Source: Mustelus asterias (Eukaryota). Taken from it: DNA of 64,000 nucleotides. Position 1 is the stretch's first letter; every line of letters starts with the position of its first letter. The notes beneath the pieces are model-generated. The model did no database searches. It saw nothing but the letters and a program-made list of their open reading frames with translations, and was not told where the DNA came from. Position numbers and translations under genes: made by a program. The stretch is taken from positions 67,270,001 through 67,334,000 of the forward strand of contig NC_135808.1 in assembly GCF_964213995.1 (NCBI RefSeq), written 5' to 3'. This document shows, piece after piece, positions 1 to 64,000 of the stretch.

Positions 1-684
1 TGTGCCTTCTCTGTCCTTCCCCTCCTTTTACCTTTCCTTTATGTTTGCCAGCCACAAGACTTTCATATGTTAACTCTCTCTTATTGGCATTGCTTCCGGG
101 TCAAGAATTACCAGGGCATGTGGACCAGTAATTCTTATTAAAGAAAATTATAATTGATCCCTTTACAGTTGATGCAAGTCACTTTAAAATATGTTTAAAA
201 TCAGTTACAGATTCCACAGATATTTTAAAGAAATTACAAATGTTCCTTACTGTGGTGCTTTTGAGTCAAACATCATGGCACAATCAATCTTGTAAACATG
301 GGCCTGATTATGCATTCCTGAACAATGTTCAACTGAAGTTGCACTTTGTCAGGCTCCATAGCACCCGTTCATTGCTTTTGTATTCATTTATTCATTTTGT
401 GAGTTGTACACAGAATATAGCATGTACTAGATGGTGTTCTCTACATTCCTGGCCTTCTCCGCTTCCACTGACAAAAAGATGTACATCTTTGACAACTGAC
501 TAATGTCATGTGGATTATTGTTGGCTCCTTAATATATCTACTGATCCACATGAGATTTCCAAGTGCCACAAAATCCCTTCTGATTTGTAATCTGAGTTGA
601 TTGCATTTCTTGCTTAGTGTTCCTAAAGTGAAGCCATCACTGAATACGTTTCCATTTTCTTAATTGTTGTTTTGTGTCCCAGTG

Positions 685-1221
685 AAGTCCAACGCAAACT
701 GGAGGAATAGCATCAAAATTTTCAATTAAACAATTCACAATATTCTGGACTCAACATTGAGTTCAATAACTTCAGACCGTGAACTTTCTCCTCCATCTTG
801 ACTCTTTAATCTAAATATTTTCAGTCCCAAAGCAACCCTTCCCCTACAGGTCATCTGTCACTTGTTCTTCCGTTTTGCCTTCACAGAGCACTGATCCTTG
901 ATCTGCTATTAACACATTCTGCTATCTTACCATTATGCTACTATTAACACCTTCTTTAGTCTTCAACACTACCATTTACACTTATTTTGTCTTGTGCCCT
1001 AAACATCTTTTTATAATCTCTCCTAGATCACCCCATCCCAGATTTTCTATTTTGTTCCACCTGCTTCACCCCCTCTTAAAATGTATTAAAATCAATCCCA
1101 TTTCTCTTTTTCTTCAGCTCTGAAGAAGAGTCATATTGACTCTCTCTGCCAGACCAGCTCTGTTTTTCCAACATTTTGTTTTTATTTCAGATTTCCAGCA
1201 TCTGCAATATTTTGCTTTTAG
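685..1221 (+). mobile_element. Penelope-like element, family B: 3' end (degraded ORF end plus pLTR)
   Basis: 688-777 resembles the PLE ORF end (QRKLEE..., SGLNIEFNNFR). A pyrimidine-rich UTR follows, then a hammerhead remnant CTGAAGAAGAGTCATATTGACTC (~1120, GAAA lost) and the terminus CAGATTTCCAGCATCTGCAATATTTTGCTTTT. Confidence 0.7.
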
Positions 1222-2363
1222 ACGAGTAGGGTCTCGTATGGTCTCGGAAATATAGAATATAATATTCAACTTATTTATGCTGTCCAGTTACGTTAGCATT
1301 GTCAGTGCATAAGTGTCATGTCTCCACTGCATCCTCCTGACTTTTCCCTGTTGAACATTGCATTTGTTGATGTGGTTGGTGAACTGTTAAAATCCTTAAA
1401 CAATCCAGGCCATCTATTTGATCAATTTGGAGGTTGTTTGGCAGGTGAAAGTTTCAGTTGAAAGGGAAGATTACACACAGCGATAGTGGTAGTTATGGGC
1501 AACAGAACAATTAGCATGGCTACATCCTTGTGGAACGCTGGAGTACACAGATAAATTAGGAAAGAAGGAGGATATTTGGAAAATATCTTTTATTCACTAA
1601 CATCAATGAATAAAGTGAGCGTGCTTATGAAGCAAGGGAACCAAGTGTGCAGAAGCAAATATTCCCACATTCGGTACTGATTCAGACGTGGAAAATTTTT
1701 TGGAAGGAAAAGGAAGCATAGCTTGCTTTACAGAGAAATCTTTTATTAAGTTTGTGCAGTAGCCATGTCTAAAATGACAAGAGAGGAAGGAAGCGAGAGA
1801 GAAAGAGAGAGGAACACGAGGAGTTTAAATTTAAATTTAAAAAAATGCTTGGTTTACAGAAATTTAATCATGTATCCCATCAAGTTGAAAATGGGATTAG
1901 AATAGATTGGTGTTTGATAACTGGCACAGACCCAATGGGCTGAAGGGCCTCTTTCTGTACTGTAAAACTCTATGACTAAGCTTTTCTTTTCGTTGATAAA
2001 TGTGTTGTATTTTCTGATAACGTGCCTTTGTTGTCAGGACAATAATATTTTCTGGCAATGTGCTTGCATATATTTCCGACTCTTATCTGTGACAATATTT
2101 GGAAGTGTCACTCCAAAGGTCAAAGAGTCTATAGAATGGGCAGGGGGAAAGTGTGGCCAAAAGGGATTGCACAGGTTGAAAGTTGTATTCCGATGAGAAT
2201 TTGATTCTCTGGTAAGACTTCATTTTCTGGACAAAAATTGAAATGATCTTGAAGGAAGTCCATGTGTACTCTTTCCTGTTTAGATTTCCATGGCATATTT
2301 TTTCTGAAAGGCTGTATAACGTTTTTTGAAAGTGTTGAAGATTAAACATGCATGAAGAGGTCA

Positions 2364-3090
2364 ACAGCATTCAGACTGCAGCTGATGTAAGTGAGAAGTT
2401 ACACCTTGTGCCATACATTCCAGGCATTGGCCAACTCCAACAAGAGAGAGTCTAACCACAGCCTTCAACAGTATTGCCATCACTGAATCTCCCACTATCA
2501 ATATCCCAGAGGTTGCTACTAACTAGAAACTTAACTGGACCAGCCACAAATACCGTGACTCCCAGAGCAGGTCAGAGGCTGGCAGTTCTGCTGTGAGCCA
2601 CTCATCTTCCTGACTCCCCAAAACCTGTCCACATCTACAAGACGCAAGTCAGAAGTGCAATGGAATACTCTCCACTTGCCTGGATGAGTGCAGCTCCAAA
2701 AACACTCCAGAAGCTTTACACCATCCAGGACAAAGCAGTCCAGTTGATCGGCACTCTATCTACTGCTAAAGTCTGTAACATCGGAGGAACTCACCAAAGG
2801 TTCAAAAATAGCACCTTCCAAACTTACAACTTCTGCAAGATAGAAGACAAAGACATCAAATATATGCCACATGCAAGTTCCCCTCCAAGTCACCACCAAG
2901 TTGACTTGGAAATATATCACTGTCGCTAGGCCAAAAATCCTGGAATACTCTCCCCTATGGCACTGTGGGTATACCTACACCACAGCCACTGCAGCAATTC
3001 AAGAAAGCAGCTCAGCACCACCTTAAGAACAATTGGGGACGGACAATAAATGCTGGCTGAGCCAGTGACATCCACATCCTATGAATGACC
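2364..3090 (+). mobile_element. CR1-group LINE (MEYSPLAW family), 5'-truncated RT C-terminus plus 3' UTR
   Basis: ORF 2660-2929 begins MEYSPLAWMSAAPKTLQKLYTIQDKAVQLIG. The 3' end GGACAATAAATGCTGGC...CACATCCTATGAATGA is shared with the copies at 14418 (-) and 41647 (+). Confidence 0.85.
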
Positions 3091-4223
3091 AGGGAAAAAA
3101 GTGCAATGAGTTTCTCCGCTAGGTGGTGACTACTTAAAGAAGTCAATTTTTAATTGAATGTGCAATTTTTAAAAATGTATTCTTTTACATTTGGGGGCAT
3201 TACTGGCTAAGCCAGCATTTATTGCTCACCCTTGAGAAGGTGATCACACATCGGAAGCAAATAAATATTTACCGAGGTAATCTATTTTCAGAATGACTAT
3301 ATTACAATGTGTTGCAATGCAAAATATGAGAACAAGTGAAGTGTGTTATGTTTGGGGGACTTGGTTGACTGTGCCTTGAATAAGTGCAGGCGTGTAGCTG
3401 TTTTTGCTGCTCTTTACAAAGAGGACATGAATCATACAACTACCAACAATACGAGTGTTTTTGTGAAGGCTTGGTAATATTACCATTATGTTCAATTACG
3501 TTTACTTGTTTTCGCTATTGCTTTGAACCACAGAGTGTGTGGTGTCAAGATGAGAAGTCCACGTGATGCCTTCCTGAGTTTTGATAGTGTCTCCACTACT
3601 TAAACACCCACATTTAAGCTCATCACTCACTTGTAACAGGCAAAAAAATGATCATTTATTTGCATTAACACAAATTTCAAAATTGCCAGCTGTCTTAAGT
3701 GATCCATTTATGCTGGGCATTAATTGCTGTACTCACTGACCAGTGCACAACTTGATAAGGTTCCTCTTTCATTAAATCCACCATATTGTGTCCTTTTTAC
3801 CGTGTCCTGGACACTGGGCAGCGCCATGGGGTAGGGCCTAAAGGGAGGATGTGGGGGCTGTGCATTCCACACTTGGGGATTGCCAAGGTGGTGATCAGCT
3901 GTGGGCGTGGGGGGGGCGGGGGCGGTGGGTGAGGGCAGTGATCAGAGGAAGGGCGTGGAAATCATCTGGGTGGGGGGTGCACGTGATGTCTGGGGGAGTG
4001 ACAATCTCTCAATGCACTATTGTACATTGCGCAGGGAGAGATTATGGTGCATGCACAATAGCACGTTCTAGCAGTCAGTGGCCGACTTCCTGGTATAAAT
4101 ACACTCCGTCCACTCCTTCTACTGGTGAGAATCACACTTTGCCTCTTTTTTTCTAAGTATGATAAGACTTGATTTTTTTTTTCTCTTGCTGAAAATATGG
4201 GTGCAATTCTTTCTGTTTCATGC

Positions 4224-5695
4224 TTTGATTTGAGTAATTATTGTCACGTGTATTCATATACAGTGAAAAGTATTGTTTCTTGCGCGTGATACAGACAAAG
4301 CATACCATACATTGAGAAGGAGAGAATGCAGAATGTAATGTTACCGTCATAGCTATGGTGTAGAGAAAGATCAACTTAATTTGAAAGCCTGATGGCAGCA
4401 GGGAAGAAGCAGCTTTTGATTCAGTTGGGAAACGTGTCCTCAGACTTTTGTATCTTTTTCCTGTTGTAAGAAGGTGGAAGAGAGTGTGTCTGGGGTGCGT
4501 GGGGTCCTTGATAACGCTGGCTTCTTTTCTGAGGCAGCGGGAAGTGTAGACAGAATCAATGGATGGGAGGCTGGTTTGCATGATGGACTGGGCTTCGTTC
4601 ACGACCCTTTGTAATTTCTTGCGGTCTTAGATAGAGCAGGAGCCATACCAAGCTGTGATACAACCAGAAAAAATGCTTTCTGTGGTGCATTTGTAAAAGC
4701 TGTAGCTGACATGTCAAATTTCCTTAGCCTCCTGAGACAGTAAAGGTGTTGGTGGGCTTTCTTGACTATAGCAACGGCATGGAGGGTCCAGGACAGGTTG
4801 TTGGTGATCTGGACACTTAGAAACTTGAAGCTTCCGACCATTTCTACTTTGACCATATTGATGTAGACAGGGACATTTCCTCCACTGAGCTTCCTGAAGT
4901 CGGTGACTATCGCCTTCATTTTGTTGACATTGAGGGAGAAATTATTGTTGTTGCACCGGTTCACCAGATTCTCTATCTCTTTCCTGTACTCTGTCTCATT
5001 ATTGTTTGAGATCTGACCCACTACGGTGGTGTCACCAGCAAACTTGAAATTCGAGTTGGAGAGGAATTTGGCCCCACAATCATAGGTATATAAGGAGTAT
5101 AATAAGGGGCTGAGGACACAGCCTTGTGGGGCACCGGTGTTGAAGGTGATCATGAAAGAGGTGTTATGGCCTACCCTCACTGTGGTTTGTGGGTTAGGTA
5201 GTTCACGATCCAGTGGCAGAGGGAGGAGCCGGGCCCTAGGTCACGGAGTTTGGAGATGAGCTTTGTCGGAATAATGGTGTTGAAGACTGAGCTGTAGTCA
5301 ATAGTAGGAGTCTGACATGGTTGTCTTTGTTATCTAGGTGTTCCCGTGTTGAATGTAGGGCCAGGGAGATGGCGTCTGCTGTGGACCTGTTGCAGTGATA
5401 GACAAACTGTAGTGGATCAAGGCAATCTGGGAGGCCGGAATTGATTTGTGCCTTAACTAACCTTTCGAAGCACTTCATAATGATGGATGTCACAGCCACC
5501 GGACAATAGTCATGAAGGCACGCTGCCTGGCTTTTCTTTGGTATCGAGATGATGGTTGACTTCTTGAAGCAGATAGGGACCTCTGATTGGTATAAAGAGA
5601 GGTTAAACATGTCTGAGAGAACCCTGCCAGCTGGTCCACGCAGGATCTGAGTGCCCAAGCAGTACCCCATCCGGGCCAATCACTTTCCGTGGGTT
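4224..5695 (-). mobile_element. Rex1/Babar-type LINE, 5'-truncated, frameshifted RT
   Basis: Three consecutive minus-strand ORFs carry RT motifs: PICFKKSTIISIPKK...DYCPVAVTSIIMKCFERLV...LDPLQF, NTGAPQGCVLSPLLYSLYTYDC...FAGDTTVVG, and IKDPTHPRHTLFHLL..GKRYKSL. The 3' end is GTGACAATAA followed by TCAAA repeats. Confidence 0.9.
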
Positions 5696-7851
5696 GTGTT
5701 TCGACGCTTAGAATTTGTTTGGTAAGATTGCCCCCAGCTTGTTTCCCTCCAAAGAAAAAGGCCAGTTTTCTATCCAGATCTTACACAGTCTGCCAAAAAG
5801 ACAGGCAGGCATGTTTCACACCATGCAGGGGCCTCAACATGCCGGCAAAGCCCAGCACTGAGATCGGGGCACCATGTTTAAAGGGAACCTCAATCAAAGC
5901 AAGATAACCTCCCTCAACTACACCACGGAGGTCTCATGGGCTCCTCACTTCACCTGCCTGGACCCCCCCACCTAGATCGGAACCAGCATTCACCCATGAT
6001 CGGATCGTTCTCTCTTCCCCCACCCCAGCAGTCAATGCTGCCACACACACACCCCCCCCCCCCACCCTTTCCCCATCCCACAAGCGGCCATCACCGGCAC
6101 CCCCAATTCCCACATCTGCCCTCCCCTAACCACCACAAATAAACCCTTCCTCCCCCATGAAGCTTCCACTGGGGTTCACTCCTGGCACAGGTTGACATTG
6201 GCATGGTGCTAACCTGTGCCAGGAGGCATTGCCATGCCCTCTCTCCGGGGGGCTGTCATCCCCTTTCCGCCCCAGGAGGATCCCCGTGACAGGTTTACAT
6301 CTGGGTGACATCGTGTCAGTGCTGTTTGCATATATGGCAGGGGCTCAACATATGTTTTTGCTGATTTGACTGACTTCCAGAGTCTGGAAGAGAGTTCTAT
6401 GATAGCGATTATCAGGGATATTTTGTGTGTGCTTGCCGACTTTTACTTCTGTGTCCAACTTCCAGCACTACACCAACAGACAGCCTGTGGCAGCTTTCAG
6501 CTGGCTTTTAATCCATTCTTTGCATATTCCAAATGGGATGGTAAATCCATCTGGGCATTCCCATCTCTTGATGGGAAGGCCGTCATGTCCCTTTATCTCC
6601 TTTGGAGATGGTGATTCGCTTTTATAAGTGCCTGGCCTGGTAACAGGGTGGGAATCCATTGTCTCTTAGAGAATCACAATGCAGCCAGTGGCTTTTTAGA
6701 TAACCTGAGGTTTTATTTAAAGTCCAATATTTCAGGCTGCAATTTAGTGTTTTTTTTTTCCTCTTTTATTATCATGACAGTAGGAACATCTATTAAATTA
6801 GTGGATGGATGGATTTCATGTGAATGCATGAAATATTCAAATGACATAATTTCAAAATATATTTGTATTGCTCAAAGCATCGAAATCAGTCTGCACTCCC
6901 AGAATACTTTAGCATTATAACCACGACTAAATGAATCATTTGTTGCTCAAGGGATATCACAACCAAATGAAGTTTGAAATAAAGGACCGGGGTTTAATTG
7001 TGGAGTCAGTTTATACTCTTGAGAATCCAAATGAAAAAAGGCTGCAAAGTAGCCGAAGCTTGGTTTACAGTGTCGGTCCACCTGAGTTGGGGTGGAATGT
7101 ACTAAAGGCTTTGCACAGTAACTAACTGCAGGTAGACCAGTGTAGAACTGTTAACTTTGTGATGCTTGCATTGCTCTGGAAAGGATGTTGCCATTGTCAA
7201 AACATTGATGGTACTTGCTGGGTAGGTGAGGACAAGAGCTGTGTCTGATCCTATCCTTTAAACTGCAGCTTTCACAGAAATAGCGATACCACATGTGCAC
7301 ATCTGGATTATTAAACAGTTAAGACCTTTGGTAACTAGGCAATCTGGTACCACCTTCTTTCTCACGCTGGCTTTTGCTGTTTTGAACTCCTTGATCCTTA
7401 TTAGATGCTGTTGTTTTATTTGAATATTCTGCACTAGAATTCTGTCGGTGTATGATATTATTGATTTGTCACGGATTACAGCTTTTACATTGACTGAAGG
7501 GCAGAAAGTATTTGCTCAAGCATCCACAGGTCTGACTACAGGTATTCATTTAGTATTAGCTCCAATAAACCCTAAAGCTAGCACTGCATGACTAGCCTTC
7601 TGGTTCATTAACATCAATGTGACTAGATTTCTCCTTCCCCCACCTTCTGCCCCTGAGCCCTACTCACTTGGACTGCTAAATTTATATCTGTAACTTGAGG
7701 TGCTTTTTTTTCTGTTTTGCACAGGATCTTGTTTAATTTTGAACTTGGAAGACCAATTGGTTTCCCCAAAATTAAATAACTTTATTCAGCCCATAGGAAA
7801 TAAAACTGACAAAGTGAAGTATATGTACATTGGGACCTGAGTGGCATTAAG

Positions 7852-8113
7852 GTAGGCTTACATTAACACTGCAATGAAGTTACTGTGAAAATCCCCTAGT
7901 CGCCACACTCCAGTGCCTGTTCGGGTACGCTGAGGGAGAATTTAGCATGGCCAATGCACTTAACCAGCACATCTTTCGGACAGTGGAAGGAAACTCACCC
8001 AGACACTGGGAGAACGTGCAGACTCCACACAGACAGCGACCCAAGCCGGGAATCGAACCCAAATTCCTTGCGCTGTGAGGTCACAGTGCTAACCACTGCG
8101 CCACCGTGCTGCC
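7852..8113 (-). mobile_element. V-SINE, tail type B
   Basis: tRNA-like head (GTGGTTAGCAC, GGTTCGATTCC), V-domain, and tail TTTTCACAGTAACTTCATTGCAGTGTTAATGTAAGCCTAC. Confidence 0.9.
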
Positions 8114-8117
8114 AGGC

Positions 8118-8270
8118 AATCCCCGTACTGGCTGTAGTTGTTCATGGAGGCCTATCTCCTTACATTGGCCCACAGTTGATGTGGAGTGGCTCCCTCCCTG
8201 CAAGCTATGTAACCAATTGTCTTTCTCAAATGAAGATGGTCCTTCATGAGCTATGGCTATCTTGGGGCCT
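8118..8270 (+). mobile_element. Degraded fragment of the tRNA-SINE family seen at 35147
   Basis: TCCCCGTACTGGCTGTAGTTGTTCATGGAGGC aligns by eye with TCCCATACTGGCTGAGGTTATCCATGAAGGC (35218). Confidence 0.45.
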
Positions 8271-8326
8271 GTATTTCCCTGTTTGCAACATTTGTTTGGC
8301 TAAATACTGCTTTTCTTCACAACAGT

Positions 8327-8729
8327 TGGCACAGTGGTTAGCGCTGCTGCCTCACAGTGCCCGGGACCCAAGTTCAATTCTGGCCTTGGGTCACTGTCTG
8401 TGCGGAGTCTGCACTTTCTCCCCGTGTCTGTGTGGGTTTCCTCGCACTGTCCGAAAGACATGCTAGTTAGGTGCCAGGGACCTGGGTTCAATTCTGGCCT
8501 TGGTTGACTGTGTGCGTAGGTTTTCTCCCACAGTCCAAAGATGTGCAGGTTAGGTTGATTGGCCATGGAATATTGTCCTTTAGTGTCCAAAGATGCGTAG
8601 GTTAAGAGGATTAGCGGTGTAAAAACGTGGGGCTATGTGGATAGAGCTTGGCTGAGATGCTTTGTTGGAGAGTCGGCGCAGAGTCGATGGGCCGAAAGGC
8701 CTTCTCCTGCACTGTTGGGGTTCCATGAT
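8327..8729 (+). mobile_element. Chimeric V-SINE: type-B head fused to an HE1-type body and CR1 tail
   Basis: The head/V-domain runs to ~8474 (CCGAAAGACATGCTAGTTAGGTGC). The sequence then restarts at CAGGGACCTGGGTTCAATTC and ends GGGCCGAAAGGCCTTCTCCTGCACTGT. Confidence 0.8.
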
Positions 8730-9436
8730 GATAACTGATCCATCAACTACATTGCAGTAATGCATGGCTTTGAAACCTAAGAGCACAATTTCCAGTAGTT
8801 ATTCCTTTCATGGACAGGAGAAAGGGGAATTTTATCCAGATTGTGTTTGGTGACCTGAATATGTTGGGAAACTAGAGTGTGGGCATACAGATCATAGCTA
8901 TTACAAGGTGATGTAGCTTTGTTTATTGGCAACTTAATCGCTCAACAATCACCATGTTTAACAGCGAGGTAAACGATGGACTTTTACCTGAAAGCACATG
9001 TATTTTCTGTGATTGGTGAGGCCAGAACAGTGTGCTTTTGTTACAAATATCATTTTTGTATTGATCTATTCAAACAAAAATGAAGTGAATTGTGACCTGT
9101 GTATTTGTCTGCCTGCATAATTCTGCTCTGTAAAGCCATCCTCATTAGGATTGTAGAAAAGCCAGTTTTGCAACTATTACTGAAAGGAAAGGAATGACTC
9201 ATCTGAAAGTCGAGATGTCGTCCAGGATTTCGTGTTTTGGTATTTCTCCAAGATGGGCAGACCTGATAGCATGTTAATTCCAGGCTTTTGGGAACATGTT
9301 TATTGCTACTGCTTTCAGAAGTTCCTCTCTTCTGATCTACATCATGAGCAAACACCTTTTGCAGTTTGTATTACTTCCACAGTAACAATGAACTAAAATA
9401 TTGTTTATATATAACAGCGATCCTTTTCGAAGCAAG

Positions 9437-9600
9437 AAAGCATTTGTATTTGCATAATGCCTTCTATCTCTTGGGGATGTTTCAAAGCACATCTTGGCAG
9501 TGAAGAACTTTTAAAGTGCAATCTTTTTATATTTGTAGACAAACCTGGGTAGCCAATTCTCGCACAGCAAGGTGCCACCAATAACGAGGAGGGGTTGTTA
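9437..9600 (-). mobile_element. DeuSINE (SacSINE1-like) 3' fragment
   Basis: AGCCAATTCTCGCACAGCAAGGTGCCAC and CATTTGTATTTGCATAATGCC match the reverse complement of the DeuSINE 3' part seen in other copies here. Confidence 0.55.
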
Positions 9601-10717
9601 TTGACCAGTTTATCATATTTTGCTGATGTGAGTCGGGATGCAAAAAGACTTTATTTTTGTCTCTGAATCATGCTTCGGGATGTTTTTCAGACAAGTTTTC
9701 AATAAACTGAGTTTCCTTTCCTGGTCACTTTGCTTCCTCTCTGCTTGGTAAGATTGCCTGGAGCCCAGGTCATTATTAATGACCCTATTTGGCAGTTGTG
9801 CCAGCCTCTGCACAGAATCTTGTGGTTTTCCTGTACCACCAGCAGTTCTGTTCCATTATCTGCAGACACCGAGAGTAATGAGGTCAATGACTACTTCCCA
9901 GGTGGCAGTGGTGTTCTCAGTTTAGGCCGATCCCTTCGACCGGGGTTGCTTAAGGCCGACGACAGACCACAGTGATGGTTCCTAAATGGCTCCCCCCCGG
10001 ACAGATTACTTAAGTGCCTTACAATACTGTTTTTCCAGGGTTTTTTAGTCTGCTACACAAAGCAGTACTTCACCATGCAAACATGCCCAGTGATGGAGCA
10101 GGTGGACGAGAATGAGACCTACCAGCTCTACCCCCTGGCAGCATGGTACTGGTAGTGAACCAGAAGATATTCCTGCTGCATTAGTATTTCAGACAGCAAC
10201 AGCGATGTGCCAGGCTGCCGTAGAAGCTAAGTCTTGTGTTGTCCAAAAGTTAGCGGACCACTCCTTATCCAGCACAGCATCCTATTCTGCTAAGTCAACT
10301 ACTGGGGCCAATTAATGTCCTCATCTGCATGTACTCTAACAGTGGCTGGAGGGGCTCCATGCCTTGTGGGGTTGCTGCCAAGTAAAAACTGATTACTTCC
10401 TTGCTGGGTGGGCCCTACTGATTGGGCATCCTATGGCCCACACGGTGCCCGTTTTGGGCTGGTTCTGCTGAAAGCAGCTGCTCACCATCCTCGTGGAACA
10501 CACCACCCCCTGCCCCTCCTTCCCAGTTGACTGGCCTTGCTTGGCTCCACAAATCCACCTTGACTCAGGAACCACTCCCACCTTTGCTGGTCGAGGCCTG
10601 CTGCAACCCCAACAGTGGCCTGTCATCCTGGAGGTGCTGTTGGCTCTCCATCCTTAAAGGGATTAAATCCCTGATGCCAGACAGTTAACTGCCTGAAAAC
10701 CATCAGGGGCTTGAATT

Positions 10718-10912
10718 AGGCCATTCAGCCCATTGAGTCTGCTCTGCCATTTGATCATGGCTAATATGCTCCTCATCCCCATTTTCCTGCCTTCTCCCCA
10801 TAATGCTTCAACCCATTACCAATTTAAAAATCTGTCTCACTCCTCAAATTTACTCACTGTCCCAGCATCCACCGCACTTTGGGGTACCGAATTCCACAGA
10901 TTCACAACCTTT
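10718..10912 (-). mobile_element. CR1/HER1-like LINE 3' fragment
   Basis: GGCCATTCAGCCCATTGAGTCTGCTCTGCCATTTGATCATGGCT...GAATTCCACAGATTCACAACC is the reverse complement of a CR1 3' end like that at 33281. Confidence 0.75.
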
Positions 10913-12817
10913 TGCACTGGGCTCTAGGGCTGGTTGACAGGCTCACCTCCACAATCATTAATTTTGGTTTTGAACATTTCTTAAGGCCAATCTTGAGATG
11001 AGATGCTGGGATAAAGGTACATGGCTTCGAACTACAATCTGCTTCTGCGCATCAAGAGCAGACGTGGAAAATTGAAGCAGACAAAGAAAAGAAGCAGATT
11101 GCCTGCACTAGGCTGCTGTTTAATATTAAATCTAATTTGAGTGAAATTGCCCATCAGGAAATCGAGAAAAGATTGATGAGATGGATACAAATCTCTTTTT
11201 ATTAGAAGAAATTAAAGAGCAATAACTAGATATCAAGCAGTAAATCATTGCAAATAAGTTACACATTCAAAAACGAAAACAGTTCCATAATTAATGATTA
11301 ACAACTGAAGGACTTTTTTCAAAATAAAATTGGCACTTTTCCCGTAGCTGCCCTTTCGAAACGTACCTTACTACTTCATACTTTTCAATGTGTGCCTTTG
11401 CGCCCGTCCATCTAAAGCTGTTAACTAATTTATACCCAATTTGTGCTTCCCTGCTCTGGCTACTGAAACTTGTCACCATGCAGTTAACAGGGGCATCTGT
11501 CGGAGGATATGTAATAAAGAGCTGTGTGCGCACTAGGACTGGTTTGGCATGGTGAGCAGATTCATCCTGCCAAGTTGCCATACGACTGATTCAGGTTACA
11601 AAAAAGCTGGTAGGAGCAGTGTAAACATTGAATGTCATCTGTAACTGTGATTTTGCTGACTGTGTACTTAAATTATAGGGCAAGGATTTTGCTCCACGCA
11701 AATTATAGACTCGAGCACAAAGAATATAGTTACTCTGGCAATTAAATACTGAAATATTCCTGATTGTTTACGACACACTACATCTTGGAAATTACATCTT
11801 GTGAAGTTTGATATACAGGTGCTTATACATTCAAATGCATTTCCTGGTCTGGTATTTTAACAGAGGCACCAACGTCTGAGTTGAAAAAGGAGTCAAGGTA
11901 ATTGCAGTCAAAAATATTGACTTGCCTTTGTGGACCTTAATTTCAAGGCCTATGTTCTCACTAATTTGAGAATCCGAGACTGGTCGCACATCCTTTATAG
12001 GCCCCCATCCCTGCTCCTTCCTTTAATTAAATGGAATGAAATTCTAGTGGCTTCTATGAATGGGTGGTGTAGCCAAGTTCATCAGGTTCAAATCTGACCA
12101 ACACTTGCCATGGTCGGAGAACTGAGTTTAACCAACAGCCGGAATTTAGCTGACTCTAAATTTAACTTTTATTTTGTTGTAACAGCAAGGGGAGCCAGCA
12201 AAGAAGGGGATCACAGGGGATAGGGGGCTGATCTAGAGGATAATAGGTTAGAATGTAGCTCGGGCAGTCTTGCTTTTTAACAGTGAGGATGCTAGTAGGT
12301 GGGTGAGTAATTATGGAATGGCATATATGTGTAGTGATGTTTGAGTCGCAAAGATCTGGATGATGAGGCACATCACAAATCCGATCAATATAAAAATAAT
12401 GTCCTATGTGCACATTGGGTTGCAGCAGTTTTAAAGAATTTTTCCCCAAGAAAACCATTGACTTCATTAGAAATGATTTATGGTCTCTTTTCTTTCAAGA
12501 ACAAATGGGTATGAATGTACTCTTTGTGAAGCCAAGTTGACCCGAGAACATCTTGACACAAGCTGGCTGGGCTGCTGCTGTGTGTGGACCATCAGTGCAG
12601 AAGTACCCATGGTTTTAGGTCTGGTTAGTTTCCAAAATGAAAGAAACCTTATTTTTGCATGATGTCGAAAATAATCAAACAATTGTGTTTCAACTAAGAT
12701 TTCATCAACATTAAAAACATCATTACTTTCTCAATATTCAAATGCTTGAGAGAAGGGGGGGAGGGGTGGGGGGAGCAGTCTTTTATATGATGACTCCTCT
12801 CATTTCAAAGATGTGTG

Positions 12818-12990
12818 TCTATATAGGGTCTTTCAGGATGTCCAATCATCCCAGAGTGTCTTACAACCAAGTTCTTCAGAACTGCTGTAATGCAGGAAAC
12901 AGCAGCCAATTTGCATGCAACAAGCTCTTGTAAACAGCAAAATATCGACCAGTTCATCTGTGCTGCACTGGAGTGTAGGGCTAGATTTTA
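12818..12990 (-). mobile_element. DeuSINE fragment (internally deleted)
   Basis: GTAATGCAGGAAACAGCAGCCAATTTGCATGCAACAAGCTC and GTGCTGCACTGGAGTGT. Confidence 0.55.
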
Positions 12991-13134
12991 CCCTTGGGGC
13001 TCTGGGGTGAATCTTAAATGTTTTTGCAAGCAGTGAATTAACGGTAAATAAACAGAATTCATCAGAGTGATCCAAAATATGGCGCACTAACACATTCTAT
13101 TGTATCCTTCAATCCGCCTTTTGATATAATCAGG

Positions 13135-14409
13135 GTGATGCCAGAGGACTGGAGATTTGAAAATGTTCCACCTCTGTTCAGAAAATGGGAGTGGATAAGC
13201 CAGGGAACTACAGACAAATCAGTCTAATAATACAGTGGTGGGAAGACTATTAACAAGGACAATATTTTCTTGTTATTCATGAAAGGTCTGATGCAATGAT
13301 GCACCTTCGCAGACTTTATGAGAAACGCAAAAGGTATTTATTAATAAAAAGTGGACAGCAGCCAGCACAGCTGCCCTCGACCCCTACGTGTCTACTGCCC
13401 AAGAGAGCTCCACCCCCTGGAATGATTACTTACTCTCTCTTTCTCCGCCCCCAAGTCAGGTGACCTTTACTCTGCTGTGTTGCCCTTAAAGGGACAACCA
13501 CTACACCTGGCCTTGCTGGGTACAGGTAAAATATAAAAGCTTGTTGATGAGATGAAACTTGGCAACATTAGAAATAGTGAGCAGGATAGTTCCAGATTTT
13601 GGGAGAATGTCACATGAACACAACATGGCAGACGCAATTTCATGTGAGTGTGAAGTGATTCACTTTTGGAGGAACGATGAGTAGCAATGAAACCTAAATG
13701 TTACTATTTTGGGGGTGGTGGCGGGGTCATGTGCAAGAACAGAGGGACCTGGGTGATGTAAATTCACAAATATTTGAATGTGACATTGCAAATGGATAAG
13801 GAAGTTTAAAGGGTACAGAATACTGGACTTTGTAAGTGAGAGCATTGAGTATAAAAGCAAAGAGGTCATGCTGAATATTTACATACCACTGATTAGGCCT
13901 CATGTGGAATATTATGTACAATTTTGGGCATCCCTAAGAGGATACAGTGGAGGATTACCAACCTTCTACTACAAATGATGGTGTTCAGGTATGTGGAGAG
14001 ATTGGAGAAGCTGGGTTTGTTTTCCTTGGATCAGGTAAGGTTAAGGGGTGTCCTAATGTAGGTGTTAAAAATCATGAGGAACTTTGACTCCGCATGTAGG
14101 GAGAATCTATTTCCTTCAACAAGAAGATCAGTAGCTAGAGGCCATGGATTTAAAATAATTAGCAGGAAAATGAGAAGAATTTTCACACCAAGGGCTAAAA
14201 TCTGGAACATAGTCCGTGAAAGAGTAATGGAATCAGATTCCAGAGAGACTTTCAAAAGGCAATTGGACAAGTATGTGAAGAGGACTGATTGGCAGGGTTG
14301 TGGGTGGTGGTGGGGGAAGCTGAGGTGTAGAATTAAATTGGACAGCTCTTTTTAAAGCCAGCATGACATAGTAGGCCGAATGGCCTCCTCCTGTGCTGTA
14401 AGATTCTAT
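13135..14409 (+). mobile_element. CR1/HER1-like LINE, degraded RT plus 3' end, interrupted by a putative LTR
   Basis: PEDWR..NVPPLFRK...DKPGNYRQISL (~13140) and IEYKSKEVMLNIYIPLIRPHVEYYVQFW (~13845). Terminus GGCCGAATGGCCTCCTCCTGTGCTGTAAGATTCTAT. Confidence 0.85.
13271..13505 (-). mobile_element. Putative solo LTR (Gypsy-like)
   Basis: 235-bp block with TGT...ACA termini, AATAAA and a CCCTTTAAGGG motif, interrupting the CR1. No TSD visible. Confidence 0.5.
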
Positions 14410-14543
14410 TTTTTAAATTAATTCATGGGCCGTGGGCTTCTTTGACCAGGCCGGCATTTATTACCCATCCCTAAATGCCTTTGAGAAGGTGGTGGGTGAG
14501 CTAAATTCTTGAACCACTGCAATCCCTGTGATATAAGAACACA

Positions 14544-14691
14544 TGATGTGGAGAACAGTGTCTTTATATGCCCTGTTTGTGAACAGAATTCCCACTCACC
14601 TGAAGAAGGAGCTTAAGGCTCCGAAAGCTTGTGGCATTTGCTACCAAATAAACCTGTTGGACTTTAACCTGGTGTTGTTAAACTTCTTACT
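14544..14691 (+). mobile_element. Penelope-like family A insertion 1 (11 nt of inverted tail plus partial pLTR with hammerhead)
   Basis: Starts TGATGTGGAGA and ends CTTCTTACT. TSD ATATAAGAACACA at 14531-14543 and 14692-14704. Confidence 0.9.
14597..14633 (+). ncRNA. Minimal type-I hammerhead ribozyme motif in PLE pLTR
   Basis: CAC-CTGAAGA-A-GGAGC-TTAAG-GCTCC-GAAA-GC-TT-GTG: intact core, 5-bp stem II, stem I CAC/GTG, palindromic AGCT in place of stem III. Confidence 0.75.
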
Positions 14692-15439
14692 ATATAAGAA
14701 CACACACAGTACTGGTAGGAAGGGAGTTCCAAGATTTTCACCCAGCAACACTGAAGGAACAGAGGGGAACTTGCAGGTGGTGGTGTTCCCATGTATCTGC
14801 TGCCCTTGTCCTTCTAGATGGCAGTGGTCCTGGGTTTGGAAGGTGCTGCCTAAGGAGCCTTGGTGAGTTCCTGCAGTGCATCTTGTAGATTGTACACACT
14901 GCCACTACTGCGCATCAGTGGTGGTGGGAGTGAATGTTCACTTGGTGGATAGAGTGCCAAACAAGTCCTGGATGAAGTTGTGTTGTTGGAGCTGCACTCA
15001 TCCAGGCAAGTGGAGAGTGTACCATTATATTCCTGACTTGTGTCTTGTAGATGGTGGACAGACTTTGGGGAGCCAGGGGGTGAGTTAATCTCTGTGGAAT
15101 TCCCAGTCTCTGACCTGCTCTGGTAGCCACAGTCTTTATATGGCTGCTGCAGTTCAGTTTCTGCATGTTGACAGTGTTGCAGCTATACTGGAACAGCTTG
15201 GCTAGGGATGTGGCAAGTTCTGGAGTACAGGTCTCCAGCACTATTGCTGGAGTGTTGTTGGGGCCCTTAGGCTTTGCAGTCTTCAGCATTTCACGATAAC
15301 ACATGGAGTGAATCAAATTGGCTGAACACTGGCATGATGCTGGGGACCTCTGGACGAGGTTAAGGTGGATCATCCACTTGGCACTTCTGGATGAAGATGG
15401 TTGCAATCTTCTCTTTTGCGTTGATGTGCAGGGCTCCCC

Positions 15440-15732
15440 TAAAGTTAAAGTTTATTTATTAGTTACATTACATTAACACTGCAATGAGGTTACTGTGAAA
15501 ATCCCCCAGTCGTCACTCTCCAGCACCTGTTCGGGTACACTGAGGGAGAATTTAACATGGCCAATGCACCTAATCAGCACGTCTTTTGGACTGTGGGAGG
15601 AAACCGGAGCACCCGGAGGAAACCTACGCAGACACGGGGAAAATGTGGCAACTCCGTACCCAAGCTGGGAACCGAACCCGGGTCCCTGGCGCTGTGAAGC
15701 AGCAGTGCTAATCATTGTGCCACCGTGCCACC
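15440..15732 (-). mobile_element. V-SINE, tail type B
   Basis: V-domain GGAGGAAACCGGAGCACCCGGAGGAAACC. The tail ends AATAAATAAACTTTAACTTTA on the minus strand. Confidence 0.9.
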
Positions 15733-17473
15733 TTAACTTTCAGGATGAAAATATTGGCGGAGCCTCTTCCCCCACTGAGTTGTTTAAAGGTCCATTACCA
15801 TTCATGACTGCATGTGGCAGGACGGCAGAGCTTAGATCTGATCTGCTGGTTATGTGATCACTTGGCTCTATTACTTGCTGCTTCCATTGTTTATCACACG
15901 AGCAGTAGTGTTGGAGCTTCACCAGATTGACACCTCATTTTTAGGTATACCTGGTGTTTCTCCTGGGATGTTCACCTGCACTCTTCCGTGAACCACGGTT
16001 GATCCCCTAGCTTGATGGTAATGGGCAACTGGGGGATAATGACAGGACATGAGGTCACAGATTATGATTGTATGCAATTCTGTTGCTGTGATGGTTCACA
16101 GTGCCTCATGAATGCCCTGTTTGAGCTGCTAAATGTGTTCAGAATCTATCCCATTTAGCATGGTGGTAATGCCACACAACATGGTCTCCCCAGTGTGAGG
16201 ATAAGACTTTGTCTCCTCAAGGACTGTGCAATGATCGCTCCTACCAATACTGTCATGGACATATGCATCTGCGATAGGTAGATTGGTGAAGGTAAAGTCA
16301 AGTAGGTTTTTCCCTCATGTTAGTTCCCTCGCCACCTGTACAAGACCCAGTTCAGCAGATATGTTCTCAGCCAGCTTGATGAGTCATAGTGTTTTGAGCC
16401 ACTCTTAGTGATGAATATTGAAGTCTCCCACCTGGAGTATATTCTGTGCCCTTGCCAGCTTCAGTGCCTCCTCCAAGTAGTATTCAACACAGAGGAGTAC
16501 TGATTAGTCAGTTGAGGGGAGACAGTAGGAGGTGAACAGCAGGTTTCCTTACCTATGTTTGACCTGATGCCATGAGACTTCATGGAGTCTAGGTTTGATG
16601 TTTAGGCAGGACGACTCTGTCCTGACTGTATACCACTATGTCGCCACCTTTTCCTATCAATGGGACAGGACATACCCAAGGTGTGTGGGCCGTTATCTGT
16701 AAGGTATGATTTAGTGAATTTGACTACATCGGGCTGTTGTTTGACAAGTCTTTGGGACAGCTTGTGCCAAATTTTGGCACAACCCGCAGGTGTTAGTGAA
16801 AAGGACTTTTCAGGGTTGACGGGGCTGGGTGTGACCTTGTAGTGTGCAGGTCAATGCCGGGTGACCCATTTGGTTTCATTCCTTTTAGACATTGTCGCGC
16901 TTTGTTATAACTTAGTAGTTAGCGAGGAATTCAACTTACTTTCACTCTTATCTTGCTTCTTTTCTCTTCATTTCTTTCTTTTTCACTTGCATTCTTTCTT
17001 ACTGTCATGTTTTCTGATGCTGAACTTTATTTGAAGGCGCAGAGGCCACTTGTACCTTGATATTATGCTGTTGACTCACAATGTGGATGGGTTTCTTTTT
17101 GTAAAATGTCAGGCAAAAGTATGGAGTTTTGCTGTTCAGTTTCTTTGTTTTTAAAAAAAAAGGCAGCTGCTTTTTCAAAAGAGGGGCTTTATCGCTAATA
17201 ACCAGATAATTGGCAATCTTGCCACCAGCTCAGCCCCCTTAGTGGGCCACCTACTTACTGTCTTGTCCACAAGTTTACTGGTGCTCAGCCATGTGAGTTA
17301 CCGTAAAGACTTGGACATCTGAACGAGAAATGTGGTGTCCCAATGTATGACAGTTGTACCTTCTGTTAACCACAGCTTGCTATCATGATAATTCACGTAC
17401 ACTTATTGGATTAAAATGCAACCACAGTACCTCAGAAATGTCATTTGCTTCACACTTTAAAAAAAAAAAAAAA

Positions 17474-17912
17474 TTCTCACATGGGATATTGGCATCGCTG
17501 GCAAGACCTGTATTTGTTGCCCATTCCTAATTGTCCTTCAACTGAATGACTTGCTAGGTTACATCAGAGGTCAGTTGAGAGTCGATCATATTGCTGTGGG
17601 CCTGGAGTCAGGTGTAGGCCAGGCCAAATAAGGACGGCAGACTTCCCTTCCCTAAGTCAACAGGTGGGTTTTCACTACAATTTAGAGTTTCATGGAGCCA
17701 GGAATCACTGCAGGCAAGATGGAACATTTGGTGAGACAGCCAGAAGTCTCTTGACTTTAGGTAGGAATTTCACTGAGACTGGCTTTGTATTCCAGATTTA
17801 CTCATTCAGTTTAAATTCTACCAGCTGCTATGGTGGGATTTGAACCCGTGTCCACAGGGCATTAGCCTGGGCCTCTGGATTACCAGCTCTGTGACATTAC
17901 TGCTTCAGGACA
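17474..17912 (-). mobile_element. tRNA-derived SINE carrying the 3' tail of the MEYSPLAW CR1-group LINE
   Basis: Minus-strand head ...TAATCCAGAGGCCCAGGCTAATGCCCTGTGGACACGGGTTCAAATCCCACCATAGCAGC. The tail GGACAATTAGGAATGGGCAACAAATAC...GCCAGCGATGCCAATATCCCATG matches the LINE 3' end at 3030-3088. Confidence 0.75.
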
Positions 17913-18494
17913 CACTCCTCATAAATAATAAATAGCATAATGTTTGCAAGCAGCTTTGACAATCAGACCAGAAATTTAAAATGCATCATAGGTTAGAATA
18001 TGAAAAGTTCTTTCTCCTCTTCCTCCATCCCCCTACTGTTCTGGGATCCCTCTGCTCCCTCACCAGAATGGTCATCTCTCTCCTGTCAGCCAAGGCAGGC
18101 TGCAGGTTATTCACCTTTTTGAGACATTGCGACTGCGCCTGGCACCCAACCGTTGCCCGATCTCGCTGCATGCCCTACCCAGCAGGGAGGATAGGGAGTG
18201 AGGGCCCGGGCTGATGTTTTAAATGTATTATTGCTCCCCTTCAGCTCAGGAGCTTTGAGGCTAATAGCATCCTGCTTTTCTGCCAGAAGTTAACCAAAAA
18301 CTTGTGAATTGGGTGCATGGTTGTTCTGTAAAGCTCAGCATCACATGACGATATGGTGAAAAATGGTGGGTGGAAGAAGTCCTGGTGCTGAGTTTTCGAA
18401 TGATGTTGCCAATGGGGCTGCGTATAGATTAGAATTAGGAGGGGATTCAAAGATGGACACGGAGATAATAGTGTGGGAATGGGAAGAGAAGCCA

Positions 18495-18753
18495 TTGCAG
18501 GATTTTCCAGCACTTCCAGCTGGTGGAATTTTCTGGTCTCACTGAAGGCGACCCCCCCCCCCCAAAGCAGGTTTCCTGTCAGCAGGACAGGGCAAGCCAT
18601 ACAAAATGTTATGACTTCTGCAGCGCTGGAAGATCCCACCGGCAGCTAATGGGGAGCCGATTCTGTCACCAGAAAACATGCCATGCAGGGGGGTGAAGAG
18701 GTTGAGGCGGGGGTGGGGGGGGGATGCACAGATGGGATGGAACATCCTGACCT
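18495..18753. mobile_element. Non-autonomous DNA transposon (MITE-like, probably PIF/Harbinger)
   Basis: Imperfect inverted ends (GCAGGATTTTCCAGC / GATGGAACATCCTGAC) and internal GGAATTTTCTGGTC / GCTGGAAGATCCCACC, as in other short elements here. Confidence 0.5.
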
Positions 18754-19019
18754 TCGTCTACAATTGTAGACTATCAGGAATGGGACAAGGCAAGAGCAGT
18801 CCCAGTCCAGCTAGACAACAATGGAGGGGTGTTGGAGGAGGATGGTGTAGTTGGTCATGCCAAAGGCTACAGATTTTCACCAAACATTTGCTCTACAATG
18901 GCCATAGTGTATCTGCAATGCTCTCCGAGTGGTCCACTATGCTTCACACGGTCAATCAAGCTTAGTTGTGTTTTTTAAAAAAAGCAATAATTGAAATATT
19001 TCAATGATATAAGTACTTG

Positions 19020-19345
19020 GAACATTAGAACAAGAGGAGGCCATTCAGATCCTCCTACTTATTTTGCTATTTAATTAGACCATGACTGATCTGTATCTTA
19101 ATCTACCTACCTTGAATTCCACATTCCTTAATACTCTTACTGAACAAAAATCTTTTTTAATTGACCAATTTTTAGGGGATAAGAGTTCCAGATTTCTGCT
19201 ACTCTTTACTGCCTGACATTGCGCCTAATATAATTTTTGGGTTACATCCCTTTGTTCCAGACTCTGTCAGTAGGGGAAATAATTTCTCTCTATCCATCCT
19301 ATCGGGTCCTTTCATCATCTTAAACATTTCAATTAGATCTGCCCT
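19020..19345 (-). mobile_element. CR1-like LINE 3' fragment
   Basis: GGAGGCCATTCAGATCC...AGAGTTCCAGATTTCTGCTACTC...CTTAAACATTTCAATTAGATC is the reverse complement of a CR1 3' end. Confidence 0.65.
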
Positions 19346-20811
19346 CGGTAAAGTAATTTATGATTCAATAATTGCTGGAGACTGCGGCTCTAATCCCTGG
19401 GTGATTGGTGTTAAGTATTTGAGCTTTTGTCACATCCCAGTGAGCTGTTTTCAGTGAGACTGAATGGAAATTGAGAATAATGTGTGACATTATTTTACTG
19501 TACACACCAGGGAAGAGTCTGAGTTTGAGCTTCTCTCTTGCCCTCCTTCCCACGGTTCCCTGCAGGCCGTGTCCTCAGGCAAGCTGATGGAAATCCTTTC
19601 AGAAAACCTAATGCAGCGGCCGTGTGTGAACTTTGGAAGGGACTGAAGCGATAGGTGCACACACCTGAGATGCCGATGTTGTTGACATGTTGGCAAGGCA
19701 CTAATCTTCCAAATGAAACTACTGACAATGAATGAGTTATTTATGATGCCAAAATTTAGTCATCAACACTTTATCAGTAAGGGGGAAGGGAAGGCTGTAG
19801 TATAAGTTGCAGAATATGTATCAACTTGTTCAGAACAAAGAATATTTGGAATCCAGATTCATATCCCTCAGTACTAAACTTTGTCCCTGATTGACCAAAG
19901 TGCAGAATAATCAATTTGTACTGTAGTTAAAGTGCCTTTAGTTGTTTTAGAATACCATGATTGACAATTGAAGGATCGTTGTTTCCTCTTCGTAACTCCA
20001 GATAGGAAATATCCAATTGACTTTGAAGCTTTTCAGACAGAGTGCAATTGTGCAAAAAAGGAGAGATCTTGTTACATTGAACCCTGTAATATACTTAGCT
20101 TGTTAGTTTTGCCAGTGAGGCAACACTTCTAGCAACAGGAGTAGACCATTTGGCCCCTTTAGCCTATTCCGCCACACAATTAGATCATGGCAGTGCTTAA
20201 CTCTATTTGCCCGCATGAGCTCCATAACTGATAATAGTCCGACCGAATAATAATAATCCAATATTAATATAGATCGTTCCCCAAGGCTTTCGTTGCCATT
20301 GTACTCACTTCAGTCTATGCAGCAACTGTTCGGCAAGGCAGTACTAAATGAGAACAAGATAATTCGGGAGAGTATAGAATAAAAAGTGGGAAGAGAAACA
20401 TGTGTAAGGTAGGAGGAATGTTTTTGTTTTTTTCTCTCCATTTTTTTGGAGAAAATAGTGAAAAGGCTCTTTCAGTTTTATTTAATGCCTTAAGTTGCAC
20501 AGTCAGCTTCAGCCTGTGTTGGAATGGATATATTCTTCCCTGGGTAGATATCATTAACTAAACTGCAATATTTCAAAATCTCTTTATTTAGCTTGTTAAT
20601 GTAAAGATTAATTGTTCCAAGTTTGGTAATTACTAAAACAAAAATATATTTCAGTTTAGAGTTAATACTATTTCCTGTACCTCTACTGATTAAGTAATGC
20701 TGTTTTCTTCATAGAAATACTATGCACAAGAAAAAGATGCAATGGATTTCTTCCTTAGGTGTTGTTTTTCTGTCACTAAGTCATTGTCCCATTTGGTAGG
20801 ATACTTGTTTC

Positions 20812-21010
20812 TCAGTCTGGGGTTTGATTTCCAACTAGGCAATATAACTTGAACACAAACTGATCTAACACTTCATGCAGTATTGAGAGAGTGCTGCGTT
20901 GTTGGAGCTGTTGATTTTTGGATGAGACCTTCAACTTCTGAACAGCACAAAATCCTTGGATGTTATTTTGAGGGAGAAGGAAACTTCTCTCTCTTAACTG
21001 GGCAGAATTT
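20812..21010 (+). mobile_element. DeuSINE fragment
   Basis: GCAGTATTGAGAGAGTGCTGCGTTGTTGGAGCTGTTGATTTTTGGATGAGACC resembles the start of the Deu domain. Confidence 0.55.
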
Positions 21011-22540
21011 TGCACTGATTTGTTAATTCCTCCAATTCTAATATCACACAAAGCACCAATATCTTTAAGAAAACGAGTTAATGTAGTTCAATACTAACTG
21101 CAGCAAACTCTTGAGTTTCAATGACTTAGTAAGTAAGCCCACTTGCCAGTATGGTTGTGCAGCCTGTCCACCGGGAAGATCACACTGTCATTATTTGACC
21201 TGTACACCTAAGCTGAAAGAAAGCTGATCTTTAATCACCGTTGGCCTATTTGGGCTAGGTAGGGGAGATGTTGGTCAGTGCACCTGTTCTTGACCTCTCT
21301 CTTGCCTGTTGCCAGAGAGTGGAATATTGGGGTGAGGATAGGATCAGACTTGACTCTGCTTTCTTCCATGGTCAGTTAAATGAGCTCCCGCGCACACACA
21401 ATGGTTGCTTGGTGGAGTATAATGTAGCTCAGCAAGATCTGAAAGAGGGGGGGTAAAGATTAGGAGTGCAGCGGGTGGTATGCAGTGGCTTTCAACAACT
21501 GTTTGTTTCAAAATTTTTGCAAGACCCTAATTATAATCTGTAAAGGCATTAATAGGAGGTAGACTGCCAGGGGAGAGCCAAGTGGATATTTGGAATGTAA
21601 TTTATTCAGCATTTCGTTTTGTGTAATTCCAGTACATCGCTTTGAATTTCTATCTGCCTGTAGTAGAGACATTGCTTACAAACAATTGGAGATCGATCCA
21701 TCTTGCCATTTGAATCGTCATCTTCATGACCACGAGTCCAATGCAGTAATGTTTGATCATTCAATTACCAGATTATCTTTACATGTTAACATTTTGAAGA
21801 CAAATTGAACGCAGCAATTGATCAGTATAATCTCTGCTGCAAAATGTATTTGAAATGACATTATATGAAATAACTTTGAGACATGTAATCCTTATACAGA
21901 CTCTTAAACAGATGAATGCCAGATGTATTAAACTGAACACTGACAGCTGTTATTGAATCTTGTACTTTTGTTAAAAAGAAATGAAACGGGTTTGGAAACG
22001 ATTTGGCTTCTGTTGAGTTCTGCACACAAGTGGGACTGAGGGAGATGTTTTGCCGCAGTAGGTTGAACGCAGTAGGTCTGCAGTTCTATTTGAATTCTCG
22101 CTATTATGACCCAATGCACCTCTTCATAATATATAATATTTACTGAAGGTGAGCATTCCACGGTAGCCTGAATATTATTCACATCACGAAGTTCACACCA
22201 AGCCTGCAAATTCATCACTTCAGCCTGTAAATCTGAAAGTTTGTCAGCACTTTCTCCCTACATCTGGGTACCAGACTTTGCAACTACATAACTTGTCTTC
22301 CATTTGAGGGCTTTGCTGTTTACAATCCCTTTAGACGCCCATTAATACTATTAACAAATGTTGTAGGGCCAATCTGTTCTCAGTTTGTTGTCAGTTTATT
22401 GTCTGTTACTTCAATTAAAATTGGCATGTGTGAGAGGACCATCTCTGGAAAGCTATTCTTAAACACTCTGTGACATGATGCTGTCATTACCAATCTGGCA
22501 TTGTCCAAGGGATGATTTTTAAATGCAACACTGCTCTGAG

Positions 22541-23213
22541 ATAACACAGTCCATCAAGCAAACCAGCCTCCCATCCATTGACTCTGTCTATACTTCCCGC
22601 TACCCTGGAAATGTAGCCAGCATAATCGAGGACCCCACGCACCCCGAACATACACTCTTCCATCGGGGATAAAGATACAAAAATCTGAGGGGTGGCACAG
22701 TGGTGCCTCAGCGCCATGGACCCAGGTTCGATTCCCGGCTTGGATCACTGTCTGTGTGGAGTTTGCACATTCTTCCCGTGTCTGCGTGAGTTTCCTCTGG
22801 GTGTTCTGGTTTTCTCCCACGATCCAAAGAGGATTAGGTGAATTGGCCATGCTAAATTGCCCCTTCGGGTCAGAGGGACAAGCTAGGGTAAATGTATGGG
22901 AATAGGGCTTGGGTGGGATTGTGGTTGGTGCAGACACGATAGGCTGAATGGCCTCCTTCTGCACTGTAGGATTCTATGTTCTATCACGTACCAACCGACT
23001 CAAGAACAGCTTCTTCCCTGCTGCCATCAGACATTTGAATGAACCTACCTTTATATTAAGTTGATCTTTCTCTACACCCTAGCTATGACTGTAACACTAC
23101 ATTCTGCACTCTCCTTTCCTTCTCCTCTATGAATGGTATGTTTTGCCTGTATAGCGCCCAAGAAACAATACTTTTCACTGTATCCCAATACATGTGACAA
23201 TAAATCTAATCAA
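22541..23213 (+). mobile_element. Rex1/Babar-type LINE 3' end, interrupted by an HE1 SINE
   Basis: Matches the reverse complement of 4224-4590 and ends GTGACAATAAATCTAATCAAA. Confidence 0.9.
22691..22984 (+). mobile_element. HE1-type V-SINE (CR1 tail)
   Basis: GGTTCGATTCCCGGCTTGG, V-domain, and tail GAATGGCCTCCTTCTGCACTGTAGGATTCTATG. Confidence 0.9.
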
Positions 23214-24120
23214 ACGGTCAGGAGAGAATCTGATAGAGATGGGGCTGGAGGATCAATGTGCTTTCTACAAGTTTTACTTCAAACTTTCACTTAAAAAGGA
23301 TGCCAGTCCTTCATCAGGAGCATTCAAGGGAATAGACAGCAGCTAATGCCACCTTACTATATTTCAAACTTAGTGAAATATTCCCACTTTCTGCTGAGAC
23401 ATTCCAAAAATAGAGAATTCACCCAGCCGTATGGAGTTGTTCAAACTTTTAGCTTATACTCCCTCATCACGTATTGCCTCTGAGATATGATTAAACTTGA
23501 TGAAATTGGCTATCCTTGACATCTCTTGCCCAAGCGTAGGCTGTACGAATGTTTCACGGCTGTTGCTCTTAGGTTGCATGAATGCTTTAAATTCCTAACA
23601 TTTCAATAAAAGCTTCTACTTAACGACCACCCCACCCTCCCCCTCCCCCATCTTCAATGCATTCCTAAAACATAAGCTTTCTTAAGAGGCTACTATTTTA
23701 GCTTTTGCCTGTTGCCCGAGTCCCGGCGCTGAATTGTTGCAGATAAAATAATGGCTCACCATTCCTGAACAAAAGGAATGTTGATTGTTATGGGCTACAT
23801 AGCTTTTGTAGCAGAAGTTCAATTGCTCACTTGATGGCCATGTTACAGGGCTAACTTGTGTCAATAAATTCCAAGATTGATAGCTCCTGTTGGTATGCCA
23901 CCATGGATTCTTATTGTGATTAATGTTCCCTAGAAGTATCGGTATCACTGAGTTAATTGAGGCTGCTTTGAAAAGAACTGTGAAGCAGTTCTAAGTGTTT
24001 GAGGAAAGGACTTCTATATCAAACTTGTTCATTTTATGTCATCAGTTCTGCTGCCCTCTCCCTTTTTTTGTCTTGCATTTTAATGTGCGTGCATTTGCCT
24101 GTAACTGCAATATTTTCATG

Positions 24121-24350
24121 ATTTGATGTATTGGTATGTAGTGAAAAGTATTGTTTCTTGCGTGCCATACAGACAAAGCATACCGTACATAGGGGAGAAG
24201 GAAAGGAGAGAGAGTGCAGAATGTAGTCATAGCTAGGATGTAGAGAAAGATCGACTTAATATAAGGTAGGTCCATTTAAAAGTCTGATGGCCGCTGGGAA
24301 GAAGCTGTTCTTGAGTCGGTTGGTATGTGTCCTCAGACGTCTGTATCCTT
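24121..24350 (-). mobile_element. Rex1/Babar-type LINE 3' fragment
   Basis: GTGAAAAGTATTGTTTCTTGCG...GGGAAGAAGCTGTTCTTGAGTCGGTTGG matches 4262-4450. Confidence 0.9.
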
Positions 24351-25686
24351 ATCCCTGACTCTCAGTAGAAAAGGTACCTTGCAATAACAATGAACCCTGG
24401 TCAAGCCATGTACCAGACATCAATTCAGCTCCACGACTGTTTTCAATCTGAAACACTCTCGAGGCAAATACGTGAGCAAAATGTACTTTCAATGTTGACT
24501 TCAAAATGGCACCAATTTGGATGCTGGTCACTTTAGCCCGGAATGTATTAGCAGCCCAATCTCTCTCTCCATCCTAGTCACGGCAAGGCCTGCCTGTACC
24601 CATTGCTGCTGCCTGCTTCCTCTTTGCTAGTTTAACCACATAGATTTTGGGTAGGATCCTTCCACCACCCTTGTATTGAGGCACTTTAATCAATGCAGCC
24701 AGCACATGTTCCCTGAAGTGAACCTTGCTTTACAATCTCTGTCTGACTGAAGTACTGTATCAGCATTGATGACTTTTATTGATTTTTTTTTTCCCTTTTA
24801 GTTGGGAGACCTTTTGGGAGTAAAATTTACAAGCCAGTAGACTTGGCATATAAATCACTTGCACCGCAAAACAAATATTTTTTAAAATTTGATCTGATTA
24901 CTCCAGCTTTTTTGTAATTGAATTTCAATTTGTAAACTGGAAAAAAGTGAGGAGTTTTTTTTTTAAGCTTAAGCAATAGTAGCCATTGGTTGATTTTTTT
25001 TAAACTACAAACTGAATTTTTAAAATTGATGTTTGTTTTAACAAGAAGCGTATATAGCAAAAATTGAACTGCATAAATAGGCTTTGAGTTCTTTTTCTCT
25101 ACTCTGGGGAGCTGTTCCCCATTGCACTTTGATCTCCTGCATATTTTTCCTTTTTATATTGATTTGAGTCAAGTTGAAATGCCTCCCAATCTCTGTCTCA
25201 CCTTGGCCAAATAACCAACTGGTGGTTTCATTCAGCCTGCATTTGAACAAAGCTGCCCTGACCTCCAGTAATCCCACTGCCAGACGATCAAAGGTGAACT
25301 GTAGCTTTCAACAGCTGTCAATCCACTCTTCTTGTGGCTTGTTGGGATTTATTTAGAAATGTAGACATTTTTACAGCTTTGCTGTATTGTGTAATATTCT
25401 TAGTCTCAAAGCATTTTTAAATCAATGAATAACCTTTTCAAATGTTTTTGCTCTTATGCAAGCTAATCTGGTAGCTAACTTGCCCAAGTGTCAGCCTTGG
25501 CTCAGTTGGCAGCACCTCCCTTGAGGCAGAAGGTTGCTGGCCCAAGTCCATGAACAAGATTCTCAAGCTGATGGAGTGCTGCACTGTCTGAGATGCTGCC
25601 TTATAAATAACCACTCGGGTGGTTAGAAAAGATGTTGTTCAAAGAGAAGGGGAGTAGCCCCCCCCCCCCCCCCCACCTCACCCCAT

Positions 25687-26074
25687 NNNNNNNNNNNNNN
25701 NNNNNNNNNNNNNNNNNNNNNNNNNNNNNNNNNNNNNNNNNNNNNNNNNNNNNNNNNNNNNNNNNNNNNNNNNNNNNNNNNNNNNNNNNNNNNNNNNNNN
25801 NNNNNNNNNNNNNNNNNNNNNNNNNNNNNNNNNNNNNNNNNNNNNNNNNNNNNNNNNNNNNNNNNNNNNNNNNNNNNNNNNNNNNNNNNNNNNNNNNNNN
25901 NNNNNNNNNNNNNNNNNNNNNNNNNNNNNNNNNNNNNNNNNNNNNNNNNNNNNNNNNNNNNNNNNNNNNNNNNNNNNNNNNNNNNNNNNNNNNNNNNNNN
26001 NNNNNNNNNNNNNNNNNNNNNNNNNNNNNNNNNNNNNNNNNNNNNNNNNNNNNNNNNNNNNNNNNNNNNNNNNN
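25687..26074. other. Assembly gap (388 N) flanked by poly-C runs
   Basis: Run of N in the sequence. Confidence 1.
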
Positions 26075-26127
26075 CTTCTCTCCCCCCCCCCCCCCCCCCG
26101 TGTCCTAAAGAAACAGACCAACTGGTC

Positions 26128-26475
26128 ATCATAGAAACCCTACAGTACAGAAAGAGGCCATTTGGCCCATCGAGTCTGCACCAACCACAATCCCACCCAG
26201 GCCCTACCCCCATATCCCTACATATTTTACCCACTAATCCCTCTAATCTACACACCCCAGGACACTAAGGGGCAATTTTAGCATGGCCAATGAACCTAAC
26301 CCGCACATCTTTGGACTGTGGGAGGAAACCGGAGCACCCGGAGGAAACCCACGCAGACACGAAGAGAACGTGCAAACACCACACAGACAGTGACCCAAGC
26401 CGGGAATCGAACCCAGGTCCCTGGAGCTGTGAAGCAGCAGTGCTAACCACTGTGCTACCGTGCCGTACCGTACCG
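26128..26475 (-). mobile_element. Full-length, young HE1-type V-SINE
   Basis: Complete head, V-domain and CR1 tail. TSD TGGTC at 26123-26127 and 26476-26480. Confidence 0.95.
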
Positions 26476-26784
26476 TGGTCCTTATCTCAATTCTCTTGTG
26501 GGAGCTTGCTATGCACAAATTGGCTTTCACGTTTCCTACATCACAACAGTGGTGACATTTCAAAAGGTCTTAATTAGCTGAGGTTTTGAATGGCATCTTA
26601 AATTCCTCTTTCTTTCACATAGTAAGATTGCACAATTAGCAAGTGAAAGGAATAACCAAATAATTTGTTTTCGGTTCTTTTCAAAATATGCCGTGGGATT
26701 TTTTTTTTAACATCAATCCAAATTGATTTGGTAGGAGCTCAATTTCATGTCTTATTTCAAAGAAAAACATTGTTGGAGATACAA

Positions 26785-26923
26785 TGGACTCGGTTCTCCA
26801 ACCTCATCTGTGGCTGGGATTCTCAGGTCCTGTTGTGGTGAACAGAGATTTAGCGGCGTGCCGAATTCTCTGTTCTTGCTGGCAGTGGTGGCGGAATATG
26901 AATGGCCGGAGAATTCCAACCCA
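26785..26923. mobile_element. MITE-like element
   Basis: Imperfect TIRs TGGACTCGGTTCTCC / GGAGAATTCCAACCCA; similar to the elements at 36291 and 47823. Confidence 0.5.
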
Positions 26924-28217
26924 TATCTCCAAGTTTACAGCTTTCATGTGCTGAAATCTGGAGTGAGAATTGAAACCCCCTGACTCTGAGAATGAGCTAC
27001 CAAGTAAGTATTGGGAATGATTTGTCATATTGATGAGTCTCCCCATATCCAGGGTCTTTTGGGCTGAAATTGTACTTTACCTGGTATTAACTCAAATCAT
27101 TGAGAGATGGTTTCCTGGAGAGTGTCTCGGGGGATTTAGTCTTCTGGGTTATTCTTGTGTTTTGGGGCGCACCACGTAGGGAGAGACGCAACAGTATAAG
27201 TACATATTTATGTCCTGGAAATGTTTCGATGTCAAAATAAAACCTGAAGATATAAGACTGGTCATTATCCAAATGTTTCCTGATTAAAACACGGGGTTAA
27301 CGTTCACTTTGGGGATGCTGACTGATTTGTGCATTTGTAGTATTTTATGTTTACATTTTAGATTTCCTGAATTATTTTCTCTTTTTTGTTTGCAGCATCT
27401 GTTTATCTTTTACTAAACCATTTCATTAAATGATCTATGTGCTCACTAAGTATGGTGTTGACATGCCAGAAATCCCTCAAGTTCTTGCTGAAGCCGTGGA
27501 AGGTGTTGAATTCTGACAGGAGGAATTTAATTCTGAAGTGAAATTTTGATGGGATCACTAATTATCAAGTCCAGCTAATTAGACCTTCATTTTTAATTCC
27601 TCTAAATGTTAAGTAACTAATAAAAGCATTTGGTGTCCCATTACTCGACATTCCATGTTTGCTAATGCTCGGCAGAGTGCTCAAAGGTTGTCATGCAAAC
27701 TACATTTTTTCTGATTTTTTTTTTGTTTCAATAATCTGTTGACTCTTTTCAATGATTCGGGTTCTGCTTCAAGTTTATCAAAGTTACTTTGTGGTAAGTG
27801 GTTGCAGTGATTGGATAGGGCTTGTGCTGTAGCATGTTTCTAATTTGTAACTCATGTTGTTTGTCTTCAAATCCCTTCATGGCCTACCCCACCTCACTAC
27901 CTCTGTAAACCTCAAATTGTGGTCAATTTTCCAGGCCCCATTAATTCTAGACCTGTTACACCATTTATCGTCTGATTTTTCTGCCACTAACCCTTCCCTA
28001 CATTTTTTCCACACTACAGGGCAGCTCAGGTAAAAGCAGGATGAAGGCCTGAGTTTTAAACATTGCTGCTTCTTTTTGGGAACTATAATTTTTCCTGTAG
28101 ATTGAAATGCGCTACATTCTTGGATCATCTTCGAAGAATTACCTTGGAATGTTTTCAGGTTGAAACTGTCCCACGACTGAGAACAACGTGAATGCAGCTG
28201 GACACAATTTTGATTTG

Positions 28218-28558
28218 TCATAGAAGTCATAGAAACCCTACAGTACAGAAAGAGGCCATTCGACTCATCAAGTCTGCACCGACCACAATCCCACCCAGGC
28301 CCTCCCCCCATATATTTTACCCGCTAATCCCTCTAATCTACACATTCCAGGACACTAAGGAGCAATTTTAGCATGGCCAATCAACCTAACCCGCACATCT
28401 TTGGACTGTGGGAGGAAACCGGAGCACCCGGAGGAAACCCACGCAGACACGAGGAGAATGTGCAAACTCCACACAGACAGTGACCCGAGCTGGGAATCGA
28501 ACCCAGGTCCCTGGAGCTGTGAAGCAGCAGTGCTAACCACTGTGCTACCGTGCCGCCC
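28218..28558 (-). mobile_element. Full-length HE1-type V-SINE
   Basis: Near-identical to 26128-26465; 5' end GGGCGGCACGGTAGCACAGTGG. Confidence 0.95.
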
Positions 28559-28704
28559 TAATTAATTTGTGGAAATGTGCTCATCGGGGCAAGTTTTTTT
28601 TTGTCTTTCTATAATACTAATGCCAAACCCTAACTGTTCAGTTTTATACAAGTTCGGTTTACATCTTTCTAACCTATGACAGATTTGACTATAATTGACC
28701 CAAT

Positions 28705-29044
28705 ATCATAGAATCCCTACAATGCAGAAGGAGGCCATTCGGCCATTTGCACCTGCACCGATAACAATCCCACCTGGGCTTTATCCCCGTAACCCCACAT
28801 ATTTACCCTGCTAATCCCGCTAACCTAGGCATCCCTGGAAAACTAAGGGGCAATTTAGCATGGCCAAAGCACCTGACCTGCTCATCTTTGGACTGTGGGA
28901 GGAAACCGGAGCACCTGGAGGACACCTACACAAACACTGGGAGAACATGCAACTCCACACAGACAATGACCGAAGTTGGGAATCGAACCCAGGTCCATGG
29001 AGCTGTGAGGCAGCAGTGCTAACCACTGTGCCACCATGTTGCCC
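28705..29044 (-). mobile_element. HE1-type V-SINE (more diverged)
   Basis: Head, V-domain and CR1 tail are all present. Confidence 0.92.
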
Positions 29045-30765
29045 ATTGGGTTTGATGTGTGAGGAACAGAAAATATCCTGGCAAGGGCTTAATGGCAGGA
29101 CTTCATTAGCATTGCTTTGTTTATTGCCTGTCCACTGGTCAAACTGTCCATTTGGCTGGGGGTAGGTGGGGGCACTGGGGAACACCCGTGGCAGGAGGCT
29201 GCAGCTGTGGGCCCCTTGGGAACAGTCACTGAGAAATTGAGAGGAGAGAGAGGCCCACAATTGAGAAGAGGCCAATGGATCCATTGAGGGTGCAATAGGA
29301 GCACTTCTGCCCCACAAGGAACAGGACCATGGAGCCAGCAAATCGTGCCTCCCTTTCAAAGCAGAGTTTCCCAACCCGAGGAAATCAATCAGCAACAGTA
29401 AGTTTTAAATCTGGCTCCCAGTCACATTATGTGATCATGATTTAAATATTTTAATGACGTGTCCTGCCTTGGATCGTGATATCCGGTGCTGTTTTAAAAA
29501 GAAAATGGCAGATGGCATTTCATTTCCTGTCCTTTTTTAAACCCCCTCACCCCTCCAAAAAATAACCCCATCCATCCATTGCTGGGGTTAATATGCCTGA
29601 ATCCTTTTGAGCACTTTGGACCTGAGCTGTATGTATTCAGTGCAGGAGAGATGTTAAAAGTTAACTAACTGACACAGTATTGAGCGATTTGTAATCTGTG
29701 CTGACAACTCATACAGATTGCAGATTGCTGCCTGCTCTCGAATGGCAGGGGTTAACGCTGGTCACATCCCTGTTCTCTGTGATGGAGCTTTGGAAAGTTA
29801 AAGGAACAAACCTGTTTAGAATGTACATTGCATCTGTAAGGATGCTGGTATGTGTCTGGATGAACTGCTTGGTTGTGCATTAAAATGTTGCACGTATTAC
29901 CCAATATCCCTCTGGGACATGGCATCAGTTATTTTATGATGCAGTGCAAGCTGTAACAAAGTGGGAGCAGTAAAAGGTGAAGCGTTACCCATTCACCTCC
30001 TATACACTATATAGAACCAATGAGCCCTTTAGTGACAGTAGGAGGTGTTTTTTATTAAAGTTTTTAAAAAGTCATTCATAATTTCCAATCAAACCCCTTT
30101 TTACCTACAAGCCAATAAAAGTGTCAGTTTGAAACTGCAAGCACTTGGAACCTCTTTCTTATGTAAATATTGTGCAATTGACAGCATAGATCAGAGAGTC
30201 AGAGCTCTCCCTGGGGCTCAGGACTTTGAATGATTTCTGGGTTATCAGCAAACCTCTATGTATTTCTTTGGAAAATTGGAGGAGGGTGGAAATCTTGGAG
30301 GGTTGTCAGCCTGGAAAAGTTTACAGAGAATGAGAGAGGCAGCACTAACGGAAGAATTTTAAAATCAAGCTGCTGCCCTACCAGGGAACACTGCAGGACT
30401 GCGAGCACAAGGGCAATGGGTAACAAAGGCACAAATGCTAATTTCAGCAGCAGAGGAGCTGAGGCAGGGCTGAAGTTGGGCATCTCCAGTCATATAGGAT
30501 GTTAAAGCTTCAAACGATCTGCTTCAATCTCTGACATTGACCAGGGAGAGGGATGGAGCTGGTGAGCGCGAGCTATGATCATAAAGAATGAGACCGATTG
30601 GGAAAAAATGAAGCTTAATTTTCAATGTAATCTACCCAATAAGTAACATTTTCTCTTCCCTGTATTTATCCTTCTCCTGAAGAAAATGTTGCCTTGCTGA
30701 AATACAGTTCTTCACCACCTTCCCCAAACAGCCATATTTATTTGGGAATCAAGATGAGACAAAAC

Positions 30766-31095
30766 GATGGCAATGTTACCAGATTACTAATCCAGAGGGT
30801 TAACCACATCTAACAGAAATTTAGTTCCAATCCCATTGTGAAAGCTTGAGGCATTTAAAATCAGTAAATTTGTCCATAAATTGTAACCAGTTCAATTGGT
30901 CCTATTCGAGAAGAAAACCTGAAATCCTTATCCATCCAATCCCAAACTAATGTGCTTTAGTCTCATTTGCTCCCTGAACAGACCCATTGAGCCATTTGTA
31001 AGTAAAATGTTACCAGCAATTTCAAGAGAAAGGATTGACAGCATTTGCTCAGGGCAACCAAAGATGGCTAATGAATTCTGGCCTTCCCAGGGAAT
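30766..31095 (+). mobile_element. Degraded tRNA-SINE related to the 17474 family
   Basis: GATGGCAATGTTACCAGATTACTAATCCAGAGG head and CAGGGCAACCAAAGATGGCTAATGAATTCTGGCCTT tail. Confidence 0.5.
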
Positions 31096-31218
31096 CCTAG
31101 GGACCTGTTTTCAAACAAGAAGCTCATGAACTTTGGCAGACTTTGAGGTGTGATTGTTCTGTCTGATTTCCACCCTCAATCAACACTGACACAAGTACAT
31201 GTCCAGCAGCAATCACAT

Positions 31219-31315
31219 TAAAAACAGTAAGGACTGGGAAAACTCAGCAGGTCTGGCAGCATTTGTGGAGGGAGAAACAGAGTTAACACTGAGCCCAATA
31301 TGAGTCTCTTTGGAA
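31219..31315 (-). mobile_element. Penelope-like family B pLTR fragment
   Basis: AACTCAGCAGGTCTGGCAGCATTTGTGGAGGGAGAAACAGAGTTAAC is the reverse complement of the pLTR end seen at 39490-39540 and 46950-47010. Confidence 0.6.
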
Positions 31316-31894
31316 ACCCTGGCTGCTGTCTTGTTCCCTAAACCAGGGGAATGAGATTAATTGTAATATATTCCACTTCCGCCCCAAGTGAAATCAGCGA
31401 ACTCTAGTAAATACTTGTGGTCAAATAGGAACCCTTCCTCTGTCTGACCCTGCTGATGTGGAGATGCCGGTGTTGGACTGGGGTAAGTACAGTAAGAAGT
31501 CTCACAACACCAGGTTAAAGTCCAATATGTTTATTTGGTAGCACAAGCCACAAGCTTTCGGAGCACTGCCCCTTTATCGGGTGAGTGGGAGTTGTGTTCA
31601 CAAACAGGGCATGTAAAGACACAAACTCAATTTACAAAATAATCATTGGAATGCGAGTCTTTACAGGTAATCAAGTCTTAAAGGTACAGACAATGTGAGT
31701 GGAGAGAGGGTTAAGCACAGGTTAAAGAGATGTGAATTGTCTCCAGCCAGGACAGTTAGTGAGATTTTGCAAGCCCAGGCAAGTTGTGGGGGTTACAGAT
31801 GGTGTGACACGAACTCAAGATCCCGGTTGAGGCCGTCCTCATGTGTGCGGAACTTGGCTATCAGTTTCTGCTCAGCGATTCTGCGTTGTTGTGT

Positions 31895-32918
31895 TGGACT
31901 CGTGGCGAACAATCATTGAAACAACGATATGATGACATCAACAAGTTCCATCCCACCATCAGACTCACCATGGACTACTGTCCGGAATTGGTTGCATTCT
32001 TGGACACACGCATCTCCATCAAGGACGGTCACCTCAGCACTTCACTGTACCGCAAGCCCACGGATACCCTCACGATGCTCCACTTCTCCAGCTTCCACCC
32101 TAAACACGTTAAAGAAGCCATCCCCTACGGACAAGCCCTCCGTATACACAGGATCTGCTCAGATGAGGAGAATCGCAACAGAAACCTCCAGACGCTGACA
32201 GATGCCCACATAAGAACAGAATATGGCGCTCAACTCATCGATCGACAGTTCCGACCCGCCACAGCGAAAAAACCGCACCAACCTCCTCAGAAGACAAACA
32301 CGGGACACGGTGGACAGAGTACCCTTCGTCGTCCAGTACTTCCCCGGAGCGGAGAAGCTACGACATCTTCTCTGGAACCTTCAACATGTCATTGATGAAG
32401 ATGAACATATCCCCACACCCCCAATTCTTGCCTTCAAACAATCGCACAACCTCAAACAGACCATTGTCTGCAGCAAACTACCCAGCCTTCAGGAGAACAG
32501 TGACCACGACACCATACAACCCTGCCACAGCAACTTCTGCAAGACGTGCCGGATCATCAACATGGATGCCATCATCTCACGTGAGAACACCATCCACCAG
32601 GTACATGGTACATACTCTTGCAACTCGGCCAAAGTTGTCTACCTGATACGTTGCAGGAAAGGATGTCCTGAGGCATGGTACATTGGGGAGACCATGCAGA
32701 TGCTACGACAATGGATGAATGAACACCGTTCAACAATCACTAGGCAGGAGTGTTCCCTTCCAGTCGGGGAACACTTCAGCAGTCACGGGCATTCAGCCTC
32801 TGATCTTCGGGTAAGTGTTGTCCAAGGCGGCCTTCACGACACATGACAACGTAGAAACTGATCGCCACATGAGGACAGCCTCAATCAGGATCTTGGGTTC
32901 ATGTCACACTATCTGTAA
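31895..32918 (+). pseudogene. Truncated, frameshifted Penelope polyprotein (RT C-terminus/thumb, Cys-rich linker, GIY-YIG endonuclease)
   Basis: INKFHPTIRLTMD..VAFLDTRISIKDGHLSTSLYRKPTD..HPKHVKEAIPYGQALRIHRICS. After a frameshift near 32270: PCHSNFCKTC and VVYLIRCRKGCPEAWYIGET..LRQWMNEH. Confidence 0.92.
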
Positions 32919-33148
32919 CCCCCATAACAACTTGCCTGGGCTTGCAAAATCTCGCTAACTGTCCTGGCTGGAGACAATACACATCTCTTTAACCTGTGCT
33001 TAACCCTCTCTCCACTCACATTGTCTGTACCTGTAAAGATTTGATTACCTGTAAAGACTCACATTCCAACCATTATCTTGTAAATTGCCTTATCTTGTAA
33101 ATTGAGTTTGTGTCTTTATATGTCCTGTTTGTGAACAATACTCCCATT

Positions 33149-33183
33149 CACCTGAAGAAGGGGCAGCGCTCCGAAAGCTTGTG
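33149..33183 (+). ncRNA. Minimal type-I hammerhead ribozyme motif
   Basis: CAC-CTGAAGA-A-GGGGC-AGC-GCTCC-GAAA-GC-TT-GTG. The inverted-arm copy (~31550-31584, minus) has a mutated core, CCGATAA. Confidence 0.75.
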
Positions 33184-33280
33184 GCTTGTGCTACCAAATA
33201 AACCTGTTGGACTTTAACCTGGTGTTGTGAGACTTCTTACTGACCCTGCTGAGCCATCAGGTTATATTTTAAACCTAAAT

Positions 33281-33711
33281 GATTGGATCGACTGGGCTTG
33301 TACTCACTGGGATTTAGAAGAATGAGAGGGGATCTCATAGAAACATATAAAATCCTGATGGGACTGGACAGGCTAGATGTGGGAAGAATGTTCTCGATTT
33401 GGGGAAGTGCAGAAATAAGGGTCCCAGTCTAAGAATAAGGAGTAAGCCATTCAGGACTGAGATGAGGAAGAACTTCTTCACTCAGAGAGTTGTGTGAACC
33501 TGTGGAATTCTCTACCACAGAAAGCTGTTGGGCGAGTTCGTTAGATATGTTCAAGAGGGAGTTGAACATGACCCTCGCAGCTAAAGGGATCAAGGGGTAT
33601 GGAAAGAAAGCAGGAGTGGGATACTGAAAGTGCATGATCATATTGAATGGTGGTGGTGCAGGCTCGAAGAGCCAAATGGCCTACTCCTGCACTTATTTTC
33701 TATGTTTCTAT
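33281..33711 (+). mobile_element. CR1/HER1-like LINE 3' end
   Basis: Encodes LGLYSLGFRRMRGDLIETYKILMGLDRLD and ends GGCCTACTCCTGCACTTATTTTCTATGTTTCTAT. Confidence 0.9.
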
Positions 33712-35146
33712 CTGCCGAAAATTGAGACTTGACTGGTCGCTGCAACATACCTGTAATGCATAATATTTGTTCAATATCAGTATCCAACCTCGACTATGAA
33801 TAAGTTACAAAGTGTTTGACTTCTGTTTATTGGCAGCAAGCAGATTAGGGAAGTGAACGAGCAGTTTATCTCCACCAGCTCATTTTGCAGAGCCCCAATT
33901 TATGCAATACCTGTTGTCGATGAAATTCAAGAATAATTTCACACAAAGATATTCAACTTGTCCTTCTGACAATGCTTGTTTGTTTTCCTTGGCTATTTAA
34001 CCCACAATTCACCCTGTCCTTGTTTTGATATTTGGTTTTAACTAATGATTAGTGAGTGCATTGTTGAGAGTAGCAAGACTGTCAAACTCCGTTTTGAGCT
34101 CCTGCCCCAATGGAGATTGGCACACGATCTATCCATCGGCCCAGATAATCCATTTCTTTTCCGGGCACATGAACTGCTGGCGTGTTGGTTTTTATGGTGA
34201 TGCCGCTACCCCTGCTGAGGAGAACAGATACACGATGGTGTCCCCAGAGCTTTCATGCCACCATGCCCACCAAATTCTCCCTCTTGCCTGCAGTTCCAAG
34301 GTTGTCTGGCACCAACCAGTTGCTATTGTTGTAATCCCGGCTGAGTGACGGCACTTGCTTTGCAAACTGCACGCCTTTCTGCAGCTTGACTGTTGCTATT
34401 GTCTTTGCCTCATTCATTCCCTCAGAGCTGACATTTAACATTGGTTTAGACCAAGCCAGCCGTCAGCCACATTGACTTGATTTAGAGAGAGCCCCACAAA
34501 GGTAAAACCGCACTTATCACCTAGCCATACATAAATATGTTATTTGAGAACAGTTAGGACTTAATGATTAAAAGATATAGCTGGGTCAAGTGCAGAGGAC
34601 CTTCTCCTGTCAGCTATAGTTGGCATCAAGGCTCTAAACTTTAAACGCAAAAAAAAAGTACGTTTATAAAAGGAAAGTTCAGTGTTGCCAGATTTTTATC
34701 TCCCTCTTTCAAAAGCTGAGTTCAGTCAGGTTGTTACTGCAGCAAGTTGAGGGTAGACAGTCATGCCTGAAGGTGATGACCTTTGTTGGAAAGCAAATAA
34801 GTCTTGATGGTTGCCCTGATCACTATCGAGTGCTGTACAGCAGAGGTAAGCATTCTCACACAGCCAAGCAGCCAATCTGTGCTTGACGGCCTGCTTCTGA
34901 TAGTGTTTCTAAACTCGCAACTACTTTGAGAGATGGTGAGGTTTTTGAGTAAACTGCTGCTGGGCTTGTTGACTCTGTTGCAGACAGCCATTTCATGCCA
35001 TTGCGTCTCTGAAAAATCCCTCCCCCCGCCCCCACCTTTCCTAAATTACAGCTTTGATTACATTTCCTTTGGCTGAAGAACTCGGGATACTTGAGCTATA
35101 TGAATGCAAGTTTCTTTTCCCCACCATTTCACCATTGTATTTAATA

Positions 35147-35376
35147 GGGGTCGGTTAGCTCAGTTGGCTGGAAAACTCGTTCGTGATGCAGAGCAACGCC
35201 AACAGCGTGGGTTCAATTCCCATACTGGCTGAGGTTATCCATGAAGGCTCTGCTTTCTCAACCTTGCCTCTCGTCTGAGGTGTGGCAATCCTCAGGTTAA
35301 AATCGCCACCAGTCAGCTCTTTCCCTTAAAGGGGAGAGCAGCTTACGGTCATCTGGGACTATGGCAAATTTACCTT
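35147..35376 (+). mobile_element. tRNA-derived SINE (separate family)
   Basis: Pol III A box TAGCTCAGTTGG, B box GGTTCAATTCC, and tail GGGACTATGGCAAATTTACCTT. Confidence 0.7.
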
Positions 35377-35447
35377 TCAAATGGAGAAAATGCATATTTA
35401 ATAGCAGTTTCAAGAGCTAGCAGGATGACTTTTGTAGGTTATCATCT

Positions 35448-35962
35448 TTATTCTTTCATGGGGTGTGGGTGTTATTGGCAAGGCCTAATTGTCCTTGAAC
35501 TGAGTGGCTTGCTAGGCTATTTCAGAGGGCACTTGAGCATGAACCACATGCAGATCCGACCAGGGTTACCCTGAGTCCAAAGGACATTAATGAATCAGAG
35601 CCAGGGTTCTTACAACAATCAATGATACCTGTCATGCTCACCATTACCAAGACCAGAGGTAGTAGTAGAGGCGGGTACAATTTTGTCTTTTTAAAAGCAT
35701 TTAGATAGTTACATGGATAAGATGGGTATAAAGGGATATGGGCCAAATGCGGGCAGTTGGGATTAGCTTGGGGGTTTAAATAAAAAAGGGTGGCATGGAC
35801 AAGTTGGGCCGAAGGGCCTGTTTCCATGCTGTAAACCTCTGACTCTATGACTAACCTCGATAGATACGTTTAAATTCCACTAGCTGCCATGGTCTGAACA
35901 AATGTTCAGGTTGCTCTGAGCCTCTGAATTGCAAATCCAGTACCATTGCCACGACGTCACCT
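35448..35962 (-). mobile_element. tRNA-SINE of the 17474 family, with a nested CR1 3' fragment
   Basis: CCTAATTGTCCTTGAACTGAGTGGCTTGCTAGG and TTTAAATTCCACTAGCTGCCATGG match 17526-17560 and 17810-17835. Confidence 0.65.
35652..35852 (+). mobile_element. CR1-like LINE 3' fragment
   Basis: Ends GGGCCGAAGGGCCTGTTTCCATGCTGTAAACCTCTGACTCTATGACT. Confidence 0.8.
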
Positions 35963-36290
35963 TCCCCAGTTACTGTCGAGCTGCTTTATGTGTGCTGTTT
36001 GACAAGAGTCGGCATTCCTGGGTTTTTCTTAGGTGCCGGTTTTGTGCAGCTACATTTACAGTGGTGGCTTACAACAAAATGGTAAATCAGAGAGATTGAG
36101 CACAAACTAGGCATTCGAATAAGGATTCCCTTTGGTGGGACGTCATGCTCAAAGTGTTAATGTAGGGAGTATTGCCGGGACAGATCTGTAGTTTGTATTT
36201 GTGATCATGGGTAAAAACATTCTGGGGAAATTTTATTTAAAACAGTTGCACCAGCTGATGGTGTCATTGCTGATTCAGATTCAGGAACAA

Positions 36291-36428
36291 AGGACGCAAT
36301 CTTAGCTGCAGTTCACGCCACACTCCCGCTGAAGCGAAGTTGGAGAATGTGGCGGCCAATCAAATCTCTGCCCACTGCGGTGGGATGGGAAAATCCCGCT
36401 GGCATGAACAGTGATAGAATTCCGGCCT
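36291..36428. mobile_element. MITE-like element
   Basis: Ends AGGACGCAATCTT / AGAATTCCGGCCT; internal GGAAAATCCCGCTGGC motif shared with the family. Confidence 0.5.
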
Positions 36429-37414
36429 AAATACCTGTTTACTAATCAAGGCAATTTTCTTCTTTCAATGCTTCAAAACACTTGGTTTAATTCAGGGTAA
36501 AGTTGTTAGTTTTTAATTCTGGTGACCACACAAAAAGTTCTGTCAGTGTGAGTGTGTATGCAATCTGCTAGTGACATTCCAAAAGATGCCTTTCAGATTC
36601 TGGGACGTCGGCCAGGGAATCTCTTCTTCACCACCTGGAGAGACTGGAGAATGGCAGATCACAAAATGAAGCTGCATTAATTCTCAACAATTATAGCTCT
36701 TAGTCCAACCAACTTATGGTGCTGTTCAATATTTTGCCTATATGTTTTTTGCTGTTGTGTATTTTCTATCTAAATGAACCTGGGGCAGATGTCGGTCTGT
36801 ATGAAAGTGGCCGAATAGATTGATAAACGTCCCATCACCTGAAATCACTGTAAGAGGTGTGAGCATCATGCCTTCTCTCCAGAACATGGTTTGGTGAGAT
36901 CACAGTTAATTGTTGGGCCTGTGGCAGTTTGTGACAAATGGGTCATCAAGTTGTTTGTCCGACGTGTGTTGGCTGGGGTGTGGGTAGAATTAGTGGGAGA
37001 ACCCAAGTTATAATGGGAGACTTCCTAGAATATTTACAGCAGAAGATGATGTCATGTGGCTGGCTGAAACCGAGCTTTTAATTAATTGGCATTCAATGAG
37101 TAAGAAAGCATATAATAACTTAACAAATATACAAATCCAAAAATAGAAATCCAATTACCTTAACTGTTTGCTGGGATGCCTTCACTTGGAGATCCATGCT
37201 GCCGTGACCCTGAACCTGCAATTTATCATTCACTAAGGCATTGTGCTAATGCACACAAATTAGCCAATACTCCCACAGATTACTCTGCTAAAGATGTGAA
37301 AAATCAATTAATGAGATGTTCTGAATCACAGATTGCGAGGTGTGCTCTTCTTCCAGCATACCAAAGTTTAAAGAAAATGCGTGCATTACTTTTAGTTGAG
37401 TTTGAACTCCTATC

Positions 37415-37710
37415 GGGCAGCACAGTGGTTAGCACTGCTACCTCACAGCGCCAGGGACATGGGTTCGATTAACTTGGGTCACTGTCTGTGTGGAGTTTGC
37501 ACGTTCTCCCTGTGTCCGTGTGGGTTTTCTGCTGGTGCTTCGGTTTCCTCCCACAGTCCGCAAGATGTGCTGGTTAGGTACATTGGCCATGCTAAACTCT
37601 CCTTCAGTGTACCTGAACAGGCACTGGAATGTGGCAACTCGGGGATTTTCACAGTAACTTCATTGCAGTATTAATGTCAGCCTACCTGTGACAGTAATAA
37701 ATAAACTTTA
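37415..37710 (+). mobile_element. V-SINE, tail type B
   Basis: Head, V-domain, and tail ...CCTACCTGTGACAGTAATAAATAAACTTTA. Confidence 0.92.
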
Positions 37711-38974
37711 AAAAAACTCAATGACCCACTATATATTCCAATTGCCCTGATCTTTTATCAAATATTTTAACTTTTTCCAATCAGGACAGTCATCTGCTCT
37801 AACAAGGTGAACGTAGAAAAGTTGATAGCAGTATAATTTCAGCAGGTTGCCTCTTTAGGCACTGCTACATGAGCTCTATTATTATGTTCTCTCACGAGCC
37901 ACCCAGAGGCAGTCAATTACATGAAAAAATGTCTGACCCTTTTAAACCTAGAAAGTTACTTCAAACAAAGCATTGTCAGACATTTGCCGTATCTTGTAAT
38001 CTGCCACGCCATTTTGCTGAATTCCTGTGTAAACAATACTCTTAAATTTGGATTGGTTTCAGATTTAAAGCGATGTTAAATCAAATGACACTGAGTAAAC
38101 ATGTCACAGGTTTGATTTTTGAATAGGAATACCCACTGCTGCTGATTGGTTTTTCGAACTGCTTGCAAGGTACACCCAATCTGATTGCAATTCAGATGGA
38201 GCCGGAGTGATTCCAATTTCTGCTCCCTCTTGGTTTTGCTCGATGGTCAGACGCACATTTCAAGTGGTCATTAAAATGTTCTTTGTATATATGTATTGCT
38301 TTGTACTGGAGTTCCATTAAACACATTTATTATTCCATGTTGAACGATTTTAGGAAGGAGGTGTCTGAGCTAGAGTTGGAGGCTTGGGGAGAGATCTGCA
38401 GTAATAACCAAGATAGTTATCCAGGAATTGTTAGATCAAACCTAGTTGAACACCTGAGTAGTCATACAATTGCCCCCTCCCTGCCAGCCACCTGACTAGT
38501 CCCAACCATCTGACCACCCCCATGACCTTCTGATTGAGCTGAGATTGAATCAGTTCCTTGATCCACTAGTGGGGTCCTTACTATGTTTGCCCTGTGCTTA
38601 CTGCATGGCCTGAATGCCACCCCTAGTAGTGATTACTGTTGGTTTGCACCCATGTCAGCATTTGAGGGAGGTCAGGAGCAGACTTGGCTTATATGGCATT
38701 GTTAACCTACACTCTAGCCCCTCTGTGTCCCCAGAAGGCTACCTGATCTTAATAAGAGAAGAGGATTTATTTTGTCTCTTTTAAATCCATTTGAAGCAAT
38801 AGTGAGCTGGAGTGAGGCGTTAGCTGTAGGTGACCCGAGTGAGGTATTGGGTGTAGGTGACTATCCTTCAACAACAATTGTTAATGGAACATGTGGATTT
38901 TTTCATATGTGGCCCTGAGAGGAGCTTCTGGTCTCATTTTCACTCTGTGGCATCACCTGACTTCATGATTGTAT

Positions 38975-39118
38975 CAGCTCAAAGTCTCATTCATGCCTTC
39001 ATTACCGCTGAACTTGATATTCCAATGCACTGGCTGGTCTCTCACATTCCACCTTGTATGAACTTGCACCAAGTCCCATTACTCTATCTCCCCTGTACTT
39101 GCTGACCAACATTGGCTG
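38975..39118 (+). mobile_element. L2-type LINE RT fragment
   Basis: SAQSLIHAFITAELD resembles L2 LIHAFVTSRLDY; SPVLADQHW resembles TPVLADLHW. Confidence 0.6.
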
Positions 39119-39130
39119 TAATGTTCCAGT

Positions 39131-39565
39131 GAAGCTCTTTCGATTAAGCACTTTGCAGCCTTCTGGAGTAACACTGAATTTAGCAATTTCAGATTGTAAT
39201 CTCTGCCCCACCACCCTATGTTTCCGTTTAGTCTGGCTTTTCTCCCCTTTTTCGTTTGGTTTTGAACAGCAATTCTTCATTATTCTGCCATTCACACCTC
39301 CCATCTTTTGTTTCTTGCCCTATTCACACTCCCTTTGCTTCTGCACAACCACCTCTTTTTGTCAATCAACGTCTTCTGCTCCATCATAGACCTTCCTATT
39401 TTGTTCCTTTTCCACCGTACCCCTGCTTAAAACCTATCATGTTTCTAACATTTCCCAGTTCTGATGAAAGATCATCAACCTAAAACGTTGACTTTGTTTC
39501 TCTCTCTCCACAGATGCTGACAGGACTGCTGAGTATTTCCTGCATCCACATTATTTGGCGTTTGT
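39131..39565 (+). mobile_element. Penelope-like family B 3' end with degenerate hammerhead
   Basis: ORF end LFRLSTLQPSG; CTGATGAAAGATCATCAACCTAAAACGTTGAC at 39461; TCCACAGATGCTG terminus motif. Confidence 0.7.
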
Positions 39566-40327
39566 AATATGTATTCTTGGTATTTTCAATTCTGGTTACC
39601 TGAGCCGATGGACTTGAGGAGGAGGAGGGGGGGCGGGGGGGTGGGGAGGGTGGTCCCACTGATTCTATTATGAATTGTGACCACTAAAGAGATGTTAACA
39701 AACAGCAGCTGGCAAACTAATGGGACAGCCAGTGCATTGGAATATTAAGTCTAGAGCTAATGAATGAGGCTTTTGATGGCAGATGAGTTGATACAGCAGT
39801 GAAGTCAGTGTGATGTTACAGAAGTGGAAATAGATTGGCACTGTCTGGGTCAAATACGACAATGCGTGAAAAAAAACCCACATGTTTGTGGTCTAATGTG
39901 ATCTCCACCTGACAATTTGAGTTGTTCATTTTCTAACTTCATGCCCACACTGCCTCCCCACCCCAATCCACTCAATTGTTCACAGCTTGAGTCACTCCTG
40001 AAAAGGAAAAGTTGGATGGAAGAAATGACAAAAACCAAAGTGACCCAGAAAGGGCGAGGATGAAAGAACAGACTAGAATGTAAAAATTGATTGTCGTGGA
40101 GAACAAAAAGGCACACAATGGGAATGGACTCGGAACAGATTGACGTAAGAAGCTGCAAGGAAAGCAGATGAAATGAAAATCACATTGAGATTCTGCAATT
40201 TCATGAGTGGAGAATCTTCCGCAACGCCTTACCTCTTGAATCCTCAGAAAAAAGGTCACTGAATTAAAAGGTTTTGATTTTCTTCCTGATTTTCGGCGTT
40301 TTTTTTCAACATTGGCATCTTGCACTC

Positions 40328-40448
40328 TGATGTGGAGATGCCGGCGTTGGACTGGGGTAAGCACAGTAAGAAGTCTCACAACACCAGGTTAAAGTCCTGG
40401 TTAAATAAACCTGTTGGACTTTAACCTGGTGTTGTGAGACTCCTTACT
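40328..40448. mobile_element. Penelope-like family A insertion 3 (121-bp mini fold-back)
   Basis: 37-nt tail, 33-nt inverted arm, TGGTT filler, 46-nt arm. TSD ATCTTGCACTC at 40317-40327 and 40450-40460. Confidence 0.92.
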
Positions 40449-40984
40449 GATCTTGCACTCTGGCCAGTGGTCCCTTTTGCTTTTGGGTTAAGAAATCATA
40501 ATTTGCACATACTTCATAAATACCTGCAGTCAACTCTTGTCGTCTCTGGCTGGTGTTTCAGCTTATTCGCAACAGTATTTATGAATTATTAATAATGGAC
40601 CAGATATTAAATGATGCTGAATACTAACTGGGCTATGAGTCCTTCTTAGCAGATAGCTTGCCTAATATTCCAAGCACAGATTGGCAACATTTGGAATTTG
40701 TTATCTTCAAGGTCCTTTGGACTGAACGTCCTTTCTGAGAAATGAAATGCCTTTTGACAATAGGTTGCCAACTTGCTTTGATCTGTGAGTTACCACTTGT
40801 AGATCTCAGTAATCTGCTGGAAAGGCTTTGTTCTGAACAGTAACTTCAGGTGCTTTGTCTACCACTACCTAGAGGAAATACCTGATGTACAAAAAATTTG
40901 ACTTGCTGTCCTTTCCCGTCTAAGAGATTAACTATGAACATGCCAGATCATCAGAAATCATTTAACACCCCAGTAGGTAGAAAT

Positions 40985-41302
40985 AAAGACTTGTGTTTAT
41001 ATAGCACTCTTCCTGACCTCAGGGTTTCCTAAAGCACTTCTGAAGTGTAATTACTAATACAATGTGGGAAACACATCAACAAATCTGTGCACAGTAAGCT
41101 CCCACATGTGATAAGGACCAGGTCGTCTTGTTGTTATGATGTTGCTTGAGGGGTAAATGTTGACCAGGGCACCAGTGGTAACTCACCTGCTCATACAATA
41201 GTGCCATGGGCATCTTTTAAATGACCCTGAGAGGACAGTTGGTCCTTTGGTTTTAACACTTAAAACCAGCACCTGTGACAGTGCAGCATTCCCTTACTAT
41301 TG
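40985..41302 (-). mobile_element. DeuSINE (SacSINE1-like) Deu domain and tail
   Basis: ATAGTGCCATGGGCATCTTTT, GACAGTGCAGCATTCCC and AAAGACTTGTGTTTATATAGCAC. Confidence 0.75.
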
Positions 41303-41646
41303 TTCCAACATAAAATACTGGATGGCTTGCAAGCCTTAACTTAAACAAGCAGTTGGTATCCAACTTGCTCCTTGTTCTCAAAAAGAAACCATTTGAAGGA
41401 ATGTGTGATTAGGAAGGAGATATAATGTTAAGACGGTGAAGTACAAGTGAACATTCACATTGAATATACTTGAATCACGCACCAGAATGTGTATAAAAAT
41501 TGATCTCACTGATACTCTGATGTGCTTTGGCTGTTAGTTGTGTCACAATATACTCCTGAAGAAAAATGCTGCATTCATGGGTGCTGATAGAAAGATTTGC
41601 AGAACAACACAAACACTGATTTCCTCCACCACCCAGTGCTGCCATG

Positions 41647-41981
41647 ATGCACTGCAGCAACTCACCAAAGCTCCTCAGACAGCAACTTCCAAACCCACAA
41701 CCACTACCATCTAGAAGGACAAGAGCAGCTGATACATGGAAGCACCGCTACTTGGAAGTTCCCTCCACTGTCCTGACTTGGAAATGCATCTCTGTTGCTG
41801 GATCAAAATTCTGCAACTTCCTTCCCAAAAGCACTATGGGTGTACCTGTACCACATGGACCACATGGACTGCAGCGGTTCAAGAAGGCAGCTCACCGCCA
41901 CCTTCTCAGGGACAATTAGCGATGGTCAATGAATGCTGACCTAGCTACTGACCCCCACATCTTGTGGATGAATTTAAAGAA
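41647..41981 (+). mobile_element. CR1-group LINE (MEYSPLAW family) 3' end
   Basis: Matches 2788-3088 and the reverse complement of 14420-14880. Confidence 0.85.
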
Positions 41982-42659
41982 GATAGAAAATGGGGAGTAA
42001 CTTCAATAAGATAGCAATTGAATTGTTGGGCCCATATTAAACTGCTTTAAGCAATTATTAAGTAGATCTCCATGAAAAAAGGATTTCTGAATTGGCCTAC
42101 TGTGCAGCAACCTGTTATATGTAGACGGAGTGCTTGAATTGCTGTGAATACGTTAAGGGGCCATTCAGATGTTAAGTTTTCCAGAGCAATTGTGCAAGTC
42201 TCTGAACAGATTGTGTCGTAACCAATAATCCAGGTTATTTGCACCTTGTATGTGAAATCAATCTAGTATTCACCTTCCCAAGACAGTGACAAATGTATCA
42301 GTGGAATCAGAGCTGGCAAGCCAGAAATCATGTAGTGGCTCGTACGAAATGGGAGCTCTTGATTTAACCTGCATCCAATCCCAATTCCATCTGATATTGG
42401 CAGCGTGCAAACTGCATGCTACCTACTGATAAACATGATAGTAACATGCAGCATAGTCCTAAACTCAGTGTTTGACAGCTGCATGTCTGAGACTGGCTCC
42501 CAAGTTTGTTCAAGGCTAGCATGATTTGAAGCTCACCAGCACAACGTAAAACCAGCCTTCATCTCTTAAAGGGCAGTGCATTCTGATTTCAGCATTGCTG
42601 AAATTGGCTCGGAAATACATTCCGAGCAGGTAGAACACTGATTAATAGTGTAATGTGAT

Positions 42660-42853
42660 AGAGAGTGTACTACAAGGTTCTCTGACACTGCACCAGAGGC
42701 CGTAATCCACATGATACTTGGGGAAGAGATGCCCTCTCTTCACAAGGGCCTCCCACATAGAAGGCAATGGGCCATGTAAGCAATGTAGGCCGGACAGCTT
42801 GGAGGTAGTGCCACAAAAAGATCAATGACTTCATCCGAGTTGTCAAAGTCAGT
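42660..42853 (+). pseudogene. Degraded Myb/SANT-like coding exon (Harbinger-type accessory protein)
   Basis: RECTTRFSDTAPEAV at the start and RTAWR*CHKKINDFIRVVK followed by GTCAGT at the end; the middle is frameshifted. Confidence 0.5.
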
Positions 42854-43124
42854 CAGTTCATTTCCAAATGCCATATGCTTACAACTGGGCCAGTATTCTC
42901 AGACATTGCTCAATTTACCACCTCATCTACCAACAATCTGTCAATCATGATATCTGTCGCATGTACAGCTTCACCCCAACCCCACACATGTAGCATTGCT
43001 GCAAGCCTCAAAATGACATCCTGGAGTTGCACACGCTGCCAGCTATCCATCCATGGAAGCCTGGTGACAATAATAGGATATATCCAGCAAGGTTGATAAA
43101 AGGAAACCAGTAAATTTAGTATAG

Positions 43125-43375
43125 CATGGCTTGTAGTGCAGTGGGTAGTGTCCCTGCCTCAGAGCCAGAAGTTCCAGGTTCAAGTCCCACTCCAGAACCT
43201 GCTGGCTGAGGAAAGTGCATTCGAATTTGTAAATCCTACCAACTCACACAAATAACACGTTGTAAGAGCAGGAGAGATTCCTGATCAGCCACGTGATGGA
43301 AAGAATATGGAGCCTCTACCATCACTATCCATAGCTCCAAGCTACAACATGCTTGTGGAAATATATGTTGCCAAA
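43125..43375 (+). mobile_element. tRNA-derived SINE
   Basis: TAGTGCAGTGGGTAG (A-box-like) and GGTTCAAGTCC (B box); body shared with 43690. Confidence 0.6.
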
Positions 43376-43394
43376 ACAATTTGGACTCTTTGGT

Positions 43395-43560
43395 GGGCTG
43401 GTTGGCTCAATTGGCTCGATCAATTGGAGCTCAGGGTTCAATAGCCTGTGCCAGCTGCAGTGGTTTCAGGACCTGCCTCCTTGCCCTACCCTTGATGGAG
43501 GTTGTGATGCAGTGGGTCAGACCTGCCTCCGGGCAAAGACCTCAAGACGTATCTGATCAA
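43395..43560 (+). mobile_element. Degraded tRNA-derived SINE
   Basis: TGGCTCAATTGG A box and GGTTCAATAGCC B-box-like motif. Confidence 0.4.
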
Positions 43561-43689
43561 GATTAATGCACAAGATTGATAGAGGATTGATTAAAGGGCA
43601 GCAAACAGAACTGGTTGTTACTAGTAGGCCATCACCAGCATCCATGTCTGTCCCTGAGCTATTCAAAATCAATATTAATGATTGTGGAT

Positions 43690-43990
43690 GTCTTGTGGCA
43701 CAGTGGAAGCATCCCTACCTCTCTGCCAGAGGCCTGGGTTCAAGTTCCACTTCAGGATTTGATGGCCACAGAAAGTGCAATTATATTGTAACCAAAAAGG
43801 TTGATTATCAGCCTGTAACTCTTGCAATGTGCCTGATAGCAGGTGGTGAGAGTGGGAGAGTTTCCTGGTCAGCCACACTGCAGAAGACAATGGTAAGGTA
43901 CGGCAGTACTTGGCCAAGCATAATCATGGACCAATGCAATGGGAGTCCATGGTCGGCAATACCCTCTTATGGTAGGGTAGCTAAAGGAGG
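43690..43990 (+). mobile_element. tRNA-derived SINE with an RTE/BovB-like tail
   Basis: Head TGGCACAGTGG...GGTTCAAGTTCC; tail AATGGTAAGGTACGGCAGTACTTGGCCAAGCATAATCATGGAC...GTCCATGGTCGGC. Confidence 0.55.
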
Positions 43991-44086
43991 AGGGTTAATG
44001 ACTTAGATGAGGGAACTGAGTGTAATGTCTCCACGTTTGCTGGTGTTACAAAGCTAGGTAAGAAAATAAGCTAGGAGTTGGGCACA

Positions 44087-44499
44087 AGGGGAATTTTAAC
44101 CTGTCAAGGCGGTTGGGTGTGTGGGCTGCATGTTAAAATACTTGACATTGCTGACGGTAGGAACCCACCGATGGTTTTAACCCAAGCATGTTCTTCAGTG
44201 AGCAGGAACTCTGTGGGACAGGTGGATCTGCCATTGAAATATGTGAAATGCTCATTGACTGCTGTTTTGCTCCCTATCAGCTTGTCTATGCTAGTCACCA
44301 AAATGTGCAGCCTCTTTTAATGAACACAAGCAGGGATATTTAGTGGCTATGGCTGTTTGATAAGCCTCCAGGTGGCTGTTTCTGGAGCTGCCTTCAGCTC
44401 CTTTATCAAGACCGTGACTTGTGCAAAACCAAGTTTTCAGTTTACAACCCCATCTTGGCCACCTCTTTAGCACCTAAAGTATTCAGCTAAAATTGCCCA
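44087..44499. mobile_element. MITE-like element
   Basis: Ends GGGGAATTTTAAC / GCTAAAATTGCCC. Confidence 0.4.
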
Positions 44500-44882
44500 A
44501 TAACTCTTTGTCAACCGGAAGTATAATGTGCAGTTAAAACACAATCTCTTGTTGTAATGAATCAAGGTTGAGTTGGAGAGAGTCGGGTCAAATTTAGCAC
44601 ACAATTGTCACAAAATTTATCAGTTCAGAGTGAAGTGTAAAAATTGATCTCCTAAATTTTTTACCAAACATTGAGTTAATAATGTTGAACTTCTTGTCAT
44701 GCTAGCTGAATGAATAATTGCTGTGGGTCCTGTGGGAAAGCTATGCTTGAACTCCACATTGACATCATATAGATAGATTGTAGAATAGGGAACTGCTGCT
44801 GTTTATGGAGTATTGTTCATCAGAAGACGGAACATGTTCCGGTTTTCTTCAATGCTGCTGTGTATTTGATGTGTAAAACAAC

Positions 44883-45640
44883 TACAACTTGTACTTGTCC
44901 AGCGTTTTTAATGTAATAAAATGTCTCAAGACATTTCATAACACGAAATATGACACAAACCACAAGAAGGTCTTGGATACAACTCTTAGGTGAAGGGGAT
45001 CAAGGAGGCGACATGGTGGCACCGTGGTTACCACTGCTGTCTCACAGCTCCAGGGACCTGTGTTCGATTCCCAGCTTGGGTCACTGCCTATGTGGAGTTT
45101 GCACGTTCTCCCCATGTCTGCGTGGGCTTCCTCTGGGTGCACCGGTTTCCTCCCACATGTCCAAAGATGGGTGGGTTAGGTTGATTGGCCATGTTAAATT
45201 GCTTCTTAGTGTCCCGGGATGTGTAGGTTAGAAGGATTAGCGGGGTAAATGTGTGGGGTTGTGGGGATAGGGCCTAGGGTGCGATTGTTATCGGTGCAGA
45301 CTCTATGGGCCGAATGGCCTCCTTCTGCACAGTAGGGTTTCTATGAAAGGATATAGGGGGAGGGGAAGGCAGGAGTAGGCTATTGAGTTGGATGATCAGC
45401 CATGATCATAATGAATGGTGGAGCAGGCTCGAAGGGCCGAATGGCCTACTTCTATTTTCTATGTTTATTAGGGTAGATGACCAAAAGCTTGGTGCAAGAG
45501 TTAAGATTTTGAGAGTGACTTCAAAGGAGGGAAGTGAGGGAATCCCAGAACCTGGGATCTAAGCAGCTGAAGGTACGGCCACCAATGATGGAGCAATTAA
45601 CATAGCGCAGATATCCTAGAAGGTTGTGGGCTGGAGATCA
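44883..45640 (-). mobile_element. L2-type LINE 3' fragment hosting a CR1 3' fragment (~44985-45466, +) that in turn hosts an HE1 SINE
   Basis: L2-like GATGACCAAAAGCTTGGT...GCAGCTGAAGGTACGGCCACCAATG; CR1 end GGCTCGAAGGGCCGAATGGCCTACTTCTATTTTCTATG. Confidence 0.6.
45007..45346 (+). mobile_element. Full-length HE1-type V-SINE
   Basis: Complete element; TSD AAGGA at 45002-45006 and 45347-45351. Confidence 0.93.
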
Positions 45641-45825
45641 CAGGAATAAATGCACCAGTTCTCTAGCCAAGGAGCTGGTCCTTAGCAGTGTGATGGTTGC
45701 TGCAGTTCACTTACACTGCCAAACCTGTTTGCCCAAAAGAAAATCCAGGAAGGAACTATTCCTTAAATGGAAAGGAAATAATGTGTTTAAGAGAGCTTTA
45801 GGAGACCATGATGGTCAATAAATCA

Positions 45826-46121
45826 GGGTGGCACAGAGGTTAGCACTGCTGCCTCACAGCACCAGGGACCCGATTCAATTCCCGGCTTGGGTCACTGTTT
45901 GTGTGGAGTCTGCACTTTCTCCCCGTGTCTGCGTGGGCTGTTTCCTCCGGGTGCTCCGGTTTCCTCCCACAGTCCGAAAGCCATGCTGGTTAGGTGCATT
46001 GGCCATGCTAAATTCTCCCTCGGTGTACCCGAACAAGCACCGGATTGTGGTGACTGGGGTATTTTCACAGTAACTTCATTGCAGTGTTAATGTAAGCCTA
46101 CTTGTGACACAAATAAATAAA
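45826..46121 (+). mobile_element. V-SINE, tail type B
   Basis: Head, V-domain, and tail GTAAGCCTACTTGTGACACAAATAAATAAA. Confidence 0.92.
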
Positions 46122-46294
46122 TTGAAGCCGTCACAACAATGCTTTGGTGGCAGGGAGCAAGGCAAAATGGATGATGGAAAGCACTATAAGGTCAGTACTG
46201 AGCCAAAGCAGTGAGCTAATCCCAGCACTTTATAAACCATTACTATAACTGCACTTAAATTGCTGTCTGGTCATCACATGATAAAAAAGATATT

Positions 46295-46640
46295 ATAGCT
46301 ATTGAAAAAATACAGAGGAGAATGATTGGGGTGGTGGGTGGATGGAGAGATTAGATTACGAGGAGTGATTATGGCATATTTTTACTGGCAAAGAGAATGC
46401 TGAGAGGTGATACAGTTGCTGGGTTTAGAATTCTAAAGAGTCTGAATATTATAGATCAGGACACGCTATTGCAGCTTGTTCACAATGGTTGAATAGGGTG
46501 TGTACACAAAACTAATCTGCAGAAACGGGATTTCAGTGCGTGAGTCATCAGTCTATGGGGAAGGCTGTGTAAAGAGATGGTGGAGGCATTGATTCATTCA
46601 AATGCAGATTTGATAGATTGCTTTCAGAAAATAACATTTT
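46295..46640 (+). mobile_element. Old CR1-like LINE RT C-terminal fragment
   Basis: Degenerate IEKIQRR...LDYEE...KRMLRGD..GFRILK coding pattern. Confidence 0.5.
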
Positions 46641-46913
46641 GGGATATCGTTTACAAACAATTTGAAAGGTGACATGAAGGTGTGCTTAGTAACAGCAGGT
46701 GTCTATGCTCCATCACTTGGGATTTTTCTTGTGCCTGGTGTAGATTAATTGATGAAGATAGATTGCTACGATGAGCTAACAGTTCCATTTATTGTCGCAT
46801 CATGTCGCTACCAAAATAATGGAAGATAGATCAATCGAGTTGGGTCTGGGACTTTTTCATTCTACAATTTGTATTATTCTTCTGTCTAAAGGAAAGACAA
46901 GTACAGTTCCCTC

Positions 46914-47012
46914 CTCTGACGAAGGGGTCATCCAGACTCGCAACGTTGGCTCCATTCTCTCTCCACAAATGCTGTCAGACCTGCTGAGATTTCCCAGCAT
47001 TTTCTGTCTGTT
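46914..47012 (+). mobile_element. Penelope-like family B pLTR end with near-intact hammerhead
   Basis: CTGACGAAGGGGTCATCCAGACTCGCAACGTTGGCT (GAAA mutated to GCAA), then CTCCACAAATGCTGTCAGACCTGCTGAGATTTCCCAGCATTTTCTG. Confidence 0.7.
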
Positions 47013-47608
47013 GTTGATGCAGACACTTCAAGCTGCCAGGAATCTATCTAAAAGTGGTACTAAAGTTGCAGACGTTCGAATAGTGTAGCTTTATTGAAAC
47101 ATTCAAGAATAAACATGGTTGGTATGTATGTATGCATGTGGCGGTGCTTATTTTAATACTGATCAGATCCTTATTGTTATCTATAGATACAAGACCAGTT
47201 TGACACCATTATTGTCTAACTAACAGTCCGTTGAAATAGGCAGAATTCGTGCAATTATAACAGCGGAGATAACAATGAACAACACCATTTTTTGAAAAGG
47301 ACTTGGGGGCTGGATATATTAACAGAAGCAGAGTTAGTTTGAGTTGGAAAATATCCCGACTCGCCGCACCCGCCTCAGTAGAAACTACTTTGAATCGTGC
47401 AATTTTCATTACAGGTGGGGGAGGTGAGGCAGATACTGAATAGAGTCGGAAGCAGGGTGTAAGTGGTAACGGGTGGGCGAATGTCCAGCTGACCTGGTTA
47501 GAAGATTCTCCTCAGTGCTCTGGGACATGGTTCCTTCTGAAACAAATGGAACAGTTATACATGTGTGATGATAAATATATGTTCTGTCACATTTTAGTAT
47601 GCGATCAT

Positions 47609-48140
47609 TGAATGAATACAGCACAGAAGAAGGCCATTTGGCCCATTGTACATGTGCTGCCTCTTTGAATCAACTATCCAATTGATCCCACTCTCATGCC
47701 CTTTCCACGTAACTGTGCAAGCTTATCCCCTTCAAGTATTTCCGCAATTTTCTCCAATTCCCTTTCGAAAGTTATTATTCAATTCACTTCCTCCACCCTT
47801 TTTGGCAGTGCACTCCAGATCATGGGTGAGATTTTCCAGCCCCTCCTGCCGGCAGGATCTTCCAGTTCCGTCGAAGTCAACAGAGAATGAAATGGCTGGC
47901 TACAACGCCACGGGGAAACTGCTGTGATGGGACTGGAAAATTCCAGCCCACGTAGCTCGCAGCATCTAAAAGAACCTGCTCATCTGCCCTCTGGTTCTTT
48001 CGCTAACTATTTTAAATCTGTGGCTTCTGGTTATTAATCCTTCTGTCTCTGCAAACAATCTCTCTTCTTTGCATTATTAAAGCCCTTCGTGATTCTGAAT
48101 ACCTCTATCAAATCTATCCTTAACCTTCACTGTTCTAAGA
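47609..48140 (-). mobile_element. CR1-like LINE 3' fragment interrupted by a MITE
   Basis: ACAGCACAGAAGAAGGCCATTTGGCCCA...GAATACCTCTATCAAATCTATCCTTAACCTT; similar to the reverse complement of 14030-14400. Confidence 0.75.
47823..47950. mobile_element. MITE with imperfect ~20-bp TIRs
   Basis: TGGGTGAGATTTTCCAGCCC / GGGACTGGAAAATTCCAGCCCA; cleanly interrupts the CR1 fragment. Confidence 0.7.
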
Positions 48141-48563
48141 GGAGGCCATGTGTTTGGAAAAGCAAGTGATTGCAGCGCTAATGGTCTGCATGGACTCCTC
48201 TATTGCCCATGCCAGACTGTGCCATCCCTCGGGAATCTCTGCCCCATCTCCATGCACCTCACACTGTGTATGTCCAGAAGCTGCTGTTCAGCATCTAGGT
48301 TGCCTCAAACTTATTTGAAAGCTGGGGGAAGCTCCAGCTCAGTCTGCGACTGCTGGTCATGTGACTGCGATTTGCATTTACCAGTATGCGAATCCCTTGT
48401 AGGTGAGCTGCACATATCTAACGAGATGTGTACCTGATTTGGCACTCTGTAAGCAAGGATGTAATATTGCATCTTCTGAGGCTGCCTCCTCTTCTGAGGT
48501 TAGTGAGGCTCCCTCAGGGCCTGTGGCTGCTGCTGACGTCTGGTCCTGTGGGGGAAACTAAAC

Positions 48564-48734
48564 TCCAAAGATGTGCTGGTTAGGTGGATTGGCTATGATA
48601 AATTGTCCCTTAGTGTCAGGTGATTGGCAGGGTAAATATGTGGGGTTGGGGGATAGGGACTGGGTGGGACTATTGTCAGTGCAGGATCGATGGGCCAAAT
48701 GGCCTCCTTCTGCACTAGGGATTCAATGATTCTA
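48564..48734 (+). mobile_element. 5'-truncated HE1-type SINE
   Basis: TCCAAAGATGTGCTGGTTAGG...AATGGCCTCCTTCTGCACTAGGGATTC. Confidence 0.85.
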
Positions 48735-49039
48735 TAAACAAGGAGAATGAGGGGCACCATCATCATTTGAGCTGAGTTCAGAACACACACTGGCACCATT
48801 AGCAGATTGCCGACAGTGTTGAAACTTCAATGCCGCCACATTCAGGCAGACCATCCTCCCCGAATTGTATCAACCTCCACAGACAAACCCCATCAGTGCC
48901 GTCTTCCTGGCTGACTCCCCAGTTTATAAGATTGTCGCGCCCATCACTCATCTCCTTGGCCCTCTCTCAAACACTCTGAAGCACAGTTTTCAGAAGAGAG
49001 CTATGAGCCTTGGGTCTTCATCCAACCTCTGCCAAAAGG

Positions 49040-49689
49040 ATGGTTCCAGCGATGGGCTCCTCCAGCCACAGGACTACCTTCCCTGGCAGGGTGAGGGAAG
49101 CCAGGTTGGGCTGGCAGCCTCTGGTCCTGGCCCTTTTTCTGTTATTGTACCCCGCCTTCTCCTGGAAGTGAAAAAAGGACATTGTAACAACTGTGCTGCG
49201 CTGCTTTCAAATGCATGACCAACTTGTATTTTGTCGGAGGCCAATGTTTCTCAATGCTCCTTGCCAGCTGACTGGTGCTACAGACTATTCCCTCCCCTCC
49301 CCTCCACCCCTCATGAATCCTTATTGGCAGGCAAAGTGGTGCCAGTGTCATGCTGCCTTTACGTGTGGGCAATACAGCAGGCAATGCAACGCTGCAACCA
49401 CTTGACACCCTTCTGACAAGATCCCTCTCTGAAATGGTTAAACACTCAGCCTGGCAGATCTCAAAAATGTCATTGAGGCTTTTCTGTCACAGCAGGCAGG
49501 TTCTCTGGGCGACCCCATGTCTGTTGACCTCCCCTGCAAATTCCTTCCAGGCTGGTTTTGTCTTGGTAGGAGATCTCCTCATCACCTCTTCTGGCATGAG
49601 GACCTCCCATCTATCCTGCAGAGCCTGGAAGAGGACTTGCAGGGAGTCATCATCAAACCGTGGGGCATCCTAGGTCTTGACCTCTCCAT
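49040..49689 (-). pseudogene. Two-exon Myb/SANT-like (trihelix) DNA-binding protein relic, probably PIF/Harbinger ORF2
   Basis: 49669-49452 translates DAPRFDDDSLQVLFQALQDRWEVLMPEEVMRRSPTKTKPAWKEFAGEVNRHGVAQRTCLL*QKSLNDI. After acceptor TTTTTTCACTTCCAG, exon 2 (from 49161) reads EKAGYNNRKRARTRGCQPNLASLT. Confidence 0.7.
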
Positions 49690-50271
49690 TCTCGCTCCAT
49701 CTGTGGAGAGACCCAAAGAGATGATGGGTTGAATTTGAGTCTTTTTCTCGAGGCTTACTATTCATACTGGGAATGGATCAGCTGCATTTGGATGTCCTTC
49801 CCTCAAGGGTAAGTAATGATTCGCCACTTGCGCAAAAGTCAACACCCAGGTAAAACCTGCTGCAATTCTTCCAAAGAGTTTAAACTTCTTCACGCAAAAA
49901 GCTTCAGCCTTCAAAGTATTATTTGTGCTGCAGATGCCCGGATCCCGTGACCTGGGTGTCACTAAATGGGTGACTGTGACTGACGTCTGGTTCTCGGCCT
50001 GCCTCTTCTGTGCCCAGTGTTGCGTTGCCAATTGGGCGCACTGCCCACCGTTACTCACTGCTGTCAGCCAATGTCTGCTGGGCCCCTGCTAACTGCCTGA
50101 AAGACGTGCTATCTGGTGTCTCTCAAAGGCAGGTTAGGGAGTTGGCGACCCACCCACTTCCGGGTTGGACACCCACCCACTGCCGAGCAACGTAAACTTT
50201 ACTCCAAAGTCTCATTCGAAACACAGCATTGCTGACAGTGCAGCACTCTTCCCTCAGCACTGCATTGTCAG

Positions 50272-50493
50272 CCTACAGTGTAGAAGGAGCCATTCAGCCC
50301 ATCTAATTCCCCCCCCCCCCCCATTTACTATGGCTAATCTATCTCACCTACACGACTTTGGAGCGTGGGAGGAAACCGGAGCACCCGGAGGAAACCCACA
50401 CAGACATGATGAGAACGTGCAAACTTCACACACTGGCAGGAATCAAACCTGGCCCCTGTCACTGTGAGGTAGCAGTGCCAAACACGGTGCCAC
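50272..50493 (-). mobile_element. Internally deleted HE1-type SINE inside a DeuSINE fragment (~50205-50570, -)
   Basis: V-domain GGAAACCGGAGCACCCGGAGGAAACCC; flanking Deu motif GACAGTGCAGCACTCTTCCCTCAGCACTGCA. Confidence 0.8.
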
Positions 50494-51639
50494 TCTGTGG
50501 CTGATCTTAGTGCAGGAGTGGGACCTCAACCCAGAACAATGTAACTCGAGGCAACAGCGTCACCAACTATAAATGCCAGAGCTGACAAATAATGCACATT
50601 TTAAAGAGATACAGCATTTATGGATGCAGTAGATTAATGGTTACATTAGTGAGCTTGCAATCCAAAACTGGTGTGTTTAAATCCTACCATAGAGAGGGGA
50701 AGAGATTGAAATCTGGGGATTTGTGACATATTTTAATAGTGTAACAGGAAGAAAGATAGAACACTGTCATGTAGCTGAGGTAGCAGAGAAACACACCAGA
50801 AAGAAAAACCTGCAGAAAGAAAGATTGACAGAAACAGAACACGCAGTTAGAAATAATTGAGTTTAGATTGAAAAATTCTTAACCCCATTCGGGTGACAGC
50901 ATAGGAACCAAAGCATGGAGATCATTCCGGATCTATTTTGCTGCTTCCTGGGATTTCCGCTGTCAAGTCAGAGAACTCCACCAGGAAAAGCAGAATAATG
51001 ATGGGAAAGGATAGCATGTGGTATGGTCTGAATTGGAGACAAATTCCACCCTGAGATTTACGCTGCCCGTCAGGTATGCTCATCGCTTTTCTGCGCGTTC
51101 CAATTATTTATTGCAGCACGTAGCAAGCTGGCTGCACTTGACACATGAATTCAGCAATGATTTACCGAGTGAAATATCATGAGGAAGTTTACCAATTCAA
51201 ATCAGCAAGGCTGAATCACGAGAAGGAATGAAGTGACTTAGAAACCAATGCCTGAATGGGGCTCTGAGACTTGCTGTGTCTTTTCAATTGGATATTATGT
51301 TAAAATTATGCCCTTTGCTGCTTTAGCCTTTACAGCATGATTTCCTGATAGAAAACGGGGACCGTTCGCCTCTCATTCCTTTACTCAAATTCAAGTTTAC
51401 TTCCTCCTGTTTCCCCCCTTGCCCGGGCACAGCCTTTCTTTATATCTGCGTTGTAAGCCTTCCTTTAGCAGGCAAAAGCCTCTCTGTGTACAGCTGTACA
51501 GTTTATTGCTGTGGCAGGTGTTTTTCCTTGGCCCTGCTGTCGTGTCCTTTCTCTTATGAGTAGATCCTGTTGTCTTTTCTTTATATCAACACACTCTAGT
51601 GGCTGTAATATGGCACTGATCTTCCATGTTTTCTGTTCT

Positions 51640-51860
51640 TTCTGTCTGCAGGCCATTAGTAGGCGTTTCATTACCTGTCCAACTATCACCCATTTTGCAT
51701 TGTAGCAATCATTCCCTTTTGTCCTCCCTATCACATAGTGCCTATCCCCCACCTGCCCTGCCCACCCCACCACTACCATCCTTTCACCGCTCTCCATTTG
51801 TTCATAATCTGTTAAATCGCTAATCTCTTCCAGTTCTGATGAAAGGTCATGAACTGAAAC
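51640..51860 (+). mobile_element. Penelope-like family B pLTR fragment
   Basis: Pyrimidine-rich UTR ending CCAGTTCTGATGAAAGGTCATGAACTGAAAC; CUGAUGA and GAAA are present but stem II is weak. Confidence 0.55.
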
Positions 51861-51861
51861 A

Positions 51862-52182
51862 GGCACGAGTGGCACGGTGGTTAGCACTGGTGCCTCACAG
51901 CATTAGGGACCCAGGTTCAATTCCGGCCTAAGGTGACTGTGCGGAGTTTGCATGTTCTCCCCGCGTCTGCGTGGGTTTCCCCCAGGTGCTCCGGCTTCCT
52001 CCCACACTCCAAAGATGAGTGGGTTAGATTGATTGGCCATGTTAAATTACCCCTTAGTGTCAGGGAGGGTAGCAGGGTAAATACATGAGGTAACGGGGAT
52101 AGGGTGATGATGACGTTGGTGCAGGCTTGATGGGCCAAATGGCCTCCTTCAGCACTGTAGGGATTTTATAATTCTATGATTC
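51862..52182 (+). mobile_element. HE1-type V-SINE
   Basis: Head, V-domain and CR1 tail. Confidence 0.92.
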
Positions 52183-52227
52183 GTGTGAGGCTGAAGATGA
52201 ACCAATTTACAGTCAGTGACTGTAAGG

Positions 52228-52390
52228 ATTTGTTGCATTTATGTAGCACCTTTCACGACCACAGACACCTGAAAGTTCTTTGCAGCCGGTGAAGTAGTTT
52301 TTCAAGTGTCGCCGCTGTTTGTAATGTTGGAAACTTGGAATGGATTTGCAAACACCAAGCTCCCACAAACAACAATGTATGAATGGCAGG
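52228..52390 (-). mobile_element. DeuSINE 3' fragment
   Basis: TTGCATTTATGTAGCACCTTTCACGACC...CAAGCTCCCACAAACAACAATG. Confidence 0.7.
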
Positions 52391-53651
52391 ATTTTACCTT
52401 CCCTGTGACACGTGTTGAAAATTTTGCATAGCTGTAAATAATCTTTCCTGGGATTTGCATCAATGAACACTTGGACTCCTGAAAACTAAACCAAGCCAAA
52501 TAATCCCAATGGCTGGAGAGACTGAGCAGCTGGAAGATGAATGTAGTTTCCGATGCTCTGTCATTGCTGTTAACAAGGTGTGTTTAAAGTTTAGAAGCAT
52601 TGTTGTGCCTTTCTGCCAGTGCTGAACTACTCTGATCATTTCAGATTAATGTGCTGCTTATTTTAATCTAAAACTGGTAGTTTTAAAGGAGGGTACAGAG
52701 GAGTGGGATTAATTGGATTGTGTAGAGCGAATGGGCCGAATGGCCTCCTGCAGTACTGCACTTATTCCATATTTCTGTAATGTCTTCCAAGTATTTATGG
52801 TCAAATGTGCACAATGTTTGCATGTGTTGACGTGTTTGAACTTGTATAAGACATTGGTTCAATTATGTCTTGCTCACCAGTCGCAAATGACAGTGATTTA
52901 AATTGAGGGGAAAAAAAAGGATCAAACACACTTGCCGGGATGGATGAGGAACGAATCAGTTTGCTGCTTTTCAGACTGTCAGATGCAGCAAGGAGGCACT
53001 GAAGTGGAAGCAACCGAATGGAGATTGATCTAATGACTTGTATTAATAGCAAACTGACAGCTCGCTTTCCTCTCCATCTGGCCAGCTCAAAGGAATGACT
53101 TTCCAGCTGCCTTCACTTTTGCCCTTTGTTTGTTTCTTTATGACAATCTAAGTTTTTGAATGCCCTTTCTTTCAGGTGGAGGGAGGAAGCTCAGTTAAAC
53201 ATTTCAGGATTTAGTAGATTGACTAAGAAACTTTGAAATCTTACTGGTGTATTTTGGCATTAACCGATGGTTGTGGGAGTAAAGGCTTGTTAATGCTTAC
53301 ATGGTAGGTCCCTGGATGGGTAGCGTGCAAGCTACAACCATTGTATTATGTATGAGCAAGCAGCAAGATTGCCATGAAAGTTGTCAATATTGTTGATCAG
53401 TTCATTTACTTCAAAGAGGTTGATGAACAGTGTGTTTGAAACTTGTAGTCTGAACTGACACAATGGGTGCATAGATTGAGTTTGATAAATGTGCAGCATG
53501 TAGGATATCTGCCAGGGTTGTGCTCCTTTGGATTGTAGTGTAAAATTTGGATACAGTAATATAACAATGTCAGTGTGTTGGGTTTTCATGATAATGAATT
53601 TGAAGTGTAGATGCTGGTTCAGAACTCTAAAATTCTGGTACATGATTAATA

Positions 53652-53948
53652 AGGGACCCCACCCATCCCGGACATTCTGTCTTCCACCTTCTTCTGTCAA
53701 GAAAAAGGATAAAAAAGTCTGAGGTCACGTAACAACCAACTCAAGAACAGCTTCTTCCCTGCCTGTCAGACTTTTGAATGGACTTACCTCGCAGTAAGTT
53801 GATCTTTCTCTACATCCTAGCTATGGCTGGTAACACTACATTCCGCACTCTCTCGTTTCCTTCTCTATGAACAGTATGCTTTGTCTGTATAGCATGCAAG
53901 AAACAATATGTTTCACTGTATACCAATGTGACAATAAATCAAATCAAA
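53652..53948 (+). mobile_element. Rex1/Babar-type LINE 3' end
   Basis: CAACTCAAGAACAGCTTCTTCCCTGC...GTGACAATAAATCAAATCAAA. Confidence 0.9.
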
Positions 53949-54234
53949 CATAAATGTAATGCAGTGTAGACAAGGGCAAAATTCTCCCAAGCTTCCACTG
54001 GCGTATTCAATGGTGGGCGTGGTGGGAGAATACGATAAGAGGCCCACAAATCAGTTTCACGCCAGTGTGAATTCACAGCCGGATCCTCCACTGGCGCCTG
54101 CCATAGTTTCTGACCTGAACACCTGTCAAAGGTCAGCATAAACATCATTAGCATCCCATTAACAGGGTACAGATGAAGACCCCAACCCCCCACCAGCCGG
54201 TAAAGGGGGTGGGTTTGGGGGGGGGGGGGGTGTG

Positions 54235-54322
54235 AACCTGAATAAGATGCTCTTTGGAGAATAGGTACAGACTCGATGGGCCAAATGGCCACCTCCTGCA
54301 CTGTAGGGATTCTTTGATTCTA
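54235..54322 (+). mobile_element. HE1-type SINE tail fragment
   Basis: GACTCGATGGGCCAAATGGCCACCTCCTGCACTGTAGGGATTC. Confidence 0.7.
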
Positions 54323-54645
54323 CTTAATCCCTCAGAGCCTGGCACAATTTGCATAAATTGAAGTTGCATGACTGTAAACTGCTACCGATAACAAATTCTC
54401 ACTGGCTAATCTTGACAACTAGCAAATCAATCAGAAATTGCCATGATCACATCAGGTTTCAAAGTAAATGACAAATCACACACCACAGTGGGTGGCCATG
54501 TGCCCTCTCTCTTTGAAGTGAATCTCCAGAAAATTTGTCAAAAATGGACAAAGCAAAGCAATTGGTATCAGTCAGCAGTTTTCGTTTCATGTGAATAAAT
54601 AATTTGGAACATTGAATAACTCGACAACATTTTGGTCTGACTTTT

Positions 54646-55430
54646 GATGCAGAATTTTGAGAATGATGCTAAATGTCCAGCTAGTCTGAAAATGGGAGAG
54701 TTCCTGATCCGTTTTTTGGGCGTGTTTTCACGCCCAATCCTACGCACCTAGTCATTGACAAAATGGTGTAGACTGTTTCTAGCTGCTGCAGGCAGTGGGC
54801 AGGGCTTAATTTGCCAGCCAGCCTGTAGAGAGAGCTACTGCGCATGTGCAGACCTCTGATGTTGCACATGCTCAATTGTAAAAGCAGGGGTCTGCAGCAG
54901 GCAGCCTCCATCAGCTCCCCTCTCCCACCACCCACCCCACAATCACGGGGGCCAGCAGCCAATCACGAGCCCCACAACCCATGGGCAAGTAGCTCCGCTG
55001 CCCAGACCGATTGCGCTCACCCCCCCCCCCCCCCCCCCACCCAAGTCCAATCCCATTGCAGAGTGCCAGCATGGGCAGTGCCAAGGTGCCAGGCTGGCAC
55101 TGCCGAAGGGCACCCTCTCTTGCCCTCGGCCTCCCCGGGGGATTCAATGGCTTCCAGTTCTACCGGCGAGGCCATAAAGACAAATGAGCCCAGACGATTG
55201 AACACCGGGTGCACTAAACAGATGCAAATGAGGATTGTAATATTTTTAAATAATTTATTCAGCCTCTTGTCCATTTCCAGTGAGAGGTTGACCTCGCCGG
55301 AAATCCGTCTCTCATAACATCACGAGAGCCAAGGAAATTGGGCGTGATCCTGATTTCCCAGCTTTTGCGTGATTTTACCAGCTCACTCCGCCCACTGATG
55401 GGTGGGGCGAGCTGGTAAAATTCCGGCCCT
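54646..55430. mobile_element. Larger non-autonomous DNA transposon (Harbinger-like ends)
   Basis: GCAGAATTTT start and GGTAAAATTCCGGCCCT end; GC-rich body with GGCAGTGCCA/TGGCACTGCC motifs, loosely similar to 59095 and 63494. Confidence 0.5.
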
Positions 55431-55453
55431 GTTCTTTGATTTGGATTCAGAAC

Positions 55454-56218
55454 AAAGCGCTTGCATTTATACTATGTGTTCATGACCGTTGTAACATCCC
55501 CAAGCATTTTATTGTCCAATAAATACCTTCAAGGTTAGTCACTGTTGGATGTGGGAAATGATGTGGAGATGCCGGCGTTGGACTGGGGTAAACACAGTAA
55601 GAGTTTTAACAACACCAGGTTAAAGTCCAACAGGTTTATTTGGTAGCAAATGCCATGGCATTTGCAACCAAATAAACCTGTTGGACTTTAACCTGGTGTT
55701 GTCAAAACTCTTACTGGATGTAGGAAATGCAGCAACCAGTTTACACAGCAAGGTCCCACAATCAACAATGAGGAAAAGGCTTGGATTTTCCAACCCCCAT
55801 GATGAGTTTTCCGGCAGCGGAGTCTGCTCTCCATCGGCCACCAGCGGGATCTTCTGTCTTGCTGTAATGCACGTCCATTTGTGTTGCTGGCCGGCCATAC
55901 CACCGAGGAACCCACCTCCAGGGGTCGCCGGCGAGAAGGGCCAGAAATCCCGGCCATTGACTGGTTCAGTCGTTTCAGTGACTATTAGTGAGGACGCCTC
56001 TGTTCTTCTTATAGTGCCATGGGACCTTCCAGACTCAACTGAGCGGATGGATGAAGCGTCGGTTTAATGTCTCGGCTGAAAGATTGCGGCTCTGACAGTG
56101 TAGCACTCCTTCAGTGCTGCACTGAAATATCAGCCTAGAATTTGAGCTTCAGTCTGTGAAGTGGGGCTTTAACTTACAAACTTCTGATTCAGAGATATGA
56201 GTCTTACCACTAAGCCAC
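55454..56218 (-). mobile_element. Near full-length DeuSINE interrupted by a PLE hairpin and a MITE (55777-55956)
   Basis: Tail GCTTGCATTTATAC; Deu domain ATAGTGCCATGGGACCTT...CTGACAGTGTAGCACTCC; head TACCACTAAGCCAC. Confidence 0.8.
55559..55715. mobile_element. Penelope-like family A insertion 4 (37-nt tail plus 120-bp loop-less palindrome)
   Basis: Arms 55596-55655 and 55656-55715 with 2 mismatches. TSD GGATGTGGGAAA / GGATGTAGGAAA at 55547-55558 and 55716-55727. Confidence 0.93.
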
Positions 56219-56824
56219 TTTTTAAAAAGGCAGACAATAGCTCTTTTAGGGAAAATAAGGACCTGCCCCTGGCAGGAATGCTAATTGAAAAAACAAGTCC
56301 TGGAATGATGGCACATACAGTGACTAGCGGACAAATAATCTAGACCGACATGACCATGATCTGTATGATTCAAATACTGCATGATTGTAGAGCAGGCCTG
56401 TTTTAAAATTGCATTAATGAATGGCCAATGTGGACCTGGTAATTTGAGGCATTCCATTCATGTATTTTGGCAGCTAAATGATCAATCACTCTTTGTGTAA
56501 CGTGAATAAACCGCACCCCCATTCCAGCACTATACTTTTTGGATGAGTCACTAATGGAGATTCCTGATAATCAGGTCTTTGCGAAATGAACCTTAACAGC
56601 TCTGAGTTTAGAAAAAAAAGGTAAAAGTTGGCCAACTTCACAGTTGAAGTTCTCTTCAGTGTAGCACCATTTATTGGTTATCTGTGTTATCACAACACAG
56701 AATGGTGACCATAGTGACCGTGTTTCCACCTTTGATCGACTCTTTGGACAAATTAAGGACTGTTTTAATTTCAGATGAATTGTCAAGTGTGGAGTTTGAG
56801 TGTTAAGCGTGCTGTTTTAATACC

Positions 56825-57127
56825 AGCACAGTGGTTAGCACTGCTGCCTCACATCGCCAGGGATCCGGATTCAATTCCAGCCTCGGGCCCCTGTCTGTGT
56901 GGACTTTGCATGTTCTCCCTGTGTCTGCGTGGGTTTCCCCCAGGTACTCCGGTTTCCTTCCACGGACCAAAGATATGTGGGTTACATTGATTGGCTGTGA
57001 TAAGTTGCCCCTTAGTGTCAGGGGGATTAGTAGGGTAAATACATGGGGTTATGGGGATGGGGCCTGGGTGGGATTGTTGTCAGTGCAGGCTCAATGGGCT
57101 GAATGGCCTCCTTCGGGAATGTTATGA
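56825..57127 (+). mobile_element. HE1-type V-SINE
   Basis: Head, V-domain and CR1-type tail with a small deletion. Confidence 0.9.
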
Positions 57128-57949
57128 TAACCTGAGATCGGCTTCTACAACTTTGCAGTAAATTTTTAATCTGATTAGTCAGCCAGATACTTAATAAGAA
57201 TAAGATTTCCTTGTTTGTTTTGGTCTGAGTCAAGTGTTTATTTTGGACGTCAACCTGAAGCAACCCTTTTTCTAGCCTGTGAGCCAAGAAAAGGGAGTGG
57301 GGGAATAAAGCAGACCAAATCAGTTTTTTTCCCCGTGATGTGTTTGTCTTTCTTAGCATGAGCTGTAGCGATTACTGGGAGTGGGGATGTAGATTGTGCT
57401 TGGCAGCTCTCTGCTCACAGTACAGATCACGTGCATTCCCGATCAAGCAGGGCAGGGCTGCAGGAAGCTCTTGGAGAAATTAGGTGGAAACCTCATTTGA
57501 GATATGAATGGGTGCCTTCTGTGCTGCAACCAATCTGTGTTAATATAGTGAAAATGCCCTTTTTGTAAGGATCCAAAAAGCAGCAAAGAGCTCGTCATGA
57601 GGCAACCCCTCTGCATGCATTCAAAATTTAAAACAAATGCACCCAAATCTAATTTTTCTTTGTAGGCCGCTACATGGGAGTAATTATTTAAATTAACATG
57701 TCTTTCAAGGGTCACACCTTACTTCTGAAGTGTTTAACTTGAAGACTAATGAAGAGAGCACTCTGTAACCCACACTGTGTGTTATCTCAACATTATTATA
57801 ATTATGCATCGCTTGCTCGGAAGTTTTTCCCTATCTGGCTGCTGCACTCTAAGTATGATGTGGAGATGCCGGCGTTGGACTGGGGTAAGCACAGTAAGAA
57901 GTCTCACAACACCAGGTTAAAGTCCAACAGGTTTATTTCGTAGCAAATA

Positions 57950-57986
57950 CCATAAGCTTTCGGAGCAATGCTCCTTCGTCAGATGG
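57950..57986 (-). ncRNA. Minimal type-I hammerhead ribozyme motif
   Basis: Reverse complement reads CCAT-CTGACGA-A-GGAGC-ATT-GCTCC-GAAA-GC-TT-ATGG. Confidence 0.78.
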
Positions 57987-58160
57987 AGTGGTCTCTTCTC
58001 AAACAGGGCACAGACACAGAAATCAAATTACAGAATACTGATTAGAATGCAAATCCTACAGCCCCATTTAAGACCTGGCTGGCTGTAGAGATTTGCATTC
58101 TAATCAGTATTCTGTAATTTGATTTCTGTGTCTGTGCCCTGTTTGAGAACAGAGACCACT

Positions 58161-58197
58161 CCATCTGACGAAGGAGCATTGCTCCGAAAGCTTATGG
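58161..58197 (+). ncRNA. Minimal type-I hammerhead ribozyme motif
   Basis: CCAT-CTGACGA-A-GGAGC-ATT-GCTCC-GAAA-GC-TT-ATGG; stem I CCAT/ATGG. Confidence 0.78.
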
Positions 58198-58529
58198 TAT
58201 TTGCTACCAAATAAACCTGTTGGACTTTAACCTGGTGTTGTGAGACTTCTTACTGCACTCTAAGTACACAAGGTTTGAAAAAAAGAGATGTATTTGTTAA
58301 GCGTATCCATCTCACTGAGGAGGCTTGAGGCACATCCTCAGCCAACAACCTGCCCTGAAAACGTTGCGCACATTTTGACAGCTGTGATAAATTCCACCAA
58401 AGCAGCTGAGACAATCTGTAACATTCTAAAGCAATCAACAGCATTCCAAATCAATCAACACACAACATTCTTTTAAAAAAAATCAATTAGCCTATTATCC
58501 CAATGTTAATGGGCCCTTTTTTTCTAAAA

Positions 58530-58715
58530 TCTTGCAGGATCTAGATCTGCTTCTTTGTCAATAACAAATCCATTATTCCTTGTGTTATATGCAATTTGCG
58601 TACCAAATTTTGTTGAAATCCTTCCATTAGATTTTAAGATTCGTTTGACAGACAAATGGACGAACAAACAGGAGTGAAAGAGAACTTTCATCCACCTGCA
58701 GTAGTGGAGATAATT
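58530..58715 (-). mobile_element. Possible DINE-1/HINE-like non-autonomous Helentron relic
   Basis: Minus strand: TTATCTCCAC...GTGGA terminal stem, degenerate GTYY microsatellite (TGTTTGTTCGTCCATTTGTCTGTC), then GGATTTCAACAAAATTTGGT. Recalled similarity to fish HINE-like repeats. Confidence 0.45.
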
Positions 58716-58861
58716 ATTTGAAAATTTGGACTGACATTCAGTGCAAATTCCTTGGTTATTTAGGGAATGAGGAGTCGTCAGTGGATGTCGGACGGCTGAG
58801 CTTGTAGCAAACGCTTCTAGCCATGAACCTGCCATTGTCCTTTTCAGCATTAGGCAGAATT

Positions 58862-59094
58862 ATCAGAGAATCCCAACAGTGCAAAAGGAGGTCATTCGGC
58901 CCATCGAGTCTGCACTGACAACAATCCCACACAGGCCCTATCCCCATAACTCCACATATTTACACTGTTAGTTCCCTTGACACTATGGGCTGTTTAGCAT
59001 GGCCAACCAACCTAACCCGCACATCTTTAGACTATGGGAAGAAACCAGAGCAGCTGGAGTAAACCCACACAGACATGGGGAGAATGTGCAAACT
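58862..59094 (-). mobile_element. 5'-truncated HE1-type SINE
   Basis: CR1 tail and V-domain up to GAGAATGTGCAAACT. Confidence 0.88.
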
Positions 59095-59675
59095 TTTACC
59101 AAAGTTTGTCAAGAGTGTGTGTCAGGCTGAAAACTGGCATGTATCTCTCCAGACGCACAGCTGAGTTTTCAGACCAGATTTTCTGGCAATCTGGGGGCGT
59201 GGTTTTTTGTCACTCTGGTGGGGCGTGGTCTAATGGGGCCAATAGGGCCGGCCCTCCAGAGATTGCGGTGCCAGCTTTTAAAGGACATGGCGGACCACCC
59301 CACAAGCATTAGAGTGCCCTATTCCCTCCCCAACATGCAAGTATAGGGGGCAGCCCCCAGCCCCTAAGTGGCTCACCAGAGAGCCCACCGTTGGCACTAT
59401 CAGCCTGGAACTTCCAATCGATGTGACGTCACGCCAGCAAGGCATAAATATTCAGTGAGGGGGAACCATGTGGCTGGGAAATCCTTTAATGATATTGAAA
59501 CTTATTAAAATATATGGAAATGAGGTTGCTACCCATTACGACACTGGTGAGGGACGGGGAAAATCAGGAAACGAGATCTCGCCGTGAAGAATCCTGTTTC
59601 CTGACTCTCTCATGACATTTTGGGCCTGCATCACTGTTTACACTGAAGGCTAACACTTGCTCAAAATCGCCCCCA
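59095..59675. mobile_element. Non-autonomous DNA transposon, GC-rich (related to 54646)
   Basis: Right end CAAAATCGCCCCCA; internal AAACGAGATCTCGCC motif. Confidence 0.45.
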
Positions 59676-59858
59676 TTGTTCCGACTTCCTGCTCTTTCCC
59701 CATCATATTTATTCCTGGTTTGGATGGTTTGGGGTCCAGTCTTTCTCTAGGGTGACTCTGCCCTGCTTCATGCTAATTTAGGAAGCTGAGGTGAGGTGCA
59801 AACAATGACTAGCTAAATGTGTAGCCAGTTATGCTCTGCTTCAGAAAGTCACTTTTTC

Positions 59859-60092
59859 CAACACGTTCCAACAGAAGCTGACCCAACTGCCCTGCTGCAG
59901 TGAATTAATGTTGGGCAACTTTCATCTCTTGTTTCTCGTGGGTTTTTTTAAGGTTGCCCAAGTGACATAAACTTTCGTAACTTTTTAATATCCTGATACC
60001 TTTTTGGCAAATGCAATATATATCCAGGCTATGACAGTAGTATTAGTAATCTATTTATGTTAATTATTTACTGACCAGTAATTGGGAGCAAT
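59859..60092 (+). repeat. 234-bp unique segment duplicated at 60919-61152
   Basis: Direct repeat offset by 1060 bp with 3 substitutions (59990/61050, 60063/61123, 60076/61136). Confidence 0.97.
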
Positions 60093-60100
60093 TTCTAAAA

Positions 60101-60192
60101 TAACTTGATGAAATGAAGGGGAAGGTTCAAAGTTCATTTTCATGTTTAACTTGATGAAATGAAGGGAAAGGTTCAAAGTTCATTTTCACGTT
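60101..60192 (+). repeat. Tandem duplication, 2 x 46 bp
   Basis: TAACTTGATGAAATGAAGGG(G/A)AAGGTTCAAAGTTCATTTTCA(T/C)GTT occurs twice. Confidence 0.95.
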
Positions 60193-60422
60193 TAGCTTGG
60201 CACAGACCAATGCTGGGAAGTCTCATTTTAAGCTGAACTTTAGGCTCTCTTAATGAGCACATATCTCAATCCAAAGTTCAAACACGAAAGCATTTGCCTT
60301 TCATGAAGTGAAGGTTGTTGTAAGTATGTCTGTATCCCTCCCCCAAAGAATAGCTAACATCTGGGGGCAAAATCTGCACTTAAGAGTCAGACTTGGCTTG
60401 GTGGGAGTATTCTCACTGGAGA

Positions 60423-60555
60423 AGTGGTAGAGTAGTGGTCCAGAGGCTCCAGGCTGTCTGAGGACACAGGTTCAAATCCCATCATGGCCTGGTGAAATTT
60501 AAATTCACAATTAAAAATCTGGAATTTAGCAACTGTGCAACCATCATCAATTTGT
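60423..60555 (+). mobile_element. Head fragment of the 17474-family tRNA-SINE
   Basis: TCCAGAGGCTCCAGGCT...GGTTCAAATCCCATCATGGC...AAATCTGGAAT. Confidence 0.65.
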
Positions 60556-60562
60556 GATTTAC

Positions 60563-61331
60563 GGGTGGCACAGTGGTTAGCACTGTGGCCTCACAGCGCC
60601 AGGGACCTGGGTTTGATTCCCAGCTTGGGTCACTGTCTATGCGGAGTTTGCACGTTCTCCCTGTGTCTGCGTGGGTTTCCTCCGGGTACTCCGGTTTCCT
60701 CTCAGGTGCTGGTTAGGTGCATTGGCTGTGCTAAATTCTCCCTCGAGTGCCAGAGTGTTGATTTGATTGATTGTCACATTTATTGGTATTCAGTGAAATG
60801 TGTTATCAGTAACCCCCACAGCTTTCCCCCTGATCTTGCAGAATCTCACTAGCTGTTCTGTCTGGAGACAATACACATCTCTTTAACCTGTGTTGAATGC
60901 TCCCTCAACCCACATTTGCAACACGTTCCAACAGAAGCTGACCCAACTGCCCTGCTGCAGTGAATTAATGTTGGGCAACTTTCATCTCTTGTTTCTCGTG
61001 GGTTTTTTTAAGGTTGCCCAAGTGACATAAACTTTCGTAACTTTTTAATGTCCTGATACCTTTTTGGCAAATGCAATATATATCCAGGCTATGACAGTAG
61101 TATTAGTAATCTATTTATGTTAGTTATTTACTGACAAGTAATTGGGAGCAATGCTATACAGACAAAGCATACCGTTCATAAATAAGAAAGGAGAGAGTGC
61201 AGAATGTAGTGTTACAGTGATAGCTGTAGGGAAAGATCAATTTAATGCGAGGTAGGTCCATTCAGAAGTCTGATGGCAACAGGGAAGAAGCTATTTTCAC
61301 AGTAACTTCATTGCAGTGTTAATGTAAGCCT
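60563..61331 (+). mobile_element. V-SINE type B split by a Rex1/Babar 3' fragment (60758-60802 and 61153-61293, -)
   Basis: SINE runs to ~60757 and resumes at TTTTCACAGTAACTTCATTGCAG (~61294). The LINE pieces match 4224-4410. Confidence 0.85.
60803..60916 (+). mobile_element. Internal PLE family A pLTR fragment, no termini
   Basis: Reverse complement of 61592-61706 with 1 substitution and 1 single-base indel. Confidence 0.9.
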
Positions 61332-61393
61332 GCAAAAACAGAAAATGCTGGAAAATCTCAGCATGCCTGACAGCATCTGTGGACAGAGAATAA

Positions 61394-61948
61394 AGTAAGA
61401 AGTCTCACAACACCAGGTTAAAGTCCAACAGGTTTATTTGGTAGCAAATACCATAAGCTTTCGGAGCACTGCTCCTTCGTCAGATGGAGTGGATATCTGC
61501 TCTCAAACAGTGCACAGACACAGAAATCAAGTTACAGAATACTAATTAGAATGCGAAACTCTCCAGCCAGCCAGGTCTTAAAGGTACAGACAATGTGGGT
61601 GGAGGGAGCATTCAACACAGGTTAAAAGAGATGTGTATTGTCTCCAGACAGAACAGCTAGTGAGATTCTGCAAGATCAGGGGGAAAGCTGTGGGGGTTAC
61701 TGATAATGTGACATAAATCCAACATCCCGGTTTAGGCCGTCCTCATGTGTGCGGAACTTGGCTATCAGTTTCTGCTCAGCGACTCTGCGCTGTCGTGTGT
61801 CGTGAAGGCCGCCTTGGAGAACGGAGAAGGAGCAGCGCTCCGAAAGCTTATGGTATTTGTTACCAAATAAACCTGTTGGACTTTAACCTGGTGTTGTGAG
61901 ACTTCTTACTGTGCTTACCCCAGTCCAACGCCGGCATCTCCACATCAT
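61394..61948 (-). mobile_element. Penelope-like family A insertion 6 (long arm 61394-61822, short arm plus 37-nt tail ~61825-61947)
   Basis: TSD GACAGAGAATAA at 61382-61393 and 61949-61960. The long arm includes the ORF end (..RRVAEQKLIAKFRTHEDGLNRDVGFMSHYQ*). Confidence 0.95.
61451..61487 (-). ncRNA. Minimal type-I hammerhead ribozyme motif
   Basis: Reverse complement reads CCAT-CTGACGA-A-GGAGC-AGT-GCTCC-GAAA-GC-TT-ATGG. Confidence 0.78.
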
Positions 61949-62015
61949 GACAGAGAATAAAGCCAGCGTTTCGAGTCAGGATGATCCTTTGTCAGAGCCG
62001 ACACAGCAGTAGCAT

Positions 62016-62046
62016 TGTGCGTGTGTGTGCGTGCGCGCGCACGTGC
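62016..62046. repeat. Alternating purine/pyrimidine (TG/CG) tract
   Basis: TGTGCGTGTGTGTGCGTGCGCGCGCACGTG. Confidence 0.85.
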
Positions 62047-63289
62047 TGATACTGTAGTTGAGACTATTATCACCCCCAGTGACCCTGCTGTGTGGCTCCT
62101 GCACATTGAATGTAATTAGCAGTGCTCATGACTGCACCATCAAAAGTTCAAATTGATCTGCTACCCGAGTTGGAAGAGAAGTCAGATGTAAATGGGAATG
62201 ATTACCCTATAAAGGTAGAACCTTGCAGATTTAAGATTTGTAATGGCTGCTGCTAACATAGGGACGATTTGCCTGAGGCATTGAAAAGAAAGTTAATGGC
62301 GTGTCCTGCCTGATGATCACCATTTTAAACTTTACAGAATGAAGCTCTTGAGGGAATAGTGATGCCACAGAGAATTTTATTGAAAAATAGCAAATTAGGC
62401 GGCCACTGGTGATAAATGGAAACCTTTCAGGTGATGCTGTTAGCAAGATTTCACTATTTTGAACTGGTATGATATGCTCAGCCTTACATGCATTCATTCT
62501 TTTTGAAGCTACTTAGTTTGCATCTGCCAAGCTCGAGGGAACTGGAGTAAATTAAAGCCAGTATAAGTAAGACTGCAGTCTGGCAAAGGCCTGTGCCACT
62601 GAAAGCAAATTGTATGGTGATGAGAAATAGTAGCTGTCAAAAAATTCCCAAAGCAGCTCACGGGAATAGGACGCTCTCCCATTCCTGCAGCCGTGCTCTG
62701 GAATTTTTCAGGAAGCTTCCAGTGAGTTTGTATGTCCTTTGTTGGTGCATGCTATGTAACGATTAGCTAACTGTAATAAATGAGATAAATGCCCTTTCTG
62801 AAAAGTATTAGTGACACTCCAGCAAGTTTCGTTCTTAACTTCGACTCACCCGAATGAGCAACATGTTTTCTGAGTGTTTTTATCCTCCCTGTACCAGTCA
62901 AACCTTACTTGTTGTTCCAGATTTTTTGAACTGTTTACAGTCCAAGTTTGGAACAATCATTTTATCTCTCTCCTCTGATGGAAATCACAGATAGAGCTAT
63001 GATCTTATTCCAGGCAGCAGAGGGATTTACAGCAGTGCCATTTCATGACCTGGCACTAAATAGTAATAATAATCAGGCTTTAAAACATTTCAAGTCGTGA
63101 TTGTTACGATGGGAAACAGAATCCAGATTAAAGTCTTTCTGGTGTAAAGTGAGGCAAGGATTTAAAACAATTGCATCTGTACCCCTGGGCTTCCTTAATA
63201 TGTATCAGGCCTATCGAATTTATTCAGTGCTTAATATTACGTGTTTGTAATGGCTTTATAAGATGGAGAAAGAAGGACTTTGCAGCCAG

Positions 63290-63492
63290 TGGAGTCACTG
63301 TGGCAGGCAATTTACATACAGTCAGCTCCACAAACTGCAATGTGATCATGACCAGATAATGTGTTTTTTTAGTGCTGTTGATGGAGAGATAAAAATTGGC
63401 CGGGACTCTGGGAGTATCACCCTGCTCTTTGAAAACTGCTAGTGAACCTTTTCCGCCTAAGAGAGGAGTAAGCGGTGCCCCAGTTTAACATC
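63290..63492 (-). mobile_element. DeuSINE fragment
   Basis: CAAACTGCAATGTGATCATGACCAGATAAT...AAATTGGCCGGGACTCTGGGAGTATCACCCTGCTCTT...CAGTTTAACATC. Confidence 0.7.
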
Positions 63493-63493
63493 A

Positions 63494-64000
63494 TGGGTGG
63501 AATTTTCTCAGAAAAATTCCTAGTGTCGAATGAATGAGAGAACCTCTTGTTTTCTCGCCCATTTTTCCAGTGAGGTAAGTAGGGATAATTTTATGACACT
63601 CTGTGCAATATAGAGGCTGTAATGTGATTCCCGCCAGGAGGGGGAGAGGGAGGAGCCTATTCATGCTGGGAAGCCGGCTGCAGACTGCGTGGTGCACCAT
63701 TGCACAGGCACCCTGATCTCCCAGTATAGCGTGTTCACAGTGTACGCAGTATAGTGGAAGATCTGTCAAATCCTCCCACTAATTGCCAGCCTCAACCCCC
63801 AATTGCTGATCTGCTGAATGCTGCCCAAGCAGTCTGCACCTGGCTTCCTGGCATGAATAGGCTCCTGGCGGGAATCACGTTATGGCTTCTGTATTGCACA
63901 GAGTGCCGTAAAATTACTGCTATTTACCTTGCTGAAAAGACCAGCTCCCCCCCCCCCCCCCCGGAGCAGAGTTCCTCCCTTCCCTCGCCTCTCAGCTCAC
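63494..64000. mobile_element. Non-autonomous DNA transposon (Harbinger-like left end) with an internal inverted duplication; runs off the window
   Basis: Starts TGGGTGGAATTTTC; 63562-63677 is inverted at 63839-63938. Confidence 0.55.

Follow-up and report, generated by a model that had tools for sequence, protein, structure and literature searches.

The combination of an inverted pLTR, a one-sided tail of 30-40 nt and a TSD is already on record for Penelope-like elements (PLEs) in two papers (PMC3846280, PMC8557442), and the second names the origin of the tandem and inverted structures and of the one-sided tail as open. For PAc, the Poseidon element of Anolis carolinensis, in vitro work found two RT start sites that bound the tail, with both strands nicked and extended, and a dimer was predicted; the steps after priming were left unvalidated (PMC11167929). 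Two start sites and extension on both strands are not new, and the basic picture is known. In the literature on PLE target preference and on dimers or TPRT since 2023 we found no report of a dyad target, and a search pairing 'Penelope' with 'twin priming' returned, judging from the entries listed, nothing on PLE mechanism. New in the family analysed here are a symmetric target and matching arms with a usually common stop point.

The window, a stretch of 64,000 nucleotides from Mustelus asterias, contains six two-armed elements (E1 to E6, listed without strand) at the positions and in the size range (121 to 1788 bp) given in the preliminary description. Every element pairs a TGATGTGGAGA tail end with a CTTACT end, and all six occurrences of TGATGTGGAGA or its reverse complement in the window lie at these ends. 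E1 (14544-14691, 148 bp) has a tail stub of 11 nt (14544-14554), followed after 3 nt by a no-tail arm of 134 nt (14558-14691); its 13-bp TSD, ATATAAGAACACA, lies within CTG-N17-CAG. In E2 (31454-33241, 1788 bp) an antisense tail arm (31454-31894) and a sense no-tail arm (31894-33241) overlap by 1 nt, the 12-bp TSD lies within CTG-N16-CAT, and the no-tail arm holds a decayed coding part of the RT thumb and GIY-YIG. E3 (40328-40448, 121 bp) consists of the tail plus 33 nt, an insert of 5 nt and a no-tail arm of 46 nt, with a 13-bp TSD (ATCTTGCACTCTG) within TTG-N17-CAG, while E4 (55559-55715, 157 bp) joins the tail plus 61 nt to a no-tail arm of 61 nt through an AT overlap, a junction found at 6 loci genome-wide, and has a 12-bp TSD with 1 mismatch within CTG-N16-CAG. 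E5 (57856-58254, 399 bp) comprises the tail plus 171 nt, a 1-nt insert and a no-tail arm of 190 nt; its 37-nt tail occupies 57856-57892 on the minus strand and its 12-bp TSD lies within CTG-N16-CAA. E6 (61394-61947, 554 bp) has the opposite orientation, with the no-tail arm at 61394-61821, an insert of 4 nt, the tail arm at 61826-61947 and a 13-bp TSD within CTG-N17-CAG. All six inner junctions are distinct, as had been described.

These elements are copies of an endonuclease-bearing (EN+) Penelope-like retrotransposon, and the Penelope identity proposed earlier is supported by RT, GIY-YIG, pLTR, tail and hammerhead motif. Exact genome-wide matches to a 32-mer of the pLTR core (162,329) and a 33-mer of the tail (36,896) are far above chance, since the reversed controls gave 0 in both cases. 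One copy, L051, is an intact tandem and was the only one recovered when further full-length copies were sought for run-off at the upstream pLTR. It consists of an inverted arm of 1085 nt, pLTR-ORF-pLTR and the tail, with a unit of 3021 nt and a 12-bp TSD, and thus displays the structural traits of EN+ PLEs (partial tandem pLTRs, inverted pLTR, 30-40 nt tail, TSD); the tail extends as far as the A of the ORF's start codon. Its ORF of 892 aa, counted from the ATG, matches Pfam RVT_1 (E=1e-8). The C-terminal GIY-YIG endonuclease was recognised by eye (VVY..YIG); Pfam returned no GIY-YIG match for this ORF and nothing for two E2 reading frames, and a PDB sequence search gave 0 matches. Both L051 and E2 carry the CCHH motif that defines EN+ PLEs in PMC8557442, its two Cys lying between GIY and YIG (VVYLIRCKKGCPEAWYIG, then EH..EH). 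The same paper assigns a zinc-finger-like CX2-5CxxC linker to the Neptune and Nematis clades and describes it as missing in Penelope/Poseidon. L051 has a CX4CxxC linker (CHSNLCKTC) between RT and EN, upstream of the EN, so that the element is, judged by this motif, of Neptune/Nematis type; the Penelope/Poseidon clade, which requires its absence, was rejected.

The pLTR carries a predicted minimal hammerhead ribozyme motif, in E5 at 58160-58197 on the plus strand (CCAT CTGACGA A GGAGC..GCTCC GAAA GCTT ATGG), which fits the published traits of minimal hammerheads (PMC4209133), was also examined by fold prediction in E5 and recurs in other arms of sufficient length. A census of 175 matched arms recovers the core, the bulged A and covarying helices I and II, with H17 being T in 123, A in 42, C in 10 and G in 0; 36 arms were unmatched. 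An Rfam search gave no hammerhead match, only weak hairpin or miRNA matches. The predicted cleavage site coincides with the start of both arms in E4, a fit that is not general across copies. Hammerhead cleavage as the cause of the junction hotspot described below was rejected as weak, with 4 arms exactly at the site and a spread of +/-7.

We then characterized about 200 genomic copies, within a survey of about 300 loci; they were picked by exact motifs and largely drawn from the initial 10 Mb of a single contig, a sampling that misses arms below about 33 nt unless stated. The preliminary description had regarded the outer ends as fixed and exactly 37 nt apart. The value of 37 is the constant spacing of two motifs inside the element and holds in all five measurable copies; the real ends are ragged. 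Tails start between +34 and +44, one at +50 (n=90), and no-tail ends between -6 and +6 (n=83); the offset between them ranges over 30-51 nt around a centre of 36-39, with no correlation between the two starts (n=80). Instead of exact positions, the outer ends occupy windows of about 10 nt. The TSD, earlier put at 8-13 bp, is 13-15 bp at its maximum, or 12-13 bp with the nicks set by the target dyad. Loose ends at tail and no-tail positions were also noticed in contigs of another organism, as a lead only.

The pairing of the two ends follows a rule. All 146 two-armed copies (147 pairs minus one duplicate) combine a tail and a no-tail end, as do 60/60 in a tail-anchored replicate, and the sole apparent no-tail pair has lost its tail by deletion. 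Genome-wide, short tail-to-opposite-core matches number 17,624 versus 160 for tail-tail; among 8 tail-tail loci inspected, 6 represent junctions inside compound insertions and 2 have no TSD evident by eye. Only 6 no-tail/no-tail matches were found, of which 5 proved to be mutated tails and one was genuine, where independent choice predicts about 74 (827 x 0.18/2). Ends with no mapped partner amount to 94/389 overall and 44/148 in core-anchored loci, and 57 of 85 scorable ones lack a TSD within 250 nt.

The insertion target is a dyad, CTG-N16(17)-CAG, with the 12(13)-bp TSD at its centre. TG-N16-CA is present in 76 and TG-N17-CA in 23 of 121 copies (shifted controls 2.5 and 0.5), one or the other in 98, and the replicate shows the dyad in 44/56 (controls 2 and 1). 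The duplication begins 2 nt inside the half-sites in 57/83 and 50/83 cases. Primer-template microhomology of at least 2 nt occurs at 37/90 tail ends and 26/83 no-tail ends against a null of 7-8%, and the excess of 1-3 nt pairing is of equal kind at both. The pairing, the microhomology at both ends and the finding that either arm may be the longer one support the earlier proposal that each target end primes, at two positions on the RNA. Structure and microhomologies, as seen in the genome sequence, fit such two-ended priming. The pairing rule and the dyad target are quantified here, as is the arm coupling, and the tail plus no-tail form is an added finding.

A fold-back of one tail-primed cDNA that copies itself, its second arm stopping or being cleaved 37 nt early before it joins the opposite target end, would explain the same source, the near-equal arms and the strict asymmetry together; for the tail, EN-mediated resolution is suggested in PMC8557442. 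Fold-back demands a tail arm at least as long as the no-tail arm, yet the no-tail arm is longer by more than 20 nt in 22/122 copies (the tail arm in 20/122), and E1, E2 and E6 all have the longer no-tail arm. In addition, 6 single arms of the no-tail type are flanked by a direct TSD, and in vitro two RNA start sites were observed (PMC11167929). As a general route fold-back is contradicted by these arm lengths, single arms and starts, and we consider it very improbable.

The two arms mostly match in subfamily. They share a subfamily label in 77/86 copies (26 expected) and a fine stem-II variant in 35/39 (6.3 expected), leaving 9/86 coarse and 4/39 fine labels discordant; private k-mers are common to both arms in 4/138. 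The inner ends, previously thought to vary freely, are strongly coupled (rho 0.85) and cluster about 100 nt in: the arms lie within 20 nt of each other in 80/122 copies (21 expected), and the replicate gives rho 0.72 and 40/58 within 10 nt (18.8 expected). The length difference is centred on 0, and within 20 nt the longer arm splits 36 versus 29. Given the symmetric target and the matching, co-terminating arms, both cut ends likely copy one RNA from starts about 37 nt apart. Arms differ by more than 20 nt in 42/122 copies, by up to 2.7 kb, and therefore need an early stop, trimming or priming in another pLTR of a tandem RNA.

Concordance could also arise from inter-arm conversion or from two RNAs of one locus. 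The latter corresponds to the dual priming proposed for L1 (PMC2837659), with one RNA per protomer and a start on each; cis preference would account for the subfamily concordance, and unequal-arm copies would follow as well. However, independent templates should end independently, whereas in copies with both arms longer than 130 nt the inner ends fall within 40 nt in 18/42 (5.1 expected); lockstep movement would predict an offset of +37 instead of differences centred on 0, and the tail/no-tail rule would need a separate cause. Two RNAs are thus unlikely, with a small but real chance.

The symmetry of the arms could alternatively result from rapid central deletion at insertion. Long inverted repeats are unstable, and after twin priming the opening of a hairpin or cruciform and central deletion, at or after integration, might set the symmetry; the recurrent junctions do lie on palindromic or repeated microhomologies (GAATTC, AAAGC, AT, AGCGCT). 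Against this, symmetry and arm length show no trend with age (22/35, 38/57, 20/30 symmetric), the near-perfect palindromes L099 and L091, with arms of 585-1480 nt, persist, and the hotspot about 100 nt in is shared by single arms and by the shorter arm of unequal copies, with blunt junctions among its members. We judge such processing improbable as the source of the symmetry. The hotspot itself may derive from a TATA-Inr promoter or from an RT stop at a CTGTT..AACAG hairpin; some subfamilies carry a TATA-like TTTATA about 30 nt upstream of it, but others that also show the hotspot lack this motif.

Unique junctions had been put forward as the mark of independent twin-priming, and 119 distinct junctions in 122 copies (54 in 58 in the replicate) agree with this. 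The types comprise overlaps of at least 2 nt (48 of 122), blunt or 1-nt junctions (23) and inserts (51); among inserts of at least 6 nt, 16/28 are locally templated, a count given without a computed null. Overlaps and locally templated inserts support the suggested end-joining of the cDNAs. The preliminary description had also named a junction shared by many loci as the counter-observation. This was partly observed: the GAATTC junction is identical in 23 among the 50 matches listed of 471 loci, and L164 and L197, which differ in their flanks and each have a TSD of their own, have the same idiosyncratic junction; both would be expected if the short forms were MITE-like units from few masters, spread by a transposase or as recopied palindromic transcripts. 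But the GAATTC junction is found in 6 or more subfamily variants whose outer ends differ, which indicates recurrent origin rather than MITE amplification, so that the twin-priming model survives. The L164/L197 junction is confined to 2 copies, that of E5 occurs once in the genome, nearly all junctions are distinct, and a continuous size series with the same ends and target leads up to full-length copies. The short forms thus mimic MITEs, as had been suggested, and their descent from few masters is extremely improbable. A MITE assignment was rejected on structure as well: instead of many copies with one structure and exact termini the ends range over about 10 nt, and the arms correspond to the 3' end of an RT/GIY-YIG element instead of being TIRs in common with a DDE transposase element.

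We therefore favour, with moderate confidence, twin priming on one RNA from both cut target ends, likely by a dimer, followed by end-joining. The element protein, probably as a dimer, would cut both strands 12-13 bp apart at CTG-N16/17-CAG, and both target 3' ends would prime reverse transcription on a single RNA. One cDNA would start at about -2 to +1, at the end of CTTACT, and its counterpart about 37 nt further 3', where the ORF's start codon lies; 1-3 nt of pairing between primer and template would assist. The leading cDNA would be displaced as the trailing RT advances, and both would usually run off or stop at one RNA coordinate, either the 5' end of the RNA or a block, most commonly about 100 nt in. 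Host microhomology-mediated end-joining would then fuse the two cDNAs at their 3' ends, with occasional trimming of an arm or gain of templated bases. A more far-reaching version, to which we give somewhat less than an even chance, holds that PLE integration is obligately two-ended, with a dimer making a 12-bp staggered break in CTG-N16-CAG and two RT sites copying one RNA from starts 37 nt apart to its 5' end, one displacing the cDNA of the other. Palindromes would then be what this class of retroelements makes by default, and the forms of about 240 bp would record priming adjoining the mRNA 5' end. The family offers testable parameters: a CTG-N16-CAG duplex, a 12-bp stagger with 3' overhangs, two start windows and the one-RNA prediction. 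Retrotransposition would have left at least about 17,000 short palindromic by-products in this genome, and repeat annotation may misfile them as MITEs or miRNA-like hairpins.

Among described systems, Pen2a_Av (PMC3846280; scheme in PMC8557442) shares the inverted 5'-truncated copy, the tail at one end, the TSD, the tandem pLTR-ORF-pLTR and a tail reaching into the ORF start. Here, in contrast, the inverted two-armed form predominates among tens of thousands of copies, and the available parts of those papers give no twin-priming model. With PAc the family has in common two internal start sites near a stem-loop at the pLTR-ORF junction, a hammerhead in the pLTR and a predicted dimer. Our element has the CX4CxxC linker, which is absent from Penelope/Poseidon, and a CTG-N16-CAG dyad as target where PAc has ATT; it also uses 1-3 nt of primer-template microhomology and splits the starts between the two target ends. 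In L1 twin or dual priming (PMC2837659) both target 3' ends prime, as would be the case here, and inverted pieces within a TSD and microhomology at inner junctions are common to both. In L1 twin priming, however, the internal site at which the second primer anneals varies, and the pieces are non-overlapping with an internal deletion; here the arms overlap fully, and fixed windows 37 nt apart with an overlapping copied stretch yield palindromes as the main route. The process would act in the manner of twin priming without having its L1 form. MITEs (PMC8969392) are similarly short, with inverted arms, a TSD and high copy number, but the copies described here have no common master junction, have ragged ends and asymmetric arms and are made by reverse transcription.

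All six two-armed Penelope-like element (PLE) insertions of the preliminary description, E1 to E6, are present at the positions claimed, and each is a head-to-head joint of one arm with a terminal tail of about 37 nt (tail arm) and one arm ending at CTTACT (no-tail arm). With the last T of CTTACT taken as position 0, the 5′ ends of the tail/no-tail arms lie at -407/-1365 in E2 (31454-33241), -32/-45 in E3 (40328-40448), -60/-60 in E4 (55559-55715), -182/-198 in E5 (57856-58254) and -88/-430 in E6 (61394-61947, reverse orientation), and E1 (14544-14691) combines an 11-nt tail stub with a no-tail arm from -135. The duplications have a maximal extent of 13-15 bp. All six elements fit a symmetric target, CTG-N16(17)-CAG with a central 12(13)-bp TSD (the dyad), with a spacer of 16 in E2, E4 and E5 and 17 in E1, E3 and E6. 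Beside E6, a 114-nt piece without element ends (60803-60916) is 98% identical, in opposite orientation, to the interior of the E6 no-tail arm; it is directly followed by a 238-nt host duplicate (59855-60092/60915-61152, 98% identical) with its source 1060 nt upstream, and together they look like a local templated rearrangement. Decayed LINE reverse-transcriptase fragments occupy 4153-5679 and 14915-15451 (Pfam RVT_1 at 4602-5240), and tRNA-like SINE copies, of a kind that points to a shark as host, are numerous across the whole window.

In the 3.68-Gb genome a tail 33-mer has 36,896 exact matches and a pLTR-core 32-mer 162,329, while the reversed control probes have none. A full copy (L051) consists of an inverted 1085-nt no-tail arm followed by pLTR-ORF-pLTR and tail, with a 3021-nt unit, repeats >99% identical and a 12-bp TSD. 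Its ORF (892 aa counted from the ATG; RVT_1 at E=1e-8) carries a CX4CxxC linker and VVY-RCKKGC-YIG-H-H. Judged by sequence, and by the definitions in the accessible text of PMC8557442, the family belongs to the EN+ PLEs and is of the Neptune/Nematis rather than the Penelope/Poseidon type. The A of the ORF start codon is the end point of the tail. The pLTR contains a predicted minimal hammerhead with covarying helices, whose position 17 is T in 123 arms, A in 42, C in 10 and G in none (36 arms unmatched); these traits, including the position-17 pattern, agree with the accessible part of PMC4209133. A predicted 8-bp stem encloses the no-tail start. About 108 nt upstream of CTTACT lies a small hairpin, CTGTT..AACAG (e.g. 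14572-14586 in the window), whose terminal CAG immediately precedes helix I of the hammerhead. The same part of PMC4209133 places the intron end of D. virilis Penelope at helix I; no spliced copy was seen among the copies examined. A very young subfamily (L091, L052, L099 and L090) has gained an insertion of 60 nt close to the ORF stop (~310-326 nt upstream of CTTACT), and L091 and L099 persist in the assembly as near-perfect palindromes with arms of ~1480 and 585 nt.

Some 300 loci of this genome, the majority within the initial 10 Mb of one contig, were retrieved through exact motif matches. The ends from 216 of them and the window comprise 389 distinct ends (197 no-tail, 190 tail, 2 internal), none of which was classed as having an 18-29 nt extension, and yield 147 pairs (146 after removal of one duplicate) and 94 unpaired ends. 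Arm statistics refer to 122 pairs, leaving out 14 chosen by junction and 10 with central inserts >30 nt; 60 further tail-anchored loci served as a replicate. A tail end is joined to a no-tail end in 146/146 pairs, one with its tail partly deleted, and in 60/60 of the tail-anchored replicate. The genome holds 17,624 short matches of a tail to an opposite core, as against 160 of a tail to a tail. Of eight tail-tail matches that were read, six represent internal junctions within compound insertions and two are without evident TSD. The no-tail/no-tail pattern gave six matches, five mutated tails and one genuine, against ~74 expected under independent choice at each end. The use of the two start sites by the two ends is thus not random. 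One tail-tail copy (L229) has an inverted host-DNA duplication at its flanks in place of a TSD.

Rebuilt target sites show TG-N16-CA in 76/121 (control 2.5) and TG-N17-CA in 23/121 (control 0.5), with either form in 98/121 and in 44/56 of the replicate. C precedes TG in 58/83 and G follows CA in 56/83. The TSD starts 2 nt inside each half-site, and the half-site is kept at 64/85 unpaired ends (control 18). A 12-bp TSD primed from both ends would imply 3′ overhangs. With nicks placed by the dyad and a 12-bp TSD, the outer ends, initially described as fixed, instead occupy ranges of +34 to +44 for tail starts (mode 36-37) and -6 to +6 for no-tail starts (mode -2/-1); their offset is 30-51 nt and the two starts are uncorrelated (n=80). 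Primer-template microhomology of at least 2 nt is found at 37/90 and 26/83 ends compared to 7-8% by chance; these analyses exclude 13/109 sites whose duplications are short, and 13 ends that are untemplated. Independent insertions at one same position occur in host repeats with a CTG-N16-CAG dyad (L283, L284, L286, L291 and others).

The inner ends had been thought to vary freely; they are instead coupled between the arms (rho 0.85, n=122; replicate rho 0.72) and lie ≤20 nt apart in 80/122 copies versus 21 expected. Where both arms exceed 130 nt, they are ≤40 nt apart in 18/42 (5.1 expected). The differences are centred on 0, not 37, and arm symmetry does not change with copy age. When arm lengths differ by more than 20 nt, either arm may be the longer (22 versus 20 copies), which rules out simple fold-back and leaves fold-back of the cDNA a very improbable origin of the arms. 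Inner ends show a hotspot at about -97 to -107, which lies 2-8 nt from the hammerhead core on its 5′ side and is shared by single arms; it may mark either a stop of the RT or the 5′ end of the RNA.

Where the arms meet, they overlap, abut bluntly or are separated by inserts templated locally, the pattern expected of microhomology-mediated end-joining. As initially noticed, junctions are distinct from copy to copy (119/122). Identical junctions, proposed as a sign of amplified MITE-like subfamilies, do occur: a GAATTC-centred junction is common to 23 of the 50 listed loci (of 471; counted by eye), and because it is found across at least six subfamily variants with different outer ends it is recurrent, not amplified. 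MITE amplification is hardly credible in the light of both observations. The E4 junction occurs at six loci genome-wide and that of E5 at one. Two loci 1.1 Mb apart on the same contig (L164:3760-4050 and L197:3760-4050) have one odd junction, with only these two copies genome-wide and a TSD each, possibly a rare recopying of the palindrome as a unit. At inner junctions of L034/L061, L060, L106, L232 and L235 there are pieces of the ORF start, a region downstream of the priming sites; they suggest template jumps onto RNA 3′ of the start sites.

On balance, sequence comparison leads us to favour a reading in which the element protein, probably as a dimer, would nick both strands of the dyad in a staggered manner, and a single RNA would be primed by both target 3′ ends, in two windows separated by 37 nt; the two cDNAs would usually end at one same coordinate and be fused by host end-joining. 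Subfamily marks are common to both arms in 77/86 copies, and fine marks in 35/39 versus 6.3 expected. A single RNA template would account together for the pairing rule, these shared variants and the inner-end coupling; that two RNAs from one locus were used seems doubtful. Unequal arms in one third of copies count against the one-RNA reading, as do 44/148 ends of core-anchored loci without a mapped partner and 57/85 scorable unpaired ends without TSD. Central trimming at integration is an unlikely alternative source of the paired arms, whose symmetry is constant with age. The priming model of the preliminary description is largely right, once its fixed outer and free inner ends are replaced by start windows and coupling.

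The feature is real; it belongs to a known class, the architecture of which is already published. The accessible text of PMC3846280 describes an inverted pLTR, a one-sided 31-bp tail and a 9-bp TSD; that of PMC8557442 follows the same scheme, with EN-mediated resolution as the source of the tail, and regards the mechanism as open. The portions available of PMC8969392, PMC12910113 and bioRxiv 10.64898/2026.07.22.740005 hold nothing further on this mechanism, and a literature search, mostly outside subscription journals, returned neither PLE twin priming on one RNA nor such a dyad. Twin priming and dual priming are defined for L1 in the accessible part of PMC2837659. In that of PMC11167929, two RT start sites bound the tail and both strands are nicked and extended; a dimer is predicted, ATT is preferred, and the start site is the same for both strands. 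To this published work the present analysis adds a dyad as target, a strict pairing rule and coupled inner ends, all of which are directly testable.

Follow-up and report, generated by a model that had tools for sequence, protein, structure and literature searches.

The stretch of DNA analysed here, the window, covers 64,000 nucleotides of Mustelus asterias (NC_135808.1, positions 67,270,001 to 67,334,000), and one small insertion in it poses a puzzle: Why do the two arms of a palindrome meet, with no loop between them, at the very point where a hammerhead ribozyme is predicted to cut the RNA of the element from which they derive? Our answer, to which we give a probability of about 0.7, is that both arms stop at this predicted cut because two reverse transcriptases copied one and the same RNA, which had probably been cleaved already by its ribozyme.

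The original prediction placed two loop-less arms at 55596..55715, and the palindrome is indeed there: 59 of 61 positions are paired, with two mismatches and no loop, around a centre lying between 55655 and 55656. The box drawn around it nevertheless covers only part of the insertion, which as a whole (55559-55716) is a dead 158-bp head-to-head unit of a Penelope-like element (PLE). Its left arm extends 36 nt past the palindrome, to 55559, so that the outer ends lie 36 nt apart, and this one-sided part is the 'tail' of PLEs; a 15-nt target duplication with one mismatch brackets the unit. Its parts, in window coordinates and with element positions counted from the predicted cut, are the following.

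55546..55560, plus strand: target-site duplication, left copy, overlapping the element end by 2 nt
55559..55656, minus strand: long arm, element positions +1..+98, reaching from the predicted cut to the far 3' end of the tail
55559..55594, minus strand: 36-nt one-sided extension (the PLE 'tail'), lying between two reverse transcriptase start sites by analogy with those described in the relevant part of PMC11167929
55655..55656, no strand: AT shared at the turning point, a 2-nt microhomology forming +1/+2 of both arms
55655..55716, plus strand: short arm, element positions +1..+62
55715..55729, plus strand: target-site duplication, right copy, with one mismatch

The subfamily sequence of this copy around the predicted cut is GAAAGCUA^AUGGCA, and CTA^ATGGCA is present in all six stored read-through copies that match the left arm identically over +2..+62. 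Both arms reach +1 exactly if the shared AT is counted in each, ends at +2 or +3 being also possible. The claim that the arms stop at the predicted cut is borne out to this extent, while the triplet originally given, CUU, has to be corrected here to CUA on the evidence of the six relatives. A palindrome as such is expected at this place because the element inserts head to head, and exact short inverted joints of the element number 3,793 genome-wide; its turning point, on the other hand, is not chance. Of the 685 arms of subfamilies A and B stopping at +1 that are discussed below, the first 100 contain six loci, listed on both strands, with the same loop-less joint; four of these loci were retrieved and all four have the same build, and extrapolation leads to about 40 such loci in the genome. 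The locus itself is ordinary, and its interest lies in the statistics of the family. A microRNA precursor was also considered for the hairpin and rejected, all matches being below the gathering score and reflecting the palindrome only. A separate 48-nt hairpin lies at 55373-55420 of the window, about 140 nt to the left of the insertion.

Five sister insertions in the window share this build, being arranged head to head with one outer end 36-37 nt shorter, and all six insertions combine an inverted 5' copy, a one-sided tail of 30-40 nt and a target duplication, which measures 14-16 nt in five of the six by script and 13 nt in the sixth by eye. Their main features are listed below.

14597..14633, plus strand: read-through minimal hammerhead, predicted cut 14630/14631, inside the sister insertion at about 14544-14691
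31454..33242, no strand: sister insertion in which both arms read through, carrying the 3' part of the open reading frame (ORF)
32214..32843, plus strand: ORF fragment with a CX4CxxC linker and a GIY-YIG-like endonuclease (VVY..C..C..YIG), without a Pfam hit
40328..40449, no strand: sister insertion in which both arms end well downstream of the cut
58161..58197, plus strand: read-through minimal hammerhead, predicted cut 58193/58194, inside the sister insertion 57856-58255
61394..61948, no strand: sister insertion in which both arms read through

The two longer read-through copies cited in the original prediction are present where it had them, with GAAA at 14623 and 58186; in the insertion at about 14544-14691 the long-end arm has 11 nt and the short-end arm about 135 nt. 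The window also contains two direct repeats of 238 nt (98% alike) that stand 1,060 nt apart at 59855-61152, with an internal antisense fragment of the element (approximately 60803-60916) between them, and a dense family of tRNA-like SINEs (e.g., 26128-29047, 45012-45349, 56819-57135), which we take to be of the shark HE1 type.

The element is an endonuclease-bearing (EN+) PLE, probably of the Neptune type to judge from its protein motifs. Its reverse transcriptase matches Pfam RVT_1 (E 7.6e-08, 32.8 bits against a cutoff of 29.6, copy L145) and has the YIDD motif, and the fragment 32214-32843 shows a C-terminal GIY-YIG domain with two cysteines between the motifs (VVY..C..C..YIG). Ahead of the endonuclease lies the sequence CHSNFCKTC, an instance of the CX2-5CxxC linker that PMC8557442, in its clade descriptions, names as a feature of Neptune. 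A Pfam search for the endonuclease found nothing in this fragment or in copy L124; in the Atlas, the best named clusters for the 32214-32843 domain score 0.96, with GIY-YIG annotated on 17-40% of cluster members. Partial tandems, or pseudo-LTRs, in which the 3' end of one copy precedes the ORF of the next, are found at L340, L341, L347 and L361. The family is very abundant, tens of thousands of copies being countable in the 3.68-Gb genome to which all our genome-wide counts refer.

A minimal type I hammerhead (min-HHR) of published type lies upstream of the tail. We surveyed 202 stored copies selected for a full core plus the extra base, and in this selected set G10.1-C11.1 is present in 185 and GC at 15.2/16.2 in 193, helix I has 3-5 bp in 186 and helix II 5-7 bp in 174, and the predicted cut triplet is CUU in 125, CUA in 53 and CUC in 18. 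Helix I covaries between subfamilies, CCAU/AUGG versus CAC/GUG, in the sense of paired variants rather than of a covariation statistic. A single copy folded as one strand is predicted to form helices I and II, two copies cofolded gave alternative intermolecular pairing and no clear dimeric hammerhead, and Rfam returned no hammerhead among 11 matches at E<=1. The cut site in all subfamilies is a position predicted from min-HHR features. The family shares with the metazoan PLE hammerheads described in the core sections of PMC4209133 the CUGAnGA core, the extra base before 10.1, the G10.1-C11.1 pair, the loop-less palindromic 15.2/16.2 and the short helix I; it differs from them in that helix I has 3-4 bp and helix II mostly 5-7 bp. 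Internal deletions removing most of the hammerhead occur at L122 (around 5863, via a short GCTT repeat), L421 and L423.

Since the subfamilies differ in their distance from cut to tail, they provide an internal control for the position at which arms stop. Our genome-wide counts cover +1 and upstream control positions, a strict stop requiring three non-matching bases upstream of the stop position, and the downstream view comes from 50 short joints. The cleanest case is subfamily D (GAAAGCTT^GTGTGG), in which, out of 49,966 arms that reach +1, strict stops number 1,148 at +1, 363 at -1 and 125 at -3, with those at -1 corresponding to the expectation for a chance T following a +1 stop (383-492). 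The check originally proposed, on the truncation points of many genomic arms, thus yields a sharp excess at +1 of the predicted cut at the level of the family, and the caveat that the palindrome was a single copy and perhaps a coincidence is removed by these 1,148 arms. Subfamilies A and B have the cut 2 nt nearer to the tail and show 685 strict +1 stops among 49,395 arms, under a pattern that leaves out the commonest class among the 3,793 short joints; their control at -2 is not low (331), being unclean through contamination by +1 stops with an added T or A. A script applied to the first 50 of the 3,793 short joints places the end of the longer arm at +1/-1 in 26 of them, a figure that drops to 20-22 once mis-assigned rows are removed and that compares with 10-12% expected under independent uniform ends; in these joints a -1 call rests on one A and is indistinguishable from +1. 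Of the 100 arms in the same joints, 36 end at +4..+6, mostly shorter partners. The commonest joint of subfamily B also matches A at -1, with B-type tails in seven of eight such joints, and microhomology may inflate its number.

This evidence has to be qualified with respect to the older subfamily E (CUC^GUGAUUCC), which shows no footprint, even if the test is weak either way: its stops number 124 versus 31 under a pattern that excludes the likeliest cut-type joints of E, and the 20 cases inspected consist of mutated read-throughs and helix-I microhomology, with no both-short joint among the 20 and with 8 of 10 partners crossing the cut. The footprint is also a minority trait. Among unselected arms, 75 of 94 read through, 10 end downstream and 9 reach approximately +1 without reading through, six of the nine being true +1/+2 stops by eye, two of which belong to the 55559-55716 locus. 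Strict +1 stops make up 2.3% of subfamily-D arms, and in the unselected sample the figure is 6 in about 84; roughly nine arms in ten read through, and cleaved RNA would be the minority template. Of seven unit-length arms, found among the first 30 of 647 tail-to-ORF copies, four read through the upstream site, three stop short and none lies at +1; therefore, full-length templates apparently do not owe their 5' end to the cut. Arm ends form a second, broad cluster at -30..-49, the 5' edge of the ribozyme, which comprises 27 of 138 arms, duplicates included (e.g., L138, L162, L207, L213); a TATA-like word stands some 25-30 nt upstream of it in two of the three copies viewed.

The behaviour of the partner arms adds a second line of evidence. 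Of 30 D arms stopping at +1, 29 have a partner, and in 0 of these 29 does it extend across the cut, as compared with 7 of 11 when the stop is at -3 (9 of 20 being without a partner), a difference with a Fisher p of 1.3e-4 on a laxer call of 1/29. In subfamilies A and B, partners cross in 5 of 23 +1 stops versus 12 of 14 unselected arms, and in unselected D arms they cross in 19 of 19, these unselected counts including some insertions entered from both arms. Arm ends are also coupled in general: of 27 pairs in 1.264 Mb of unselected DNA, 9 have ends no more than 20 nt apart (null 3.6, p 0.002), and of the 16 pairs with both arms past the cut, 7 have ends no more than 40 nt apart (null 1.9, p 0.0009), which favours one RNA being copied by both enzymes. 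Part of the coupling at +1 is of this general kind, as short arms pair with short ones anyway, but the step from 7/11 to 0/29 over three bases is not. In 30 D loci (L166-L195) viewed by eye, it is 22 times the long-tail arm and 8 times the short-end arm that stops at +1. Many of the +1 joints in this set bear short templated insertions, a kind of scar attributed to polymerase theta.

Template jumps were seen as well. At L245 (= L356) a jump to about +212 separates two successive +1 stops, and at L187 a jump leads from +1 to about +170, although most jumps (about 12 of 14) begin elsewhere than at +1. Jumps land repeatedly at approximately +187..+191, within the start of the ORF (L343, L346, L351, L354, L360, L364), a zone that is a possible RNA 3' end or preferred site of re-entry. 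In L337 (around 1590-1700), an arm compared with a natural D copy over some 105 nt shows 18 substitutions, 15 of them T>C, that is, antisense A>G, a pattern expected from adenosine editing of an antisense or double-stranded RNA template.

The likely scheme behind these observations would begin with the endonuclease opening the target with a stagger of 13-16 nt, after which both target ends would prime on one RNA, at the two start sites of its tail, and both cDNAs would extend to the 5' limit of this shared template. The cDNA ends might then be trimmed, often by a few bases, and joined via short matches. With an RNA cut by its ribozyme, the limit would be +1 and both cDNAs would run off there, leaving a tiny dead palindrome; most copies would instead derive from RNA intact across the ribozyme. 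That the cDNAs ran off a ribozyme-made 5' end was already the original prediction, which the sharp excess at +1 in the family, its shift with the cut and the partners not crossing it now make probable as a reading of these genomic copies, with subfamily E, devoid of a footprint, on the other side.

Could another obstacle have stopped both enzymes at the same base? A folded, dimerised or protein-bound hammerhead might stall both reverse transcriptases at about +1 on intact RNA, and such a roadblock would account for the position as well as for its shift with the ribozyme and, provided that both enzymes travel on a single RNA, for the coupling too. An intermolecular helix III would start at -2, and the ribozyme of PAc, the Poseidon element of Anolis, requires the element's protein according to the relevant results of PMC11167929. 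Yet a stall should rather fall at the entry of helix I (+4/+5) or at helix II (about -9) and be leaky, whereas none of 29 partners passes +1; moreover, the jumps from +1 to the 3' region of the RNA resemble run-off from a physical end, even if they are only 2 of about 14. We consider the roadblock unlikely. It is more doubtful that +1 represents a transcription start within the pseudo-LTR, with short arms primed at a tail lying near the capped 5' end of the mRNA. PLE transcripts do begin inside the upstream pLTR, as stated in the transcript mapping of PMC2377424, and +1 is a purine in all subfamilies. An extra G before a transcript start could arise from copying a cap, and by eye 39 of the first 100 D rows have a G before +1, as against just 6 in the first 100 A/B rows, and many of the D cases are partner-arm sequence. 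The start in D. virilis lies 46 nt before an intron whose end abuts the ribozyme, hence upstream of the ribozyme, by the maps in PMC2377424 and PMC4209133. The cluster at -30..-49 (27 of 138 arms) is a better candidate for a transcription start than +1, at which none of the seven unit-length arms ends.

A hotspot of microhomology is, by a shade, the least credible of the alternatives: either random cDNAs would be trimmed to AT/CAT or helix-I matches near +1, or a single cDNA would fold back on itself, as in the self-priming proposed in the discussion of PMC3846280. The 2-nt overlap of the 55559-55716 joint is what such trimming would leave, B-type joints gain one more matching base, and the helix-I class of subfamily E gives +1 ends with read-through partners (4 of 20). 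But the +1 stops of subfamily D meet many different partner ends, blunt joints and insertions among them, and the longer, 6-nt palindrome just upstream is seldom the centre (1 of 50 joints). Fold-back cannot yield a short-end arm longer than the long-end arm, as found in 14544-14691 and 31454-33242, nor can it supply the tail where the short-end arm sits at +1 (8 of 30).

The original prediction held that read-through needs an uncleaved tandem or a re-ligated circular template; RNA intact across the predicted cut is required indeed, but an ordinary uncleaved transcript suffices and nothing points to re-ligated circles. Uncleaved RNA explains the read-through, so circles are not needed. A re-ligated circle and an uncleaved tandem RNA would leave the same DNA copies, so the two are indistinguishable from the genome, and these copies speak neither for nor against a circular template. 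The uncleaved-transcript reading agrees with the in vitro experiments of PMC11167929, in the sections cited, where uncleaved RNA is the dominant template.

The architecture of PLEs and their ribozyme are already published. As in the complex insertions of EN+ PLEs that PMC3846280 and PMC8557442 treat in their passages on structure, an inverted, 5'-truncated copy is joined head to head with a direct copy, and the one-sided tail of 30-40 nt, the target duplication, the junction palindromes and the C-terminal GIY-YIG-like domain are common to both. In those passages the palindromes are explained by self-priming on an antisense template, with no link drawn to a ribozyme; in our family, by contrast, arm ends are most frequent at the predicted cut and the two arms are coupled. 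The text of PMC4209133 that deals with function proposes hammerhead cleavage in PLEs, and possibly circles, without in vivo evidence; the present family gives a genomic trace of likely cleavage and no sign of circles. In PAc, as reported in the main experiments of PMC11167929, the protein cuts and extends both target strands in vitro from two start sites, which bound the tail as they would here, and uncleaved RNA dominates as template in both systems. Hammerhead cleavage is dispensable for insertion in vitro according to the same experiments, and no RNA-seq reads are reported there to begin at the cut, whereas a few percent of genomic arms stop at the predicted cut in our family. The nearest precedent is the HDV-like ribozyme of R2 (PMC3774820), in which the ribozyme-made 5' end of the RNA marks genomic junctions joined by chance microhomology; there an assayed cut defines full-length elements, while here the predicted cut of a dimer-type hammerhead marks a minority of short, dead copies. 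The clade review PMC8557442 calls the function of the hammerhead unclear where it discusses it, and our search of the open-access literature, main texts only, found no report of a ribozyme-cut footprint in PLEs.

In broader terms, we lean, at slightly better than even odds, towards regarding the family as a genomic record of min-HHR cutting in the germ line, in which each insertion arises from two reverse transcriptases that start from both cut target strands and share one RNA as their template. A base-precise peak combined with partner coupling, across tens of thousands of copies, offers a direct handle on hammerhead cutting by PLEs in vivo, and it favours an origin of the inverted PLE structure from two primers and one template over the published idea of antisense self-priming. 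If the reading of the family as such a record is true, templates would not be matured by ribozyme cutting; rather, a few percent of insertions would be cut short by it and left as tiny dead palindromes. The in vivo activity of the ribozyme could then be ranked among subfamilies on the basis of DNA alone.
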